From the IMG/VR virus record IMGVR_UViG_3300027782_000037, positions 64,001-128,000 of that record: 64,000 bases of DNA; one strand, given 5' to 3'. The stretch comes from a virus. Positions 1-64,000 of this stretch are shown here, in pieces. The translations under genes were made by a program, and so were the position numbers. The notes under the pieces were generated by a model, which did not search any database, was not told where the DNA came from, and saw only the letters and a list, made by a program, of their open reading frames with translations. Position 1 is the first letter of the stretch; each line of letters begins with the position of its first letter.

Positions 1-3000
1 GATTCCGACGTTGGTGCATTAGCTTGAGAGCCTGTATATTGTTGCTTAATAAGTCTGTCAGCGGTTTCTTTAGGACCGGCGCCGGCAAAGTATCCTATGT
101 CTTCTGGGAACCAAGCAGCAGTTCCTCGAATAGTTTTATATACGTAACGTTTACCTTTAATCCAGAATGGAACCTTTTTATCAGCTTGTGGTGGGATTTC
201 TTCTGGTTTAGTTACCTGGGTAGCGTTGAATGGAATACTAGGGCCTCCTGTATCCGGACCGTCGGCGGCATCCGCTGTCGCGGCCGCCATGTTGGCAGCA
301 TCATAGCCCGCACCAGCACCGCCACCACCAGGGCCGCTTGTATCCGGACCGTCTGCGGCGCCTGCGGTAGCGGCAGCTTGTGCAGCATCGGCAGCTCTGT
401 TAGCACCTACTTGCATCGCGGCACCTGCATCGGCATCTGCCGCGTCAGCAGAAGCACCAGCTTGATCTGCACTGCTACTGGCTGTGCTACCTGTTGGGAA
501 TAGACCATGATATTGATTAATTAAAGAACTAAGTTCTGGATCAGGTTGTTCAGTGTTACCTAACTCCTTGTACAGGGTCTCTATTTCTTTCTTTTCCGCA
601 TCATTCAAATCTTCCAGCAATCTCATTTTATTAAGGAAATGACTAATACTTTCGGTATAACCTTGAGGCGTCGCTGCGTTAAACGGTTCAGCTGGCGCTG
701 GGGGAGTTGATGGATTTCCAGGATAGGTTCCAGGATTATAATGGGGATCAGATGCTGCGGCCGCAGTTATAGAATCAGGACGTTTGCGTGCTTGCGCCAA
801 TAGTTCCTTGAATCGTGCAATCTTGTCAGCTTGTGACTTAGCGGCTGGTGCTGCGGCTGGTGCTGCGGCTGGTGCTGCGGCTGGTGCTGCGGCTGGTGCT
901 GCGGCTGGTGCTGCGGCTGAAACTTTTGCCATTTTTGCTTTAGACTCTGGTCCCCAAATACCGTCTGGTGCTGCGCCTATTTCATTTTGTTTTGCCACAA
1001 CAGCGGCTTTAGTTTTTTGTCCAAAGTCACCATCTTGGTCTTCGGGTTTCATTCCTAGCAGTTTCTGCAGAGCCTTAACTTCCGGACCTTTACTTCCCAC
1101 TGCCAACAAACCACCAGCTGCTGCTGGGGCTGCTGGTTTCGCTGCGGCTGCTGGCGCTGCTGTCTGACCGCGTGGGCCTTGATTAACTCCGTCAGCGGCA
1201 CCAGCAACAGCCTGCGCCTGAGCCTGTGGGGTAACCTTGGCACTACCATCAGGATTAGCATCGTTAATACCTGCGGCACGACCCCAGCCACTACCGTCCG
1301 CCATTGCACTAATAATATGCTGATCGGTAGGATCTGCGCCGCCAATCTTTTGTTTCATTTGCGGACTTAATTTAGCATAGGCGGCTGCTTGCGGGCTACC
1401 AGCAGGCCAGGGACCGTTTGGGCCCGTAGCTGCCGGCGCTGCTTCATCTATTTCTATGAAATCGGAAGGCATACCTTGTGATCCATGCATGTGTTCCGCA
1501 TCATCATCGCCGCCGACACCCATGCTGTGCAGTAATTCTTTAATACGAGCAACATCATCACCACTTACATCGATAGTAATGTGTTCATCTTCTTCACCTT
1601 CGTCACCTTTGGTTGAATTGGTTGTGATGTTGATACTTTCAGATAGCATAGTGTTGTACTTACGATTCCATGAATCATAAATTCCTTTACCTACACTCAT
1701 GCCACCTGAAGATTTGCCACCTGCCGCTGGAGCCACCGAACCGGAAGTTGTTGTTTCTTCAACTTTCTTTTCTTTTTTATCTTTCTTTTTGCCGCCTTCT
1801 TCATCCTTACCTAAACGACCAGCAACAACATCACCTCGTGTTACTTTGTCATAGGGTTTAGCATTATTCGCTAAATTACCATCGCCTTTGCCTTCTTCAG
1901 TTTTTTTAGCTGGTTTATCACCTTCCTTGGCTTTTTTGGTAGGCTTATCACTGCCCTTGGCCGGCGCGGCAGGCTTGGCTGGTGACTTAGACTTGTTGGC
2001 TTTGATAGCTTTGTCTACTGACCCAGCATGTTCTGCTTTGCCAGATTCTTTTTTGCCATCACCATCGTAGTCTTTTTTAGCTTTAGCACCGCCAACTACT
2101 TTGGCTATGCCGGCTGCTTTTCTAGCAGCAGGAGCTACGTTATTCACAAAATGACCCATACCTTGTTTTACAGCTTCTAAATCAATTTCACGACCTCGAC
2201 CATGCCCTGGCATTGATTGGCCACAATGTGGACATTCGCCACGACCTTCATCCATTTCTTTTGATCGAGCATGTTTAGGAACGTGTGTACCCGCTAAACG
2301 AGCACCACCACCGCCTTTACTGCCAGCAGGACGTCCACGCTTACGGGGGCCATCTGAACTTGCTACTGGTTTTTCAACTTCATCGCTGTCAAACGGAACT
2401 TCTTTGCGCTTACGTGTGTAAACTGTTCCGCCTGCTGGGCTTCTGTCACGACTATATGCAGAATCTAAATCAGCAGTTGGCTTTCCAAATTTTGAATCAT
2501 ATTCATCTGATCCTGGGAACATACTTCCTTCAAATTCCATGCCATTGTGTGCATCAGCAGCACCCGGACGGCCATTGTATGGGCGACTGGTTGAACGCGA
2601 TTTTGGATTAGCAGGTGCAATTTTATTTTTTAAATAACTTAAAATATCCTCTTCTGATTCGTCCAGAGGAGCAGGTTGGTTCTTAGGTTCGTCGTTACAA
2701 TGCACTGGGCATTCATCTTGTCCCAATGTCTTGCAGCAGCACTTGAGTTTGGCTTTCTTGCCAGCGCCAGTCTTTTTCATTGACTCGGATAGTGATCTAG
2801 GTTTACTGCCGGATGCCACGACTTCGTAATCATCAGGATCTGTATCGAAATGTTTTCCACATAGTCTGTCTATCGCATGGCCTACCGATTGCCCAAGAAC
2901 ATTTCTTGCTACTAATTTCCAGGACGGCATTCCATGGCGTTCGGTCCACATATAAATGTCTTTCAACTCATTATAGTCATGTGTTTCGTCTAGGTCAGTC

Positions 3001-4082
3001 ATAACTGGCGGCTGACCAGTGTCTCTCTGGCCAACACGTCTCTTTGCTGTACGTTGATTCTTTTGCGCTCGCAGTCTGGCAATTGCCGCATCATCCCAGT
3101 CTTTATTTCTAGGATTCATATCTTTTGGTTGTTCACCGTGCATATCACATTCTCCCATGGCACATTCCGCACATTCCTCACCTTCTGCCATACCTTGTTG
3201 GCCACCTTTTGCTCGGGCTTGTTCTCTAGTAGGACTGAATCCTTCTGCTCGTGCTTGTGCATGTTGGCTAGGATAAACTGATGCTTTCATTAACTTACCA
3301 TCTATAACGATATACCAGTCAGATGGATCTAGATCATGACGCTCATCATCTTCTCGATCTCTTGCGCCGCCAACACCACGGAAACCACGGTCTGCTTCAT
3401 CAATATTACCATGTCTGTTATCATGCATATGTCGGTCGTTCATACCCACAAGAATTTCTTCAACTACACTAGCAGAACAATCTAAATCCATAGCAATAAT
3501 ATCTGTTAATTCGCCAATGGCCTCATCTGATATAGGGAATTCTATGCCCTTGTGTTTTACTGCCTGCTCTACCTCAGAATACCAAGAGTCCACCAACTCT
3601 GCATGTTGATCATCAGGATCTCTATCGTAGTCGCCGCCGCCTTGATGCCAAATAGAGTTTGGATCAGATAATTCTCTGGGATCATGCCCCCATTCGTTAA
3701 CTTTTTTCTTACCTTTGCCTTGTATGTTAAGGGCAAAGTTAGCACGTTTCTTTTCTAGAGGAGTACCCGATTTCTTAAGACTGTTTAATTTTTTGTCGCC
3801 AATTTTCTTGTCTTGTGGAATACCTTCTTGCTTATGTAAGGCACCTTTCTTGACTGTTGTAGCAGCTTTGCTCAATGACTTGTCTTTTGCTTCTAGAGTA
3901 TTGCTACCATACGCACCGCCGGTGCCATCTTCCATAAGACTACGTAAGTCTGTACGTAATGCTTCTTCAAGTGTCTTTTTAGCAGGTGATTTGGCGGCAA
4001 CAGTTCGTGTTTCAACTAATGGTGTCTTGGGTTCAGCACCGATGCTGGTTAGTCTTTTGTTTAGGTCATAAAATGGGTTCAT
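1..4082 (-). CDS. Large internal-head-type (poly)protein, >1360 aa, 3' end outside window; contains a PG_binding_1-like domain, an AT-hook and small Cys/His motifs
   Basis: Translated by hand: ATG at 4082 (MNPFYDLNKRLTSIGAE...), SD AAAGGA upstream, no stop in this frame down to position 1. The ORF track lacks it, presumably because it has no stop. Motifs: LAVGSKGPEVKALQKLLG..DGDFGQKTKAAV..Q..IG..PDGIWGPES (~930-1110), PRKRGRPAGSK (~2318-2350), KKDYDGDGKKES, and many hydrophobic-x-E sites. Confidence 0.85.
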   Translation of the reverse strand, partial: MNPFYDLNKRLTSIGAEPKTPLVETRTVAAKSPAKKTLEEALRTDLRSLMEDGTGGAYGSNTLEAKDKSLSKAATTVKKGALHKQEGIPQDKKIGDKKLNSLKKSGTPLEKKRANFALNIQGKGKKKVNEWGHDPRELSDPNSIWHQGGGDYDRDPDDQHAELVDSWYSEVEQAVKHKGIEFPISDEAIGELTDIIAMDLDCSASVVEEILVGMNDRHMHDNRHGNIDEADRGFRGVGGARDREDDERHDLDPSDWYIVIDGKLMKASVYPSQHAQARAEGFSPTREQARAKGGQQGMAEGEECAECAMGECDMHGEQPKDMNPRNKDWDDAAIARLRAQKNQRTAKRRVGQRDTGQPPVMTDLDETHDYNELKDIYMWTERHGMPSWKLVARNVLGQSVGHAIDRLCGKHFDTDPDDYEVVASGSKPRSLSESMKKTGAGKKAKLKCCCKTLGQDECPVHCNDEPKNQPAPLDESEEDILSYLKNKIAPANPKSRSTSRPYNGRPGAADAHNGMEFEGSMFPGSDEYDSKFGKPTADLDSAYSRDRSPAGGTVYTRKRKEVPFDSDEVEKPVASSDGPRKRGRPAGSKGGGGARLAGTHVPKHARSKEMDEGRGECPHCGQSMPGHGRGREIDLEAVKQGMGHFVNNVAPAARKAAGIAKVVGGAKAKKDYDGDGKKESGKAEHAGSVDKAIKANKSKSPAKPAAPAKGSDKPTKKAKEGDKPAKKTEEGKGDGNLANNAKPYDKVTRGDVVAGRLGKDEEGGKKKDKKEKKVEETTTSGSVAPAAGGKSSGGMSVGKGIYDSWNRKYNTMLSESINITTNSTKGDEGEEDEHITIDVSGDDVARIKELLHSMGVGGDDDAEHMHGSQGMPSDFIEIDEAAPAATGPNGPWPAGSPQAAAYAKLSPQMKQKIGGADPTDQHIISAMADGSGWGRAAGINDANPDGSAKVTPQAQAQAVAGAADGVNQGPRGQTAAPAAAAKPAAPAAAGGLLAVGSKGPEVKALQKLLGMKPEDQDGDFGQKTKAAVVAKQNEIGAAPDGIWGPESKAKMAKVSAAAPAAAPAAAPAAAPAAAPAAAPAAKSQADKIARFKELLAQARKRPDSITAAAASDPHYNPGTYPGNPSTPPAPAEPFNAATPQGYTESISHFLNKMRLLEDLNDAEKKEIETLYKELGNTEQPDPELSSLINQYHGLFPTGSTASSSADQAGASADAADADAGAAMQVGANRAADAAQAAATAGAADGPDTSGPGGGGAGAGYDAANMAAATADAADGPDTGGPSIPFNATQVTKPEEIPPQADKKVPFWIKGKRYVYKTIRGTAAWFPEDIGYFAGAGPKETADRLIKQQYTGSQANAPTSE
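841..918. repeat. Perfect 12-bp tandem repeat (GCGGCTGGTGCT) x6.5 encoding an (APAA)n linker
   Basis: Directly visible; no synonymous variation between units. Confidence 0.95.
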
Positions 4083-4087
4083 TACTA

Positions 4088-4699
4088 TTATCCTTTAGTT
4101 TTTGCGCCGGTTGCTGGGCGTTTGGGTCTTTTTTCTGCATGAGTTAGTGGACTAGTATTGCCCATTTTCAAGTCATTCGTTGTTTCCGCTGCCTTAGGGC
4201 TACCGCCGGCAATAGTAAAGTTTGAACGATATGCATTTTTTAATACAGCGTGATCATACGGATCAGCCGAATAATCTTTCTTCTGTTCTTTCTGTGCTTT
4301 GTCATCTGCTGGATAATCAGTATCATCTAGCAATGATGGCGGTTGATCTGCCAGTTTTTTCTGATAGTCATCGTTATTATCATCATATACAGATGTCTGC
4401 ATAACAATTTTATTTTCATCTAACCCAAGTAAACGAGCGATCTGTTTGATCTGTGGCTCAATTGCTGGGTAACGAAACATAACATCTATACTGGTGACTT
4501 TATCGTTTTCAAATGCTGGAAAATCAGCAGGCTTTGCTTGAATGGGCGTGGATTTTTCAGTACCAATTTTAAGTGGATCAAATTGTTCCAGACGTCCCTT
4601 CAGCGCATCGTAGAAACCCGAGGGCAATTCACCTACTATCTTAATGCGATAGTTATAGGTTCTTTCGCTTTCTGCCAAATACTCTTTAAAATTTTTCAT
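4088..4699 (-). CDS. Conserved hypothetical virion/head protein with capsid-targeting-like N-terminus
   Basis: N-terminus MKNFKEYLAE resembles the T4 internal-protein targeting peptide (MKTYQEFIAE); late promoter and SD upstream. Confidence 0.6.
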   Translation of the reverse strand: MKNFKEYLAESERTYNYRIKIVGELPSGFYDALKGRLEQFDPLKIGTEKSTPIQAKPADFPAFENDKVTSIDVMFRYPAIEPQIKQIARLLGLDENKIVMQTSVYDDNNDDYQKKLADQPPSLLDDTDYPADDKAQKEQKKDYSADPYDHAVLKNAYRSNFTIAGGSPKAAETTNDLKMGNTSPLTHAEKRPKRPATGAKTKG

Positions 4700-4716
4700 G
4701 ATTAATTCCTATAGTA

Positions 4717-4722
4717 TATTTA
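4717..4722 (-). promoter_or_regulatory. T4-like late promoter core TAAATA
   Basis: ATAAATA 18 nt upstream of ATG 4699. Confidence 0.6.
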
Positions 4723-4724
4723 TG

Positions 4725-5225
4725 TCATTTGTCTTTTTGTGCTCGATCCCCAATTAGGCGATCCAGCAGGTCATTGCGGGTTAATACCTGCCCCTGAGCT
4801 GTTGGTAAGTTATCCAAATTGCCGGTTCGCTTGGCTGCGTCTTGATCCAACTTCAGTTTCCTAAGCTGTAAATCAATCATCTTTAATTTCTTGTTTAATT
4901 TGGTTGTTTTTGCTGTCAGAGCGTGCCCCAGCATAGTACCAGCTACTGCAAATAGCTCTGCAGAGTAGCGACTATCCACATTCATACCTAAATCACTTAA
5001 ATCTTGATAGCTTTGTTTAGCCAGGTCTGCTATATCGTCCAATTCTCTATCAGATGCCATCAAGTCCCGTATTGCGGGTAACGCTTCGTCAATCTTATCT
5101 ATAGTGCTGTCAATGTTAACTATCGCGGTACGTGTTTCTTCCATGGTCATGTTTTCCACAACTGGAATATCTTCTGAATCTTCCAGTTGGTCGAAACCAA
5201 AAAGCTGCTCTAATTTTTTTGTCAT
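4725..5225 (-). CDS. Putative terminase small subunit (gp16-like helical protein)
   Basis: 166 aa with a predicted two-helix oligomerisation core (ELDDIADLAKQSYQDL...ELFAVAGTML...LKMIDLQLRKLKL) and C-terminal TRNDLL; adjacent to gp4. Resemblance judged by eye. Confidence 0.45.
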   Translation of the reverse strand: MTKKLEQLFGFDQLEDSEDIPVVENMTMEETRTAIVNIDSTIDKIDEALPAIRDLMASDRELDDIADLAKQSYQDLSDLGMNVDSRYSAELFAVAGTMLGHALTAKTTKLNKKLKMIDLQLRKLKLDQDAAKRTGNLDNLPTAQGQVLTRNDLLDRLIGDRAQKDK

Positions 5226-5230
5226 ACTGT

Positions 5231-5236
5231 TATTTA
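5231..5236 (-). promoter_or_regulatory. Late promoter TAAATA-N5-ATG (leaderless), inside a 7-bp inverted repeat 5224-5242
   Basis: Minus strand reads atactgTAAATAacagtATG. Confidence 0.7.
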
Positions 5237-5257
5237 CAGTATTTTACGGGAGACCAT

Positions 5258-5692
5258 TTACTTTTTACGTCCAGAATGAAAGATATCATTTTCTGTGATG
5301 ACTCGAAAACCTAGTCCATTTTGTTTGGCCCAACTTTGCGCTGCGGCCCATTTTGAATAGTTGATAGCTATAGTGGCTCGTTGACTATCTTTCATATTTT
5401 CCACAAGTATACTTTGATTACGTGGTTTTATTTCTATTAATTCGGCTTTGTTAGTATTTTGCGGCCCACGGTATACTACAATAAAATCAGGCACATACAT
5501 GGTCATCTTGCCATGTAAGGGGTGTCGGTAGGGAATTCTAACAGGTTCACTCGCCCAGTTTACCACATTTTCATTGTGATCACAAAAATGCATGAATGTC
5601 TGTTCCCAACCTGAACGATAACGAGGCTTTCCCTTGCCCACATACTTGTGAGCGTTGGTTACTTCGTATAATCCTTGACGAAAACTGGGCAT
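5258..5692 (-). CDS. gp4: Head completion nuclease (T4 gp4 family, TnsA-like PD-(D/E)xK)
   Basis: YRSGWE..FM..CD....WASE...IPY......YVPDF.....LIEIKP....KWAAAQ.W...G..F.VITE. Confidence 0.9.
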   Translation of the reverse strand: MPSFRQGLYEVTNAHKYVGKGKPRYRSGWEQTFMHFCDHNENVVNWASEPVRIPYRHPLHGKMTMYVPDFIVVYRGPQNTNKAELIEIKPRNQSILVENMKDSQRATIAINYSKWAAAQSWAKQNGLGFRVITENDIFHSGRKK

Positions 5693-5694
5693 AA

Positions 5695-6054
5695 TTATTG
5701 TCTAACGTTATGGGCAGCGTAATAGTTTGGTATCACAGTTGCCTGAATACCTAACATAGTTGCACGACTCTGAAATGTATTAAGATAATAGGCAAATACC
5801 AGTGTTACCTGAGGGCCTGATAAGCCTTCGATGGATTGTAACAATTGCATAACAGGAATTCCTGATGCAGCCGCAATTCGAAACATTGTTGTTGTGAAAT
5901 TATTTGCCTGTGCTGTGGTACCAAATACCGATAATAGATAACTACGCACCGCATCATATTCCTGTGCAGGCACAGCCTGTTGATAGTCGTTGAACCTATC
6001 AAATATTTGTACGGTTAAATCAATAGCAGAATTAATAGCATTAATAGTGGCCAT
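5695..6054 (-). CDS. Hypothetical protein in tail operon
   Basis: 119-aa ORF with SD AAGGA, tightly packed between neighbours. Confidence 0.75.
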   Translation of the reverse strand: MATINAINSAIDLTVQIFDRFNDYQQAVPAQEYDAVRSYLLSVFGTTAQANNFTTTMFRIAAASGIPVMQLLQSIEGLSGPQVTLVFAYYLNTFQSRATMLGIQATVIPNYYAAHNVRQ

Positions 6055-6063
6055 GAGTAATCC

Positions 6064-7335
6064 TTAACCGTAACTTGGATTATCTGGAGTGCCGACAAAG
6101 TTAACGCCCGCCTTTGCCTCATATTCTGAATTAAACACACTTTGAGCTACATTTGCTGATGCAACTGGAAAAATCATGCCATTTGGTGAATTAACCGCAG
6201 CCCTGGTTGCATCGGGTAAACTTTGCAACGCCTGTGAAATAGCGTCATACTGTAAAGCTGGTTGTACAATGCTTAGTCGATCTACGTTACTAAATGTATT
6301 GTATACAGCTGATGCAGCTTGCACAGCACCAATAACGTTTTGTAATCCGTTTTGTCCTGTGTTAAGTGCCTGCAGATCTTGAATAGATCCATTACGTGAA
6401 CTCACTAATCCGCCCTGGCCAAATACACTTTCGTTACCGCCCGGACGAGTAATGCCAGAAGGTATAGTGTCGTAGTGTGAGGGATCGGCAAATCCAGTTA
6501 CGTTAGTCGACGGTTGTCTTGCACCAATAGCGCCACTCATATATTTTACAGTTTCATATTCTATTGATACATCATTTTTCATGGTGCCGGAACCTTCGCC
6601 GTAATCATACGTGTCACTGCTCCAGCTGGTGATAACGGGATTAATCAATATCCATGCAGCAAATTTCTTTTGACTCATTCCATAAATTGTGATGTCACGG
6701 AAGAACGGTGGTTTACCATTAGGTGCAAATAGGTTATTTGTACCGCTGGAATAAGTTTCTCCCGCATACCCCCAGTCAGCAGTCTGCAGGATATCATTAT
6801 ATATAGAATCTTGGTAATTAAATCCATTACTAATACCCATAACTTGCCCTAGTGTTCCATTTATATTGGGAACTCGACCAGTTGGTACGTTTTGATATTG
6901 TTGAGTCGCATCTTTATAGTAATATGTGAAGTAGTTATACCACATATTGCGTATTAAATCCGATTGATCGTCATGAAAAGATATTCTACTGGCTTCATAT
7001 CGAATTTTACTTTGTACTATTCTTTTGCGATTATACTGATTCATCACCGCAGTATCAATTTTAAACTTTGGGAGGTCAATACTTTTAACCATCATACCAA
7101 TAGTTTCCACGGTGCCTGATCCGTATGCAGCCTGTAGTTGTGGAATTTGCCCGGTGTTTATATTGAAATAAACATGATATAAAAATTTAAGACGTGGAGT
7201 TAATTGATACCCATTGGGTATAAAAGTTCTTGCTGCGTGGGTATAGTCTTTTAGACCGGGTACACTTTCTATACCCTGCCCAAATCCCTGTAATAAACTG
7301 CTACCCTGGCCAAAATAACCTGTACCTACGCTCAT
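6064..7335 (-). CDS. Tail-tube-fold baseplate protein (gp54/gp48-like tube initiator)
   Basis: MVKSIDLPKF.I......YNRKR..Q.KI.Y....I.FHDD and NPVITSW..DTYDY...V.IEYE are paralogous to the adjacent tube gene. Confidence 0.7.
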   Translation of the reverse strand: MSVGTGYFGQGSSLLQGFGQGIESVPGLKDYTHAARTFIPNGYQLTPRLKFLYHVYFNINTGQIPQLQAAYGSGTVETIGMMVKSIDLPKFKIDTAVMNQYNRKRIVQSKIRYEASRISFHDDQSDLIRNMWYNYFTYYYKDATQQYQNVPTGRVPNINGTLGQVMGISNGFNYQDSIYNDILQTADWGYAGETYSSGTNNLFAPNGKPPFFRDITIYGMSQKKFAAWILINPVITSWSSDTYDYGEGSGTMKNDVSIEYETVKYMSGAIGARQPSTNVTGFADPSHYDTIPSGITRPGGNESVFGQGGLVSSRNGSIQDLQALNTGQNGLQNVIGAVQAASAVYNTFSNVDRLSIVQPALQYDAISQALQSLPDATRAAVNSPNGMIFPVASANVAQSVFNSEYEAKAGVNFVGTPDNPSYG

Positions 7336-7340
7336 ATAGA

Positions 7341-7997
7341 TTAGAATGCGTTAGTATTTACAGTCCCTGTCCCAGTAGCAAGAGTGCCCACTGTACGGGA
7401 GATTGTCTGACCAACGCCGTTGGGCTCACCAGCAGTATTAACTTGAATAGCATTGTCAAAGGTTATGGTCAATGCAATTTTTACAGCTTCGGATGTATTA
7501 TAATCCATTTTACCGTAGTCAGCAGATTTCAAATAACAGCCAAGTACGTCCCATTCTTCCAATACGGTTGGCTCATTTGCGCCATTGCCACCATCAAGGA
7601 CTTGTAGTTGTATTGTGAATTTATAATCGATTGCAGATGCAGCTGAACTTTGTTCCATAAAATCTAATTGTTTCTGTAGCTGTTCACCAACTAATCGACT
7701 TATATTGCCCTGTGCATCATCACGTAATGAACAGGTCATATCACCCCATGAATGTTTTCCAGCCAGTTTAATTGTACTGTTGTAAATTGGTAATTTAATT
7801 TCAGTGAAATCAACTTTTGGTCGGGAAATATCCATAACTTGTTTAGATAATTCCGTAGTAGGTGTACTAACTCCGAAGTTATTGAAGAACACACGGAAGC
7901 GGTACGACAACTTGGGCATTAACATACCCTGTGTTGATGCACTTTGCCCGTCTGCGCCCAGTGGAACAGTCATGTTAGTTAGTGAGGATGTTGCCAT
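7341..7997 (-). CDS. gp19: Tail tube protein
   Basis: YRFRV.F...RPKV.F...LAGKHSW......RDD...W...GCY....YG..DY...I.LTI.FD; directly downstream of sheath. Confidence 0.85.
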   Translation of the reverse strand: MATSSLTNMTVPLGADGQSASTQGMLMPKLSYRFRVFFNNFGVSTPTTELSKQVMDISRPKVDFTEIKLPIYNSTIKLAGKHSWGDMTCSLRDDAQGNISRLVGEQLQKQLDFMEQSSAASAIDYKFTIQLQVLDGGNGANEPTVLEEWDVLGCYLKSADYGKMDYNTSEAVKIALTITFDNAIQVNTAGEPNGVGQTISRTVGTLATGTGTVNTNAF

Positions 7998-8018
7998 TTC
8001 TTAATCTCCGATATACTT

Positions 8019-8024
8019 TATTTA
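8019..8024 (-). promoter_or_regulatory. Late promoter TAAATA for tube operon
   Basis: cTAAATAaagtatatcGGAGattaagaaATG. Confidence 0.7.
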
Positions 8025-8030
8025 GTTAAT

Positions 8031-8055
8031 AAAGTTGGGCGTTTCGCCCAACTTT
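8031..8055 (-). terminator. Stem-loop (probable intrinsic terminator) after sheath gene
   Basis: AAAGTTGGGC-GAAAC-GCCCAACTTT followed by a weak U/A tract. Confidence 0.7.
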
Positions 8056-8057
8056 CT

Positions 8058-11000
8058 TTAAGCAGCAGCCTGCGCCGCAATTGCTCCAGTGTTTTCAATA
8101 CGTAATGGAATATAAATAAATTCCACTGCTTTAACTGGTTCAATTGCAATATCAACCCATAACTGATTTTGATCAATTGTAGTTGGTGTATTGTTAGTAT
8201 TATCACACACCACCAGATAATCATAAAGTCCACGTTTGGCCACCAGATCAATCATCAAACTCACAATTGTATTGCTAATTTCAGTACGTGTAATCTGATC
8301 ATTGGGTTCAAACAGATATTGTTTACCAATTTGGTTAAGTCGGGTACGTAGATAGCAAACCAGACGAGATACGTTGATACGATCCAATGCTGTGTTAGTT
8401 CCCTGTAATGTTTTGTTACCAAAGTTAGTAATTCCCACACCTGGAATAAAGGTAATTGGATTAATATTTCTTGGATACAGAACGTCACGCAGACCTTGTC
8501 CCACACTCAATGTTTCAAATGCACCTGTAGTAGGATTTAAATATCCCAATTGGAAAGCATTATCAACTAACCCGCGACGTGTACCAGCAGGGGCTAACCA
8601 GGGGTAAGAAACCTCATCACTGCGAATAATTGTACGGATCATCATATGACTTGGATACGTAACTGCCTCATTTCCAGTTAAATCGGTAGTCTTACAACTT
8701 GGATAGAATGTTGCGCTGTAACTATCACCTGTGGCCAAATTACCGTCGCCAGTTGGTAATCCTAATCCACCGTTATTAGATGCCCAGATAGCAATGTTAT
8801 TAGGTGTCAAACGCAAAGGTGTATCAATAATGGCAAAAGCTACATTATTAATTTCATTGTTTAATGCCCTAACATTTAGAGCGCATTCTGGATAACCAGT
8901 AACTGCAATCAGGTTATACGCATTTTGCTCTTCACGAATCTGTGTATTTGAATCCAGTGACGCTTTCATAGCAGCAACGATAATTGCTCGCTGTGCATGA
9001 CGTCCCATATATGGTGCTCCATCTGAGCGATTTCCAGTAGCCGAAACCCACGTATTAGTTACTGTTTGGATTGACCAATAAGTAGGACTACTGCTGGGCA
9101 CATTATTCGTGCTATTTAGAATACATGCATACACAACACCACTATATTGGACATATTGGCCAATGGTGTATGCGGTAGTTGACGACCAGTCGTAAGTTGG
9201 ATATGCTTGATTATTCCAAGCATCTAATTCAAATGTTTTAACATTAAAACCTGAACGACGAGTATTCCATAATAGAATACCGGTTGGTGACAGGTCTGCG
9301 TTAGGTGCATCTGGATCCAGGTAATTACTGGTTAACAAACTTTCAATTGTTGGCAATGCATCACTTACTGGATCTGTAGTGCCATTAGGTGCCCAACGTG
9401 CATCAGCAAATATAATTCCACTTGATTCTGTTGCATCTGCATTATTAAGTTGTACCCATTGCGGTACTCCTTCAATATTTTCCCAACGATATAATGCCGG
9501 ATAATTTTCCAAATCGTTTGAGTCAACCCATAAGTCACCATATACTAACGGACTTTGTGATTGATCTGTTTGTGTTGTTGGTGCGTCAGTACTGATGATA
9601 GGACCTGCAGCATTACATAGTGTTAAGTTGTACCCACGAGCATCAGAAGTCACTGTTTGGTAACCGACCCATTCACCATTGCTCTGAATCATAATGTCAA
9701 CTTGAGTAGGATCACTGTAATACCAGTATGTACCAGTAGCAGGATTCTCATTTGGAGTTGAATTAGATGCAACGTAAGTAAACGTTGGATCACTTACCCA
9801 GTTACTTAATCTGATACCAGCATTAATTCCATCAACGTAGTTCTGGCTACACAGGAATGTACTGGTTGTAAAGCCCGCTGTAGTAATAGGAGTACCGGTA
9901 ACATTGGTAAGAACAATATCACCACCTGCGCTGTGTGTGAACACAATAGCACCTGTACTGGCAATAGTAGCACTAACATAAGGAATAGCCGCAGAGCTTA
10001 CTGCTGCTATGAAATCACTTGGTGTGGTTCCTGATATTGTACAGGTTACTGTAGTATTACTGGCTGTCTCTGGTTGTGTTGCTATAATAGTAAATTCGTT
10101 ACCCGACACAAAGGTTTGTGAAGTTTCATCACCAGTAACAATAGTCGGACCTGCTACGTAACGTTCATAAATTGTAAACCCAGCCGTACCATTATCAAAT
10201 GGGTCATAACGACCATATAGCGTACCGGCAGAGATATTTTCACCACCTCCCGATGGGTCCAATCCATAAATCGCCAGCGCATTGTCAGCATAATTTGTCA
10301 CCGGCTGAACAACAAATATACCCAGTGTAGCACTGAATTTTTTCATTACTAGGTTTGCACCTTTATTTACGGCATTAGTTTTTTGCCATACTGATCCGGT
10401 TACCCCAATAGCAGTTGTTCCTCCCTGGCTCCATGTTGGAACTTGGTAGCTAGGTGATGCTTGGTAGAATGGAATATAATTTGTACCCGCTGTGATACCC
10501 AACGTAGTAAGAACCGTGCCTGTACCAGCAGCTATAACGACTGTACCTGTAGGAGCGCCAACTCGACCACCACTAACATAGGCAGCAGTAGTAGAAGAAT
10601 CGTAACTTACTGAGGTTGTTGTACATGCGGTAACTGTATATTCTCCATTGTATCCAGCTGGGGACATGTTGCTTACCGAAATTTTGCTACCAACAGCGTA
10701 AGGAGCACTAGCCTGTGTAGCAAATGTTAACGTTGCTGTTCCAGAGCTACCCGATGCTCCAGTTACTGCAATGGTTACACCAGCTGCGGTGTCATCAGCA
10801 TAAATGCTTAATTGGCCACCTACATTACCTGCATATACGCCAACTAAAGCAGCAGAAGTAATCGCATTAGCGATACCAGTAACTGTATTATTTGGACTTG
10901 CTGGAACTGTAATAACTGTGCCGTTAACTATAAATGTTTCTGCGGCAGTTATACTTGACGGAGTATTAACACCCTGTACTGTTGCCCAGGAAGATTGCCA

Positions 11001-11693
11001 TTCAGTACTACCCAGTAATACCCATGTATTATATAAAGAATTGATTCTAGAATCGTTTGATTGCGTAGATGTCGGACCACCACGTTTAAAGTAAACGGGA
11101 TTGGAAGTATATGTTGCTGTTACCGCATAATTTCCAATACTACCATAACTTTGTAGCGGCACCGATGAACTAGGATTTAAATATTCAACGTCTGTTATTA
11201 CAGTTGGAATTTGGTTAGTAAATGTGCTGGTAACATCATTCCATTGGAACAATCCCCAGGCGGTATTTGCTGTGTCTAACCAATAAGAACCACCAACTGG
11301 ATTACCCGTTGGGCGAGTTAAACTGGCACTAAGCGCAGCCAGGTCAATATCAGCACGTAGCACATAACATTGATTAGTAACACCAAGAGCAGAATAAGCA
11401 GCTAATAAGCCGTATTCATTAAGCTCGTATCCATTGATAGGAGTACCATTTGTAGTGGTATAGAAGAATGGGACTCCGTAGTTTGCGGACAATGCACGTT
11501 GGCTAGATGCCAAGAACAATTGATTAGCATTGGCGGCCGTTGTACCAGGAGCGACCCCTGTACCATCTGAAGATAGTTTATTTGCCGCGGTGGCAATAAC
11601 CATCAGCGGCACTGAATTTGTTGCGGCGGGTAGGTACTGACTTTGGTCAACTACCGTAACTTTTACACCTGGGGATACTAATGTGCTAGACAT
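8058..11693 (-). CDS. gp18: Tail sheath protein, enlarged (1211 aa) by inserted beta domains
   Basis: N-terminal LVSPGV.V...DQS; C-terminal PWLAPAG.RRG, LY...INPI...G....FG.KTL....ALDRINV.RL, FEPND..TR, CD..NNTP..ID...L.VDIAI.PVKAVEFIYI. Confidence 0.95.
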   Translation of the reverse strand: MSSTLVSPGVKVTVVDQSQYLPAATNSVPLMVIATAANKLSSDGTGVAPGTTAANANQLFLASSQRALSANYGVPFFYTTTNGTPINGYELNEYGLLAAYSALGVTNQCYVLRADIDLAALSASLTRPTGNPVGGSYWLDTANTAWGLFQWNDVTSTFTNQIPTVITDVEYLNPSSSVPLQSYGSIGNYAVTATYTSNPVYFKRGGPTSTQSNDSRINSLYNTWVLLGSTEWQSSWATVQGVNTPSSITAAETFIVNGTVITVPASPNNTVTGIANAITSAALVGVYAGNVGGQLSIYADDTAAGVTIAVTGASGSSGTATLTFATQASAPYAVGSKISVSNMSPAGYNGEYTVTACTTTSVSYDSSTTAAYVSGGRVGAPTGTVVIAAGTGTVLTTLGITAGTNYIPFYQASPSYQVPTWSQGGTTAIGVTGSVWQKTNAVNKGANLVMKKFSATLGIFVVQPVTNYADNALAIYGLDPSGGGENISAGTLYGRYDPFDNGTAGFTIYERYVAGPTIVTGDETSQTFVSGNEFTIIATQPETASNTTVTCTISGTTPSDFIAAVSSAAIPYVSATIASTGAIVFTHSAGGDIVLTNVTGTPITTAGFTTSTFLCSQNYVDGINAGIRLSNWVSDPTFTYVASNSTPNENPATGTYWYYSDPTQVDIMIQSNGEWVGYQTVTSDARGYNLTLCNAAGPIISTDAPTTQTDQSQSPLVYGDLWVDSNDLENYPALYRWENIEGVPQWVQLNNADATESSGIIFADARWAPNGTTDPVSDALPTIESLLTSNYLDPDAPNADLSPTGILLWNTRRSGFNVKTFELDAWNNQAYPTYDWSSTTAYTIGQYVQYSGVVYACILNSTNNVPSSSPTYWSIQTVTNTWVSATGNRSDGAPYMGRHAQRAIIVAAMKASLDSNTQIREEQNAYNLIAVTGYPECALNVRALNNEINNVAFAIIDTPLRLTPNNIAIWASNNGGLGLPTGDGNLATGDSYSATFYPSCKTTDLTGNEAVTYPSHMMIRTIIRSDEVSYPWLAPAGTRRGLVDNAFQLGYLNPTTGAFETLSVGQGLRDVLYPRNINPITFIPGVGITNFGNKTLQGTNTALDRINVSRLVCYLRTRLNQIGKQYLFEPNDQITRTEISNTIVSLMIDLVAKRGLYDYLVVCDNTNNTPTTIDQNQLWVDIAIEPVKAVEFIYIPLRIENTGAIAAQAAA

Positions 11694-11721
11694 AATTTAA
11701 ATCCTTATAATTAATATACAA

Positions 11722-11727
11722 TATTTA
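11722..11727 (-). promoter_or_regulatory. Late promoter TAAATA for sheath
   Basis: cTAAATA upstream of SD AAGGA and ATG 11693. Confidence 0.7.
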
Positions 11728-11781
11728 GTTCATAACTGAAAAAGACACTGATAACCGTACCCTACTTAGTAGGTTTTGTGG

Positions 11782-11787
11782 TAAATA
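11782..11787 (+). promoter_or_regulatory. Late promoter TAAATA-N5-ATG (leaderless)
   Basis: gTAAATAtcagtATG(11793). Confidence 0.7.
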
Positions 11788-11792
11788 TCAGT

Positions 11793-12140
11793 ATGAGACC
11801 TATTTGTAACGTCTGCAATCAGCGGCCCAGAGCTGTGGCATACCATAAACCTGATGGTAGCGTGCAATATCGACGACTTTGTGAATATTGTATACGGCGT
11901 GGCCGTAAATTGAAACCTGCGGTACCCAAATGGACGCAGGCAGGATATAAAAAGAAGGCGGTGTGTGACCGATGCGGCTTCAGATCAAGGTGGGCCGCTC
12001 AGCTATTAGTATTTCACATGGATGGGAATTTAAATAACAATAAAGTTAGCAATTTAAAAACTATTTGTCAGAACTGTGTGGTGGATGTGGCTAAGTCTGA
12101 TCTACCTTGGCGGCCTGGAGATCTTGAATCAGATGTTTGA
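11793..12140 (+). CDS. Zn-binding HNH-fold protein, probably catalytically degenerate
   Basis: CxxC motifs (CNVC, CEYC, CDRC, CQNC) and VFHMDGNLNNN...NL..ICQNC. Start moved to ATG 11793 from promoter geometry. Confidence 0.75.
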   Translation: MRPICNVCNQRPRAVAYHKPDGSVQYRRLCEYCIRRGRKLKPAVPKWTQAGYKKKAVCDRCGFRSRWAAQLLVFHMDGNLNNNKVSNLKTICQNCVVDVAKSDLPWRPGDLESDV

Positions 12141-12729
12141 CCTGTGAGTATAAATTATCAAGGCCGTCAGCATTATTATCAACAACAGCATCAAAATTAG
12201 TTCCAATCCAGCTCCATTCACTAGGATGTACATCCGATCTAAAGTTCATGGCTGCTGAGATGCCAGCATTTGTATCAACCGCCTCTTGATACCATTCAGG
12301 CTCGGGGCCGCGAACTACCCTAATAACAATACCACCCGCACTTCTAATAGCGGCTATTTCATTGGGAAAACGACAATCAGAAATAACAATATCATCATGT
12401 GTGGTACGTAGTTTATTTTCCAATGATGCTATCCAAATATTATCATCAAAGCCTTTTCTACATACCTCTGTGCCCCAGTACTGTAGTACCCAGCGTGGAG
12501 TGATATTCCTACCAAGTCTTTCACTCCACCATTCATCTCGCTGTTCTCGCCATTCTCTACTTTCACGAGTGCGACCTTCGAGTAATTCTCGATTCCAGCC
12601 AAATACAGCGGCAACTGCATCCTTCAGTGTATGCGCGAAAGATTCACGACGAAATTGATGTATATTCTGTAGGTAATCAGCAATAGTGTCTTTACCGCTG
12701 CCGATAAGGCCGCAAATTCCTATAATCAT
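12091..12729 (-). CDS. gp1: Deoxynucleoside monophosphate kinase (T4 gp1 family)
   Basis: IIGICGLIGSGKDT P-loop, SFA..LK, TPR.VLQ..GTE..R, ISDCRFPNE, H.SE. Confidence 0.92.
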   Translation of the reverse strand: MIIGICGLIGSGKDTIADYLQNIHQFRRESFAHTLKDAVAAVFGWNRELLEGRTRESREWREQRDEWWSERLGRNITPRWVLQYWGTEVCRKGFDDNIWIASLENKLRTTHDDIVISDCRFPNEIAAIRSAGGIVIRVVRGPEPEWYQEAVDTNAGISAAMNFRSDVHPSEWSWIGTNFDAVVDNNADGLDNLYSQVKHLIQDLQAAKVDQT

Positions 12730-13202
12730 ATATTGTCCTTTAGTACATCTGATGTCATTAAATACCAGCCCTGGCGGTAAGATCCTAATTGTGTAAATCC
12801 TAAATCATTATAAAATTTGGGAATTTCTGTTGTAACTATAATTACTCTGTCCCGAATATGTGCAAATTTTACAGCTTTTTCGGTTATACGTTTTCCCAAT
12901 CCCTGATTACGATAAGCAGGGTCAACACATACCCAGGTCAAGTCATAAAAGTATTGTAAGTTAGATTCGCTGACAATACCAAACCCCACTAATTTGTCAC
13001 CATCCTGGGCTATTACATACCATTTAGGTTCTTCAATTAGGTTTATTAGGTATTTTACTTTTTCAACTTCGATACGATGCTCTACATCTTTTGATATTAA
13101 TGACGGCATTTCTCCGGCGGGAGTGTAAACGAACGATTGTTTGAGTAATTCACCTACCGCAGTCGGGTTAGGCAAATGGTTATATACTTCTACAGTAATC
13201 AT
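12726..13202 (-). CDS. GNAT-family acetyltransferase
   Basis: Motif A VCVDPAYRNQGLGK and motif B FYNDLGF; ATGA overlaps with both neighbours. Confidence 0.88.
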   Translation of the reverse strand: MITVEVYNHLPNPTAVGELLKQSFVYTPAGEMPSLISKDVEHRIEVEKVKYLINLIEEPKWYVIAQDGDKLVGFGIVSESNLQYFYDLTWVCVDPAYRNQGLGKRITEKAVKFAHIRDRVIIVTTEIPKFYNDLGFTQLGSYRQGWYLMTSDVLKDNI

Positions 13203-13723
13203 CGTATTTTTTTAATACCTATCTGTCGAAAAGTTTCTTGCAACATATCTATTTGCCGCTGGCAATCTTTTAAAGCATGATGTTCCGCGGGAGGTTTTGG
13301 ACAATCAGGCCATAGACTGTAGATGGTGCGAGCATCGCGAATTTTGTAATATTGCCAAGGAATGTGTTTACCACGGCTTTTAAAAGCATGTTCCAGGATT
13401 GTGGCGTCATAAGTTGGGCCATTCATCCAGATAAAATCAGCGTGCCAACATATTTTATGTAGCCCATCTAGGGATTCTTCCAGGGAAACACGATTATCTT
13501 CCGCAAATGCCTCGGCAGCGGCTTGTGGTTGAGTAGCCCACCATTCAACAGTGGCATCGTCAATTATTCTATCATCTTGGCTTTCAATGGTAACACGAGA
13601 ATAGAAATCTTCTTTAAGATATCCCCGGCCAAATGGATCAAAGGCTTGTGCTGCTATGGTTAAAATAGCAGCAGCTGGTGTAGTTGCCAGTCCCTCGATG
13701 TCGATCATTATATGTTTTGCCAT
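13199..13723 (-). CDS. DEDDh 3'-5' exonuclease (DexA/Rv2179c-like)
   Basis: IMIDIEGL, T.EWW..Q, W.NG..YD..IL, PW.Y..IRD.RT, HHAL.DC..Q. Confidence 0.88.
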   Translation of the reverse strand: MAKHIMIDIEGLATTPAAAILTIAAQAFDPFGRGYLKEDFYSRVTIESQDDRIIDDATVEWWATQPQAAAEAFAEDNRVSLEESLDGLHKICWHADFIWMNGPTYDATILEHAFKSRGKHIPWQYYKIRDARTIYSLWPDCPKPPAEHHALKDCQRQIDMLQETFRQIGIKKIR

Positions 13724-13729
13724 ACAATA

Positions 13730-13758
13730 AGTATAGCAAGATACTAGATATTAGTCAA
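13730..13758 (-). promoter_or_regulatory. Sigma70-type (early) promoter, leaderless
   Basis: TTGACT-17 nt-TATACT with extended TG, then 6 nt to ATG 13723. Confidence 0.8.
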
Positions 13759-14227
13759 TGTCTTTTACTTGGTTTGGGCGAAAAATCCATTCATACCGTG
13801 TATCTACATCACCAACAGCTCTACCAAACTTCCAATCAGGGCCCAATAATTGATTGAAGAATCTGACAGCATACTTGTCGTATAAACTTACACGACTGTC
13901 TTCGTTATTATGGGCATGGAACCAAATGAAGGTTGGACCAAGTTGATTTACCATTGGTGGCAATCGTTTTTTTAAAATTTGTGCTACTGTGCTGAAGATT
14001 CTAAACTGATCTCCTTCGCCTGTTATGTCCGTACTACCATTAACCTTAAACACAATATCTATTGCCCAACCTTGGTTAGTCCATATCCCTTCCAGCAAAA
14101 CTTCTATTTTGCCATCCTTGGTAGTAATTATTTTAAAATCTTTTGCGCCATGTTCTATTTTGAATGGATAGGGGTTGTTACCCAACTCAGTTAAGTTAGA
14201 TTCGGCTACGATTTCACTAAATCGCAT
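13751..14227 (-). CDS. Hypothetical protein with capsid-targeting-like N-terminus (possible injected protein)
   Basis: Start at 14227 by TAATG overlap with the gp13 stop; MRFSEIVAE-SNLTE N-terminus. Confidence 0.65.
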   Translation of the reverse strand: MRFSEIVAESNLTELGNNPYPFKIEHGAKDFKIITTKDGKIEVLLEGIWTNQGWAIDIVFKVNGSTDITGEGDQFRIFSTVAQILKKRLPPMVNQLGPTFIWFHAHNNEDSRVSLYDKYAVRFFNQLLGPDWKFGRAVGDVDTRYEWIFRPNQVKDID

Positions 14228-14997
14228 TATCCAATTACCCAAGTTAAGGGTTGTGATCCATCCACATAGTCCACTAAATCCTTAAGACATTGGGCAAACA
14301 TTTCCTTGGCTTCCGCTTTCATAGTAGTACCATTTAGGGTGCTACCGCCCTGGGGGCCGGCTATAGTACCAAACTTTTCACGAGCTTCACCAATAATCAT
14401 CTTGCAATTGGCATGCATCCAGTTTCGTATCCACTGGCGAATTTGGTAGTCGCTTAATAAGTTCACTTCAGGTTTTAGGTTGTAGGTCCATAGTAGAACG
14501 TTTTCTCCCACACCCTTGGGATCACGTATCAATTGCAGCTTTTTCGTTACTGGATTCCACGTATAGTTCATATACGCACCAAACATACGACCAGCTAGCT
14601 CAACATACTGACTGTAAAAGTCATACGTTGCCAAGCCCCCTGCCACGTTGAAGTTCATCAAATACACATTCATTGAAGCTTGGCTGAATGGGTCAAAATT
14701 GCTGGCATACGGGCCGGTTGAATCACCAAAAGTACGTCTAAAAATCTGACGAACCTGGATAACTTCATCGGGTAAATCATAAATGTTTACGTTGGTAACT
14801 AACTCCATGAAGGTGTAGCTTTCTTCGTAAGCATTTTGTGCTCGCTGTCGGTATGTTCCTATAGCATTACGATAAGCAGACTCAAAATGAGCGGCATCCA
14901 ACTCTATATCAACAATCTGATCTGCTAGTTGCAGTCGTACATATTCAATTAGATTCTGCTTTAATGTTTCTAGGGTGCTTTCTGATTGCTCGGCCAT
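14227..14997 (-). CDS. gp13: Neck protein (gp13-like)
   Basis: YVRLQL...VDIEL......A...Y; Y.LPDEVI.V; K..IGE...KF..I.GP.GG.TLNG..MK.EA; C-terminal P....IG. Confidence 0.85.
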   Translation of the reverse strand: MAEQSESTLETLKQNLIEYVRLQLADQIVDIELDAAHFESAYRNAIGTYRQRAQNAYEESYTFMELVTNVNIYDLPDEVIQVRQIFRRTFGDSTGPYASNFDPFSQASMNVYLMNFNVAGGLATYDFYSQYVELAGRMFGAYMNYTWNPVTKKLQLIRDPKGVGENVLLWTYNLKPEVNLLSDYQIRQWIRNWMHANCKMIIGEAREKFGTIAGPQGGSTLNGTTMKAEAKEMFAQCLKDLVDYVDGSQPLTWVIG

Positions 14998-15015
14998 ATG
15001 GACTCCATGTCCATA

Positions 15016-15021
15016 TATTTA
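15016..15021 (-). promoter_or_regulatory. Late promoter overlapping an RBS-occluding hairpin (14996-15016)
   Basis: cTAAATATATGGAC-atgga-GTCCATATg. Confidence 0.7.
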
Positions 15022-15027
15022 GCCGAG

Positions 15028-16170
15028 TTACCAAGCCTTTAGGATAACCAAATTATCATTGCCACGCCCATTCCACTTGATTTCTGTGGCCTTGATATCC
15101 TTAAATGCCTTTCTAGCAGCAGGTTTACCCACGCTCATAATGGCCTTTAATTGCTCCTTGGGCTTGCGCAGAGTCTTTTGTACCGTGGTAACAGCATCAA
15201 ATGCAAGTAGGGTCGCTCCTTTGATGGTGAAAGTACCTGCATGTGAATCTGCGGTAACGTGTACCAATTTACGTTTAGCAGTATCGTATAAGAACGCTTC
15301 TGTTGCACCAACCAGGCTAACCGGAGATTGTGATTTAAGTCCTAATTCTGCAAATTCCTTAAGGTATTTAAAATTCATTGCAATACGCTCGGGACTCTGC
15401 GCCTTTTTAGCACGTGGCTTACGTTCTACTTTCTTCAGAGAAATATAGGATTGGCAGTCAGCCAGGAGAGCTTCACAGAATTTTACACAGTTTCGCAGTT
15501 GTACCTTGCTAAGGTGGCTATAGCCTTCCACCAGTTGAGAATCCTTGCCTTCCACAACTTCTTCCAGTTCCGCTAACCGCAATTTCCACGGGGCGGTGAT
15601 AAAACCAATCATGTTAGGTGCAATATTCATACCACGAATTAAGGGCATATGCTTGACGTTGGCTGTCATTTTTGCGCCAGATTCAATAAAATCATCGTAC
15701 ATAGCTTCAAGTTCTGCTGCACATTCCGATGCTTTTTCACGCAGATGATCCTGGATTGTCAGCTTTTTCTGGGCAGCAACATCCTGACTTGATGCAGCAA
15801 CTTCTTGTTGTTTAGCAGCCAATAGTTTAGTAAGATGCTCATCCAAGATAGATTGTTCATGTTCGTTGAGAACCAATCCCATAAGCGACATTCTGCAGAT
15901 CCAGCCGGTAGTGGTTAATACGTGGGCGTCGGAGATGCCGCGTAACAGTTTCACTTCCCGAGTTTTCTTGTGCCATTCCAGGTAATGGATAATCATTTCC
16001 CTAGCATCCTTACGGGTGCAGGAATAATTATACCAATTAAGTGCTTTACTTAGGGCACCTACTCGATCTTCATCCTTGGGTTGCGTAACCCATTCTGGCT
16101 CGGGACCGGTAAATTTGGCGTCCTCGCCTCTATTGATAATACGTTTAAGTGTGGGTAGTGTCTTTGCCAT
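15028..16170 (-). CDS. Hypothetical protein (380 aa, basic, helical), early operon
   Basis: Long ORF, C-terminal QKTLRKPKEQL...GRGNDNLVILKAW; no function recognised. Confidence 0.8.
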   Translation of the reverse strand: MAKTLPTLKRIINRGEDAKFTGPEPEWVTQPKDEDRVGALSKALNWYNYSCTRKDAREMIIHYLEWHKKTREVKLLRGISDAHVLTTTGWICRMSLMGLVLNEHEQSILDEHLTKLLAAKQQEVAASSQDVAAQKKLTIQDHLREKASECAAELEAMYDDFIESGAKMTANVKHMPLIRGMNIAPNMIGFITAPWKLRLAELEEVVEGKDSQLVEGYSHLSKVQLRNCVKFCEALLADCQSYISLKKVERKPRAKKAQSPERIAMNFKYLKEFAELGLKSQSPVSLVGATEAFLYDTAKRKLVHVTADSHAGTFTIKGATLLAFDAVTTVQKTLRKPKEQLKAIMSVGKPAARKAFKDIKATEIKWNGRGNDNLVILKAW

Positions 16171-16200
16171 GATGTATTGTACCTTTAAAGTTAAAAAATG

Positions 16201-16482
16201 TCAACGTAATAGTAATGCAAGAGTAATGTGTTGTTCCAAACTACTCAACAGAATGTCAGTTGATACTAATAAATCTCGATATCGGTTGGTTTCCTTTTTG
16301 AGGCGTCTACATTCTACCGACTCCCTACTTATTTCCCGCATAACTGAATCAATATTTACGATCATTTTCTTCAGATCCCGCAGAGCCACTTTGTTTTTTA
16401 CCCTAACCAGCTGATTTTCCGCTGTTGATAATCGTTCCATCAAATCATGTTGTCCGTAATTGAAAGTGTTTATTTCATCCAT
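16201..16482 (-). CDS. Hypothetical coiled-coil protein (early, leaderless)
   Basis: Start moved to ATG 16482 because the longer start overlaps the promoter. Confidence 0.7.
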   Translation of the reverse strand: MDEINTFNYGQHDLMERLSTAENQLVRVKNKVALRDLKKMIVNIDSVMREISRESVECRRLKKETNRYRDLLVSTDILLSSLEQHITLALLLR

Positions 16483-16488
16483 ATAGTA

Positions 16489-16517
16489 ATTATACATATT
16501 TGGGTATTAAATGTCAA
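16489..16517 (-). promoter_or_regulatory. Perfect consensus sigma70 promoter, leaderless
   Basis: TTGACA-17 nt-TATAAT-6 nt-ATG(16482). Confidence 0.88.
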
Positions 16518-16530
16518 ATGGTATTTTAGC

Positions 16531-16536
16531 TAAATA
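16531..16536 (+). promoter_or_regulatory. Late promoter TAAATA, back-to-back with the sigma70 promoter
   Basis: cTAAATActcgactATG(16544), no SD. Confidence 0.7.
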
Positions 16537-16543
16537 CTCGACT

Positions 16544-17896
16544 ATGCCTAGACTCAGCCTATACCGCCCAAATCGAACCTACGACTATCAATTTTTGGAT
16601 AGAACCATATCCGAAAAGTATACTGTTGGTGGCGTCGACGTATTTGTACACAAATACATGGGGCCGATTGTGGACACAACCGACAATCCCGGCAACGCCG
16701 ATGCCACTTTGCCCGTGTACACTTCTGAAAATCCTTTGTTTATTGAGGACTTATTGCTGCTGGAAAACCGAGACAGAGCGTACGACCCCAACATTTACAT
16801 CATGCGGGGCGTCTATACACACCAGGATATCAATTTTGATTTGACTCAATTTGGATTGTTCCTGCAGAACGACACGCTATATATTACGTTTCACTACAAC
16901 GATATGATTGATTCGTATGGGCGTAAATTGATGACTGGTGACGTGCTGGAATTACCAAATTTGAAAGATTACTATCCCTTAAACAGTAATATTACTAGAG
17001 CATTGCCCAAATATTATGTTATACAAGGTGCTGATTACGCTACTGAAGGCATGAGTCAAACGTGGTTGCCACACACTTGGCGAGTCAAGGCCACTCCCAT
17101 GGTGAACGCACAAGAATACAAGCAGATCATGGATCAAACACTGATGCCGGACAATATCTGGGATAACGGAAACTTTTACCCCCAGGGTATGGTAGTGAAC
17201 AACGGGGGAAAATATTATGAAGCCACACTCAATGTTCCTCCCGGTACTGACATTACCGATCCTAAATACTGGGCGTTGATTGAGAAACCAACTACCCTAG
17301 GTGACGTCAATTCAACACGCAACAAAGACCTACAGATCAATGATGCGCTGGTAGTACAGGCTAATATAGATGTGCCTCAGTCAGGTTACGACAATACTGC
17401 GTTTTATATATTACCCACTACCCCCAGCGGAGAACCCAGCAGTGAAGGGCTAAGTGCTGATCAAACTGGGCCCACTGTAGATGGAACGGAATCAGGTGAA
17501 GGTACAACGCCACGTAGTTTTGGATGGACCATGGGATACTTGACTGGTGATAACAAGGCGCCCAACGGACTGCCAGTTACTCCCGGAGCCAGCTTCCCGT
17601 TAGTGCCCGCAGCCGGTGATTATTGCTTGAGAATGGATTATTTTCCTAATCGACTGTTCCGTTTCAACGGCACAGCGTGGATTGCCATCAGTGATGATGT
17701 GCGTACACCATTAGATTGGGGTCCGGAAAATCTTACACAACGCAGTTCGTTTGTCAATAATACATATACTGTACCCACTAAAGATCAAGGTAATATTCCT
17801 TCCCGTCAGTCGTTATCCGAATTACTTAAACCACAAGCTGATAATGGTGACCAAGGTGGAAACTTACCACCTAACCCAAGACCTCCAGGTCGATAA
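16544..17896 (+). CDS. gp14: Neck/head-closure protein (gp14-like) with inserted CBM5/12-like module
   Basis: MPRLSLYRP..DY.F.D..I.E....GG; L.QFGLFL.ND....FH; GDVLELP; upstream of gp15; WDNGNFYPQG.VV...GKYYEA...P....T...YW insert. Confidence 0.7.
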   Translation: MPRLSLYRPNRTYDYQFLDRTISEKYTVGGVDVFVHKYMGPIVDTTDNPGNADATLPVYTSENPLFIEDLLLLENRDRAYDPNIYIMRGVYTHQDINFDLTQFGLFLQNDTLYITFHYNDMIDSYGRKLMTGDVLELPNLKDYYPLNSNITRALPKYYVIQGADYATEGMSQTWLPHTWRVKATPMVNAQEYKQIMDQTLMPDNIWDNGNFYPQGMVVNNGGKYYEATLNVPPGTDITDPKYWALIEKPTTLGDVNSTRNKDLQINDALVVQANIDVPQSGYDNTAFYILPTTPSGEPSSEGLSADQTGPTVDGTESGEGTTPRSFGWTMGYLTGDNKAPNGLPVTPGASFPLVPAAGDYCLRMDYFPNRLFRFNGTAWIAISDDVRTPLDWGPENLTQRSSFVNNTYTVPTKDQGNIPSRQSLSELLKPQADNGDQGGNLPPNPRPPGR

Positions 17897-17907
17897 GGAG
17901 AATTAAA

Positions 17908-19308
17908 ATTCAAAGTTATTTCTACGACGGACAAATACGCCGCTACCTAACACAATTCGCCCGTATGTTTTCAGGATTCCAAGTGGAATTCGGGCGCAAC
18001 GAAGCTGGTGCAGCCAATACAGGTGACACATTATACCGTGTGCCGATTAGATACGGCGACAGTACACGGCAAGCTCAGACTATTTTACAAGAGAATAGTG
18101 CTAGTAATATGCCAGCTACTCCCTTGATGACATTTTGGATTACAGGCTTGGACTTTGATCGTCCTCGTATGCAGAATCCCACGTATGTGGACAACAAATC
18201 TATTCGTCAACGCGAATATGATCCCACCACCGGCTTGTATGAAACAACACAGGGCAATGCATTTACAGTCGAACGGTATATGCCTGCACCATACAAACTA
18301 TCCATCAATCTTGATATTTGGACATCAAATACCAATCAGAAGATGCAGATTTTAGAACAGATTTTACCCTTGTTTAACCCCAGTTTGGAAATACAAAGTA
18401 CAGATAATTATTTGGACTGGACTAGTTTAAGTATTGTGGAATTAGTATCGGCTGGGTGGAGTAGTAAACAAATTCCCGTAGGAACAGAAGATCCTATTGA
18501 GATCAGCACTATTAAATTTGTACTGCCAGTATGGTTATCCTTACCCGCCAAGGTCAAGAAGCTGGGCGTGGTGGAAACTATTATTGCTTCAATATATGAC
18601 GGATCAGGTGATTTAGTCAACGCTATCGCCGACAGTGATCTACTACTGGGCACACGTCAGTACATTACGCCTTTTGGTTATCAAGTAGTGCTAATTGGCA
18701 ATAAATTACAAGTACTGACACAGTCTGCGGTGGTTGATTCGACCAATAATCAGTTGACACCGCCTGATCCTGTTGAGCCCAGCAATGTATTATGGACACC
18801 AGTTTTAAATATGTATGGTGGAATTCGGCAGGGAATTAGTTTGATAGCACTACGTCAGGAAGATGGTAGTCAAGTCTATGGTACTATAACTTTTGATCCC
18901 ACTAATGACCAATTTCTACTGTATTCCGTAATCGAAGACAGCGTTCCTGCCAATACACTTGCACCAGTTAACTCGGTAATTAATCCTCGTGTCAGTGGTC
19001 CCGGTCAAGGATTGCCTACTGCTGCGGCTGGTCAACGTTATCTATTAACTGAATCTACCGGCAGTGACAATGGGTACGCACAAGCCTGGGCAGGTTCCAT
19101 GGGACAGATATTAGTCGCCCATCCCAATGACATTATAGAATATGATGGCGCACAATGGATAGTTTCTTTTAATGGTGACTCTAGTCCTGTAAATACTCAG
19201 TACGTGGCCAATATAACTACAGAGATCCAATATCGGTGGACAGGTTATAATTGGGTCAAGTCATATCAAGGGTTATATCCAGGTGGAGAATGGAGTCTTA
19301 TAATTTAA
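17908..19308 (+). CDS. gp15: Tail sheath terminator/stabiliser (gp15-like) with C-terminal extension; probable ATT start
   Basis: AAGGAG-7 nt-ATT CAA AGT TAT TTC TAC (IQSYFYDGQIRRY), in frame with ATG 17965; VPIRYG, PAPY.L...L.IW, QILEQILP.FNP are gp15 motifs. Confidence 0.8.
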   Translation: MQSYFYDGQIRRYLTQFARMFSGFQVEFGRNEAGAANTGDTLYRVPIRYGDSTRQAQTILQENSASNMPATPLMTFWITGLDFDRPRMQNPTYVDNKSIRQREYDPTTGLYETTQGNAFTVERYMPAPYKLSINLDIWTSNTNQKMQILEQILPLFNPSLEIQSTDNYLDWTSLSIVELVSAGWSSKQIPVGTEDPIEISTIKFVLPVWLSLPAKVKKLGVVETIIASIYDGSGDLVNAIADSDLLLGTRQYITPFGYQVVLIGNKLQVLTQSAVVDSTNNQLTPPDPVEPSNVLWTPVLNMYGGIRQGISLIALRQEDGSQVYGTITFDPTNDQFLLYSVIEDSVPANTLAPVNSVINPRVSGPGQGLPTAAAGQRYLLTESTGSDNGYAQAWAGSMGQILVAHPNDIIEYDGAQWIVSFNGDSSPVNTQYVANITTEIQYRWTGYNWVKSYQGLYPGGEWSLII

Positions 19309-19739
19309 AAACTGTTTCAGCAGTTGGTATTTGGTTTTATAGCCAAGCCACAAATCGTTATCTATATCTTATTCGCAATGACCCCAAACATCCAGATTCC
19401 TGGGGATTACCCGGGGGTAAAATAGAATCAGGTGAAAGTATCATGGCCGCCATGGTACGTGAATGTGAAGAAGAACTGGGGGCAATGCCTGATTATATTC
19501 GACTGATACCTCTGGAAAAATTTACATCAGCTGATAATGGATTTTGTTATAACACATTTTTCTGTGTGGTCACTGGTGAATTTACTCCGGTATTGAATGA
19601 CGAACACTTGGGTTATGCTTGGATTGATTCGGGCACATGGCCCAAACCACTTCACCCTGGGCTATGGAGTACCGTAAATTTTGAAGCAGTGCGCAGTAAA
19701 ATAGCGGTGATTCAATCACAACTTCAGACATCACAGTGA
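19290..19739 (+). CDS. NUDIX hydrolase
   Basis: Nudix box WGLPGGKIESGESIMAAMVRECEEELG; LNDEH..Y.W. Confidence 0.92.
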   Translation: MESYNLKTVSAVGIWFYSQATNRYLYLIRNDPKHPDSWGLPGGKIESGESIMAAMVRECEEELGAMPDYIRLIPLEKFTSADNGFCYNTFFCVVTGEFTPVLNDEHLGYAWIDSGTWPKPLHPGLWSTVNFEAVRSKIAVIQSQLQTSQ

Positions 19740-20386
19740 CAGACAAAGTCCCTATGATCCATGGTGCGGGTGTTGGGTAGAGATAACCAATCGGCGGGCA
19801 TATTATGTTTATTACCCACAAAAGTAAATATTGTGTTGCTGTATGACTCTACAATCCCTGTAACTTGTCTTATCCAGTCGCTAGTTCCCGAGGGCATTTC
19901 TTTGTTGTACCCTAGGGTATAAATTTCCGTGTGTCCGTCAAATGCTGCAAGGTAAATGGGTAATACTTCCGTACATATTGCGGGCTGTAGTGGAATCAAA
20001 TAAAATTCGCCAGGTTGACGAATACAATTTCTAGAGGTGGTATATACAATATTACTGGCGGAATATTGATTTTCCACCAAGGGCTGTAGGTTGTTGATGT
20101 CAGTATCTACTGTAAAATCCAATCGCATCTGCTGTGCAATTTTGGCTGTCCCATATGTCTGTAGCTTTAAACTACCCAGCAACCCACCACGATGAGTTGA
20201 TAATACTCGATGATTGAATTTTTCTTGGTCATCATCACTGCCTATAGCCACGGCACGACCCGAGATATGTTGATTAACAATCGGGTTATCAATCCATGCT
20301 TGGGTTATCTGTTTTTTACCACCAGAAAATTTAGTTTCTGTAATTACCAACTCGCCTGGATAATCCTTTCTGTATCTAGCTTCCAT
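19724..20386 (-). CDS. Putative Maf/DUF115/GT29-like glycosyltransferase-fold protein
   Basis: Start MEARYRKDY at 20386; pattern RAVAIGS...YG......DF.V.D...LAAFDGH.EIY.LGY; degenerate. Confidence 0.45.
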   Translation of the reverse strand: MEARYRKDYPGELVITETKFSGGKKQITQAWIDNPIVNQHISGRAVAIGSDDDQEKFNHRVLSTHRGGLLGSLKLQTYGTAKIAQQMRLDFTVDTDINNLQPLVENQYSASNIVYTTSRNCIRQPGEFYLIPLQPAICTEVLPIYLAAFDGHTEIYTLGYNKEMPSGTSDWIRQVTGIVESYSNTIFTFVGNKHNMPADWLSLPNTRTMDHRDFVCHCDV

Positions 20387-20387
20387 A

Positions 20388-20768
20388 TTATTGAATATAC
20401 TCAACCCATGATAATGTTGCTTCATCCCAATAATATAAATTTCCATCAGTGGGATATGGAACTGGTGACGACCATAACCAAGTTGGGGCTGATATACTCC
20501 AACTAGGATAAGGTTGTGGAGCATAAAATACATCATTTATGTCGTCATATGTGTATCCAATTCCAGCATAATTTGCCCGTAATGCTTTAGATTGATCAGG
20601 GCCAGGTTCTCTGGGATAAACATTTGGAACGTAATAAATTCCACCTTCAGTATTATAACTGGTTTGTACCCAAAGTTCACCTGTTGATGAGTACGATGAA
20701 GATTGTTCTTCAGTAACTGACATTACTTCAGTTACTATGTTATTTTCTACTTTAGCGTAATATGGCAT
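20388..20768 (-). CDS. Small Trp/Tyr/Pro-rich partner (assembly-chaperone-like) of Gly-rich adhesin
   Basis: Start MPYYAKVENNIV at 20768; WVQTSYN..ANYAGIGYTYD..DVFYAPQPYPSW..PVPYPTDG..Y.WDE. Confidence 0.7.
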   Translation of the reverse strand: MPYYAKVENNIVTEVMSVTEEQSSSYSSTGELWVQTSYNTEGGIYYVPNVYPREPGPDQSKALRANYAGIGYTYDDINDVFYAPQPYPSWSISAPTWLWSSPVPYPTDGNLYYWDEATLSWVEYIQ

Positions 20769-20784
20769 TTTAATTTCCGTATCT

Positions 20785-21855
20785 TTATGCTGTGTAAACA
20801 GTATTAGCAGTAAATCCCAGCACAATAGCTGTGCCTGTGTTGGCGTATGTATACGTTCCGCTTACATTACCATTACCCGGATAATTAGCGATAGGAATAG
20901 ATATAACTATAACACCAGATCCGCCAGCACCGCCTGTGCCGTTGTTAGCACCACCACCACCACCACCGGTGTTGACTGTGCCTGCTACTCCGGTATTTCC
21001 CCCGCCACCGTTACCGCCTGTACTAGTTGTCGCTGATCCTGCTGCTCCGCCGCCTGCTAGCCAGTAGTTACCAGAGATTAATTGGCCAGCTGTTGAACCT
21101 GGAATCTGATTAATTATGCCAACTCCACCTGACGCTGTACTTGCTCCATTTGCACCTACACCACCTGCACCACCACCGCCGCAGAATACTGCACTGGAGT
21201 TTGATCCACCATTAAAACCTTGGCCAGGAATTCCAGGACTTAATGCTCCATACGAGCCATAGTTATTTTGACCGCCTAACCCGCCGCCAGAACCTCCTAC
21301 GTTTGCCCCTGGCCCAGCGCCGGATCCACCACCACCTGATCCGCCAATTGCTGTGATTCGTGATAATGATCCTGTTCCAAATGTACTATTTGATCCAGCT
21401 GTGCCAGGACCCGATGATGTGCCACCTGCACCGCCTGCTCCTATGTTGGCAGTATAAGCAGTACCTGGATTTAATGTGTATGCTGCAAAAGACGCGACAC
21501 CGCCTGCTCCGCCACCGCCACCTAAAAATGCACCACCGCCTCCACCACCTGCGACTACAGCCACAATTATATTGTAAGCTGCTGCGCCGGTATTAATATT
21601 TGCCCACGCTCCGTTGGTATACGCTTCTAGTAAGTTTGATGTGTTACTATATCTAATCATACCGTTAGCAGGACTTGCGGGTCGTTGTGCTGTATTACCC
21701 ACGTTTAGAGTAATAGCACCTGTGCTGTTTGCCGTAATATTTTGACTATTATTGATATGTAATGCTGCTGTTCCGTTAGTTTGAAACTGTAAATTACCAC
21801 TGTTATCTACAGTTTCTACTAAACCTGAACTATTTGCGTTGATTATTGTTGTCAT
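20785..21855 (-). CDS. Glycine-rich (polyglycine) adhesin/fibre-tip protein
   Basis: N-terminal GNTAQRP..GMIRY module, then VAGGGGGG...NTGGGGGG...GGSGVIVIS Gly-rich domain. Confidence 0.75.
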   Translation of the reverse strand: MTTIINANSSGLVETVDNSGNLQFQTNGTAALHINNSQNITANSTGAITLNVGNTAQRPASPANGMIRYSNTSNLLEAYTNGAWANINTGAAAYNIIVAVVAGGGGGGAFLGGGGGAGGVASFAAYTLNPGTAYTANIGAGGAGGTSSGPGTAGSNSTFGTGSLSRITAIGGSGGGGSGAGPGANVGGSGGGLGGQNNYGSYGALSPGIPGQGFNGGSNSSAVFCGGGGAGGVGANGASTASGGVGIINQIPGSTAGQLISGNYWLAGGGAAGSATTSTGGNGGGGNTGVAGTVNTGGGGGGANNGTGGAGGSGVIVISIPIANYPGNGNVSGTYTYANTGTAIVLGFTANTVYTA

Positions 21856-22130
21856 GATATATTAGCCCATGCTGAATTTATATATCCTTCAAGTTTTGAC
21901 GTAGTGGTATTGTATCTAATCATACCATTTGCTGCGGGGGAAGGACGTTGTGCTGTATTACCAACTGGAACTGTAAATGCACCTGTTGAGTTGAATATTA
22001 TGTTTTGACTTGTGTTAATTGTTAATGCTGTGTTACCATTTGTTTGAAGTGTGAGGTTACCAGTGGCATCTCCTGATTTGGTAAGAGTGCCAACAGTTGC
22101 GTCTGATTGTAAGTTTATAATTGATGCCAT
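21852..22130 (-). CDS. Stand-alone fibre docking module (paralog of the 20785-21855 N-terminus)
   Basis: GNL.LQTNG..AL.IN.SQNI..NSTGA.T..VGNTAQRP....NGMIRY...LE.Y...AWANI shared with neighbour. Confidence 0.75.
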   Translation of the reverse strand: MASIINLQSDATVGTLTKSGDATGNLTLQTNGNTALTINTSQNIIFNSTGAFTVPVGNTAQRPSPAANGMIRYNTTTSKLEGYINSAWANIS

Positions 22131-22135
22131 ACTGG

Positions 22136-22141
22136 TATTTA
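22136..22141 (-). promoter_or_regulatory. Late promoter TAAATA-N5-ATG (leaderless)
   Basis: cTAAATAccagtATG(22130). Confidence 0.7.
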
Positions 22142-22182
22142 GCTGATATTAGCTGGATTAATTATTACTGCCTTATACAAAA

Positions 22183-23745
22183 TTATACAAAAAAGAAGAA
22201 GTTTGTAGAATTACTGGTTGTAAACACTATCACAATGGCGCCGCCGCCGCCAGCACCACCGCCCAAGATGGTGCCACCCCCGCCGCCACCAAAGCTACCG
22301 CCTGTGCCCCCAGGATAACCGCCACCGCCGCCTCCTGCACCTGCGCCAGCACCTGCTGAAGTTAGTTCTGTGCCTGCGGCACCTGAGCCCGCCGCGGTGA
22401 AACCGGAGACACCTGCACCACCAAGACTTCCACCTCCACCATTACCACCGTTGTTTGTGCCAGTTGCAGGTCCTCCTGCTTGTCCAGCTCCCAATGAACT
22501 GGCAGCTCCCCCACCTCCACCTGTTTTATTTGGTGTAGCAGCACTAGCAATACCATCACCACCAGCCCCGCCATTGAATGTGGCACCAATACCGCCAGCA
22601 CCTCCTGCAAATGTGGCACCCTGAACGCCGCCACCGCCACCACCAGCGGAATATGCACCAGCGTTAAATGTCGTGGACCCACCAGCACTACCATTGGCCA
22701 CGGTCGAGGGCGCCGCCCCACCAACTCCTATGCTGTAGGTAATTGTTGCTCCTGGAGTTGCAACAAAATTATTGATAACTGTACATCCACCGCCACCTCC
22801 ACCTGATGCTCCTGTGGTGGTGAGGTTAAATTGCTTCTGGGCTCCACTGCCACCGGCACCAAATAAAATAATTTGATTTTTATTGCTCCAATCATTGGGC
22901 ACCACAAAAGAAGAACCAGAGTCAAACAATGAGTTTGAAAAGTACGTAATTACAATAAGACCAGAGCTGGCACCACTTGGATTAGTTCCAGACCCAATAC
23001 CTCCGCCATATAAGCCAGAGGCACCAGCAAATGAAAAATTTGACGGTGAACCAAACCTTCCGCCGCCACCACCACCGCCAGATCCATAGTTTGTTGAGCC
23101 AGAAGACGTAGGGATAGTTGCAATATCAATACCATAACCGCCAGTTCCCGGAAACGCAGATTGACCAGAAGTCGTTGAATAACCCGCACCACCGCCTGCG
23201 CCGTTTGCGCCATTGCCTCCAAAACGATCTCCAGCAACACCACCTAATGTTCCATTAACAGAAGTACCTCCTCGACCTCCAGGATATGTATTTCCATTTC
23301 CACCTGCAGTGCCTCCTCCGTTGCCTCCGCCGCCGCCACCGTAAGTTCCACCTGCGCCACCTGCCCCACCAACTCCGCCGGGGCCACCCGCACCGCCACC
23401 ACCACCGCCTATCCCTGCCCCACCCGCACCGCCATTGAATGTGGATCCAATTCCTCCGGTTCCGTCGGCTTGCCCGCCTCCGGCTGACCATATGCCTAAG
23501 GTGGTGGCTGCACCATTGGTGTTGGCAGTTAGTAGGGAGCTCGTAGCGGAAAAATTTAAAACAGTTCCGGGTGTTAGTACTGCGTTAACTACACGAGTAT
23601 AACCACCGCCGCCTGCGCCATTGCTGTTTGCTGGAGGACAACCCCCTTGACCTATTAATTGAATAGTATTGTTAGTGTTGTTCCAGTCACCCGGTACAGT
23701 CCACGTCCCAGAACTTGATACAAGCACTACGTATCTAGTACTCAT
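22183..23745 (-). CDS. Tandem two-domain glycine-rich adhesin-like protein
   Basis: Two repeats, each starting SG....VP.DW.N.N.I.L.G.GG and ending G.IVI..; C-terminus NFFFFV. Confidence 0.75.
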   Translation of the reverse strand: MSTRYVVLVSSSGTWTVPGDWNNTNNTIQLIGQGGCPPANSNGAGGGGYTRVVNAVLTPGTVLNFSATSSLLTANTNGAATTLGIWSAGGGQADGTGGIGSTFNGGAGGAGIGGGGGGAGGPGGVGGAGGAGGTYGGGGGGNGGGTAGGNGNTYPGGRGGTSVNGTLGGVAGDRFGGNGANGAGGGAGYSTTSGQSAFPGTGGYGIDIATIPTSSGSTNYGSGGGGGGGRFGSPSNFSFAGASGLYGGGIGSGTNPSGASSGLIVITYFSNSLFDSGSSFVVPNDWSNKNQIILFGAGGSGAQKQFNLTTTGASGGGGGGCTVINNFVATPGATITYSIGVGGAAPSTVANGSAGGSTTFNAGAYSAGGGGGGVQGATFAGGAGGIGATFNGGAGGDGIASAATPNKTGGGGGAASSLGAGQAGGPATGTNNGGNGGGGSLGGAGVSGFTAAGSGAAGTELTSAGAGAGAGGGGGGYPGGTGGSFGGGGGGTILGGGAGGGGAIVIVFTTSNSTNFFFFV

Positions 23746-24014
23746 TAAAAATTTTCCATGTATTGAGTGTAAAACGAATCAATAGTTTCATCATTTATTT
23801 CTGGTGTGTTTTCTTTAACTAATATTGTGAATTCTTCTTTGGTTAAAGGTACAGGCGCTAAAAATGGATTACCGTCCCATATTTCTCCGATTCTAACTAT
23901 AGCGTTACGCGGAACATCAATATATAAGTACGCAGTATCTTTTGCTGATTCATGCACTGCTACCACATGATTTTCAATCATATTAGTCATTTTGTTAATT
24001 ATTGCAACTGTCAT
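23745..24014 (-). CDS. Small partner protein of adhesin
   Basis: AII......ENHVVA...IGEIWDG; TAATG coupling with downstream gene. Confidence 0.65.
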   Translation of the reverse strand: MTVAIINKMTNMIENHVVAVHESAKDTAYLYIDVPRNAIVRIGEIWDGNPFLAPVPLTKEEFTILVKENTPEINDETIDSFYTQYMENF

Positions 24015-24023
24015 AATTTTTCC

Positions 24024-24566
24024 TTACGAAGAAACTGTTACAGCAACAACGTCCCAAAACGCTACTTGAGAATTGTAGAGACAACCAATGTAATGTGTTT
24101 GCGTAATAACAGTGGTAGTAGGCAATGTTACTCCCACTGCTCTATACGCACCTGAAGTTGTTGTCCAAGTTAACGCTCTTGCTGTACCATCATCTTTAAT
24201 ACGTATCATTAATCTTTGCCCATCAGATGGTGTGCCTGATGGTGCTGCAATTGTTGCAGCAGTTGCCAATGCTGTTACGTTATATTGTGCAGATGTTGCT
24301 GTTGGTGTTATTGTTGTACTAGATGCAATTGAATTAATAACAGGAATAAAAACACCAGTTATAGTTCCAGTCGCTGATATATTGCCAGTGGTCGCCACTG
24401 TATTGTTAACGTTCATCAATACCTGTGATGAGGTTACGGAAGATCCACTCACAGCAACTTGCTTGTACAATCTATTTGTACTGACATCAAACCATTCGTC
24501 GCCCAGTTGTTGCCCACTGGGCTGAGTGTTGGCAGTACGATTTACAATATAAGCTCTACTGCTCAT
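24024..24566 (-). CDS. Fibre adaptor protein
   Basis: Start MSSRAYIV at 24566 after SD AGGA; QPSG..LGDEWFD module; C-terminal APSGTP.DGQRL.IRIKD.GT.RALTW..WDVVAV. Confidence 0.7.
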   Translation of the reverse strand: MSSRAYIVNRTANTQPSGQQLGDEWFDVSTNRLYKQVAVSGSSVTSSQVLMNVNNTVATTGNISATGTITGVFIPVINSIASSTTITPTATSAQYNVTALATAATIAAPSGTPSDGQRLMIRIKDDGTARALTWTTTSGAYRAVGVTLPTTTVITQTHYIGCLYNSQVAFWDVVAVTVSS

Positions 24567-24577
24567 TATCCGTGTCC

Positions 24578-27421
24578 TTAAGCCTGGCTTTCTGTCCAAC
24601 CTAAACGAGCATTGACTGTATTGGTTGTGACTGCTGTAATATTGGTAGCACACAATGTCAATACATCTGGGCCATCTGGATACTTGCCTTGATCAGCAGT
24701 GGGTACGTTATTGTTGATACCACCACCTAGAATACTAGTTCCCAAATCCCTAACGCCAAGCAAATCAGTATCAGTTACACCCGGAGTAGTGGTAAAGAAT
24801 CCAAAAATGTTTTCTCCACCTGATATGGTTTGCCCAGCAGTATGAAACGCAATCTGACTCAAGCTGGAGCCGCCAAGGTTTTGAAATGTCCCACCACTAA
24901 CACGACCGTTAAGACGTCCAGTAATTAGTAAAGTCATACCAGTGCCTGTACTGTAAACCCCGCATTGCTTCAACACCAACTGCATACGATTTTGAAGTTC
25001 GCGTATGCCCATTGTACCCACCAGACCTGAATCTACGCTGGGTGCTACACGTAGACTGATTAGGGGTTGTGTGACGCTTGCGCCAATGTTGGCAATGGAG
25101 GTTTGCATACCTGCCACAAACTCAAATTGCTTGTCATCGTCAAATCCACCATCCATAATCACTGAGCTACCCCAGTGATTGATAGCAGGGGCACATTGCG
25201 GACTGTACTGTTCTACTTTGATGGGTGCTGTTGCACTATATGTAAATGTAGTGGCTGATGTGCCGCCAGTTTGTGCTCTAGTTAATCCGGTAAATGTTGT
25301 GGCTGTTTTACCTGTATAAGCTATGTACTCTATAGCACCAGTTGTGGCTGCTGCGGTGACTACTAGTGTGCCTGATGAAGCAAACTGTGTAGTATCGGCT
25401 ACAGTCATGGTTGTTGTCTCAGCTGAACTTAGGGTAGCTGTCAAGTTAGTATAATAAGGCAAACTGCTGGATTCGTATCTTGCCGGTAAGTTACCCGAAC
25501 GGAAATAAGCTTCTGTATTAATGTTGTTGTTTATTATACGATGGCAGTAAATCACTTCACCACGATTATTTTTGAATCCAAATCGCACAGAACCTGCTCC
25601 ATACCAGCTGTAGTCCATGTAGAACATCTGTATTTTGGTAAGATTGATGTTGTAAAAGCTGGCACCTGTACCATCACAACGATCAATGTTCCAGTTGGTC
25701 TGGGAAAAACGTGTGTCTACTGTTCTACTGAGTACACAGTTGGTAGCTGTAGCACCACGATATTCTGGATAGATAGTCATGCTGGTATCAGATGTTATAT
25801 GTTGTACTATATAGCTTTGTCCACGTATTACAACAAAATCACCCGGCTTAAATTCACTGGAAAACTTAGTTACAGTACCAGTAACAGTGGGACTGTCTTG
25901 AGTGAGTGACGATGTTCCAGATGTTTGCAAGGTACTACTGCGCCGCACTACCCACAAAGTTTGTCCATCAAATTCAAAAAATGCTCCATTCTGACTGTCA
26001 AACATGCCTATGCGAATCGGAGCTCCGTACCAAGCGTTGGGTGCTACTGTAATACCGTTGCCGGTAGCAGGTGATGCTGATGGAGTGCTTAAAGCTGTAA
26101 AGGTAAACACATATAAGGTTGTTACTGCGGTAACAGTAAATGTACCATTGTAAGCCGACTGATCAGCTCCAGTAATAGTTACGGTAGCACCTACTCCTAG
26201 CCCATGGCTAAGGCGAGTAGTAACTGTAACTGTGGTACCAGAACTGGTTATGTTGTTTATAGTCAAGTTTGGTTTCATGATACTGCCGGTACTGAACTGT
26301 ATGGCTTTACCAGACTGATAGCGGAACTGTCGTCTTGACTGACGTATAACCTGACTGCCGTGATACGGTAGTTGATTACTGCTTTGAACACCACCATCAA
26401 AAGGTCTATGTTCTATATAACCCAAAGTTCTTGTATAAAGTGAAGCGTTAAGAACTGCGGTGATTGTTCCTGTCGCCGTACAGGCAAAAGTAAATGTGTT
26501 GGCAGTTGGAGTTGTCGCTACTACCCAACTGGAGTTAAGTCTACCAGTAGCACCTGTGGTACCAATTATGAAAATACCACCGCCTACACGTAGTCCATGT
26601 GGATTAGTAGTGGTCACTGTGCCTATAGTACCATTCAATACAATTGCACCGGTGCCAGCAGGAATGGCAGCGCCTGTGAAAAAGTCTGCAATAAACAAAT
26701 AAGTCTTGGTGGCATCAAACAACGCTGCGGCCGGAGCTGTGATCGTGCTGTAGGTAAAGTTGGTGTTGGCAGAAACACTTTCTACTATCCACCATCCGTC
26801 AGCATAGGCCGTATCTAGCGTTCCTTGTATGAATATAGGTCTGCCCACAGTAATACCAGTGGTGTTGTTGATAGTTACTGTGACTGTAGTAGTACTGGCA
26901 GTCACGTTGGTAATTTGATAAGAACCCGAGGCACCACGATATGAGGGTGTGCTGGACACGTTACTGATACCCTGACTGGAATCGTAGAATGATGATGGAC
27001 GATTATTGTACAGAGTCTGACTTTCCCATTTTGTAGGTTGAATACCATATTCAAAGTCTGTGTCAATCATTGCTGTTGGTGTACTAACCCGAAGTTTGTC
27101 TACGGGATCACGATAAGTTTCACTGGCTTTGATTTCTGTGTAGGATTCTTCAACCATGATTGAAATCTTGTCAGTTGAAGTCATGGCCGATGTATTATAA
27201 GCCAGAATAATAGTGGTAGTTTCTAAGCCAGTTGTAGTACTAACCTCATTAGTATAAGAAGTGGCTCCTAAACTAGGATCACTAAAGTTATAAATCACTG
27301 TGTCTGTAGTAGTGTTGGTAATCAACAACAGTTGTTCCCTACGGATATTTTTACCTATAACCTGTACTGTTCTGGTTGAGGGGGTAAAAACATACCGCTC
27401 AATAATTACATTTTTTGCCAT
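24578..27421 (-). CDS. Large beta-rich virion structural protein (947 aa)
   Basis: Thr-rich; repeated T.T.T...HGL..G..V.I.G.....NG.F.V......FT beta modules. Confidence 0.75.
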   Translation of the reverse strand: MAKNVIIERYVFTPSTRTVQVIGKNIRREQLLLITNTTTDTVIYNFSDPSLGATSYTNEVSTTTGLETTTIILAYNTSAMTSTDKISIMVEESYTEIKASETYRDPVDKLRVSTPTAMIDTDFEYGIQPTKWESQTLYNNRPSSFYDSSQGISNVSSTPSYRGASGSYQITNVTASTTTVTVTINNTTGITVGRPIFIQGTLDTAYADGWWIVESVSANTNFTYSTITAPAAALFDATKTYLFIADFFTGAAIPAGTGAIVLNGTIGTVTTTNPHGLRVGGGIFIIGTTGATGRLNSSWVVATTPTANTFTFACTATGTITAVLNASLYTRTLGYIEHRPFDGGVQSSNQLPYHGSQVIRQSRRQFRYQSGKAIQFSTGSIMKPNLTINNITSSGTTVTVTTRLSHGLGVGATVTITGADQSAYNGTFTVTAVTTLYVFTFTALSTPSASPATGNGITVAPNAWYGAPIRIGMFDSQNGAFFEFDGQTLWVVRRSSTLQTSGTSSLTQDSPTVTGTVTKFSSEFKPGDFVVIRGQSYIVQHITSDTSMTIYPEYRGATATNCVLSRTVDTRFSQTNWNIDRCDGTGASFYNINLTKIQMFYMDYSWYGAGSVRFGFKNNRGEVIYCHRIINNNINTEAYFRSGNLPARYESSSLPYYTNLTATLSSAETTTMTVADTTQFASSGTLVVTAAATTGAIEYIAYTGKTATTFTGLTRAQTGGTSATTFTYSATAPIKVEQYSPQCAPAINHWGSSVIMDGGFDDDKQFEFVAGMQTSIANIGASVTQPLISLRVAPSVDSGLVGTMGIRELQNRMQLVLKQCGVYSTGTGMTLLITGRLNGRVSGGTFQNLGGSSLSQIAFHTAGQTISGGENIFGFFTTTPGVTDTDLLGVRDLGTSILGGGINNNVPTADQGKYPDGPDVLTLCATNITAVTTNTVNARLGWTESQA

Positions 27422-27426
27422 TTTTC

Positions 27427-27915
27427 TTAATCTCCTAGTGCGATTGTTTCGGGCGAATACGGATACCTGCGTGTTGATACTGTAGTTGAATTACTTATGA
27501 TAGTTACAGTGGCTTGATCACCAATTGCCGGTGAATTGTAAATGATTAGATTACTACTTACTGAGTCGCTTTTTACCCTGAATCCACGATAAGAATCATA
27601 TGGTGTAAAAAATGGACCTACAAATGGCCAGTCGGCAAGAGTAACATAAGGTGATAATGTTTGTCCACCCACAACAACTTGTAAGTCTGAACTGGATACA
27701 ATACTAGTCACATTAGCCTGTTCATTTCTCAGAGCAAATACCGAGGTAATGTTATCAAATTGATTAGAAATGTTATTTAACATCACAGCGGGTTTTGCAA
27801 CACCGGTTAGCTGGCTACCATTACCAGTTATGTTTCCAGAGGCACTAATATTGACACTAGAGACATCGCCCGTAGGTGCTGATATACCCGTTGTTCCGTC
27901 TATAATAACAGCCAT
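27427..27915 (-). CDS. Fibre adaptor protein
   Basis: Short ISASGNITGNGSQLTG fibre repeat plus C-terminal domain ending YPYSPETIALGD. Confidence 0.7.
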   Translation of the reverse strand: MAVIIDGTTGISAPTGDVSSVNISASGNITGNGSQLTGVAKPAVMLNNISNQFDNITSVFALRNEQANVTSIVSSSDLQVVVGGQTLSPYVTLADWPFVGPFFTPYDSYRGFRVKSDSVSSNLIIYNSPAIGDQATVTIISNSTTVSTRRYPYSPETIALGD

Positions 27916-27989
27916 TATGTCTTATCCGTGTATAATTGTGCGGCAAAATCAGCGGTACTGTTTACTGACAAATTGTTATAAATGTTCAT
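27915..27989 (-). CDS. Small 24-aa ORF (MNIYNNLSVNSTADFAAQLYTDKT)
   Basis: Late promoter 28008-28013, SD GAGGA, stop overlaps the next ATG (TAATG); below the ORF-track cutoff. Confidence 0.55.
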   Translation of the reverse strand: MNIYNNLSVNSTADFAAQLYTDKT

Positions 27990-28007
27990 TTAAAATCCTC
28001 TTACACT

Positions 28008-28013
28008 TATTTA
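28008..28013 (-). promoter_or_regulatory. Late promoter TAAATA
   Basis: aTAAATAagtgtaaGAGGAttttaaATG. Confidence 0.65.
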
Positions 28014-28048
28014 TTGTTGTTTGCGTTTTTAGTATAAGTTGAAGGGTT

Positions 28049-28291
28049 CTATGTATCAATTGGATTAATTATTGCGGTGGAAGTTGGTCTATCTATAGTC
28101 ATAATACCCTGACAAGTGACATTCCAGTTTTCTGATGTGCCGTCTCGCTCACTCGTACTAGGCACATTTAGCACGAAATGCTTGAACAGGTACTCTTTAC
28201 CATTATTTTCAAACACACGCCAAACGTGTTCTGGTGTTCCTCTTCCCGGTTGCCCTCGTGTTTGATTGAATCTGATCGAATATTTGTTCAT
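28049..28291 (-). CDS. Small hypothetical protein coupled to 2OG-Fe(II) oxygenase
   Basis: ATGA overlap; KYSIRFNQTRGQPGRGT..HVWRVFE. Confidence 0.7.
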   Translation of the reverse strand: MNKYSIRFNQTRGQPGRGTPEHVWRVFENNGKEYLFKHFVLNVPSTSERDGTSENWNVTCQGIMTIDRPTSTAIINPIDT

Positions 28292-28923
28292 ATCACTTCA
28301 ACTTGCGGAAGTTGACAAGATTGATTGTTGGCTATTCTCAGCGCCTGAATGTTGATGTGAACAAACTTAACCAACTCATCAGATTGATTTGCGGTAATAG
28401 AGTGTGCTAACCAAGCCGGAGTCAAAATTAACTGCCCCGCTCGTGGGTTTAGTACTACAAATTTAGAACCATGTGTAACTTGAGTCGTATCTGATTCATC
28501 TAGATCCATTTGAACTTTGCCTGCACGTGGGTCGTGTAAGAGTAGTTGAATGGATTTTTCCGGAACTTCTAAAAAATAAAAACCAACGATTTGATTACCA
28601 TTTCCGTGTGTATGGTGTTCCATGTATGAATGTTTTTCATAGGTTTGAAGCCACATAGATTCATATACAGTTTGGTAATTTTCCATCAAGTAACCTTGAC
28701 GTTTTAAAATGTTCCAAGATGTCTGTAGTATGTATTTTGCAAAATCAAAAATTCTTTCGTCATGAAAAAATGTACCAGACATTTGTTTATTGGATTGGTT
28801 GTGATATTCGGAGTCTTCAGCAACCGTCTTTACCAAATCAACATTGTCTAAATCAAACGCTGAGTATATTGGCGTAGAAAACAGAAGATTTTCATCAAAA
28901 TCATTTTTGTCAATACTATTCAA
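28288..28923 (-). CDS. 2OG-Fe(II) oxygenase superfamily protein (TIGR02466-like)
   Basis: LFSTPIY; W...Y......HHTH; GFYFL.VP; DPR; P..G.L...PAWL.H.I..N; TTG start. Confidence 0.8.
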   Translation of the reverse strand: MNSIDKNDFDENLLFSTPIYSAFDLDNVDLVKTVAEDSEYHNQSNKQMSGTFFHDERIFDFAKYILQTSWNILKRQGYLMENYQTVYESMWLQTYEKHSYMEHHTHGNGNQIVGFYFLEVPEKSIQLLLHDPRAGKVQMDLDESDTTQVTHGSKFVVLNPRAGQLILTPAWLAHSITANQSDELVKFVHINIQALRIANNQSCQLPQVEVI

Positions 28924-28936
28924 AATTAAATTCTCT

Positions 28937-29221
28937 TTATGGTGCGTTAGATACTGGGTTGGTAATACCTAATTCTGCCATTCTTTGTGCTTCGGCAGCA
29001 ATTTGTTCATCAGTTGGAATCCAACCATAGGATGTCCAGATAGTTTTGTTATACTGTAATTGTAATTCAGAGGTAAATGCATCACCAACCGCAAATGTTT
29101 TGGAATCATCTTGTGCTAGTGTGTCATAAGTTCCTGTTGCTTGAGCAGGAGTTGGTGTTGCCTCTTGAGTAACTATTTGCTTTACAGCACCGTTTTCTAT
29201 GAATAACCAGTTTTTAAACAT
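28937..29221 (-). CDS. Small partner protein
   Basis: Start MFKNWLFIENG at 29221 after SD-like AGGGA. Confidence 0.65.
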   Translation of the reverse strand: MFKNWLFIENGAVKQIVTQEATPTPAQATGTYDTLAQDDSKTFAVGDAFTSELQLQYNKTIWTSYGWIPTDEQIAAEAQRMAELGITNPVSNAP

Positions 29222-29790
29222 TGTGTGTTTCCCTTTTTTAAATTTTCTAAATGTAGTACTTCGTAATTTTGTGGAAGTGCTGAGGTATTTAAATTTACTA
29301 TTTGTAGTACTTCTTCTAGCAAAAGACCCTGTTGTATACACATATCTAGTGCGGGTTTATGCTTTATAATACGTCTTGCGGTTTCTTCACTTAGTCTTCC
29401 TGATGAGAGAATCTGTGACTGTGCCTGTCGCACCAAGCGAAGTTTTAATTCATCAAAAAAATTGATTTCGTACATTTCATCATCTGTTTTACCTGGAATA
29501 CGAGTTTTTTCAGCCTCGTCCGAAAGTGCTGCTTCAAAATCAGTTAAAAAATCAATTTCGTTAACACAATCTTGAATGTTTTTTTGATTGTGTGGTTTAT
29601 TTAATAGATATTGTTTGTACTCGTAAGAATCTTTGTCTAGTGTTGTTTCACTATGTTCTTCACTTAATTCTGCAAGGGCTAATGCTAGTTTTTTTTGTTC
29701 TAGTTGATTACGAACAACTCGTAGCTTTTCCCATACAGTTTCACCCTCTAAATCGTAAATATATTGTGCGTTATGATTTTGTCTTGACAT
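29197..29790 (-). CDS. Hypothetical helical protein (chaperone-like) following the propeller gene
   Basis: 197-aa acidic coiled-coil ORF with SD GGAG and late promoter at 29817-29822. Confidence 0.7.
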   Translation of the reverse strand: MSRQNHNAQYIYDLEGETVWEKLRVVRNQLEQKKLALALAELSEEHSETTLDKDSYEYKQYLLNKPHNQKNIQDCVNEIDFLTDFEAALSDEAEKTRIPGKTDDEMYEINFFDELKLRLVRQAQSQILSSGRLSEETARRIIKHKPALDMCIQQGLLLEEVLQIVNLNTSALPQNYEVLHLENLKKGNTQCLKTGYS

Positions 29791-29851
29791 TTAGTTTATG
29801 CTCCGGTATTGTCAAATATTTAGTGTATGCTTTGTCAAGTGTATATTTAAT

Positions 29852-30871
29852 TTATAGTCCAGCTCCAGCCAGAGCATATCTCGCTGTTCCCGCATTTGTT
29901 TGGCAACCAACTAGTGCTCCGCACGCATTGATACGAGTTACTAAATCAGAAAGACTGCGACCTATTCCACCATAAAACAATCCATTTGCGCCAACCGCAG
30001 CTCCAGCCAGCCCAAATCTTACTGTTCCCACATTTGTTTCAGAACCAACCAGTGCACCACATGCATTGATTCTTGTTACTAGGTTGCTTTGACTGCAGCC
30101 AGAGCCAGCATAAAACAATCCATTTGCACCAACCGCAGCTCCAGCCAAATATCGTCTTGCTGTTCCCACATTAGTTTGCGAACCTACTAGTGCGCCACAG
30201 GCATTAATTCTGGTTACGAGATTGCTGGAGCTACCGCAAATCTGTCCACCATAAAACAATCCGTTTGCACCAACAGTGGCACCAGCAAGACCGATCCTTC
30301 CTGTTCCCACATTTGTTTGGGAACCAACCAGTGCACCACATGCATTGATTCTTGTTACTAGGTTGCTGGCTGTGCCGGTACAGCCAGCATAAAACAATCC
30401 ATTTGCACCAACAGTGGCACCAGCTAGATAATATCTTGCTGTTCCAACATTAGTTTGCGAACCTACTAGTGCGCCACATGCATTGATTCTGGTTGCTAGG
30501 TTAGTGTAGCAACCACCAAATCCACCATAAAATAATCCATTTGATCCTACTTTTGTCCCAGCAGGATATGTTCTTGCTGTTCCCACATTCGTTTGAGAAC
30601 CAACCAGTGCGCCACAAGCATTAATTCTGGTTACTAGGTTGCTGTCAGCAAAGTTAGAGCCAGCATAAAACAATCCCACAGTGGTACCGCTTGACTTACC
30701 ATAAAAGTTAGTAGGCATAGTGATTGCGCCGGTTTCTACACCTGCCAGTGTTCTTACTGTAGCACAGTTCAAACTAATCTGAGTTGTGCCAGTTCCGCCA
30801 AGTTCAAGTTGAACTGACTGTCCTGCGGTAGTTCCGCCTAATGATATTGGACCTGATGCATTTAATGCCAT
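29852..30871 (-). CDS. Kelch-like six-repeat beta-propeller adhesin with fibre-tip docking N-terminus
   Basis: Six 46-47-aa repeats GLFY(A/G)G-x-NLVTRINACGALVGSQTNVGTAR-x-LAGA.VG; N-terminus MALNASGPISLG...ISLN...VR.LAG...FYGKS. Confidence 0.75.
   Translation of the reverse strand: MALNASGPISLGGTTAGQSVQLELGGTGTTQISLNCATVRTLAGVETGAITMPTNFYGKSSGTTVGLFYAGSNFADSNLVTRINACGALVGSQTNVGTARTYPAGTKVGSNGLFYGGFGGCYTNLATRINACGALVGSQTNVGTARYYLAGATVGANGLFYAGCTGTASNLVTRINACGALVGSQTNVGTGRIGLAGATVGANGLFYGGQICGSSSNLVTRINACGALVGSQTNVGTARRYLAGAAVGANGLFYAGSGCSQSNLVTRINACGALVGSETNVGTVRFGLAGAAVGANGLFYGGIGRSLSDLVTRINACGALVGCQTNAGTARYALAGAGL
29856..30677. repeat. 138/141-bp tandem coding repeat x6
   Basis: Identical blocks recur at 279-bp spacing (30042/30321; 30169/30448). 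Confidence 0.9.
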
Positions 30872-30880
30872 ATCTTATAC

Positions 30881-31396
30881 CTATGGTGTACCGAACGCAG
30901 TAACGTTATTTGCAGCAATGAGATTTCCGGTGCTGTTCAAACTAAGAATATTTGCTCCACCATAACTGAATACTAATTTTGTGCCAACAGCAGTGATTGT
31001 AAAACCACCAACGACAACAATGTTACCAGCTGTCATATTGTTACCGGTAATATTTCCGGTAGAAGAAATTGCGCCAGCTGTTAAAATATTGCCAGTACTT
31101 GACATTAATCCAGCTGTTAAAATATTTCCGTGTATCGCATTACCAGTACTTGACATTAATCCAGCTGTTAAAATATTTCCGTGTATCGCATTACCAGTAC
31201 TTGACATTAAACCGGCAGTTAAAATATTACCGCCAGTTATGTTGCCACTGGCACTATTCACACCGGTAACCAATAATCCGGTGCTAGTAACAGTAGCGAT
31301 AGATACCGCATTACTTTGCAATACCAAATTACCAGTGAGATCACCAGTTTGGACTAAACTTGTTGTGGTTGAGGTTCCGGCTGATATATTACTCAT
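30881..31396 (-). CDS. Short fibre segment/adaptor
   Basis: STGNAIHGNILTAGLM repeats; C-terminal GNLIAANNVTAFGTP. Confidence 0.75.
   Translation of the reverse strand: MSNISAGTSTTTSLVQTGDLTGNLVLQSNAVSIATVTSTGLLVTGVNSASGNITGGNILTAGLMSSTGNAIHGNILTAGLMSSTGNAIHGNILTAGLMSSTGNILTAGAISSTGNITGNNMTAGNIVVVGGFTITAVGTKLVFSYGGANILSLNSTGNLIAANNVTAFGTP
31092..31210. repeat. Perfect 51-bp tandem repeat (2.3 copies)
   Basis: ccagtacttgacattaa starts at 31092, 31143 and 31194. Confidence 0.9.
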
Positions 31397-31405
31397 ATTT
31401 TCTCT

Positions 31406-34400
31406 TTAGATAATTACCCAACGTTGCCCAGCGGTAACTGTGACAACTACACCACTATTAGTAGTAATTGGTCCCACACTAAATCCATTTGTACCTGCTG
31501 CTATAGTATAATTAGCTGTTACATTGCTACCGTTAACTAAAATTCCGTTTGTGGCTGCTACAACAGGAGCACTTATTCCAGATGAAGTAAATGTCGCTAC
31601 GTTAGCTGTACCCGCAACACCAACAGTTACATTACCGCCGCTTGTGGTAATGCTTACATTACTTGTACCATTACTTATGTTTGAGCTACTACCAGTACTG
31701 ATACCAGTCAGTTGACTGCCGTTACCCAGTATGAAGCTACCTGTAATATTGCCAGTTGCCGATACAATACCGGCTGTTAAAATATTTCCGTGTATAGCAT
31801 TGCCAGTACTTGACATTAATCCGGCTGTTAGGATATTTCCACCAGTTACGTTACCAGTTACAGATAAATTACTAACAATGCTTATATTACTTGTGGCGTT
31901 ACTTGTTCCTGCTGCTATGGATAACGGATAAAAACTATTAGCACCAATATATAATACGCTGTTGTCAACTTGGTTGATAAAACCACCAGTACCATTTGAT
32001 GTTATTCTTAGTCTACCAGCTATCAAAGTACTGCTATCAGCAGTAGCGATGTTTCCAGTAACACTGACACTTGTACCTGTTATAACACCACCAACCACTG
32101 ATGATGCTGTGGTAGTTCCTGAGACACTTGTTGAAGTACCGGTTATAACGCCACCCACTACTGATGCTGCTGTTACCGCACCAGTGGCACTGATCAAACC
32201 GGCTGTGTGTAGGTTGCCACCTTGTATATTACCAGAAACGTTGGCTGTTCCAGATACATCAAGTTTAGCCCCTGGTGTGGAGGTACCAATACCCACATTA
32301 CCGCTATTGATATATGATGATGACGATGAGTTAGCATCAATTACTACACGCAGGACGTTGGATCCGTCTCTGGCAGCAAATTGAAAATTATTTGCTACGT
32401 CAACATAGATACCAGAGTCGTTTGTCAAACCAGTTGTTCTAGCTTGAACCGCATACGCAGCAGATGCCGCTGTTTTTGTTATTAGAAGATTACCACCCGT
32501 AACAAGATTACCGCCAGTAACAGCACCAGTGACACTGATTAATCCACCAGTTAATATGTTACCGCCAGTAATATTAGCAGCACTTGTAATAGTTGAAGTT
32601 GCTGAAATTAATCCAGCTGTTAACACGTTACCGCCGGTTACGTTACCAGTGGCGGTCACTAAACCAGCAGTTGTAATGTTGCCGCCAATTATGTTAGCTG
32701 CCGATGTAATTGTTGAAGTTGCTGAAATTAGTCCAGCTGTTAATAAGTTACCACCAGTTACGTTACCACTTGCCGAAACTACAGAACCTAATAAACTTGA
32801 TCCTGTAACAGTACCTGTTGCGCTAACTAAGCCAACAGTTGTAATATTTCCACCAACTACGTTAGCTGCTGAAGTAATAGTTGATGTAGCCGAAATTAAT
32901 CCAGCTGTCAGTAAGTTACCACCGACTACGTTAGCTGCCGAAGTAATGGTACTTGTAGCCGAAATTAAACCAGCTGTCAGTATATTACCACCAGTTACGT
33001 TACCAGTAGCAGTCACTAGACCAGCTGTTGTAATATTTCCACCAATTACATTGGCCGCCGAAGTAATTGTGCTAGTAGCACTAATTAAACCAGCTGTTAA
33101 GATATTTCCACCAGTTACATTTCCAGTAGCAGTCACCAGTCCTGTGGTTGTAATATTTGCACCAACTACATTGGCTGCTGATGTAATTGTACTCGTAGCT
33201 GAAATCAATCCAGCTGTTAGTAAGTTGGCACCGGCTATATTACCAGTTACACTTAACACATTACCAACAGTATTAAATGTTAATCCTGCGGTAGCTGCTA
33301 AGTTACCATTGGTATTAAATTGTATCTGTGTATTTGCGCCTGCCGCTGTAATGTTACCGCTAATACTACCAGCAAAAGCTCCGACAAAGAATCCCGCTGT
33401 GGTAATGTTACCAGTAGCACTTATCTGTCCAGCTGTTAGAATATTGCCATGTATCGCGTTACCAGTACTTGACATTAACCCCGCTGTTAGAATATTGCCA
33501 CCAGTAATATTAGCTGCACTTGTAATAGTACTTGTAGCTGAAATTAAACCAGCTGTTAATAAATTACCACCTGTAATATTCGCAGCACTTGTAATAGTGC
33601 TTGTTGCTGAGATTAAACCAGCTGTCAGTATATTACCACCAGTTACGTTACCGGTAGCAGTCACTAGTCCAGCAGTTGAAAGGTTACCACCGACTACGTT
33701 TGCTGCTGATGTAATTGTACTTGTTGCTGAAATCAATCCAGCTGTCAGTATATTGCCACCAGTTACGTTACCAGTAGCCGTCACTAATCCAGCAGTGGTA
33801 ATATTACCACCGACTACGTTACCTGTAGCAGTTACCAAACCTGCGGTTGTAATATTACCACCGATAATATTAGCTGCCGAAGTAATGGTGCTTGTAGCCG
33901 AAATTAATCCAGCTGTTAACAAATTGCCACCTGTTACGTTACCAGTAGCAGTCACCAGTCCTGCGGTTGTAACATTGCCACCAATTACGTTACCAGATGC
34001 ACTAACAACAGTACCCAATACACTTGATCCTGATACCGTTCCTGTTGCTGAAATTAACCCAGCTGTTAATAAGTTACCGCCTACTACGTTGCCAGATACA
34101 GTTAATAAATTGCCAACTGTGTTGAATGTCAATCCAGCAGTAGCAGCTAAGTTGCCGCTATTATTAAATTGTACTTGAGTGTTGGCACCGGCAGCAGTTA
34201 CGTTACCACTAATACTACCAGCAAATGTTCCAACAAAGAAACCTGCTGTGGTAATATTGCCAGTAGCACTTACTTGACCTGCTGTTAAGATGTTACCATG
34301 TATAGCATTGCCTGTGCTACTCATTACGCCAGCAGTTAGGATATTTCCGCCGGCTAAGTTTCCAGTAGATGTAATTCCAAGGCCCGCTGTTATATTACCA

Positions 34401-36355
34401 ACTGAACTAATGCCTAAACTAGATACCCAGACATTAGATGCTGTGTTATATAATAGTGTTGCGTATTCCGCGCCCGCAGGACCAACTCCAATACCGCCAT
34501 TGTTAGCTGCTGTTGCGTTGGCAGCGTTATTGGCCATATTAATTTGTAAATCATTTGTGGTAATTGTATTTGAATTAATTGTGGTTGTTGTACCGTTAAC
34601 AGTTAAGTTACCGGTAATAACAACGTTACCATCAGTACCACCTGATCCATTTGGATCAATAGTTAATGTTGGGCCAGCACCTACAATTAAGTTACCACTT
34701 AGTGTGATACCACCAACTGATATAGTTCCACTTGTTGTGAAATTACCACCAGTCGTGTTGCCTGTTACGCTTAAACTTGTTAATGTACCTAAACTAGTGA
34801 CATTTGGCTGTGCCGCTGTAGCAAGAGTACCTGTAATTAATGTACCTGATAAATTACCGCCGGCAATATTACCAGTTGTACTGATTAATCCACTTGATGT
34901 TAAACTAGTTAATGTACCAACCGAAGTAATATTTGGTTGAGCATTTGTTGTAACAGTTGCAGCAGTTCCAACAGCCGATCCTGCTGATACAGCAAATGTT
35001 GCGTTTGCTACAGTACCAGTTACGTTACCACCGGTTAATGATGTTAATGTAGAACCATTACCAATGTAATAGTTTGCTGTTATATTTCCAGTTGAACTAA
35101 TCAATCCTGCTGTTAGAACATTGCCGCCAGTTACATTAGCAGTAGCACTTACCAGACCGGCAGTAGTAATATTACCACCAACAACGTTTGCTGCTGATGT
35201 AATTGTTGAAGTTGCCGAAATCAATCCAGCTGTTAATAAGTTACCGCCAGTTACGTTTGCAGTTACCGAAACTACAGCGCCTAATAAACTTGATCCTGTG
35301 ATAGTTCCGGTTGAACTAATTAATCCTGCTGTTAATAAATTGCCGCCAGTAATATTACCATTTCCAGCTATAGTTCCAAGTACACTAACACCAATTGGTG
35401 AAAATACAGCAACGTTGCCAACTGTGCTAACTGATATAGTTACATTTGCGTTTGCCGCAGCAATGTTTAGATTACTTCCACCGTTTACAACATTGGATAC
35501 ACTTGTAATAATACCAGTAAGTTGCGATCCATTACCCAGTATAAAGTTACCAGTGACGTTTCCTGTTGCTGAAACTAAGCCGGCCGTTAAGATGTTGCCG
35601 TGTATTGCATTGCCAGTACTGCTCATTATACCGGCTGTTAGGATATTTCCACCAGTTACATTACCAGTAGCAGTTACTAATCCAGCGGTAAGAATATTTC
35701 CACCGATTACGTTTGCTGCGGATGTAATTGTACTTGTAGCTGAAATCAATCCGGCTGTTAATATATTACCGTGTATGGCGTTGCCAGTACTGCTCATCAA
35801 TCCAGCAGTTAATAAATTGCCACCAGTTACGTTACCTGTAGCAGTTACTAGTCCAGCAGTTGAAATATTGCCGCCAATTACGTTTGCAGCGGATGTAATC
35901 GTACTTGTAGCTGAAACTAATCCGGCTGTTAATATGTTTCCACCAGTTATATTACCGCTTGCTGAAACTAATCCAGTTACATACTCTCCGGTTGGCGCAA
36001 ATACCGCCACATTACCTACTCCACTTACCCCAATAGTTATATTTGCAGCAGAAGCGGAAATAGTTACATTACTATTACCATTATTAATATTGCTTGATGA
36101 TGTACTAACACCTGTTAATAAAGAACCATTACCTAGAATATAATTTCCAGTTACGTTACCAGTAGCTGAAACTAATCCTATGGTTAGTAAGTTACCTCCT
36201 ATGATGTTACCGGCTGCTGAAATGTTACCAGATGCGCCTATATTGACAAATCCAGTCGCCGACCTAGTCCAGGTATTATTACCTGAAGAATAAGTGTAAA
36301 CAATATTGTTTACTGTTGCAGTTTGCCCATCAACGGGCGATACGGGAAAAGCCAT
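31406..36355 (-). CDS. Long fibre protein (1649 aa)
   Basis: Dozens of 17/23-aa G/N/T/I/A repeats (GNILTAGLISATSTITSAANVIG); N-terminus MAFPVSPVDGQ; C-terminus GPIT..SGV.VTV..GQRWVII. Confidence 0.85.
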   Translation of the reverse strand: MAFPVSPVDGQTATVNNIVYTYSSGNNTWTRSATGFVNIGASGNISAAGNIIGGNLLTIGLVSATGNVTGNYILGNGSLLTGVSTSSSNINNGNSNVTISASAANITIGVSGVGNVAVFAPTGEYVTGLVSASGNITGGNILTAGLVSATSTITSAANVIGGNISTAGLVTATGNVTGGNLLTAGLMSSTGNAIHGNILTAGLISATSTITSAANVIGGNILTAGLVTATGNVTGGNILTAGIMSSTGNAIHGNILTAGLVSATGNVTGNFILGNGSQLTGIITSVSNVVNGGSNLNIAAANANVTISVSTVGNVAVFSPIGVSVLGTIAGNGNITGGNLLTAGLISSTGTITGSSLLGAVVSVTANVTGGNLLTAGLISATSTITSAANVVGGNITTAGLVSATANVTGGNVLTAGLISSTGNITANYYIGNGSTLTSLTGGNVTGTVANATFAVSAGSAVGTAATVTTNAQPNITSVGTLTSLTSSGLISTTGNIAGGNLSGTLITGTLATAAQPNVTSLGTLTSLSVTGNTTGGNFTTSGTISVGGITLSGNLIVGAGPTLTIDPNGSGGTDGNVVITGNLTVNGTTTTINSNTITTNDLQINMANNAANATAANNGGIGVGPAGAEYATLLYNTASNVWVSSLGISSVGNITAGLGITSTGNLAGGNILTAGVMSSTGNAIHGNILTAGQVSATGNITTAGFFVGTFAGSISGNVTAAGANTQVQFNNSGNLAATAGLTFNTVGNLLTVSGNVVGGNLLTAGLISATGTVSGSSVLGTVVSASGNVIGGNVTTAGLVTATGNVTGGNLLTAGLISATSTITSAANIIGGNITTAGLVTATGNVVGGNITTAGLVTATGNVTGGNILTAGLISATSTITSAANVVGGNLSTAGLVTATGNVTGGNILTAGLISATSTITSAANITGGNLLTAGLISATSTITSAANITGGNILTAGLMSSTGNAIHGNILTAGQISATGNITTAGFFVGAFAGSISGNITAAGANTQIQFNTNGNLAATAGLTFNTVGNVLSVTGNIAGANLLTAGLISATSTITSAANVVGANITTTGLVTATGNVTGGNILTAGLISATSTITSAANVIGGNITTAGLVTATGNVTGGNILTAGLISATSTITSAANVVGGNLLTAGLISATSTITSAANVVGGNITTVGLVSATGTVTGSSLLGSVVSASGNVTGGNLLTAGLISATSTITSAANIIGGNITTAGLVTATGNVTGGNVLTAGLISATSTITSAANITGGNILTGGLISVTGAVTGGNLVTGGNLLITKTAASAAYAVQARTTGLTNDSGIYVDVANNFQFAARDGSNVLRVVIDANSSSSSYINSGNVGIGTSTPGAKLDVSGTANVSGNIQGGNLHTAGLISATGAVTAASVVGGVITGTSTSVSGTTTASSVVGGVITGTSVSVTGNIATADSSTLIAGRLRITSNGTGGFINQVDNSVLYIGANSFYPLSIAAGTSNATSNISIVSNLSVTGNVTGGNILTAGLMSSTGNAIHGNILTAGIVSATGNITGSFILGNGSQLTGISTGSSSNISNGTSNVSITTSGGNVTVGVAGTANVATFTSSGISAPVVAATNGILVNGSNVTANYTIAAGTNGFSVGPITTNSGVVVTVTAGQRWVII

Positions 36356-37392
36356 TAGTACCTTCCAATTGCTACTTCAATTACACCTGGTAAATTAGAA
36401 TTATAATCTTCCAGTGATTTACCAATGATACACCCAGGCAAGTATTTATTAGAATCTAAAACAGTGGCTACTCCTTTTATGGTACTAGAAACCAATCTAT
36501 CTCCCTTACGAATTGTACCCACTACGCTGCATGGAACACGCCCCGTTAGTGCTACTGGTAATCCAACTGCGCCTGAATTCATTAAGTAAGCAGGTTCAGT
36601 TGAAATAACACCGGCTACTCTGGTATCATGCGATATAGTTGATGCAGTAATTTCATCTGCACCGCCGAATATAACTAAAGTACCAGGAGAATAGCTGTTA
36701 TCAGCAACATAAGTTTCAGCCAAGTCAGCGTATTGTGCTGAAGTTGCCTTAGCAAATACTGTATTAAAGTATGTTGTCGCATTACCAATGTTACCTACAC
36801 CGTTAGCTTGTAAGTTAGTAAGACCGGCTGTTGTCCATGCTGCTATCGCAGTACCTCCAACAGTAATAGTAATATTACCGTTACTAGCATCAATGTTAGC
36901 TGAAGTATTGCCATTTGTAATGGCATTAAATGTGCCGTTTACACCAGCTGATGCCCCAAAATCGTCAATCCAATAGTAGCTCGTGCCATCAAAAGTAAAA
37001 CGATATTGAACGTTAGTTGTGGTGTTGTACCAAAAATCGCCCACGCTTGGACTTGATGGAGCTGTGCCACTTGATGTTGATCTAATGCCTCCACCAAAAA
37101 TGTTACCAGAAGTACTGATAATCCCACCAGATAGTATATTTCCGCCAGTTATGTTACCAGTAACGCTTACTGTTGTACCTGTGTGATTTGTGGCAGAAAT
37201 ATTGCCACCAGTTATGTTACCCGTAGCGGAAATTAATCCAGCGGTTAGTATATTTCCGCCAGTTATGTTACCGGTGGAAGATACTAATCCAACAGTTACT
37301 ACATTTCCCCCAATAACGTTTCCTGTTACCGTTAAAAATGTCTGAACTGTTAGATTGCCATATACGTTTGATCCACTTTGTAATTTAGCCAT
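36355..37392 (-). CDS. Fibre protein with C-terminal Peptidase_G2-like intramolecular chaperone domain
   Basis: SAQYADLAE.Y...VAGVIS..PAY.MN...VAL.GRVPC.V.G....GD.LVS. Confidence 0.75.
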   Translation of the reverse strand: MAKLQSGSNVYGNLTVQTFLTVTGNVIGGNVVTVGLVSSTGNITGGNILTAGLISATGNITGGNISATNHTGTTVSVTGNITGGNILSGGIISTSGNIFGGGIRSTSSGTAPSSPSVGDFWYNTTTNVQYRFTFDGTSYYWIDDFGASAGVNGTFNAITNGNTSANIDASNGNITITVGGTAIAAWTTAGLTNLQANGVGNIGNATTYFNTVFAKATSAQYADLAETYVADNSYSPGTLVIFGGADEITASTISHDTRVAGVISTEPAYLMNSGAVGLPVALTGRVPCSVVGTIRKGDRLVSSTIKGVATVLDSNKYLPGCIIGKSLEDYNSNLPGVIEVAIGRY

Positions 37393-37399
37393 AACTTAA

Positions 37400-37642
37400 T
37401 TATGATATTCCCGTCACTTCATCAAAAATTCCGTTAGATCCCGATACATTACCAGTCTGCATAGTTCCATCAGTTAAAATACGTAACGGAACGTTAACGG
37501 GTTGTGTAACTTCATCAAATACACTAGCAAAACACGCACTATTAGCAATCCGAGCGTTACTGTAAGTAACTTCATCAAATTGAATCGTGTTTGCCAGCAA
37601 TAAATTGCCTGTATTAAATAACCTAGCTGCTAAAAATGCCAT
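37400..37642 (-). CDS. 80-aa FDEVT-repeat adaptor protein
   Basis: Three FDEVT motifs; SD AGGAG; paralog of the termini of 41012-41878. Confidence 0.75.
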   Translation of the reverse strand: MAFLAARLFNTGNLLLANTIQFDEVTYSNARIANSACFASVFDEVTQPVNVPLRILTDGTMQTGNVSGSNGIFDEVTGIS

Positions 37643-37654
37643 TAGATTTCTCCT

Positions 37655-40600
37655 TTAACCGAATGTAAAGTCTACACTTTGCAGTGAGGTATTGTATGTC
37701 ATCTGTGCGCCCGGACCCGCTGCGTTCGCACTGTTTGCCATTTTAAACGAAGCACTTGTAATTATATTTCCAGTGGCAGTTACAAAACCAGCTGTTAAAA
37801 TATTTCCATGTATCGCATTGCCAGTACTGCTCATTAATCCAGCAGTTAGTATATTTCCACCTGTTACGTTACCAGTCGCAGTTACTAATCCAACTGTTGT
37901 AATATTGCCACCAATTACGTTTGCGGCACTAGTAATTGTACTTGTTGCCGAAATTAATCCAGCTGTTAATAAGTTACCACCAACTACGTTACCAGATACA
38001 GTTAATAAGTTACCTACTGTGTTAAATGTTAAGCCTGCGGTGGCAGCTAAGTTACCACCAGTATTAAATTGTACTTGCGTGTTAGCACCAGCAGCAGTTA
38101 TGTTGCCCGAAATACTTCCAGCAAACGTACCAACAAAGAATCCTGCTGTAGTAATATTACCTGTCGCACTTACTTGACCGGCTGTTAGGATATTTCCATG
38201 TATTGCGTTACCAGTACTGCTCATTAATCCAGCAGTTAGTATATTTCCACCAGTTACATTACCAGCAACAGACAATGCGCTGCCACTAGTATTAGCTATG
38301 ATAACCGTTGTATTTGCCGTAAATGTAGCATTACCATTACCTGCACTAGTACCAATCGTAATTATAGTATTACTATTAGCAATACCACTGGTACCGATAT
38401 TAATATTTTTAATTAGTGCATTGCCAGTTGCGCCTGAACCTAAGTTATAAGTAGCATTTGCTGTTGATGAACCAATTGTAGCATTAGCACCAGATGTAGT
38501 AATATTAGCACCAGTAATATCACCAGTTGCAGAAATTAATCCGGCAGTTATTAAGTTACCACCAATTACATTACCAGTAGCAGTTACTAAGCCAATTGTA
38601 GTTAAATTACCACCAATTACGTTTGCTGCGGATGTAATTGTACTAGTAGCCGAAATTAATCCAGCTGTTAGTAAGTTACCACCTGTAATATTTGCTGCTG
38701 AAGTAATTGTACTTGTCGCTGAAATCAATCCAGCTGTTAAAATATTACCGCCTGTTACATTACCCGTAGCAGTTACTAATCCCGCTGTTGTAATATTTCC
38801 ACCAATTACATTGGCCGCCGAAGTAATTGTACTTGTTGCTGAGATTAATCCTGCTGTTAATAAGTTTCCGCCTATAATATTAGCAGCACTAGTAATTGTA
38901 CTTGTTGCTGAGATTAATCCAGCTGTTAGGATATTGCCATGTATTGCGTTACCAGTACTGCTCATTAATCCGGCTGTTAGTACATTACCACCAGTTACAT
39001 TACCAGTAGCAGTCACAAGCCCAGCTGTTGAAATATTACCACCAATTACGTTTGCCGCCGAAGTAATAGTACTTGTAGCACTAATCAATCCTGCTGTTAA
39101 TAAGTTACCACCGGCTATGTTACCAGTAGCCGTCACCAGACCAGCAGTTGATATATTACCACTAGTTATGTTACCAGTAGCGGTTACTAATCCAGCAGTA
39201 GTAATATTACCGCCAATGATATTAGCTGCTGAAGTAATAGTACTTGTTGCTGAAATCAATCCAGCTGTTAATACATTTCCGCCAGTTACATTACCAGTAG
39301 CAGTTACTAGTCCAGCTGTTGAAATATTACCACCAATTACGTTTGCTGCTGATGTAATTGTGCCAGTTGAACTAATCAATCCAGCTGTTAATAAGTTACC
39401 ACCAACTACGTTGCCTGATACGGTTAATAAGTTACCAACTGTATTAAACGTTAATCCTGCTGTAGCGGCTAAGTTACCACCAGTGTTAAATTGTACTTGT
39501 GTATTAGCTCCGGCAGCAGTTATGTTGCCCGAAATACTTCCAGCAAATGCACCGACAAAAAATCCTGCTGTAGTAATATTACCAGTAGCTGATATTACTC
39601 CGGCTGTTAAAATGTTACCGTGTATTGCGTTACCAGTACTGCTCATAATACCAGCAGTTAAGATATTACCACCGGCTAAGTTTCCCGTAGCAGTAATACC
39701 AAGACCAGCTGTTATATTACCAACAGAGCTAATACCTAAACTTGATACCCAAACATTTGATGCTGTATTATACAGCAATGTTGCGTATTCAGCACCTACT
39801 GGACCAACGCCAATACCGCCATTGTTTGCTGCTGTTGCATTGGCCGCATTATTGGCCATGTTAATTTGTAAATCGTTAGTGGTAATAGTATTTGAGTTAA
39901 TAGTGGTTGTTGTACCATTAACTGTCAAGTTACCTGTAATAACAACGTTACCGTCTGTGCCGCCAGATCCGTTTGGATCAATAGTTAATGTAGGCCCGGC
40001 TCCAACAATTGTATTCCCACTTATTACAATACCACCAACTGATAAAGTTCCACCTGTTGTGAAATTACCACCTGTTGTATTTCCTGTTATGCTTAAACTT
40101 GTTAGAGTGCCAAGTGAAGTAACATTGGGCTGTGCTGCTGTAGTTAATGTACCAGTAACCAGAGTTCCTGATAAATTACCACCTGTAATATTGCCAGTTG
40201 AGCTAACAATACCAGCTGTTAGAATATTACCACCTGTAATATTTGCTGCTGATGTAATTGTACTTGTAGCACTGATCAATCCAGCTGTTAATAAATTACC
40301 ACCAGTCACGTTACCAGTACTTGACATAACACCAGCTGTTAATACGTTTCCGCCGGTTACATTACCAGTGGCAGTTACTAACCCAGCCGTTGAAATGTTG
40401 CCACCAATTACGTTTGCCGCTGATGTAATTGTACTTGTTGCTGAAATCAAACCAGCTGTTAAAATGTTTCCACCAGTTACGTTGCCGCTGCCCGCAATTG
40501 TTCCTAAAACACTTATTCCGGTAGGAGAAAATACAGCAACGTTACCTACTCCACTGACTGATATAGTTACATTGGCAGCGGCAGCAGAAATGTTAACATT

Positions 40601-40990
40601 ACTATTGCCGTTTACTACGTTAGATACTGATGTAATAATACCAGTTAATTGACTACCGTTACCTAGTATAAAGTTACCGGTTACGTTGCCAGTGGCAGAC
40701 ACCACGCCTGTAGTTAATATATTTCCAGCTTGTACATTACCGGATGCGCTGATTCCACCACCACCGCCACTTGTTATGAACGAGTTACCATAAACGTTAC
40801 CAGTGGCACTAATAATACCAGCAGTTGATATATTGCCGCCAATTACGTTTGCCGCCGAAGTAATAGTACTTGTAGCACTAATTAATCCTGCTGTCAGTAG
40901 GTTACCGCTAGTGATGTTGCCAGTAGCTGTGATGAATGTTTGTACGTATAAATTACCGTATACCGTGGTGCCTGATAGAAGTTTTGCCAT
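37655..40990 (-). CDS. Long fibre protein (1111 aa), paralog of 31406-36355
   Basis: Same repeats and a shared ~100-aa non-repeat block; N-terminus MAKLLSGTTVYG; C-terminus YNTSLQSVDFTFG. Confidence 0.85.
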   Translation of the reverse strand: MAKLLSGTTVYGNLYVQTFITATGNITSGNLLTAGLISATSTITSAANVIGGNISTAGIISATGNVYGNSFITSGGGGGISASGNVQAGNILTTGVVSATGNVTGNFILGNGSQLTGIITSVSNVVNGNSNVNISAAAANVTISVSGVGNVAVFSPTGISVLGTIAGSGNVTGGNILTAGLISATSTITSAANVIGGNISTAGLVTATGNVTGGNVLTAGVMSSTGNVTGGNLLTAGLISATSTITSAANITGGNILTAGIVSSTGNITGGNLSGTLVTGTLTTAAQPNVTSLGTLTSLSITGNTTGGNFTTGGTLSVGGIVISGNTIVGAGPTLTIDPNGSGGTDGNVVITGNLTVNGTTTTINSNTITTNDLQINMANNAANATAANNGGIGVGPVGAEYATLLYNTASNVWVSSLGISSVGNITAGLGITATGNLAGGNILTAGIMSSTGNAIHGNILTAGVISATGNITTAGFFVGAFAGSISGNITAAGANTQVQFNTGGNLAATAGLTFNTVGNLLTVSGNVVGGNLLTAGLISSTGTITSAANVIGGNISTAGLVTATGNVTGGNVLTAGLISATSTITSAANIIGGNITTAGLVTATGNITSGNISTAGLVTATGNIAGGNLLTAGLISATSTITSAANVIGGNISTAGLVTATGNVTGGNVLTAGLMSSTGNAIHGNILTAGLISATSTITSAANIIGGNLLTAGLISATSTITSAANVIGGNITTAGLVTATGNVTGGNILTAGLISATSTITSAANITGGNLLTAGLISATSTITSAANVIGGNLTTIGLVTATGNVIGGNLITAGLISATGDITGANITTSGANATIGSSTANATYNLGSGATGNALIKNINIGTSGIANSNTIITIGTSAGNGNATFTANTTVIIANTSGSALSVAGNVTGGNILTAGLMSSTGNAIHGNILTAGQVSATGNITTAGFFVGTFAGSISGNITAAGANTQVQFNTGGNLAATAGLTFNTVGNLLTVSGNVVGGNLLTAGLISATSTITSAANVIGGNITTVGLVTATGNVTGGNILTAGLMSSTGNAIHGNILTAGFVTATGNIITSASFKMANSANAAGPGAQMTYNTSLQSVDFTFG

Positions 40991-41011
40991 GTTGTTTCCT
41001 GTAAATTCTGG

Positions 41012-41878
41012 TTAGGTTATGCCACTGGATTCATCGAAGTAACCTTTTACTTGTATTGTTCCTGGAGCGATCTCTCGTTGTACTGTATTTAGTGTAAATG
41101 GATTATTATTACTCGGCTGAATATTTCCTACTAATAACACTTTAAAATTGTTTGGACTGGTATCTGCAAAAGCTCCCCCATTATTGGGGGCACACAGCAA
41201 TAATTGGGTATTAGGCACAGATACTAAAGGAGCATACGGCGGAGTAAAATTTGCTGCATATAATGCTGAGCCCACGACTAGGCGTAAGTTGCTGATATAT
41301 CCAGAAAGCCCATTATTACCTATGCCGTTATTATCATAAAATCCATTTACAACCCACTGGGTCGCAGAAGATAATGATACGTTCGACATGGCTCCATTAT
41401 CTGCAACACCATTTATATATAATCCACGAAATCCAGTTGCAGAACAACTTATAGCCACATGATACCATGAATTAGCAGCATAAGAATTGGTGGTAGTTAT
41501 AGATATTGGATAGCTAGCCCCATCTCCTTGTCTAACTGTAAATTTATTTGCTACTGTGTATCCCCAATCTATGGCTAAACTTTGTCCATATTGTGTACCA
41601 TCACCAATTGAAAATATAGCGCCACTGGCCACTGGAAATATCCAAGTTTCAAATGTCCATTCGGTACTAGATGCGCCAATATTAAAAACATTATTAATGC
41701 CATTTAGATAATTTCCTGACCCAGCAAAATCAATACTACCAGGAGATAAAAATGTTTCATCAAATAACCCGGCATAAATTACTGTGGGAGTAATACTAAT
41801 CCAATTTTGTGTAATTTCGTCAAAATACCCATTGGTTAATAAGACACCGTCAGCAGTAAGTCTGGAGGCTATAGTCAT
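41012..41878 (-). CDS. FDE adaptor with inserted LamG/concanavalin-like lectin domain
   Basis: WTFETWI, WYHVAIS, LYINGV, GYISNLR.V.G.ALY..NFTPP, flanked by FDE motifs. Confidence 0.8.
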   Translation of the reverse strand: MTIASRLTADGVLLTNGYFDEITQNWISITPTVIYAGLFDETFLSPGSIDFAGSGNYLNGINNVFNIGASSTEWTFETWIFPVASGAIFSIGDGTQYGQSLAIDWGYTVANKFTVRQGDGASYPISITTTNSYAANSWYHVAISCSATGFRGLYINGVADNGAMSNVSLSSATQWVVNGFYDNNGIGNNGLSGYISNLRLVVGSALYAANFTPPYAPLVSVPNTQLLLCAPNNGGAFADTSPNNFKVLLVGNIQPSNNNPFTLNTVQREIAPGTIQVKGYFDESSGIT

Positions 41879-41887
41879 GTTATATAA

Positions 41888-42613
41888 TTAAATGAATATC
41901 GTATCTAAGCTAGTTGTGCCAGCATTGTATATCTGATACACTGTGACAGCTCCATTGCTTGTCCAATTTACAGTATTTCCAATTAAATTATTTCCTGTAA
42001 TATTGCCACCAGCACCAGTGGTAGATATGTTACCTGTAGTAGTTAAATTACCTGCTTGTATATTTCCAGTGATACTTACATTATTTGTTAAATTAAATGT
42101 AACAATATCAGCGGCAGAATTGCCTGTTATTGAAATATTATTACCAGAAGCAAAAGCGACTGTACTGCTTACCCCATTGGCCACCACATTTGCGCTGCCG
42201 ACTACATTAATAATACTAAATGAATTGCCTGTATTTTGTAAAAACGTTAATCCTGTAGTTCCTATTACAATAGGATCATCAGTGACTAATTTCCAAGAAG
42301 TATCACTCCATTCTGTGCCTTCAGTGACCATTACGATCATTCCAGCATTAATTTCGCCGGTGGCATTAGAATCAGATGTGCGTACCCAAGTGCCGTTACT
42401 TCCGGAACCAACTATGGATACATCATACAATCCATTTTGACTAGCTGTAGATTGTCCGGCTACCAGAATACGATCGTTAATGTTAAGACTTACCCCGTCA
42501 ACGGTGCTGGGAGTTCCACCTGATAATGTAACATTGGCCAGTTCCAGCACACGTACGGCTTGTTTATAGTCAATGTCGGATATTTGTCCTGCTCGGATTC
42601 GAGTTAGTGTCAT
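41888..42613 (-). CDS. Fibre protein with gpH-like N-terminal anchor module
   Basis: Start MTLTRI at 42613; DYKQAVRV..N.TLSG...VDGV.L...DRILV..Q....QNGLY...W.R..D....G..V.V.EGT. Confidence 0.75.
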   Translation of the reverse strand: MTLTRIRAGQISDIDYKQAVRVLELANVTLSGGTPSTVDGVSLNINDRILVAGQSTASQNGLYDVSIVGSGSNGTWVRTSDSNATGEINAGMIVMVTEGTEWSDTSWKLVTDDPIVIGTTGLTFLQNTGNSFSIINVVGSANVVANGVSSTVAFASGNNISITGNSAADIVTFNLTNNVSITGNIQAGNLTTTGNISTTGAGGNITGNNLIGNTVNWTSNGAVTVYQIYNAGTTSLDTIFI

Positions 42614-42634
42614 CTTTTTTTCCAATTATAGCAT

Positions 42635-42640
42635 TATTTA
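42635..42640 (-). promoter_or_regulatory. Late promoter TAAATA
   Basis: Immediately after terminator, upstream of ATG 42613. Confidence 0.65.
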
Positions 42641-42643
42641 GTC

Positions 42644-42670
42644 AAAAAGACGGGGCTTCTGAGCCCCGTC
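42644..42670 (-). terminator. Intrinsic terminator
   Basis: GACGGGGCT-caga-AGCCCCGTC-TTTTT. Confidence 0.88.
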
Positions 42671-42691
42671 CTTTCATACACTAACTAGTAA

Positions 42692-45600
42692 TTACGACAC
42701 AGTAATATTAGCAGTTCTTGTAACTCCATCGGTACCACGCACCAGTATAGCTAGGGTCGTATTGTTAACTAATCTAAATGACATAGTTGAATTAGCAGTT
42801 AAACTAGGCGCAGCAGGATTAAGCTGAGCCACTAAGTTACCGGTAATATCAACTTGCCCCGTAGTTTCTTGTATAGCAACAATACTATTTCCAGACGTGT
42901 TACTAATAGCAGTTACCGAAGTGGTAGTAGTAATTTCACGTACATCAATGATGTCACCAATCGCAGGAGCTTCTGTAAATGTCAGTACACAAGTTGGAAA
43001 TACGCCACTTACTGCATATGCGGTAGTTGGAATTTGCACTACACCGTTGATAGTAACAATACAACTGACAGTAGTTTGACTTGATCCCAGTGTGAATACC
43101 GTAGTAGATCCATCACCTGCAAACTGTTCATTTGCAATAACTGTGTAAGAAGATCCACCAACTGCTACCCAGGCTGCGCCATTCCAAATTTCACATTGTG
43201 AAACTGTACTGTTATAACGTAACATACCGGTTGCAGGAGACCCAGGACGCTGTGCTACGTTACCAACTGGTATTAACATACTATCTGTGGCATTTATTGC
43301 TAATGTTGCGCCGGTTGTTAGTGTAATATTAGCACCAAGTGCTACTGAATTGGCTGTTGTATAAACTAGGAAAGTTGTGCCAGATTGAATATTACCAGTA
43401 GAGCTTATGTAACCACCAGTTAATATATTACCACTGATTAGATTACCGGTAGCACTAACATTACCAGCTGTTAATACGTTTCCTGCTATAGCATTACCAG
43501 TAGCACTAAAATTGCCACCAGACAGTACATTTCCACCAGCACTAATATTTCCTGTGCTTACATTTCCACTAATAACATTGCCACCTACACTTACGGTTGA
43601 TACACCATAAAAATTATTGGCTGTCACATCAGTAGTAACAATTAAGTTAGAAACTACATTACCTGATAAACTTAATTGATTAGCATTAATACTAGCGTTA
43701 GTGGCAATATTTCCAATTAAACTTACGCCTTGATCATAAAATGTAGCAACTACATTTGATGCTGCGCCAACAGCAATTACTAAGTTACCACCTGTACTAG
43801 CAATGTTAGCATAACTTCCACCATTAGTAATCTTAGTTGATGATACGTTGGCAGCGTTAATGTTACTGATATATGCGCCATCACCAATAAAGAAATTTCC
43901 TGTTGAAATATTACCAAGGGCACTAATTTGTCCCGATGTATCAATATTGCCAACAGTAGCGTTGCCACTTGTGCTAATTATACCTGTTCCAACTAGTACA
44001 TTACCACCTGTTATATTTCCAGAAGCACTTACTGTAACTGCGTTAACAAGATTACCAGTAATATTACCAAAAGAACTTATATCTCCGCCAGTTAGAATAT
44101 TACCACCAATTACATTACCAGCCGCAGAGACATTTACTGTTGTAAATAAGTTACCAGAAATAACATTACCAGTTACATTTAATGTTGATGTTACATTTCC
44201 ACTTAGACTTAGTGTATTTCCGTTCAATGCGTTATTAGAAACAACGTTACCAAACGCAGAGACATCATATACAGCAACTAAGTTACCGGCTGCTACATTA
44301 CCAGTTACATTCAATGCTGATGTTACATTTCCACTTAGACTTAGTGTATTTCCGTTCAATGCGTTATTAGAAACAACATTACCAAGAGCCGAAACATCAT
44401 ATACAGCAACTAAGTTACCAGAAATAACATTACCAGTTACATTTAAAGTTGATGTTACATTTCCACTTAAACTTAAATTGCCAGTATTAACTATTACCGC
44501 ATTAATTACATTGCCTGTAATTTGATTATCAACATTAAGATTTCCAAGTACATTACCGCTTAATGAAATATTACTAGTTAAAATATTACCAGCATTGATG
44601 TTTCCAATAATACTAAGTGTAGTTGAACTTATAACATTACCTGTTATACTACCAGTTACACTTAAACTTGAGCCAGTAGCATCGCCGATATTTGGCGTAA
44701 CTAATGGGGCATTGGCAGGAATATAAAGCTGATTGCTGCCGTTTCTGCTGATAGTATTGCCGTCATATAAAGCGTCAATAACTGTGCCAGTTACGCTAAT
44801 TGCGTTACCACCAGAGTATTGGCCTGCTCCAGAAAATTGAGACCAAAGAATTTGTGTTGTTCCAACTGTAATTGGATTATTGGTTATACATACCCATCCA
44901 GTATCTGCTTGAGTTGAACCATATTCAACAAAAGTAAATGCCGATGCCATTTCTGTGCCGATATCAAAATCAGTGGCACGAGTCAATACATAAGCAACAC
45001 TTGGACTACCTGCAGTAGTTACAGTATAGATACCATTAAAAGCTGCTGATTGTGTTGTGTTATTGACAAATGCACCAACTTCATTTTTAATTAAAACACG
45101 TTCGCCTGCTGATACCACCGTACCATCAATTGTTAAATTACCAACTGCTGTGGCTGTTAACGTTGCTCCAACACCACTTGATCCATTATTGTATGTATAA
45201 CCAGTTCCAAAAATGTTACCTGCTGTAGCATACGCCACAGATGCTTTAATATCCAGACCTTGTGCTACGCTATCAACATATTGTTTATTTGCCACGTCCA
45301 ACGCAGCATACGGATCTGGTACGTTTGTAATCCATGTATTACCAGCATTAATATTACCTGTTACGCTAAATTGTAGTCCTGCGCTTGTGCTAGTAATAAT
45401 AAGTGTATTACCACTTAGAGCATTACCAACAAAAGTTTGATTTGTAATAATATTTCCGGCAGCACTTATAATATTTCCAGAATATACATTACCTGTGTAA
45501 ACACTACCAACTGCGCTGACACTAGCAGCAGCAATTAAATTTCCGGCAGATACATTACCAGTTGCTGTTATGAAACCAATGGTTGATACATTTCCAACGG

Positions 45601-47221
45601 TAGCAGTTCCAGTAGAACTAATTACACCAGGAGTGGCAATATTACCTGCTATAATATTACCTGTTACATTTAATGTGCTAGTTACATTTCCACTTAGACT
45701 TAGGGTATTTGCATTTACTGCGCTATTGGCAACAATATTACCCAATGCCGAAACATCAGTAATAGCAACAATATACTGAGCAGTTACATTGCCAGTTACA
45801 TTTAGTGCTGATGTTACATTACCAATTAAGCTCAATGAATTAGCATTAACAGCAGCGTTTGTTGAAACATCCCCAACAAAACTTACTCCTGTGTCATAAA
45901 ATGTAGCGGCTACATTTGAATTTGCCCCAATAGCAATTACTAAATTACCATCGGCACTAGCAATATTTGCGTATGTATTGCCATTTGAAATTTTGGTTGA
46001 TGAAACGTTGGCTGCATTAATGTTACTAATATATGCGCCATCACCAATAAAATAATTTGCTGTTTGAATATTACCAACTGCGCTTACTAGGCCAGCAGTT
46101 AATAAGTTACCACCATAAACGTTGCCAGTTGCTGTTAATGTCGTTGATGCAATTACATTAGCACCAGTTATATTACCACTTGCGCCTGTTGTTGAAAAAT
46201 TAGCAGCAGTTACGTTGCCACCTGCGCTAATAGCATTTGTTACGCTAACATTGTTGCCATATACATTTCCGGCAGCACTTACAGCGTCTACTGCGCTGAT
46301 ATTATTGGCAGCAACGTTACCAGTTACATTTAATGAGCTAGTTACGTTTCCACTTAGACTTAGGGTATTTCCATTTAATGCGCCGTTAGCAACAATATTG
46401 CCTACAGCCGAAATGTCAGTAATAGCCACTAAATTGCCTACTGTAGCTGTGCCTGTAGCACTTACGTTACCAGTAAAATCTACTCCATTGTTGTAAAATG
46501 TTGAAACTAGTACATTGGCAATTGTAATTACCAAGTTACCTGCATCAGATCCAATGTTAGCTGAACTATTACCGTTGCTGATCTTAGTTGCCGAAACGTT
46601 ACCTGGATTAATGTTACTGATATAGTAACCATCTCCAATAAAGAAATTTGCGGTAGAGATATTTCCTGTAGAACTTATTTCACCTGTCGTAGCAATATTT
46701 CCCACAGTGATATTACCAGAAATATTCAATGGACTTACAATGTTGCCAGCTATTGAAATATTTCCACCGATTAATAATTCACCGGTTACATTGGCATCAC
46801 CAGTAGTTAGGGTAGCATAGCTAAGAATATTAATATTTGTATTGTCAGTTGCGTTTGAATCTGTAAAAACAGTTGCAAACGATGTTAAGCTCTCGTCCCA
46901 GACAAAAGCAATGTTATTTGATGTGCCGCGTTGGCCTATATAACCAATATCAACAGTAGGAGAACCAGTTTGGTTACTGGCCAGGTATAATAATGGATCT
47001 TCAATTGTTACATTTGTGGTGTTAATGGCGGTTACATTACCTGTAACGCATAAATCACCCTGAACCGTTAGGTTTGAACTATAGACAAAGTTGTTAGCCA
47101 ATAAATTCGATGTTATCGAATATGGTTGTACTTTGGTATTAGCATCAATACCGAAATAGGTATTACCCGAAATAGCATCGGTAATTTGATTATTATTAAT
47201 TCTGGTTAATGTTCCGCTCAT
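42692..47221 (-). CDS. Long fibre protein (~1509 aa)
   Basis: Start MSGTLTRI at 47221 after SD GGGAG; D.ANKQYVD..AQGLD.KASV module; 44-aa (132-bp) repeats near 44147-44470. Confidence 0.85.
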   Translation of the reverse strand: MSGTLTRINNNQITDAISGNTYFGIDANTKVQPYSITSNLLANNFVYSSNLTVQGDLCVTGNVTAINTTNVTIEDPLLYLASNQTGSPTVDIGYIGQRGTSNNIAFVWDESLTSFATVFTDSNATDNTNINILSYATLTTGDANVTGELLIGGNISIAGNIVSPLNISGNITVGNIATTGEISSTGNISTANFFIGDGYYISNINPGNVSATKISNGNSSANIGSDAGNLVITIANVLVSTFYNNGVDFTGNVSATGTATVGNLVAITDISAVGNIVANGALNGNTLSLSGNVTSSLNVTGNVAANNISAVDAVSAAGNVYGNNVSVTNAISAGGNVTAANFSTTGASGNITGANVIASTTLTATGNVYGGNLLTAGLVSAVGNIQTANYFIGDGAYISNINAANVSSTKISNGNTYANIASADGNLVIAIGANSNVAATFYDTGVSFVGDVSTNAAVNANSLSLIGNVTSALNVTGNVTAQYIVAITDVSALGNIVANSAVNANTLSLSGNVTSTLNVTGNIIAGNIATPGVISSTGTATVGNVSTIGFITATGNVSAGNLIAAASVSAVGSVYTGNVYSGNIISAAGNIITNQTFVGNALSGNTLIITSTSAGLQFSVTGNINAGNTWITNVPDPYAALDVANKQYVDSVAQGLDIKASVAYATAGNIFGTGYTYNNGSSGVGATLTATAVGNLTIDGTVVSAGERVLIKNEVGAFVNNTTQSAAFNGIYTVTTAGSPSVAYVLTRATDFDIGTEMASAFTFVEYGSTQADTGWVCITNNPITVGTTQILWSQFSGAGQYSGGNAISVTGTVIDALYDGNTISRNGSNQLYIPANAPLVTPNIGDATGSSLSVTGSITGNVISSTTLSIIGNINAGNILTSNISLSGNVLGNLNVDNQITGNVINAVIVNTGNLSLSGNVTSTLNVTGNVISGNLVAVYDVSALGNVVSNNALNGNTLSLSGNVTSALNVTGNVAAGNLVAVYDVSAFGNVVSNNALNGNTLSLSGNVTSTLNVTGNVISGNLFTTVNVSAAGNVIGGNILTGGDISSFGNITGNLVNAVTVSASGNITGGNVLVGTGIISTSGNATVGNIDTSGQISALGNISTGNFFIGDGAYISNINAANVSSTKITNGGSYANIASTGGNLVIAVGAASNVVATFYDQGVSLIGNIATNASINANQLSLSGNVVSNLIVTTDVTANNFYGVSTVSVGGNVISGNVSTGNISAGGNVLSGGNFSATGNAIAGNVLTAGNVSATGNLISGNILTGGYISSTGNIQSGTTFLVYTTANSVALGANITLTTGATLAINATDSMLIPVGNVAQRPGSPATGMLRYNSTVSQCEIWNGAAWVAVGGSSYTVIANEQFAGDGSTTVFTLGSSQTTVSCIVTINGVVQIPTTAYAVSGVFPTCVLTFTEAPAIGDIIDVREITTTTSVTAISNTSGNSIVAIQETTGQVDITGNLVAQLNPAAPSLTANSTMSFRLVNNTTLAILVRGTDGVTRTANITVS

Positions 47222-47242
47222 AGTGGTCTCCCTTGACAATGT

Positions 47243-47248
47243 TATTTA
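47243..47248 (-). promoter_or_regulatory. Late promoter within a 13-bp perfect inverted repeat (47235-47274)
   Basis: GACAATGTTATTT-14 nt-AAATAACATTGTC. Confidence 0.7.
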
Positions 47249-47282
47249 GCCAAAAACGGTCAAATAACATTGTCGGTGAGTT

Positions 47283-50200
47283 TTATAGTCTTCCAACCAA
47301 TATTTCTATTACTCCCAGATTTCCAGCAAAACCAGTTATTGCTTTACCTATTACTGTACCCATTTTAGGGTTAGTTTCGGCTCTAGCTCGTCCATTTCCA
47401 GCAGACACCATCATAGCACCAGCGGTAACTGGACCTTGAACCAAACAAGGTACGCGACCTACTAGTGCAAGGGCTACTACAAATTTTCCGGTTAATCCCG
47501 AATTCATTTGATACGCCGGATTTGTACTAATAATTCCAGCAATCAGTGGGTCATTATCCTGAGTACTAATGGTTAATTCTTCTTCGCCGCCAAAACTTAA
47601 TACTGTTCCGGGGGTATATTCCGCATCTGCTAAGTACAATTCTGCTAAGTCAGCGTATTGTGCTGATGTTGCGTTGGCAAATATTGTGTTAAAGTAATTG
47701 CTTGAGCTACCAATATTTCCTACCGCATTAGCATTTGAATTAACAATATTTCCCACAGTAATTGTGCCAGTACCAACTGATAAGTTGCCACCTGTTATAT
47801 TACCAGCTGCGCTAAATGCCGCTGATGCTGCCAATGTAGCAGCAGTTACAGCAAGAGTGGCTCCACCTGCTATCCCTGTATTCCCTGTAACTTGAATACG
47901 AGCATCATAGTCCACAACAGTAGCACTACTATTAAAGTCAATATAAGGAGTACTAGCAACGCCATCAATGCGTCCAATATTAACAGCTCCACCACCGTCC
48001 GTTGCTATGTTAACTCTACCCGTAGCAGTGCTTACTGTAATCTGCGCTGCCGAAGTAATATTACCGGTGGCACTTACAAAACCCCCAGCAGTGATATTAC
48101 CAGTTACCGATAAATTGCTTAGGGTACCAACACTAGTGGCAACTACGCCAGTCAACGCCGAACCATTACCATTAAAGAAATTACCGGTTACATTACCAGT
48201 AGCACTTACTAAACCACCAGTTAATAAATTACCAGTTTGAGTAGTGCCTGATACCGATAAACTTGTTAATATGCCAACAGAAGTAATGTTTGGCTGTGCT
48301 GCGGTAGATACAGTACCTGCTGTTGTGGCAGATGTAGCAGCCCCCACAGTCAATGACGACGCTGTACCAGTTAACCCAGTACCAGCACCACTGAAACTTG
48401 ATCCAGTAACGGTGCCAGTAGAACTGATCAATCCAGCAGTTAATATATTTCCGCCAGTTACATTACCAGTAACAACCATGGCATTTGCGGCAGAATTAAA
48501 TGTAAATCCCGCACTTGCATTTGCTTGACCAGCATTATTATAAATGACCTGTGTATTAGCACCTGGTACTGTTATATTACCTGAAATATTACCCGTTAAA
48601 TTACCAATAAAATATGGCGCAGTAATATTTCCTGTGGCACTGATTAATCCAGCAGTTAATATATTACCACCAGTAACATTAGCTGTTACTGCCAAACTTG
48701 TTAAGGTACCAACTGAGGTAATATTAGGTTGAGCATTTGTTGTGACAGTAGCCGCAGTAGTAGCTGAATCAGCAATTATGCCAGTTAATAATGAACCGTT
48801 GCCATTAAAGAAGTTACCGGTTATATTACCGGTAGCACTTACCCGTCCAGCAGTTAAGATATTTCCGCCAGTTACATTACCAGTAACCACTATAGCATTT
48901 GCAACAGAATTAAAAGTAAATCCTGCACTTGCATTTGCTTGCCCATCATTATTATAAATGACCTGTGTATTAGCACCAGGTACTGTTAAGTTACCTGAGA
49001 TATTACCTATTAAATTACCAATAAAATATGGCGCAGTAATATTTCCTGTGGCACTTACTATGCCAGCAGTCAATATATTACCACCAGTAACATTTGCTGT
49101 TACTGCCAAACTTGTTAATGTACCAACTGAAGTTATATTTGGTTGTGCATTTGCTGTAATAGTAGCGGTAGTACCTGATGACACTGCATATGTCGCATTA
49201 GCCACAGTTCCAGACACATTGCTACCAGTAATTGATGATAATAATGCTCCATTGCCAATTATACGACCACCAGTAATGTTACCAGTAACCACCAAGGCAT
49301 TTGCAGCAGAATCAAATGTAAATCCTGCACTTGCGCCAGCATTGCCATTGTTATTATAAATGACCTGAGTATTTAATCCTGGAATCGTAATATTACCAGT
49401 AACATTACCAAAAAGTGTACCGACGAAATATCCTGCTGTTGTGATATTACCAGTGGAACTTATTTGTCCAGCTGTTAAGATATTACCACCAGTTACGTTT
49501 GCAGTTACAGCTAAACTACTTAAAGTGCCTACTGAAGTAATATTTGGTTGTGCATTTGCTGTAACAGTCGCCGAAGTACCAACAGCACTACCCGCTGATA
49601 CTGCATATGTTGCATTAGCCACATTACCTGATACATTTGCACCGGTAATGGAACTTAATGTTGCGCCATTGCCAATTATGTAACTACCAATGACATTACC
49701 AGCAGCACTGGCGTAACCACCAGTTAATAAGTTACTACCAGTAACAGTACCAGTCGATACTAAACTATTTGATGCAAAATCAAAGGTAAGCCCGGCACTT
49801 GCGTTTGCTTGTCCATTGTTATTGTAAATGACCTGTGTATTTGCCCCGGGAACTGTTAAATTACCCGAAATATTTCCTATTAAATTTCCAACAAAATACG
49901 GAGCAGTTATATTACCGGTAGATGAAACAATACCGGCAGTTAGTAAATTACCACCACTAATATTGCCGGTTGCGGTTAATGATCCAGCTGTGGCAATATT
50001 TCCGCCAATGATATTAGCAGTACTAGTAATAGTACTTGTTGCTGATATTAGACCAGATGTTAGTAAATTGCCGCCGGTGATATTTGCTGCTGCGGTAATT
50101 GATCCGGTAGCTGATACTAGCCCGGCGGTAACTAAGTTGCCACCAATTATATTACCACTTGCCGATACAACCGCACCTAGGTGACTTGACCCGGTTACCG

Positions 50201-52610
50201 CCCCTGTTGCACTAATTAATCCGCTGGTCAATAGATTGCCAGAGCGTGTGTTTCCAGTTACACTTAAACTCGTGAGTGTACCAAGGCTTGTAATATTTGA
50301 TTGGGCGTTTTCTGTTACTGTACCCGAAAAACCAGAGGATGCGGCATATGTTGCATTAGCCACAGTGCCAGAGACATTTGCACCACTAACTGCATAGGCT
50401 GTGTCGGCTATAGTAGCACGAGATACGGTACCACTTACATTACCACCTTGTATATTGCTTAATGTATTTCCTGCTCCAATAAATTGAACACCACTGATAT
50501 TGCCAGTAACACTTATATTATCAGCAGTTAGGTTACCGCTAAATGTAGGCAAATAGTTAGCTACATTAGCATTACCGTAAGTTGTAGTGATACCTGTTAA
50601 TTGGCTACCGTTACCAATAAAATAATTACCAGTAATATTACCAACAGCCGTTATAGTTGCGGCAGATACAATATTACCTGCCGCAACATTACCGGTGGCG
50701 GTAATTAACCCAGCAGTTGTAATATTACCAACTGTAGCATTACCCGTAGCTGACACTAATCCAGCAGTGGTAATATTACCAACTGTAGCATTACCAGTTA
50801 TAGAAATTAACCCGCCTGTAAAAATATTGCCGTAGGTAACATTACCAGCCGCACTTATTATACCGGTAGTTATAATATTACCAGCGATGATATTACCTGT
50901 GGCCGATATAAGACCATCGGTGGCTAAATTGCCACCAGTAATATTTGCGGCTGAAGTAATTGACCCGGTAGCTGATACTACTCCAGGGGTCACTAAATTA
51001 CCGCCGGTAATGTTACCAGTTACCAACAGAGCATTCGCTGCAGAATCGAATGTAAATCCCGTGCCTGCTCCAATATTACCATTGAGATTATACAATACCT
51101 GCGTATTAGAACCGGGTATAGTAATATTTCCTGAAATATTTCCTATTAAATTACCAATAAAATTAGGTGCAGTAATATTACCAGTTGTGCTTACTGGATT
51201 TAGCAAATTAAATGAATTGCTGGTCATTGTGGCAAACAAACTATTTGCCGTAGTAAATTGTATATTGCCCGATGGAGTAATGTTTATTGAACTATTACCG
51301 TAGGAATTAGATAGCGAACTTATCGAAGTAAGGTATGTAATAAATCTAATGTCAATAATATCAGATGACATTGGAATTTGTGAGAATGTAATCGAATTTC
51401 CCGTAACAGTATAGGATAAGTTAGGTACTTGATTTACGCCATTGATTGCGACTAAAATTCCTGCTGCGGTTGATGATTCCACCAACAAATATGAATCAGA
51501 TACACCATCTGGTGTGATCTGTTGATCTATAATAGTTCCCGGTGATATGACGTTGGCACCTGTTACCCAGCTGGCACCATCCCAAGTTTCAATACTGCTT
51601 ATTATAGTATTAAATCGTGTTACCCCTATGGCGGGGCTCGACGGACGTTGTGCTGTATTACCCGCCGGAATACCAATTCCAGCGGAACCTGCAAATAATA
51701 TTAAATTACCATTACTGGCAAATGTTGTATCCACTATACTAATATTGGCGATATTGGCATTTCCGCTTACAGATATATTTGCCAAAATGCCGACTGATTC
51801 TAGACTTGAATATAGTACATTTGCGCTTAATGTGTTTCCTATTAATGCATTAGCATAAACCGATGCGGCTGCAATACCGGTTAATTGACTACCATTACCA
51901 ATAAAATAGTTACCAGTAATATTACCAGTGGCGGTGACTAATCCGTTCGTTATAATATTACCACCAGTTACATTACCTGTGGCCGATACCAATCCAATAG
52001 TTAATACATTACCACCGTCGATGTTAGCCGAACTGGAAATAGTTGATGCGGCGGAAATTAATCCAGCTGTTAATAAATTGCCACCAGTTATATTAGCTGT
52101 TGCCGATATTGAACCAGGAGTTAGTATATTACCACCAGTAATATTGCCGGTTGCAGACAACCGCCCCCCTGTTAATAAATTACCGCCTAATATATTAGCC
52201 GAGCTGGTAATCGTCCCTAGGACACTAACACCGTTAATGGAAAATACTGCGATATTACCCACGGTACTAACAGATATTGTTACGTTAGCATTAGCTGAGG
52301 CGATATCCAGATTACTACCACCGTTTACTACGTTCGAAACAGAAGTAATAATACCAGTTAATTGTGATCCGTTACCTAAAAAATAATCGGCAGAAATATT
52401 GCCAGTAGCGGTAACTGTTGATAAAGTCAACGAGTTTGACCAAACTCTTGTGTTATTAGTTGATATTGTTAAAATACTACTATTGGCACCAGCACCTAAA
52501 CTGGGTTCTGCTTGCCCCAATGATAAGAATTCGTATCTAGATGAGTCAAGATTAGCGTAAGGTACTACGGGCGACCGCCCACTTAGCAGTTTTGTTGTGT
52601 TTATTGACAT
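47283..52610 (-). CDS. Long fibre protein (1775 aa) with C-terminal Peptidase_G2-like chaperone domain
   Basis: Fibre repeats, AQPNITSVGTL.SL and PGANTQVIYN modules; SAQYADLAE...GRVPC C-terminus. Confidence 0.85.
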   Translation of the reverse strand: MSINTTKLLSGRSPVVPYANLDSSRYEFLSLGQAEPSLGAGANSSILTISTNNTRVWSNSLTLSTVTATGNISADYFLGNGSQLTGIITSVSNVVNGGSNLDIASANANVTISVSTVGNIAVFSINGVSVLGTITSSANILGGNLLTGGRLSATGNITGGNILTPGSISATANITGGNLLTAGLISAASTISSSANIDGGNVLTIGLVSATGNVTGGNIITNGLVTATGNITGNYFIGNGSQLTGIAAASVYANALIGNTLSANVLYSSLESVGILANISVSGNANIANISIVDTTFASNGNLILFAGSAGIGIPAGNTAQRPSSPAIGVTRFNTIISSIETWDGASWVTGANVISPGTIIDQQITPDGVSDSYLLVESSTAAGILVAINGVNQVPNLSYTVTGNSITFSQIPMSSDIIDIRFITYLTSISSLSNSYGNSSINITPSGNIQFTTANSLFATMTSNSFNLLNPVSTTGNITAPNFIGNLIGNISGNITIPGSNTQVLYNLNGNIGAGTGFTFDSAANALLVTGNITGGNLVTPGVVSATGSITSAANITGGNLATDGLISATGNIIAGNIITTGIISAAGNVTYGNIFTGGLISITGNATVGNITTAGLVSATGNATVGNITTAGLITATGNVAAGNIVSAATITAVGNITGNYFIGNGSQLTGITTTYGNANVANYLPTFSGNLTADNISVTGNISGVQFIGAGNTLSNIQGGNVSGTVSRATIADTAYAVSGANVSGTVANATYAASSGFSGTVTENAQSNITSLGTLTSLSVTGNTRSGNLLTSGLISATGAVTGSSHLGAVVSASGNIIGGNLVTAGLVSATGSITAAANITGGNLLTSGLISATSTITSTANIIGGNIATAGSLTATGNISGGNLLTAGIVSSTGNITAPYFVGNLIGNISGNLTVPGANTQVIYNNNGQANASAGLTFDFASNSLVSTGTVTGSNLLTGGYASAAGNVIGSYIIGNGATLSSITGANVSGNVANATYAVSAGSAVGTSATVTANAQPNITSVGTLSSLAVTANVTGGNILTAGQISSTGNITTAGYFVGTLFGNVTGNITIPGLNTQVIYNNNGNAGASAGFTFDSAANALVVTGNITGGRIIGNGALLSSITGSNVSGTVANATYAVSSGTTATITANAQPNITSVGTLTSLAVTANVTGGNILTAGIVSATGNITAPYFIGNLIGNISGNLTVPGANTQVIYNNDGQANASAGFTFNSVANAIVVTGNVTGGNILTAGRVSATGNITGNFFNGNGSLLTGIIADSATTAATVTTNAQPNITSVGTLTSLAVTANVTGGNILTAGLISATGNITAPYFIGNLTGNISGNITVPGANTQVIYNNAGQANASAGFTFNSAANAMVVTGNVTGGNILTAGLISSTGTVTGSSFSGAGTGLTGTASSLTVGAATSATTAGTVSTAAQPNITSVGILTSLSVSGTTQTGNLLTGGLVSATGNVTGNFFNGNGSALTGVVATSVGTLSNLSVTGNITAGGFVSATGNITSAAQITVSTATGRVNIATDGGGAVNIGRIDGVASTPYIDFNSSATVVDYDARIQVTGNTGIAGGATLAVTAATLAASAAFSAAGNITGGNLSVGTGTITVGNIVNSNANAVGNIGSSSNYFNTIFANATSAQYADLAELYLADAEYTPGTVLSFGGEEELTISTQDNDPLIAGIISTNPAYQMNSGLTGKFVVALALVGRVPCLVQGPVTAGAMMVSAGNGRARAETNPKMGTVIGKAITGFAGNLGVIEILVGRL

Positions 52611-52611
52611 A

Positions 52612-52944
52612 TTAGCCTGTTAATGTTTCTAGGTAACTCAAAACTAATTGTCCACTAGTATCGTCGCTTGCTGAAAGTTGTAATTCGTCCCCGTATTGTA
52701 AAATCAACCTACCTGTAAGAATACTTGCTGCATCATCTGTCGGAACACTATAGTTGTTGATCAATGACGTAGACACACTTGATCTAAGTATACTGGCAGA
52801 AACTTGAATAGTGTCAACACCGGTATTACTAATCTGTGCTAATAACACCACTGTAGCATATCCTAACGGAGGAGTATACACGGTTGTCGTAGTAGTAGTA
52901 ATATCTACTAAAGTTGTTCTAAATAAATTTAATGCGCCCGACAT
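52612..52944 (-). CDS. Small beta-sandwich adaptor
   Basis: VYT.P.GY..VVLLAQISN...G.L.L..GD.L...LSYLE. Confidence 0.7.
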   Translation of the reverse strand: MSGALNLFRTTLVDITTTTTTVYTPPLGYATVVLLAQISNTGVDTIQVSASILRSSVSTSLINNYSVPTDDAASILTGRLILQYGDELQLSASDDTSGQLVLSYLETLTG

Positions 52945-52966
52945 AGTTTTTCCTTTTTTTTACTAA

Positions 52967-54607
52967 TTAATCGCCTGATATAGCTAAAATGTACGGTGTC
53001 ATTTGAGCAAATAAACTTTTATAAAAAGCATCACCTGTAATAGTTGCAGTCGCTTGATTAACAATAAATCCGTCGCCTACCTTAAAATTACCCTTTTGAT
53101 CTGTACTTGTATAGGTTACAACTCCGCCACCAGTTTGTACCACTTCGTTGGCTTCAATTGGAATTCCTCCGTATTGGGGCAATGCGGTAGCAGGATTTGT
53201 TCCTGCACCCACATACTCAAACGTATGAGCCGATGCAATAATACTGCTGCGAGTGTATAGTGAGAGTGTTGTGCCTGGAGCAGCATTTCCTAAATATATT
53301 TGCTGTACCAAAACTGTACTACTACCAACTGCTGGAACATTAGGTAATATTGTGTCAATAGTATAAAATTCTGGATCTCCGTCTATTACTACAACAGTAT
53401 TAACATGAGGTTGGCCATTGGATAAATTATCAATTACAAAACTTCCTTGAAATTGACTTACAATAGTTCCAGAAGTTTGCAGTGGACCAATACCTTCTGC
53501 CACCAATCCATAATTTCCAATAGAACAATCTGATCCGTTAAGAGTAATGAATGATCCTGATTCAACTTTAACTCCAATGGCACATGCAATTGTATAAATG
53601 TTAACTGATTGACTATATGCCGAATTTACAAGATGTATACCTATCCCACCTCTATTAATAATAGTAAAGAAACCTACAATCATTGCTTTAGTTCCAGTAC
53701 ATACACTACCATCAACATACACAGCAGTTCCTGTTGTTGTACTTGAGGTCAGATTTTGTATATATGGACTGACAAAAGCAGTAGTTATAGTACTTGGATC
53801 GTAGCTAAATGCTTTGCCTGTATAATCTCTTACTGTTACACCCCATACATAAGATCCTCCGGACATGTAAAACATATCACTGCTTGCTACAGTTGGCTTT
53901 ATGAATACATTTCTTAAATTATCACCCATTAATGCCGTATTGGGAGGAATAGTAATAGGCATATCTTCAATATATGTACCAGGAGCAACGTTAACAGATA
54001 CATTTCCCCCCAATCCGGTTGCTAATGTCATAGCAGCCTCAATTGTTAATAATGGAGAAGTTAGTCCACCCGAATTGTTATCATTTCCATTTTTTGCTAC
54101 ATAAATTATGTTAGAGCTGGCAGAAGTGATATTTATATTAGCGTTGATATTCTGTGCTGTTAGATTACCAGAAACACTAATATTTCCAGCTAATGCCAAT
54201 AAACCTGAACTTGGGTTAAATGTTAAATTTGCACTACCACCAAATTTTCCACTATCGTTAAATTGTACTGATGAATTTGGTTCGGCAGGATTGTTGATAT
54301 TAGCATAAGCGGTAATTGGAGCACCATTAGAACTAACATTATTACTAGTTTGCCAAGCGTTGGACGCTACATCAAATCGTAGTCCAGCAAATGTATTAGC
54401 ACCTGTTTGTCCTAGTAATCCCATGTCAGTAATTGCGCCCGTATTATTGGCGGCTACTGTTAAGAAAGGGCTTGTTGTAATCGAAGGAACATTATAAGTT
54501 ACATTACCTGTAAAAACTGTCTGAGCATTAATTGTAAGAACGCCATTGCCTGCAGGAGTTCCTACATTTAACGTATAATCAGTATTGATATTTTTAACCG
54601 AAGCCAT
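52967..54607 (-). CDS. Virion structural protein with pectin-lyase-like beta-helix
   Basis: IYVAKNGND.N.G.L..P..TI..A...V.PG.Y.E..PI......GDNLR; C-terminal HTFEYVGAG..YTSTDQ.GNF. Confidence 0.75.
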   Translation of the reverse strand: MASVKNINTDYTLNVGTPAGNGVLTINAQTVFTGNVTYNVPSITTSPFLTVAANNTGAITDMGLLGQTGANTFAGLRFDVASNAWQTSNNVSSNGAPITAYANINNPAEPNSSVQFNDSGKFGGSANLTFNPSSGLLALAGNISVSGNLTAQNINANINITSASSNIIYVAKNGNDNNSGGLTSPLLTIEAAMTLATGLGGNVSVNVAPGTYIEDMPITIPPNTALMGDNLRNVFIKPTVASSDMFYMSGGSYVWGVTVRDYTGKAFSYDPSTITTAFVSPYIQNLTSSTTTGTAVYVDGSVCTGTKAMIVGFFTIINRGGIGIHLVNSAYSQSVNIYTIACAIGVKVESGSFITLNGSDCSIGNYGLVAEGIGPLQTSGTIVSQFQGSFVIDNLSNGQPHVNTVVVIDGDPEFYTIDTILPNVPAVGSSTVLVQQIYLGNAAPGTTLSLYTRSSIIASAHTFEYVGAGTNPATALPQYGGIPIEANEVVQTGGGVVTYTSTDQKGNFKVGDGFIVNQATATITGDAFYKSLFAQMTPYILAISGD

Positions 54608-54626
54608 TAGTCCGAATCCTTTTTAT

Positions 54627-54632
54627 TATTTA
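54627..54632 (-). promoter_or_regulatory. Late promoter TAAATA
   Basis: aTAAATAataaaAAGGAttcggactaATG. Confidence 0.65.
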
Positions 54633-54658
54633 TGCTGATATTTGAATGGATGGATCAT

Positions 54659-54686
54659 AAAAAATCCCCTGTTTTACGAGGGGATT
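54659..54686 (-). terminator. Intrinsic terminator
   Basis: AATCCCCT(cg)-taaaac-AGGGGATT followed by a T-run. Confidence 0.8.
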
Positions 54687-54745
54687 AAACTTAAACATAG
54701 TTCAAGAAAAATGCTGCATCTACGTAGGACTCAGCTGTTATAATA

Positions 54746-55660
54746 TTACGGATTACTTGGCACTTTAGCCATTGTAATATTACCAACACTACCAGTAAAT
54801 GTAACTGCGTCAGCACCAGATTTAACTACAGAAATAGGAAGACTTCCTACGGTAAATGTTAATCCACGTGTATTTCCCGCAGTAGTAACAATATTTGCTC
54901 CGCCTACAGTAGTAGACAATGTAAATGTTGATGTACCGTTAGTTGTTGTAACATAATATGTAGAGGGATCTGCGTATCCAGCAATATTAGCGTTACCAGT
55001 TAATGTACCAGAAACAATAATCGGAGCGTTTGCTAAAATAGTAGTAGCAACAGTACTAAATGTACCTGCATTGCCAGTAACTGTTGTAGTTCCTAGCGTA
55101 ATATTACCGGCTGGATCAAAGAAGTTTAAGAAATACTGTGTAGCATTGTTATTAACAATAACATTGGCAACTTGTGCCGCTGTGCTAAATCCAACACCAT
55201 ATTTGTTGTTGATACGCGACATATATGTTACGGTAACATTGCCAGTACCATCAGGAGTACTAACACCAACACTCATTTGATTAACTGTTAACGCACCATT
55301 TGCCACGTTAGCTAGATAAGCAACACCAGTCTCACCTGATGTCACACCAGTAACTAAGAATTTACTAGCGCCTTTTTGGCGTGTAATAAATGCTGCTTCG
55401 TTTTGTGTACCATCAATATTAGCTGAAACTGTAACTACAGGGAATGTAGCCGAACCGCCGGCCATTGTAGCATTACCATTGTTCCAACCTGTTTGTGAAT
55501 TTTGTACGTTACCACCAACAATACCGTAGTAATTACTGTCTGTTAATCCCGTTGGAGTAACAGCATTGTCTAGTGTACCAATCTGCGGATAACCTGCGTT
55601 AACTGCATCGCCTGGAGTGGCAGCATAACCTTGTTTTTGAATTTTTAGAGCACGACCCAT
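54746..55660 (-). CDS. Virion structural protein (possible capsid decoration), monocistronic
   Basis: MGRALKIQK N-terminus; FITRQKG..KFLV; Thr-rich; has its own late promoter (55742-55747) and terminator. Confidence 0.65.
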   Translation of the reverse strand: MGRALKIQKQGYAATPGDAVNAGYPQIGTLDNAVTPTGLTDSNYYGIVGGNVQNSQTGWNNGNATMAGGSATFPVVTVSANIDGTQNEAAFITRQKGASKFLVTGVTSGETGVAYLANVANGALTVNQMSVGVSTPDGTGNVTVTYMSRINNKYGVGFSTAAQVANVIVNNNATQYFLNFFDPAGNITLGTTTVTGNAGTFSTVATTILANAPIIVSGTLTGNANIAGYADPSTYYVTTTNGTSTFTLSTTVGGANIVTTAGNTRGLTFTVGSLPISVVKSGADAVTFTGSVGNITMAKVPSNP

Positions 55661-55786
55661 TGAATTTCCTTTGTTTTAGTTGTAGGTTCTATTCTACTAC
55701 GGGGGGATAAAACCCCATAAAATGCACCATTGCATTACTATTATTTATTGAAACATAACTTTTTTAAACAGCACAGTAAATCACAG

Positions 55787-55792
55787 TAAATA
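55787..55792 (+). promoter_or_regulatory. Late promoter TAAATA-N5-ATG (leaderless)
   Basis: gTAAATAtctacATG(55798); preceded by the direct repeat cacagtaaat x2. Confidence 0.7.
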
Positions 55793-55797
55793 TCTAC

Positions 55798-56949
55798 ATG
55801 ACTCCTGACGAATACCTAGCCCACGGCAATAATTTCCGTTCATTAACTGAACCTGAAAAAGCACTAGCTTGCTACGCACAAGCATTTATAAAAAATCCCA
55901 AGATGGGATCTGCCTATAACAATTATGGTAACGTAGTACGTGAAATGGGTTATCCTGAACAGGCAATTGGCTTTTTGCTAAATGCAATTGCCATTGATCC
56001 AAAAGATACCGTTGCTCAATTTAACCTCGCGGTAGCATATTTGCTATCCGGAGATCTTGAGCGTGGATGGCGACAGTATGAAAAACGCTGGAGTTTTGAA
56101 CATTTAGATGGTAAATTACCTCAATTTCAAAAACCACGCTGGGAAGGACAGGATCTAAATGGCAAAAGCATATTAGTAACAGGCGAACAAGGCCACGGCG
56201 ACAACATACAGTTTTGTCGTTTTGCCGAACAGCTTGTTCATGCAGGTGCAAAAGTGTATTTAAGCGTGGACAACAATTTGCGTCCGCTATTTTTGGCATC
56301 ATTTATAAATGCTGTGACTATTGTAGCCCCAGAAGATTTACTCCCTGATTTTGATTACTGGACTCCAATTATGAGTATACCGGGATTTTTAGGTATTACA
56401 TATAAGAATTTGCCATATAAACTACAGTATCTTAGTCCCAGTCAAGCCACAGTACAGACCTGGGCTAAACGATTAGGCTTAAAAAATCGGTTACGAGTTG
56501 GATTTTGTTGGAGTGGCCGTAAGGATAGTTGGATTAATCAACATAAATCAGTGCCATTTGAAAAAATGTTGGCATTAATTCAGAGAAATCCTGATTATGA
56601 GTGGCTTAATCTACAAGCAGAGTGTAGCGCAGACGAAGAAGCACAATTAGTTGCCGCAGGAGTTACTGCGTATCCTGCTAGTATTGGAAATTGGGATGAT
56701 ACCGCAGGATTAATGCATCATCTTGATGTTGTAATAGCTGTAGATACCGCAGTAGGGCATTTAGCAGGAGCTATGGGCAGACCTTTTTGGCTACCGCTTA
56801 ATAAATTTGGACAAGATTGGCGTTGGCTATTAGACAGGAATGATAGTCCGTGGTATGGATCATGTAGAATATTCCGTCAGACTACAATCAGCAATTGGGA
56901 CGATCCACTTGAACAAATTCACAATAATCTAAAGCTGTTTAAGATTTAA
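55798..56949 (+). CDS. TPR-repeat glycosyltransferase (GT9-like GT-B domain)
   Basis: N-terminal TPRs; W.G..L.GK.ILV..EQG.GD.IQF.R; LDVVIAVDTAV.HLAGAMG.P.W; DWRW...R.DSPWY.S.R.FRQ. Confidence 0.88.
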   Translation: MTPDEYLAHGNNFRSLTEPEKALACYAQAFIKNPKMGSAYNNYGNVVREMGYPEQAIGFLLNAIAIDPKDTVAQFNLAVAYLLSGDLERGWRQYEKRWSFEHLDGKLPQFQKPRWEGQDLNGKSILVTGEQGHGDNIQFCRFAEQLVHAGAKVYLSVDNNLRPLFLASFINAVTIVAPEDLLPDFDYWTPIMSIPGFLGITYKNLPYKLQYLSPSQATVQTWAKRLGLKNRLRVGFCWSGRKDSWINQHKSVPFEKMLALIQRNPDYEWLNLQAECSADEEAQLVAAGVTAYPASIGNWDDTAGLMHHLDVVIAVDTAVGHLAGAMGRPFWLPLNKFGQDWRWLLDRNDSPWYGSCRIFRQTTISNWDDPLEQIHNNLKLFKI

Positions 56950-56951
56950 AA

Positions 56952-57632
56952 TTATGGTGAAAATGTACCAGAACTATTGAAAATATGTACGGTATAACCA
57001 TTTAAAGTGCTAATTGTTCCACCTGTACCTCGGGCATTTCCTGCGTAAGCAAACGCAATAACACCCGTACCACCGCCTGCAGGGGGAGTATAATTACCGC
57101 CACCGCCACCACCACCTGTATTGGGTGTACCTGCTGTGGCATAAGTTCCAGAGCCGGTGTTTATATCACCCGCACCATGACCACCGCCACCTAATCCTCC
57201 GCCGCCGCCTTGTTGGTATGAATCCAATGCACCACCGCCGCCACCGCTACCACCTACCCAATAAGAACCACCAGAAAAAACGCCGGGATTAGTGCCAACA
57301 ATTGGTAAATCTGTTGTTACGCCAGTATTACCGCCAGAATTAGTTGATGCGCCGCCAGCAACCCCACCACCAGCAATCGCAGTTAATTCCAACACAGAAA
57401 CAGTTGAATTTCCCCCTCCTACTACAACAGAATAACTAGTGCCAGGTGTAACTACTGCGTTACCTTTAAGAACTTGCCCGCCTGCGCCACCTGGTCCTGG
57501 TTCATTCGTTCCACCACCACCAGCACCAACTACTAAATATTGAACTGAATATGAGTACGGAGGGCCACCAACTAATGTTGTACCAGCTGGTCCTATTCCA
57601 AATGCTACTCCTGCTCCGATTGATATTGGCAT
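56952..57632 (-). CDS. Glycine-rich adhesin-like protein
   Basis: YLVVGAGGGG...NTGGGGGGG...GG.GVI...Y......GG......GYTVH.F.SSGTF. Confidence 0.75.
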   Translation of the reverse strand: MPISIGAGVAFGIGPAGTTLVGGPPYSYSVQYLVVGAGGGGTNEPGPGGAGGQVLKGNAVVTPGTSYSVVVGGGNSTVSVLELTAIAGGGVAGGASTNSGGNTGVTTDLPIVGTNPGVFSGGSYWVGGSGGGGGALDSYQQGGGGGLGGGGHGAGDINTGSGTYATAGTPNTGGGGGGGNYTPPAGGGTGVIAFAYAGNARGTGGTISTLNGYTVHIFNSSGTFSP

Positions 57633-57655
57633 AATACTATCCTTGATGATAGTAT

Positions 57656-57661
57656 TATTTA
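57656..57661 (-). promoter_or_regulatory. Late promoter overlapping an 11-bp RBS-occluding hairpin (57631-57658)
   Basis: ATAATACTATC-atcaag-GATAGTATTATg. Confidence 0.75.
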
Positions 57662-57664
57662 TGA

Positions 57665-58456
57665 TTATTTATTATGACCACAGTTATCACCGTGCCAACG
57701 AGCGTACATACTCACACTTGAGGTCTTTCCGCAATGCTCGCAAGTCTTTTTCATCTGACTTGGATGTGTGCCATTAGCTAATCTCGCTAAGTTACCTGCG
57801 CTACCCACAAAGTTGTGTGTGCCTTCTGCGATGCGTTTATTGTTTAGTTCCGGACCTAAAAAGTTATGACGCCCTTCCTCAATAAGTCGTTTGTTTAGTT
57901 TACCACCAGCATTAGGCGCATTACCGTTTTGCCATTGATGAATTCCTTCTTTAGAACGACGAGTACTTGGATTATTTTTGAGCCATATATGATTACCACT
58001 AGCCATAGCTGCTTTGGCATTTTGTCCATCTTTGTTTGGGTTATCTCGTTTAAAAATATGGTCACCTGAATCTACTAAACTATTTTGTATTTCTGAAAAT
58101 ACTTTATGAAATTCATCTGGCCGTTTATGAGACCAATGATTTTCACCCTTAAATTTGTCTACAATTTCAGGGTTTTTCATTGGGTTATTATCAGTATCAA
58201 ATCCAATAGGATCAGGTGTACGATTCATACAATTAGGTTTACCAAAATTTTCTGCTAGATATTTTCTTTCTAATTCTTTAACTTCAGCAAAAGATTCAGC
58301 ATACTCAAGTATTTCTCTTGTAAGTGTAGATTTATCTTTGATAGATAAAGGCCATTTGCCAGATCCAATATAACCGTCATCTATATTGTCAGTGCTATGC
58401 CTACCAATGTAATATTTTCCATTTTTATGGATTGTTTTATATATAAAATGTTTCAT
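57665..58456 (-). mobile_element. Free-standing GIY-YIG (Seg-like) homing endonuclease
   Basis: MKHFIYKT...GKYYIGRH......YIGSG...E...N; six GxH(x)F/W repeats; C-terminal CEHCGK..RWHGDNC; start at 58456. Confidence 0.85.
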
Positions 58457-58461
58457 ATGTT

Positions 58462-58467
58462 TATTTA
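58462..58467 (-). promoter_or_regulatory. Late promoter TAAATA-N5-ATG (leaderless)
   Basis: aTAAATAaacatATG(58456). Confidence 0.7.
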
Positions 58468-58486
58468 TGTAATCTGCTGCGTTACT

Positions 58487-58515
58487 ACAATAACATAGGT
58501 ACAAATAAAAGTCAA
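58487..58515 (-). promoter_or_regulatory. Possible sigma70 promoter
   Basis: TTGACT-17 nt-TATTGT with extended TG. Confidence 0.5.
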
Positions 58516-58516
58516 C

Positions 58517-58539
58517 AAAAAAGCACCTTGCGGTGCTTT
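58517..58539 (-). terminator. Intrinsic terminator of head operon
   Basis: AAAGCACC-GCAA-GGTGCTTT followed by TTT. Confidence 0.88.
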
Positions 58540-58581
58540 CCTGAAACTTCCCATCCCTGAGTTGTTTGTATTGCGTTTGTA

Positions 58582-59778
58582 TTAACTGAACGACAAGTTT
58601 TGAACGGCTATCTCGCCAACGTAGTCGGCGGCATTTCCAAAACTGCTGGCAGTATTAGTGAGCTCGACAAACCCGTACCTTGTCATAAATGATACGACTG
58701 GTTCGAATGTGCTTGGATCCAACACAACGCCAGATGACATCAGCGGAATGTATGGGCAATAGAACGCAGCGGCATCCGCCTCTGACGAACCTTTGTAACC
58801 AACCAATACTGATTGTGTATCTGGAGCATAGCTGTTTACGAATACACGTAATGAACCATTTAATGTACCAACAAACTTAGTGTTTGTAGGAGCTTCAAAT
58901 GTTCCTTCTGTTGTACGAGCAAAAGCTGATGTTGTTGCAGATTGTAGTACTGTTAAAGCAGCACTTGAAACAACGGCCCAGTTACCAGCGCCACGACGTG
59001 TGCGTTGGGCGATCAAGTTAGCAACTCTATTGATCAGAACAGCTAGTGCAGCATGTTCATCACCAACGAATGTAGCAGTACCTGATACTGTAGCTTGGTT
59101 GTATGTGTACTCTGTAGCAGCCAGACTGCTTAATGATAAGAGAATCTCTTGATCGATTTCAGCTGTGATTTCTTGGGCCAAAGCAGCCATAATTTCTGCT
59201 TCAACGTCAATACCATGCATAGCTTGTGCGTCTTGTGCTGATTCAAATGTCCAACGGGCTTGTAACTTACGTGTCTTTGCTTCGACAGCTTGTTTCAAGA
59301 TTTGGATACTGATTTGCTTACCGCCAGTACCTTCCATAGTAGCTGTATTGTTACCGGTATAAGCGGTAGCAGTAGTAGTACCTTGTGGAACTGTTGAGTA
59401 TGCTGTAGCAATGGTGAATGGGCTTAAAGCTTCTTGACCAGCTGTTACGCTTGTTGCAGCTAAACTGTTGTCAGTCAATGACTGAGCATAGCGTACACGT
59501 AATGTATGGATCTGTGAAACAGGGCCAGTCATTGGTTGTACACCAACCAACTCGTTAGCGATAACGGTTGGCATTACACGTCGGATAACTGGCAGAATTA
59601 CACGGTTTAATGTAGCAATGTTGCCTGACGCTGTTGAACCCGTTGACGCATTTTCTTTCAAATACTTACGGGTGTTTTCTAGGATTACAGACATTGAGCT
59701 ACGCTTTGAGCCACCTAGGCCTTCTAGCAACGCATCTTTTGTCTCGCCCCAACGGCTTTCTAATAACGCTTGTGACAT
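58582..59778 (-). CDS. gp23: Major capsid protein
   Basis: RRVMP..IA.ELVGVQPMTGP; VEAKTRKL.A.W..E.AQD..A.HG.D.E; GYKG..E.DA..FYCPYIPL; DP..FEP....MTRYG. Confidence 0.97.
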   Translation of the reverse strand: MSQALLESRWGETKDALLEGLGGSKRSSMSVILENTRKYLKENASTGSTASGNIATLNRVILPVIRRVMPTVIANELVGVQPMTGPVSQIHTLRVRYAQSLTDNSLAATSVTAGQEALSPFTIATAYSTVPQGTTTATAYTGNNTATMEGTGGKQISIQILKQAVEAKTRKLQARWTFESAQDAQAMHGIDVEAEIMAALAQEITAEIDQEILLSLSSLAATEYTYNQATVSGTATFVGDEHAALAVLINRVANLIAQRTRRGAGNWAVVSSAALTVLQSATTSAFARTTEGTFEAPTNTKFVGTLNGSLRVFVNSYAPDTQSVLVGYKGSSEADAAAFYCPYIPLMSSGVVLDPSTFEPVVSFMTRYGFVELTNTASSFGNAADYVGEIAVQNLSFS

Positions 59779-59798
59779 TTAAGTCTCCTTTTTTCTTT

Positions 59799-60896
59799 TT
59801 ACAGCCCTGCCAACCGCTTAAGATCAATGACGTTGCTGTCGCTTTCGTCTTCTTGCTCTTGGACACGGGCAGATTTATCGCCAGTTGCTTCAGTTAATCT
59901 TTGGGTGTTAGCTGGTTGAGCAGCTTTTGCCGAACGGTTTTCTAAAACGGCTGGTAGATACTTTTCAAAAGCACCTTTCAAACGACTTGTTTGAACGCTT
60001 TCAAGTAAATTACGCATTACTTCTGCTTTTTCTTCATTTAGAGGATTAAGCAATTCTTCCATTGTACGTGTACGTACATTAGATTCTTTTAGGATGCGTA
60101 CTTCACGTTCCTTGGATTCGACTAAGACAGTTGCTTTCTTAGCGAATTTGATGGCTTCGGCAATTTTCTGATCTTTGTAAGCAATCATATCATGCAGTTT
60201 ACGAACTTCTGCTTTCTCATTTAAGTGAGTAGCACCGAATTCTGCTGAGTATGCTTCAAAAATACGACGACCAAAATTGTTCTCGCGAGCAACTTGGATG
60301 TCTTCTTTCAATTGGCCGAGTTCAGCCTTGAGATGCCGGGATACAGAGCGTGACATTTTTTCAGCAGATTCTTTTACGAAACGATGCTTTAGTGATTCTA
60401 ATTGATGGCGTGCGTTTTGAACTAGGCGAACCTTAGTTTCAACTACATCACGTTTATCTTCTTGGAATTCACGGATTTCACGTGCTAACGCATGAACGAT
60501 AAAGCCTTCTAACTTAGCTAGGCCTTCGTTATGTGTTTTGCGATCTCTACGCAATTCGCCAATTTCTTCCGCTAATTTAGACACCATGAAGTTGTTAAAC
60601 TTGTTAGTGTCTTCTTTAATTTTGCGTTGGAATTTAACGCGATCTTCAGCAAGAGCAGCTTTTTCTGCTTTCAACTGACGAACTTCTGCGATAAGACTTT
60701 CTGATACCATGCGATCTAGGGCTTCCACCATCACTTGTTTGTCATGCTCGTAGCGTTGTGCAAACTCTTCGCGGAGTTCTGCACGGGCTTGTTCCTTGGC
60801 TTCAACAATTCTGGCTTCCCAGGCTTCGTTGATTTCTGCTTTCGCTTCCTCGGTTACAAACTCGCTATCTAGTAACGGTTTCAATGCGTCTAGCAT
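59799..60896 (-). CDS. gp22: Prohead core scaffold protein
   Basis: Charged coiled-coil protein between protease and capsid genes. Confidence 0.85.
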   Translation of the reverse strand: MLDALKPLLDSEFVTEEAKAEINEAWEARIVEAKEQARAELREEFAQRYEHDKQVMVEALDRMVSESLIAEVRQLKAEKAALAEDRVKFQRKIKEDTNKFNNFMVSKLAEEIGELRRDRKTHNEGLAKLEGFIVHALAREIREFQEDKRDVVETKVRLVQNARHQLESLKHRFVKESAEKMSRSVSRHLKAELGQLKEDIQVARENNFGRRIFEAYSAEFGATHLNEKAEVRKLHDMIAYKDQKIAEAIKFAKKATVLVESKEREVRILKESNVRTRTMEELLNPLNEEKAEVMRNLLESVQTSRLKGAFEKYLPAVLENRSAKAAQPANTQRLTEATGDKSARVQEQEDESDSNVIDLKRLAGL

Positions 60897-60897
60897 A

Positions 60898-61548
60898 TTA
60901 TTTTCCTTCGATCTTCAGACCACGTATTAAACGAATCACTTCGCTCGATACGTATTTCTGCGCTTTGTTGCTTTTAGCCGGATCCTTAAACATTTCCAAT
61001 AACCTTTGCCCGCCGGCGTGATTTAACAAGCCTTCGTAAATTGCTTTTGGATATGCGTTTGGAGCACTTGGCTGGGCAACTACATCAACAGTGACGATTT
61101 CAAAATCACTGACATGTCCGTTGTTGTCGTTGACGTTTCCTGATCCACGACTACTAACCCCTAGTTTAACGCCCGAGTCCAACATGGTCTTAACCAGTTG
61201 TCCCATGGGTGTTGGTAATATCTTTAACTTGCCATAACCGCAAGGACCTTCCATCCACATACCTTCAATCATATGTGAAACACGATCCAGGTTAATTTTC
61301 AAATCATCTGGGTGGTCTACTTCACCTAATACACTATGCCCTGATTTAATTTGTTCGTTGATGGTGTCTACAGCGTTGGCTATTTCGTTGACAGGATATA
61401 CACGTTCATTGGCGTTTCTTACGCCGCCCTCAATACAAATACCCTTCATGTAAAGGGTTTTGCCGCCATCTTTGGCTTCCTCAGTTTCGAGGACTACTCG
61501 AGCCTGAGTGAAGCTTAGATGTTCTTTGAGATATGTGTTACGAGCCAT
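60898..61548 (-). CDS. gp21: Prohead protease
   Basis: N.N.RVYP; LGEVDHP; RVSH; TPMG; LGVSSRG.G; D.VA.PSAP.A. Confidence 0.95.
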   Translation of the reverse strand: MARNTYLKEHLSFTQARVVLETEEAKDGGKTLYMKGICIEGGVRNANERVYPVNEIANAVDTINEQIKSGHSVLGEVDHPDDLKINLDRVSHMIEGMWMEGPCGYGKLKILPTPMGQLVKTMLDSGVKLGVSSRGSGNVNDNNGHVSDFEIVTVDVVAQPSAPNAYPKAIYEGLLNHAGGQRLLEMFKDPAKSNKAQKYVSSEVIRLIRGLKIEGK

Positions 61549-61557
61549 ATCAGTCTA

Positions 61558-62445
61558 TTAACCTTTTGGAAAAGGTGTTTTTGTATTTACGCCAGTTGCC
61601 TGGGATAAATGTGGCTTAGGTGCTGGGGCTAATTTAGCATTTGCTCCGCCTTTAGCTGGCGTGTTTTTAAATTTTCCTGCTCCTGGAAGATCGCCACGTC
61701 CTTTGTCAGCATAGCTGCTTGGTGCACGGTATGCTGATGTACCATCTGGGTTTGATTCAGAGGCAACATTGCGTACTGGCTTACCCTGCATTCCGGCTGC
61801 GCCCGAGTTAAATGTTGTTGGCGATCTAGTATTAGCACCGTTGTCACCCATTTTAGCTGGTGCAACTTTCTCTAAACTAACGTTTTCCATCATACCCATG
61901 CCGCCTTCTTCATCATCAAATTCTGATGTGTCATCGTCTGCATAAGCGTCACCGCCTACGTCGCCGTCAACTGGTTCCATGTCAAATTCGTCGCCGCCCA
62001 TGTCGTCGCCCATGTCGCCACCTTCTTGGTCGCCCATAAGCTCTTCAAACTCAGCCATTAATTCATCAAGTTTATCTTCAAGGTCAACTACACGATCTTC
62101 TAGATCTTCGTCGCCGAAATCGTCGTCGCCCATGTCGTCGCCCATGTCGTCGCCCATGTCGTCGTCGCCCATGTCGTCTTCTGGTTCTTCTTCGTCATCA
62201 AAGTCAGCGTCTTCGTCGTCATCACCTTCGTTCATGCCGCTTTCGTCAGTTTCGACGTTGCTCATTATATCTTCAGTAGCAGAACCAGAAGTATCGTCCA
62301 TATCTTCTTCGATATCTTCTTCTTGCATAAGGTTTTCATAAATTTCGCGTGATTTCTCAACTACAATATTATGGAAAAGCTCGCGGGCTTTTTCGTTGTC
62401 ATCGTTAATCACATATTCGATTAACTGTTCAAATTTCGATGTCAT
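61558..62445 (-). CDS. Acidic prohead core protein (gp67/68 position)
   Basis: D/E-rich centre with DDMG repeats (12/15-bp gcccatgtcgtc units), basic C-terminus; first gene of head operon. Confidence 0.75.
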   Translation of the reverse strand: MTSKFEQLIEYVINDDNEKARELFHNIVVEKSREIYENLMQEEDIEEDMDDTSGSATEDIMSNVETDESGMNEGDDDEDADFDDEEEPEDDMGDDDMGDDMGDDMGDDDFGDEDLEDRVVDLEDKLDELMAEFEELMGDQEGGDMGDDMGGDEFDMEPVDGDVGGDAYADDDTSEFDDEEGGMGMMENVSLEKVAPAKMGDNGANTRSPTTFNSGAAGMQGKPVRNVASESNPDGTSAYRAPSSYADKGRGDLPGAGKFKNTPAKGGANAKLAPAPKPHLSQATGVNTKTPFPKG

Positions 62446-62475
62446 ATTCTCTCCTTGGATAATGGCTCGTGCTGA

Positions 62476-62481
62476 TATTTA
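62476..62481 (-). promoter_or_regulatory. Late promoter of head operon
   Basis: gTAAATA upstream of SD AAGGAG and ATG 62445. Confidence 0.7.
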
Positions 62482-62645
62482 CTATTAACCAGCATTATTA
62501 CTCTATTAGGGGTTGAAAATGACTAATTTATGTGGGTTTTGTTACATTTGAAATTAGTCTTCATGTAGAAGGCTACCCATTACGTACAAATCTTTTTTAA
62601 ATGATTTAGTGAAACATTTGTTTCCCCAAAATAGTAATAGTAAAA

Positions 62646-64000
62646 TTAGTTCCAGTTGTCTTTGTTATATACCGGAGGGGCAAGGGTTCTACCTTTGTTT
62701 GGTTGTGGTGGCATCGGTTGCGGCTGTTGTTGATATGCTGGTACTACAATACCTTGTGGCACCACAGATTCCGGAGGTATAGCTGGTTCTGGCGCAGCTG
62801 GTTTAGCTGGTTTAGGGGGAGGTGCAACAGGTCCAGGTGCCGGAGCAACTGGTTTTGGTTTAGGTATGCTATTATCAAAAGGTGGATATCCCAATTTCTT
62901 GAACACCGCATTAGCACGTTCCACCGCCTTGGACCAAGCCGGATCGCTATCTTTGCCGTGTTTCTGTTGTAGATCTTGTATTTCCTTAACCAGTCTCTTG
63001 ATCTCTTCCGAATTTTTTGCATCTGTTGCTGTGGCGTTGTCAGATGATGTACCTGGTGCAGCGTCCGGAGTTTCCGACCCACGGGCATAATCAGCTATTT
63101 TTCCAACGCCTGACATGATAAGATCACCATTATTAAACACAAGGTCCAATGCAGCCAGGGCCGCGGCGTATTTTAAAAATCTCTTTGATTTTGCCGCCCA
63201 CGATAAATTGGCTGGTAAACTATTTGGTTTTAATATATTTGCTGCAGGGTTAGATGCGGTGGGTCCTGTCGGTGGTTTGGGGGTACTAGTTGGACTTGAG
63301 GTGGGACTAGTAGTACTTGTGTTAGAACTTGTTAATCGTCGTTGTGCTTCTCTTTCTAGAGCTATAGCTTCGTTACTTCCTCTTGGGATCACTGTGCCGT
63401 CTTGTTTTACCCATGACCCATCTGCATTTTTAGTGTGACTTGTTATCGTACCGGTTGACGCGGTGTCCGTAACTTGAGATCCTTTAGGCACACCAAAAGT
63501 TTTCTCTAATTTCGACCCTTCTTGTTTTAATTCTTTAGCAAGAGCTTTGGCGTCAAGAGTTCTACCATTAGGACCGGAAAACATATTAGTATTAGGTAGT
63601 CTCGTCCAACCTGTGGCTACCTCAGTTCCGTCGGTCAGTCTTAATACGGGAGTTTTTCCCAGCGCATCAGCTACTTCGGCTTGTGGCCTTCTTTTAAATA
63701 GCCACCCAAAGTCGTCAGCAAGTTTCTCAACAGCCGGTGGTAGTCTTACTTCATTAAGCTGTGTTGTTTCATCTAAACGTTTTAATTTTGATACCAAAAG
63801 CGACATCTCGTCAGATTCAGATAAACTACGAGAGGTATTATGATTTTCTTTTACCGAATCCCAACCTTTTACCGCTCCCTTGGCCGCCCCTGTTAGTGCA
63901 TCCAAACCATACTGGCCAGCTTGTTTTGCCATATTATAATGATGTTTGACTGTCGCCCCCAGAGCGTTTCCTACGTAAGAGCCGATTTTAGAGGCCACGG
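62646..64000 (-). CDS. Internal-head-type protein, 5' end probably outside window
   Basis: Frame open to the window edge; VKE, LSE, LDE and LNE sites; hydrophobic stretch YAAALAALDLVF; Pro-rich tail. Confidence 0.75.
   Translation of the reverse strand, partial: VASKIGSYVGNALGATVKHHYNMAKQAGQYGLDALTGAAKGAVKGWDSVKENHNTSRSLSESDEMSLLVSKLKRLDETTQLNEVRLPPAVEKLADDFGWLFKRRPQAEVADALGKTPVLRLTDGTEVATGWTRLPNTNMFSGPNGRTLDAKALAKELKQEGSKLEKTFGVPKGSQVTDTASTGTITSHTKNADGSWVKQDGTVIPRGSNEAIALEREAQRRLTSSNTSTTSPTSSPTSTPKPPTGPTASNPAANILKPNSLPANLSWAAKSKRFLKYAAALAALDLVFNNGDLIMSGVGKIADYARGSETPDAAPGTSSDNATATDAKNSEEIKRLVKEIQDLQQKHGKDSDPAWSKAVERANAVFKKLGYPPFDNSIPKPKPVAPAPGPVAPPPKPAKPAAPEPAIPPESVVPQGIVVPAYQQQPQPMPPQPNKGRTLAPPVYNKDNWN

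Follow-up and report, generated by a model that had tools for sequence, protein, structure and literature searches.

Conserved three-part gene junctions with small putative adaptors in the fibre gene cluster of a probable giant T4-like freshwater phage

Twelve fibre genes occupy positions 29,852-54,607 of the window, the whole 64,000 nt stretch analysed here (positions 64,001 to 128,000 of record IMGVR_UViG_3300027782_000037), and short motifs recur at the ends of their products. Do these motifs mark joints between neighbouring proteins, and how many fibres are built? A sequence-only reading had proposed that about ten proteins are linked head-to-tail, in gene order, into head, neck or whisker fibres. 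Comparison with related contigs upheld two kinds of adaptor-containing junction and the insertion of lectins at connectors, and did not uphold a further paired junction (type A, an INGV domain followed by an LTRI start), a P.VGDFWY to MAFP junction, the ten-protein chain or the head/neck assignment. We consider it likely, from sequence comparison, that separate fibre segments are coupled by small adaptors at conserved three-part joints in several virion fibres, which are most likely tail fibres.

Fibre cluster and transcription units

The source is an uncultured, probably giant, T4-like freshwater phage, with a capsid protein closest to the RaK2/phiKp24-type Klebsiella jumbo-phage group (62-67%). 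All twelve genes are on the minus strand, tightly packed (spacing of -1 to 22 nt inside transcription units) and flanked by capsid genes on one side and neck/tail genes on the other. Within the cluster, a terminator and promoters delimit three late transcription units.

54627-54683, minus strand: start of unit 1, terminator hairpin (54659-54683) then late-promoter-like box CATAAATA at 54634, intergenic sequence read directly
52967-54607, minus strand: 546-aa fibre segment, PHROG tail-fibre families (1e-61)
52612-52944, minus strand: 110-aa putative small adaptor, matching phrog_1276 (function unknown)
47283-52610, minus strand: 1775-aa rod, from its translation
47249: start of unit 2, late-promoter-like CTAAATA box preceding the 1509-aa gene, the sole gene of the unit
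42692-47221, minus strand: 1509-aa rod in its own transcription unit, LTRINNNQITD start and ...SFRLVNN..VRGTDG.TR end
42635-42670, minus strand: boundary of units 2 and 3, terminator hairpin (42644-42670) then CTAAATA box at 42641, intergenic sequence read directly
41888-42613, minus strand: 241-aa proximal segment, PHROG tail-fibre and head-decoration families (7e-28)
41012-41878, minus strand: 288-aa putative FDE adaptor with lectin insert (joint B1), Pfam Laminin_G_3 (6.8e-10, 39.7 bits, above cut-off)
37655-40990, minus strand: 1111-aa middle rod, start MAKLLSGTTVYGNL (40949-40990) and end YNTSLQSVDFTFG (37658-37696)
37400-37642, minus strand: 80-aa putative minimal FDE adaptor (joint B2), three FDEVT-ending repeats (37565-37579, 37505-37519, 37412-37426)
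36355-37392, minus strand: 345-aa distal segment, start MAKLQSGSNVYGNL, PSVGDFWY hairpin module (37027-37050), conserved C-terminal domain of ~150 aa
31406-36355, minus strand: 1649-aa rod, MAFPVSPVDGQ start and ...AGQRWVII end
30881-31396, minus strand: 171-aa short segment, GDLTGNL N-terminal module and NNVTAFGTP end, from its translation
29852-30871, minus strand: 339-aa protein, last of its unit, start MALNASGPISLGG and seven ~45-aa repeats (NLVTRINACGALVGSQTNVGTAR...), from its translation

The starts at 47221 and 42613 are not those of the longest ORFs; they are supported because relatives start MSGNLTRI and MGLTRI and because CTAAATA boxes resembling late promoters are located 20-28 nt upstream, the 241-aa gene having its own at 42641. 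The motifs of the sequence-only reading were all found where it had placed them: LTRI...QI.D at 47177-47209 and 42575-42607, YN....S.D..F forming the C-terminal 13 residues of two proteins (41891-41929 and 37658-37696), MAKL.SG..VYGNL starts at 40990 and 37392, and INGV domains at 51345-51446 (residues 389-422 of the 1775-aa rod) and 42938-43051 (near the C-terminus of the 1509-aa rod). The single-copy motifs PSVGDFWY, MAFPVSPVDGQ, RWVII, GDLTGNL, VTAFG and MALNASGPISL are also all present. The 157,276-bp contig has 765 ORFs, and a regex scan covering them all found each paired motif in its two named genes only; chance is therefore excluded.

Conservation of the adaptor-containing junctions

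The 110-aa adaptor was found at 17 IMG/VR loci, always between a ...SLFAQMTP.ILA..* end and a ..KLLSGR.. start. The end of the 546-aa protein, SLFAQMTPYILAISGD (52970-53017), which would form the upstream half of this joint, is kept in 17/17 related loci across six different N-terminal types, and the downstream proteins range from 170 to 1775 aa. An N-terminal peptide of the type seen in the 1775-aa rod, TKLLSGRSPVVPY (52557-52595), is kept behind every adaptor homologue with readable downstream sequence. The 546-aa gene, which corresponds to two genes fused relative to contig G003, probably starts a chain. Comparative evidence indicates that the 546-aa/110-aa/1775-aa junction, proposed earlier as a single-copy link (52967-52612-52610), is a conserved, portable three-part unit across many divergent phage contigs.

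Both copies of the type B junction (241/288/1111 aa and 1111/80/345 aa) behave in the same way. The 241-aa segment starts with LTRIRAGQISDIDYKQ and ends with YNAGTTSLDTIFI (41891-41929), the upstream half of joint B1, and this C-terminal peptide is kept in six related phages. Co-occurrence of the three parts is near-obligate. Among 66 copies of YN..TNSLDT[VI]F, in contigs chosen by this peptide alone, the peptide is at the very C-terminus in all 66 and is directly followed by an FDE-module gene in 63; given both, a MA[KQ]L..G[TS]..-type start comes next in 49/49 evaluable cases, and its start codon often overlaps the stop codon before it. When contigs were chosen by the N-terminal peptide MA.L..GTRIYG alone (n=117), an FDE gene is directly upstream in 81, and the gene before it ends [YF]N....S.D..F in 48/51 unique cases. 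These counts are not fully independent because related contigs share ancestry, many being from related freshwater phages. In 22 contigs a KLLSG/MAKL start without an adaptor lies directly behind a structural protein of ~1,000 aa ending ...RLSWTEAQA*, so that this plug is not confined to adaptor-containing junctions.

Partners stay constant at these joints, although the protein bodies, their lengths and the cargo domains of the adaptors vary. Six related phages retain both FDE joints behind a first gene with an LTRI-type or MAILSFPTSP-type N-terminus; their middle rods, orthologues of the 1111-aa rod, range from 574 to 1345 aa through a repeat body of variable length between two conserved termini, and their last genes encode 125-1598 aa. 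In 6/6 of these phages a ..SLDTIF. end accompanies an RLT.DG..YFDEIT adaptor at B1, and a ..S.DFTF. end accompanies an ARL.NTGNL..IQFDEVT adaptor at B2. Orthologues of the 288-aa adaptor (64-67% identical) occupy the same gene position. The 80-aa adaptor has no family match in Pfam or PHROG; its relatives form 19 close clusters, and 245 representative clusters at E<=1e-3. The triad persists where adaptors are 35-45% identical and where neither the upstream N-termini nor the cargo are related; it is found on contigs of 5-370 kb and extends to a marine/freshwater cyanophage family. Both FDE junctions therefore appear, by the same comparative evidence, to be conserved and portable three-part units in divergent contigs, and the three-part junction recurs in hundreds of aquatic phage contigs.

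FDE module, proposed joint and known fibre systems

The 80-aa and 288-aa adaptors have in common a module of ~70 aa, absent from Pfam and PHROGs, in which a ~22-residue repeat with FDE(V/I)T at its end occurs three times. The repeats are mutually similar (8-17 bits on average), and a few FDE proteins have five of them. They may adjoin one another or be divided 2+1 or 1+1+1 by inserts of 230-650 aa, and the module can carry cargo at the joint because its repeats may sit far apart in the chain. In the 288-aa adaptor, repeats 1 and 2 occupy residues 1-43, a LamG jelly-roll about residues 47-236 and repeat 3 residues 260-288. AF2 models the LamG core confidently, and Foldseek matches are to LamG and pentraxins. 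For the FDE module alone AF2 gives no confident fold (pLDDT 48 for the 80-aa adaptor, 40-55 for the termini of the 288-aa adaptor). The same gene order holds in distant architectures, among them one in which the FDE module closes a beta-helix protein of 1,000-1,300 aa and one in which it opens the protein and LamG comes after it. The proposal that lectins or segments could be inserted at connectors agrees with these findings, LamG and other domains being inserted into or fused to the module.

We propose three-part joints that would connect the rods, presumed to be trimers, at their ends. Each would consist of the C-terminal peptide of the upstream rod, the adaptor encoded directly behind it and the KLLSG-type N-terminal peptide of the next rod. 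The 110-aa adaptor would couple the 546-aa and 1775-aa proteins. In the FDE family, the 288-aa adaptor would couple the 241-aa and 1111-aa proteins and the 80-aa adaptor the 1111-aa and 345-aa proteins, yielding a two-knee fibre tipped by a conserved C-terminal tip or chaperone-like domain. By comparison with monomeric gp35 of T4, a rod end with three-fold symmetry may receive three equivalent elements from a single FDE chain; we infer physical binding with 3:1:3 stoichiometry, and attachment to the tail. LamG lectins, beta-helices and Gly-rich domains would be carried at the joint as cargo.

In T4 the long tail fibre is ordered (gp34)3 - gp35 kneecap - (gp36)3 - (gp37)3, with gp35 a monomer between trimers whose joint ('tower-like') domain, residues 1-21 and 324-372, has two domains inserted within it, one a CBM-like beta-sandwich (PMC3004832; PMC5537660; bioRxiv 10.64898/2026.03.06.709160). 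The cluster resembles this in having fibre segments in series from genes in series and, between two rod genes, a gene for a small non-rod protein; the 288-aa adaptor resembles gp35 in its joint domain split by an insert (FDE repeats 1-2, LamG, FDE repeat 3). The cluster differs in having two FDE joints in one chain, an explicit triple repeat in the module, a cargo-free adaptor form of 73-80 aa and a second, unrelated adaptor family (110 aa). The FDE profile scored about 0 bits against gp35, with no detectable similarity, and terminal-peptide profiles scored no better than shuffles against the gp36 N-terminus and gp34 C-terminus. The joints are most likely an expanded version of the T4 tail-fibre "knee", alike in layout and not in sequence.

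Homologues of the 110-aa adaptor, only 36-43% identical, occur in the same gene context in the cultured cyanophages S-SRM01 and S-SKS1. Synechococcus phage S-SRM01 (NC_070963) carries the two joint types one after the other in gp329-gp333: gp329 ends ..SLFSTLTPFILALGGD, gp330 is the 110-aa adaptor homologue, gp331 starts MSKFLSGR and ends ..NSLDFIFI, gp332 has the FDE module at its start (31.7 bits) and gp333 starts MALLK... In S-SKS1 (SWZG_00012-00008) the 110-aa-type joint occurs twice. The proteins of these chains (gp329-gp334 in S-SRM01) carry the automatic annotations 'baseplate wedge subunit', 'tail fiber protein' and 'hypothetical protein', and none is described as a joint.

Branched receptor-binding-protein complexes (CBA120 TSP1-4, G7C gp63.1/gp66 and those of RaK2/phiKp24-type Klebsiella jumbo phages) have a conserved N-terminal anchor and branching domains, and are likewise assembled from products of neighbouring fibre or spike genes via conserved terminal modules with exchangeable distal parts. 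In those complexes, unlike the arrangement proposed here, N-terminal domains dock on the gp10-like branching domains that another spike provides, and no separate small adaptor is known to take part. A T4 gp9/gp10 N-domain was not found on the contig.

The small proteins might instead serve the upstream fibre as assembly chaperones, C-terminal caps or adhesins (Tfa/gp38-type), with the MAKL gene encoding an independent fibre. The slightly tighter coupling of the FDE gene to the C-terminal peptide (63/66) than to the MAKL start (81/117), the MAKL starts found behind a different structural protein, a module unfolded alone in AF2, as for a partner-dependent protein, and LamG-type cargo, which would suit an adhesin, all fit this explanation. 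However, it is made unlikely by the MAKL-type gene following in every one of the 49 evaluable cases, often with overlapping codons, by forms of 73-80 aa lacking any binding domain, by FDE proteins of 1,000-1,600 aa, which are improbable chaperones, by the lack of any match to tail-fibre-assembly families in Pfam and PHROGs, and by a 288-aa adaptor laid out like gp35, a structural connector.

Chain ends and number of fibres

The 1775-aa and 345-aa proteins end in a conserved domain of ~150 aa, which in the 1775-aa rod begins SAQYADLAE (47640-47666) and matches phrog_22593, with further support from an alignment. In relatives the fibre operon usually ends with a gene for a protein carrying this domain (7 cases), and neither an adaptor nor a MAKL-type start ever comes after it. 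Its position resembles that of the Peptidase_S74/Peptidase_G2 intramolecular chaperones, conserved ~150-aa domains at the C-terminus of usually the last fibre protein; it differs in having no Pfam match (Peptidase_G2 included), even at E<=5-10, and no sequence relative in PDB, profile search included. The 345-aa protein lies close to Atlas clusters (features score 0.98, TM 0.96) with Peptidase_G2 in 16-37% of members, which is taken as a lead only. From this lead and gene order, the domain of the 345-aa protein probably ends a chain. Judged by promoters, terminators and chain-ending domains, the cluster comprises about four fibres and not one ten-protein chain.

A single gene-ordered appendage, chained or branched, of the head, neck or whisker type and comprising all ten to twelve proteins is very improbable. 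It would account for co-oriented, tightly packed genes between capsid and neck/tail genes, and for further pairings that recur at a small number of loci: an MS.IS.G.. start comes after an RWVII-type end in 3/5 loci, and stand-alone INGV proteins are followed by [IL][ST][KR]I..GQ.. starts in L007, L008 and G003. Yet the C-termini that precede LTRI-type starts in relatives are of at least five unrelated kinds, and MAFP-type starts also lie behind unrelated genes (L001, L010, G003 and G004), so that the 1649-aa rod probably starts a further fibre. A terminator and promoter also separate the 1509-aa and 241-aa genes, and type A in the 1775-aa gene is gene adjacency and not a terminal junction because INGV lies about 1,350 residues before the C-terminus. 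The three units and the operon-closing domain argue against one chain, and the homologous chain of S-SRM01 lies away from capsid genes, adjoining a gene annotated as long-tail-fibre distal subunit, so that head or neck fibres are not indicated by gene position.

For the two remaining single-copy links, RWVII to GD.TGNL and VTAFG to MALNASGPISL, recurrence was seen, with only 2-3 supporting loci. In L182 and L292 a ..GQ[RK]W[IV][IV][LI]* end precedes an MS.[IL]S[AT]G... start; the C-terminus of the 171-aa segment is also found in L289 and L290, followed in one of the two by an ..ASG.ISLG.. start.

A reading in which gene order was simply inherited, one tandem duplication took place long ago and the terminal motifs do not interact would suit two paralogous FDE joints and the many supporting contigs from related freshwater phages, but can be set aside as scarcely credible: the B1 and B2 copies share only 50-61% DNA identity, too little for a recent tandem duplication, conservation has held in the terminal peptides where bodies have diverged, and the triad survives the adaptor divergence, unrelated N-termini and cargo described above and extends to the cyanophages.

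The 339-aa protein has no family match in Pfam or PHROG. The 1775-aa rod also carries an AQRP motif and GN..TAG..SATGN repeats, and the 1509-aa rod has a weak Phage_T7_tail match (18.1-18.6 bits, below the 25.2 cut-off).

Organization of the fibre gene cluster

The fibre genes, named here by the length of their products, occupy 29852-54607 and are twelve in number, all on the minus strand. Every motif listed in the sequence-only reading lies where that reading had placed it, and a regular-expression search covering the 765 ORFs on the contig found each of the paired motifs in its two named genes only. The start codons it chose at 47221 and 42613 are preferred over those of the longest ORFs, since relatives begin at the equivalent residue and CTAAATA boxes are found 20-28 nt upstream. 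The long ORFs read on the plus strand within the rod genes mirror the repeats and were rejected as genes. Hairpin-plus-T-run terminators, together with (C/T)ATAAATA or CTAAATA late-promoter-like boxes, delimit three units, within which the intergenic gaps are -1 to 22 nt.

Transcription units of the fibre gene cluster
Unit 1, minus strand: 546-, 110- and 1775-aa genes
Unit 2, minus strand: 1509-aa gene only
Unit 3, minus strand: 241-aa to 339-aa genes

The window covers bases 64001-128000 of one viral contig of 157,276 bp, estimated by CheckV to be ~45% complete. T4-type genes for head protease, scaffold and major capsid protein are located at 58.5-61.5 kb, and those for neck, sheath-stabiliser, sheath, tube and head-closure proteins at 5-19 kb. 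Jumbo myoviruses of the PA5oct, RaK2 and Vibrio 2.275.O type have capsid proteins with 62-67% identity to that of the window. The contig has a gp25-like baseplate gene ~23 kb past the window, and neither the T4 gp9/gp10 N-domain nor Baseplate_J was found on the 157,276-bp contig. A homing-endonuclease-like gene (57665-58504, minus strand; phrog_314, 8e-22) immediately follows the major capsid gene, ~3 kb upstream of the fibre genes.

GN..TAG..SATGN repeats abound in the rods, whose mutual similarity is confined to these repeats. The 546-aa and 241-aa proteins belong to tail-fibre families in PHROGs. Relative to positions 134442-137281 of a related contig (G003:C1), the 546-aa gene (52967-54607, minus strand) is an in-frame fusion, residues 1 to ~130 corresponding to the beginning of a 203-aa gene and residues 130-546 to the end of a 487-aa gene. 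Between these two genes G003 has a 106-aa adaptor paralogue and an INGV protein of 136 aa, both missing in the window. The 339-aa protein (29852-30871, minus strand) is built of seven tandem repeats of ~45 residues (NLVTRINACGALVGSQTNVGTAR.YLAGA.VGANGLFYGG) with a conserved Cys in each, and has no Pfam or PHROG family.

The proposed FDE joint

The sequence-only reading had proposed a junction, present twice, in which a gene with a YN....S.D..F end is followed by an FDE adaptor gene and then by a gene with a MAKL.SG..VYGNL start. Both FDE adaptor genes of the window come directly after a [YF]N....S.D..F end and directly before a MA[KQRL]L..G start. Relatives were retrieved from IMG/VR in searches with the 241-, 80- and 288-aa proteins, and three contigs were extended. 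Six phages, that of the window included, share a series of five genes.

Five-gene FDE series shared by six phages
Gene 1: ends ..VYQ.YN[AS]..[GST]SLDTIF.*
Gene 2: adaptor, 288-289 aa
Gene 3: MAKLLSGT.. rod ending ..YN[ST][ST]L.S.DFTF.*
Gene 4: adaptor, 73-87 aa
Gene 5: MAKL[QL]S.. start

The bodies attached to these termini vary among the six: gene 1 opens with either an LTRI/DYKQ module or MAILSFPTSP, the middle rod has a length of 574-1345 aa, and the last gene encodes 125, 146, 345, 1357 or 1598 aa. Each of the two joints retains its own distinctive residues in all six phages, and the two joints of the window are only 50-61% identical to each other in DNA, indicating that the duplication is old and that both copies have been maintained.

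The gene order of both copies recurs more widely, in counts that overstate independence as the supporting contigs are often related: all 66 non-duplicate copies of YN..TNSLDT[VI]F, selected as a C-terminus, lie within 3 residues of a stop codon, an FDE gene comes next in 63 of them, and a MAKL-type start follows in 49 of 49 cases with readable downstream sequence; among 117 MA.L..GTRIYG starts with upstream sequence, selected by a DNA pattern for this N-terminus, 81 have an FDE-module gene directly upstream, and the ORF further upstream ends in [YF]N....S.D..F in 48 of 51 unique cases, the three exceptions being spurious short ORFs. Selection on FDEVTGI recovered true modules with the same neighbours. 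In three contigs fetched for distant FDE members, the preceding gene ends ..N....S.D..F. and the following gene starts MA[KR]L....

Of the starts that lack an adaptor, 22 come after a ~1,000-aa protein ending ..RLSWTEAQA*. A homologue of this protein, the 947-aa structural protein at 24578-27421 (phrog_5838; starts MAKNVIIERYVFTPST, ends ..NARLGWTESQA*), is part of an additional joint found outside the cluster (24578-27915, minus strand), where it follows a fibre-like protein of 162 aa (27427-27915), which begins MAVIIDGTTGIS and ends ..RRYPYSPETIALGD. The pair is also present in G003 (..LRYPYSATTIAISD then MRHVIIENYTFTPST), and in the 22 other contigs the MAKL-type gene begins 3 nt after the ~1,000-aa homologue. 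A further small gene of 63-68 aa (M.I.F.F....G...DAL.L.D.H.LT..EI.AMKQ.R..NW) was seen at five related loci (L032, L033, L010, L241 and L262), placed between a gene ending ..S.DF.F* and one for a giant RYWVGGTG beta-helix protein with a C-terminal FDE module.

The FDE module, defined here by profile A1/A2, spans ~70 residues and is composed of three repeats that resemble one another and all end in [FLY]DE[VI]T; matches of repeat against repeat average 8-17 bits by HMM. In the 80-aa adaptor FDEVT occurs at residues 22, 42 and 73, and in the 288-aa adaptor FDE occurs at residues 19, 39 and 281. A search of 1.84 billion proteins with the profile of the 80-aa family gave 245 representative clusters at E<=1e-3. 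The arrangement of the repeats, compared across 73 distinct FDE proteins, is contiguous (40), split 2+1 (19) or split 1+1+1 (14), the last with inserts of 230-650 aa, and a few proteins have five repeats. The module is found stand-alone, N-terminal on LamG proteins, split by an insert, or C-terminal on large proteins of 1,000-1,300 aa that are of the 'RYWVGGTG' beta-helix or the Gly-rich kind. In the window, Gly-rich proteins of 520 and 226 aa with GGAGGGG runs (22183-23745 and 56952-57632, both minus strand) resemble the Gly-rich cargo domains of FDE modules elsewhere (e.g. proteins P0023, P0027 and P0063 of other phages).

The 80-aa adaptor has no Pfam or PHROG family, and AF2 modelled it alone with a pLDDT of 48, too low to be informative. 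The 288-aa adaptor carries a Laminin_G_3 (PF13385) concanavalin-A-like lectin jelly-roll, detected in Pfam at 39.7 bits (cut-off 27.6; E 6.8e-10). Its LamG core is the only part modelled confidently by AF2 (pLDDT 80-94), and the Foldseek matches of the model are PAPP-A LamG, pentraxins and laminin G (E 1e-8 to 1e-6). None of the 80-, 110- and 288-aa adaptors matched Tfa, gp38 or gp57-type assembly chaperones in Pfam or PHROGs.

The arrangement invites comparison with the T4 long tail fibre, where genes 34-35-36-37 are in physical order and monomeric gp35 binds trimeric gp36, linking it to trimeric gp34 (PMC3004832; PMC5537660). The tower-like joint domain of gp35 is made up of residues 1-21 and 324-372, with ILEI-like and CBM-like domains inserted (2026 preprint, bioRxiv 10.64898/2026.03.06.709160). 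Likewise, FDE segments 1-43 and 260-288 of the 288-aa adaptor, modelled at pLDDT 40-55, flank the LamG domain (47-236), a lectin-type beta-sandwich. Homology to gp35 was rejected at the sequence level, the FDE HMM scoring -2 to 0.3 bits against gp35 and its spliced tower segments. A visual likeness between the ..VFGQEFREV* end of gp35 and ..VSGIFDEV.. is not significant, and neither the MAKL start against the gp36 N-terminus nor the YN..S.D..F end against the gp34 or gp36 C-termini scored better than shuffles. On these scores the FDE joint may be described as one that would work like the T4 knee, outside the gp35 family.

Three equal elements per chain, together with the tolerance of big loops, are what would be expected of a single-chain partner for a three-fold symmetric rod end; trimeric rods, physical binding at the joints, the stoichiometry and the fibre attachment site are what we infer. 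The MAKL N-terminus was considered as a fourth FDE-type repeat and dropped, its mean of 2.1 bits (0.3 in shuffles) being below the 95th percentile of shuffles.

A second proposed joint type and its occurrence in cyanophages

The single-copy junction 52967-52612-52610, formed by the 546-, 110- and 1775-aa genes, is also conserved. Upstream end, adaptor and downstream start are retained at seventeen IMG/VR loci, where the upstream gene ends ..SLFAQMTP[YF]ILA[LI]..*, the middle protein is 108-114 aa and the downstream gene starts ..[ST][KR]L[LI][ST]G[RK].[PV]V..Y. Six N-terminal types occur among the upstream genes, and the downstream products are 170-1775 aa long. The same triad at seventeen loci with such varied bodies marks a second type of conserved joint, whose adaptor is unrelated to that of the first.

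Among GenBank records, 85 from cyanophages contain homologues of the 110-aa adaptor. One joint of this type consists of gp329, gp330 and gp331 of Synechococcus phage S-SRM01, and an FDE joint follows: gp331 ends ..NSLDFIFI*, the FDE module (31.7 bits) stands at the beginning of gp332, and MALLK is the start of gp333. Searches by tblastn of 50,697 GenBank phage records with the 80-aa adaptor and a consensus-like relative gave no match, whereas the profile detects the module in gp332. S-SKS1 contains two joints of the 110-aa type. The presence of both joint types in a cultured Synechococcus phage makes the joint idea directly testable. Cyanophage records label these proteins 'baseplate wedge subunit' or 'hypothetical'. 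The former label appears to be wrong for NC_070963 (S-SRM01) 212414-220791 and NC_020851 (S-SKS1) 8157-18317, given the fibre-type N-termini (MATPIRI[KR]RS..P.K.P) and the joint peptides shared with the fibre chain of the window.

A full-text literature search found no papers on the joint motifs. In phage genomes no part is more variable or more poorly annotated than the fibre genes, and the triad of C-terminal peptide, three-repeat adaptor and KLLSG-type start would reveal which adjacent genes form one fibre and where it is bent, and would flag mounting sites of lectin or other domains. The triad also points to natural break points for the exchange of host-range modules, and offers a compact natural coupler for linking trimeric proteins. 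A tentative reading, on balance doubtful, is that the FDE module acts as a pseudo-threefold coupler made of a single chain, with which phages string trimeric rods together in a set order and display arbitrary cargo at the joints, and which forms with the 110-aa adaptors and a few chain-start and chain-end modules a readable grammar. If such a grammar is true, the number of fibres, the order of segments and the kinks would be predictable with nothing but the sequence, and rods and tips could be freely recombined.

Other junctions and a possible division into fibres

Among the remaining proposed junctions, an INGV domain followed by an LTRI-type start is a loose regularity at best: stand-alone INGV proteins precede [IL][ST][KR]I..GQ.. 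starts at related loci L007 and L008 and in G003, but LTRINNNQITD-type starts come after ends ..WKRTALTGGY, ..VSWRVG, ..AQVQNYTS or ..AIGNAITT, or after a conserved C-terminal domain. DYKQ-type starts come after ..SFQLVNN..VRG.DG.TR.. or after the conserved C-terminal domain. The GDFWY to MAFP junction is not supported, as MAFP-type starts come after four unrelated genes. RWVII-type ends are followed by MS.IS.G.. starts at 3 of 5 loci, and NNVTAFGTP ends by an ..ASG.ISLG.. start at 2 of 3, window included; the search with the 171-aa protein gave mostly repeat matches and few informative loci.

In the 1509-aa protein, the INGV domain matches Phage_T7_tail (PF03906, the T7 gp17 N-terminal anchoring domain) below threshold (18.1-18.6 bits, cut-off 25.2; E 1.6e-4 to 1.6e-3), and that of the 1775-aa protein was not detected by this family. 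A GNTAQRP..P..G..R.N motif ahead of the INGV domains in both proteins is also present in 92- and 356-aa fibre-type genes at 20785-22130 (minus strand), together with a GD.TGNL..QTNG N-terminal module.

The conserved C-terminal domain (~150 aa; alignment A5) is common to the 345-aa and 1775-aa proteins. Peptidase_S74, the first guess for these ends, was not found. In the ESM Atlas the domain adjoins clusters in which 16-37% of members carry Peptidase_G2 (PF11962), a lead only; Pfam gave no match to the isolated domains at E<=5, PF11962 matched nothing on the whole contig at E<=10, and no credible PDB match was obtained with the A5 profile. The domain is on the last fibre gene in seven relatives, and the other proteins that carry it are followed by LTRI, DYKQ or MAFP-type starts only; in no case does an adaptor or MAKL-type start come next. 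This position and the three transcription units argue against the single chain of about ten proteins that had been proposed, and suggest four fibres: 546/110/1775-aa; 1509-aa alone; 241/288/1111/80/345-aa; and 1649/171/339-aa.

A recurring pair absent from the cluster, an ..[IV]P.SST[LV].I[VYF]..* end followed by an M.LTLDG[TI].G[IV]S..GN start, was seen at related loci L004, L008/L009, L014, L020 and L267, where the upstream gene is of the LTRI/DYKQ or the MAKL type.
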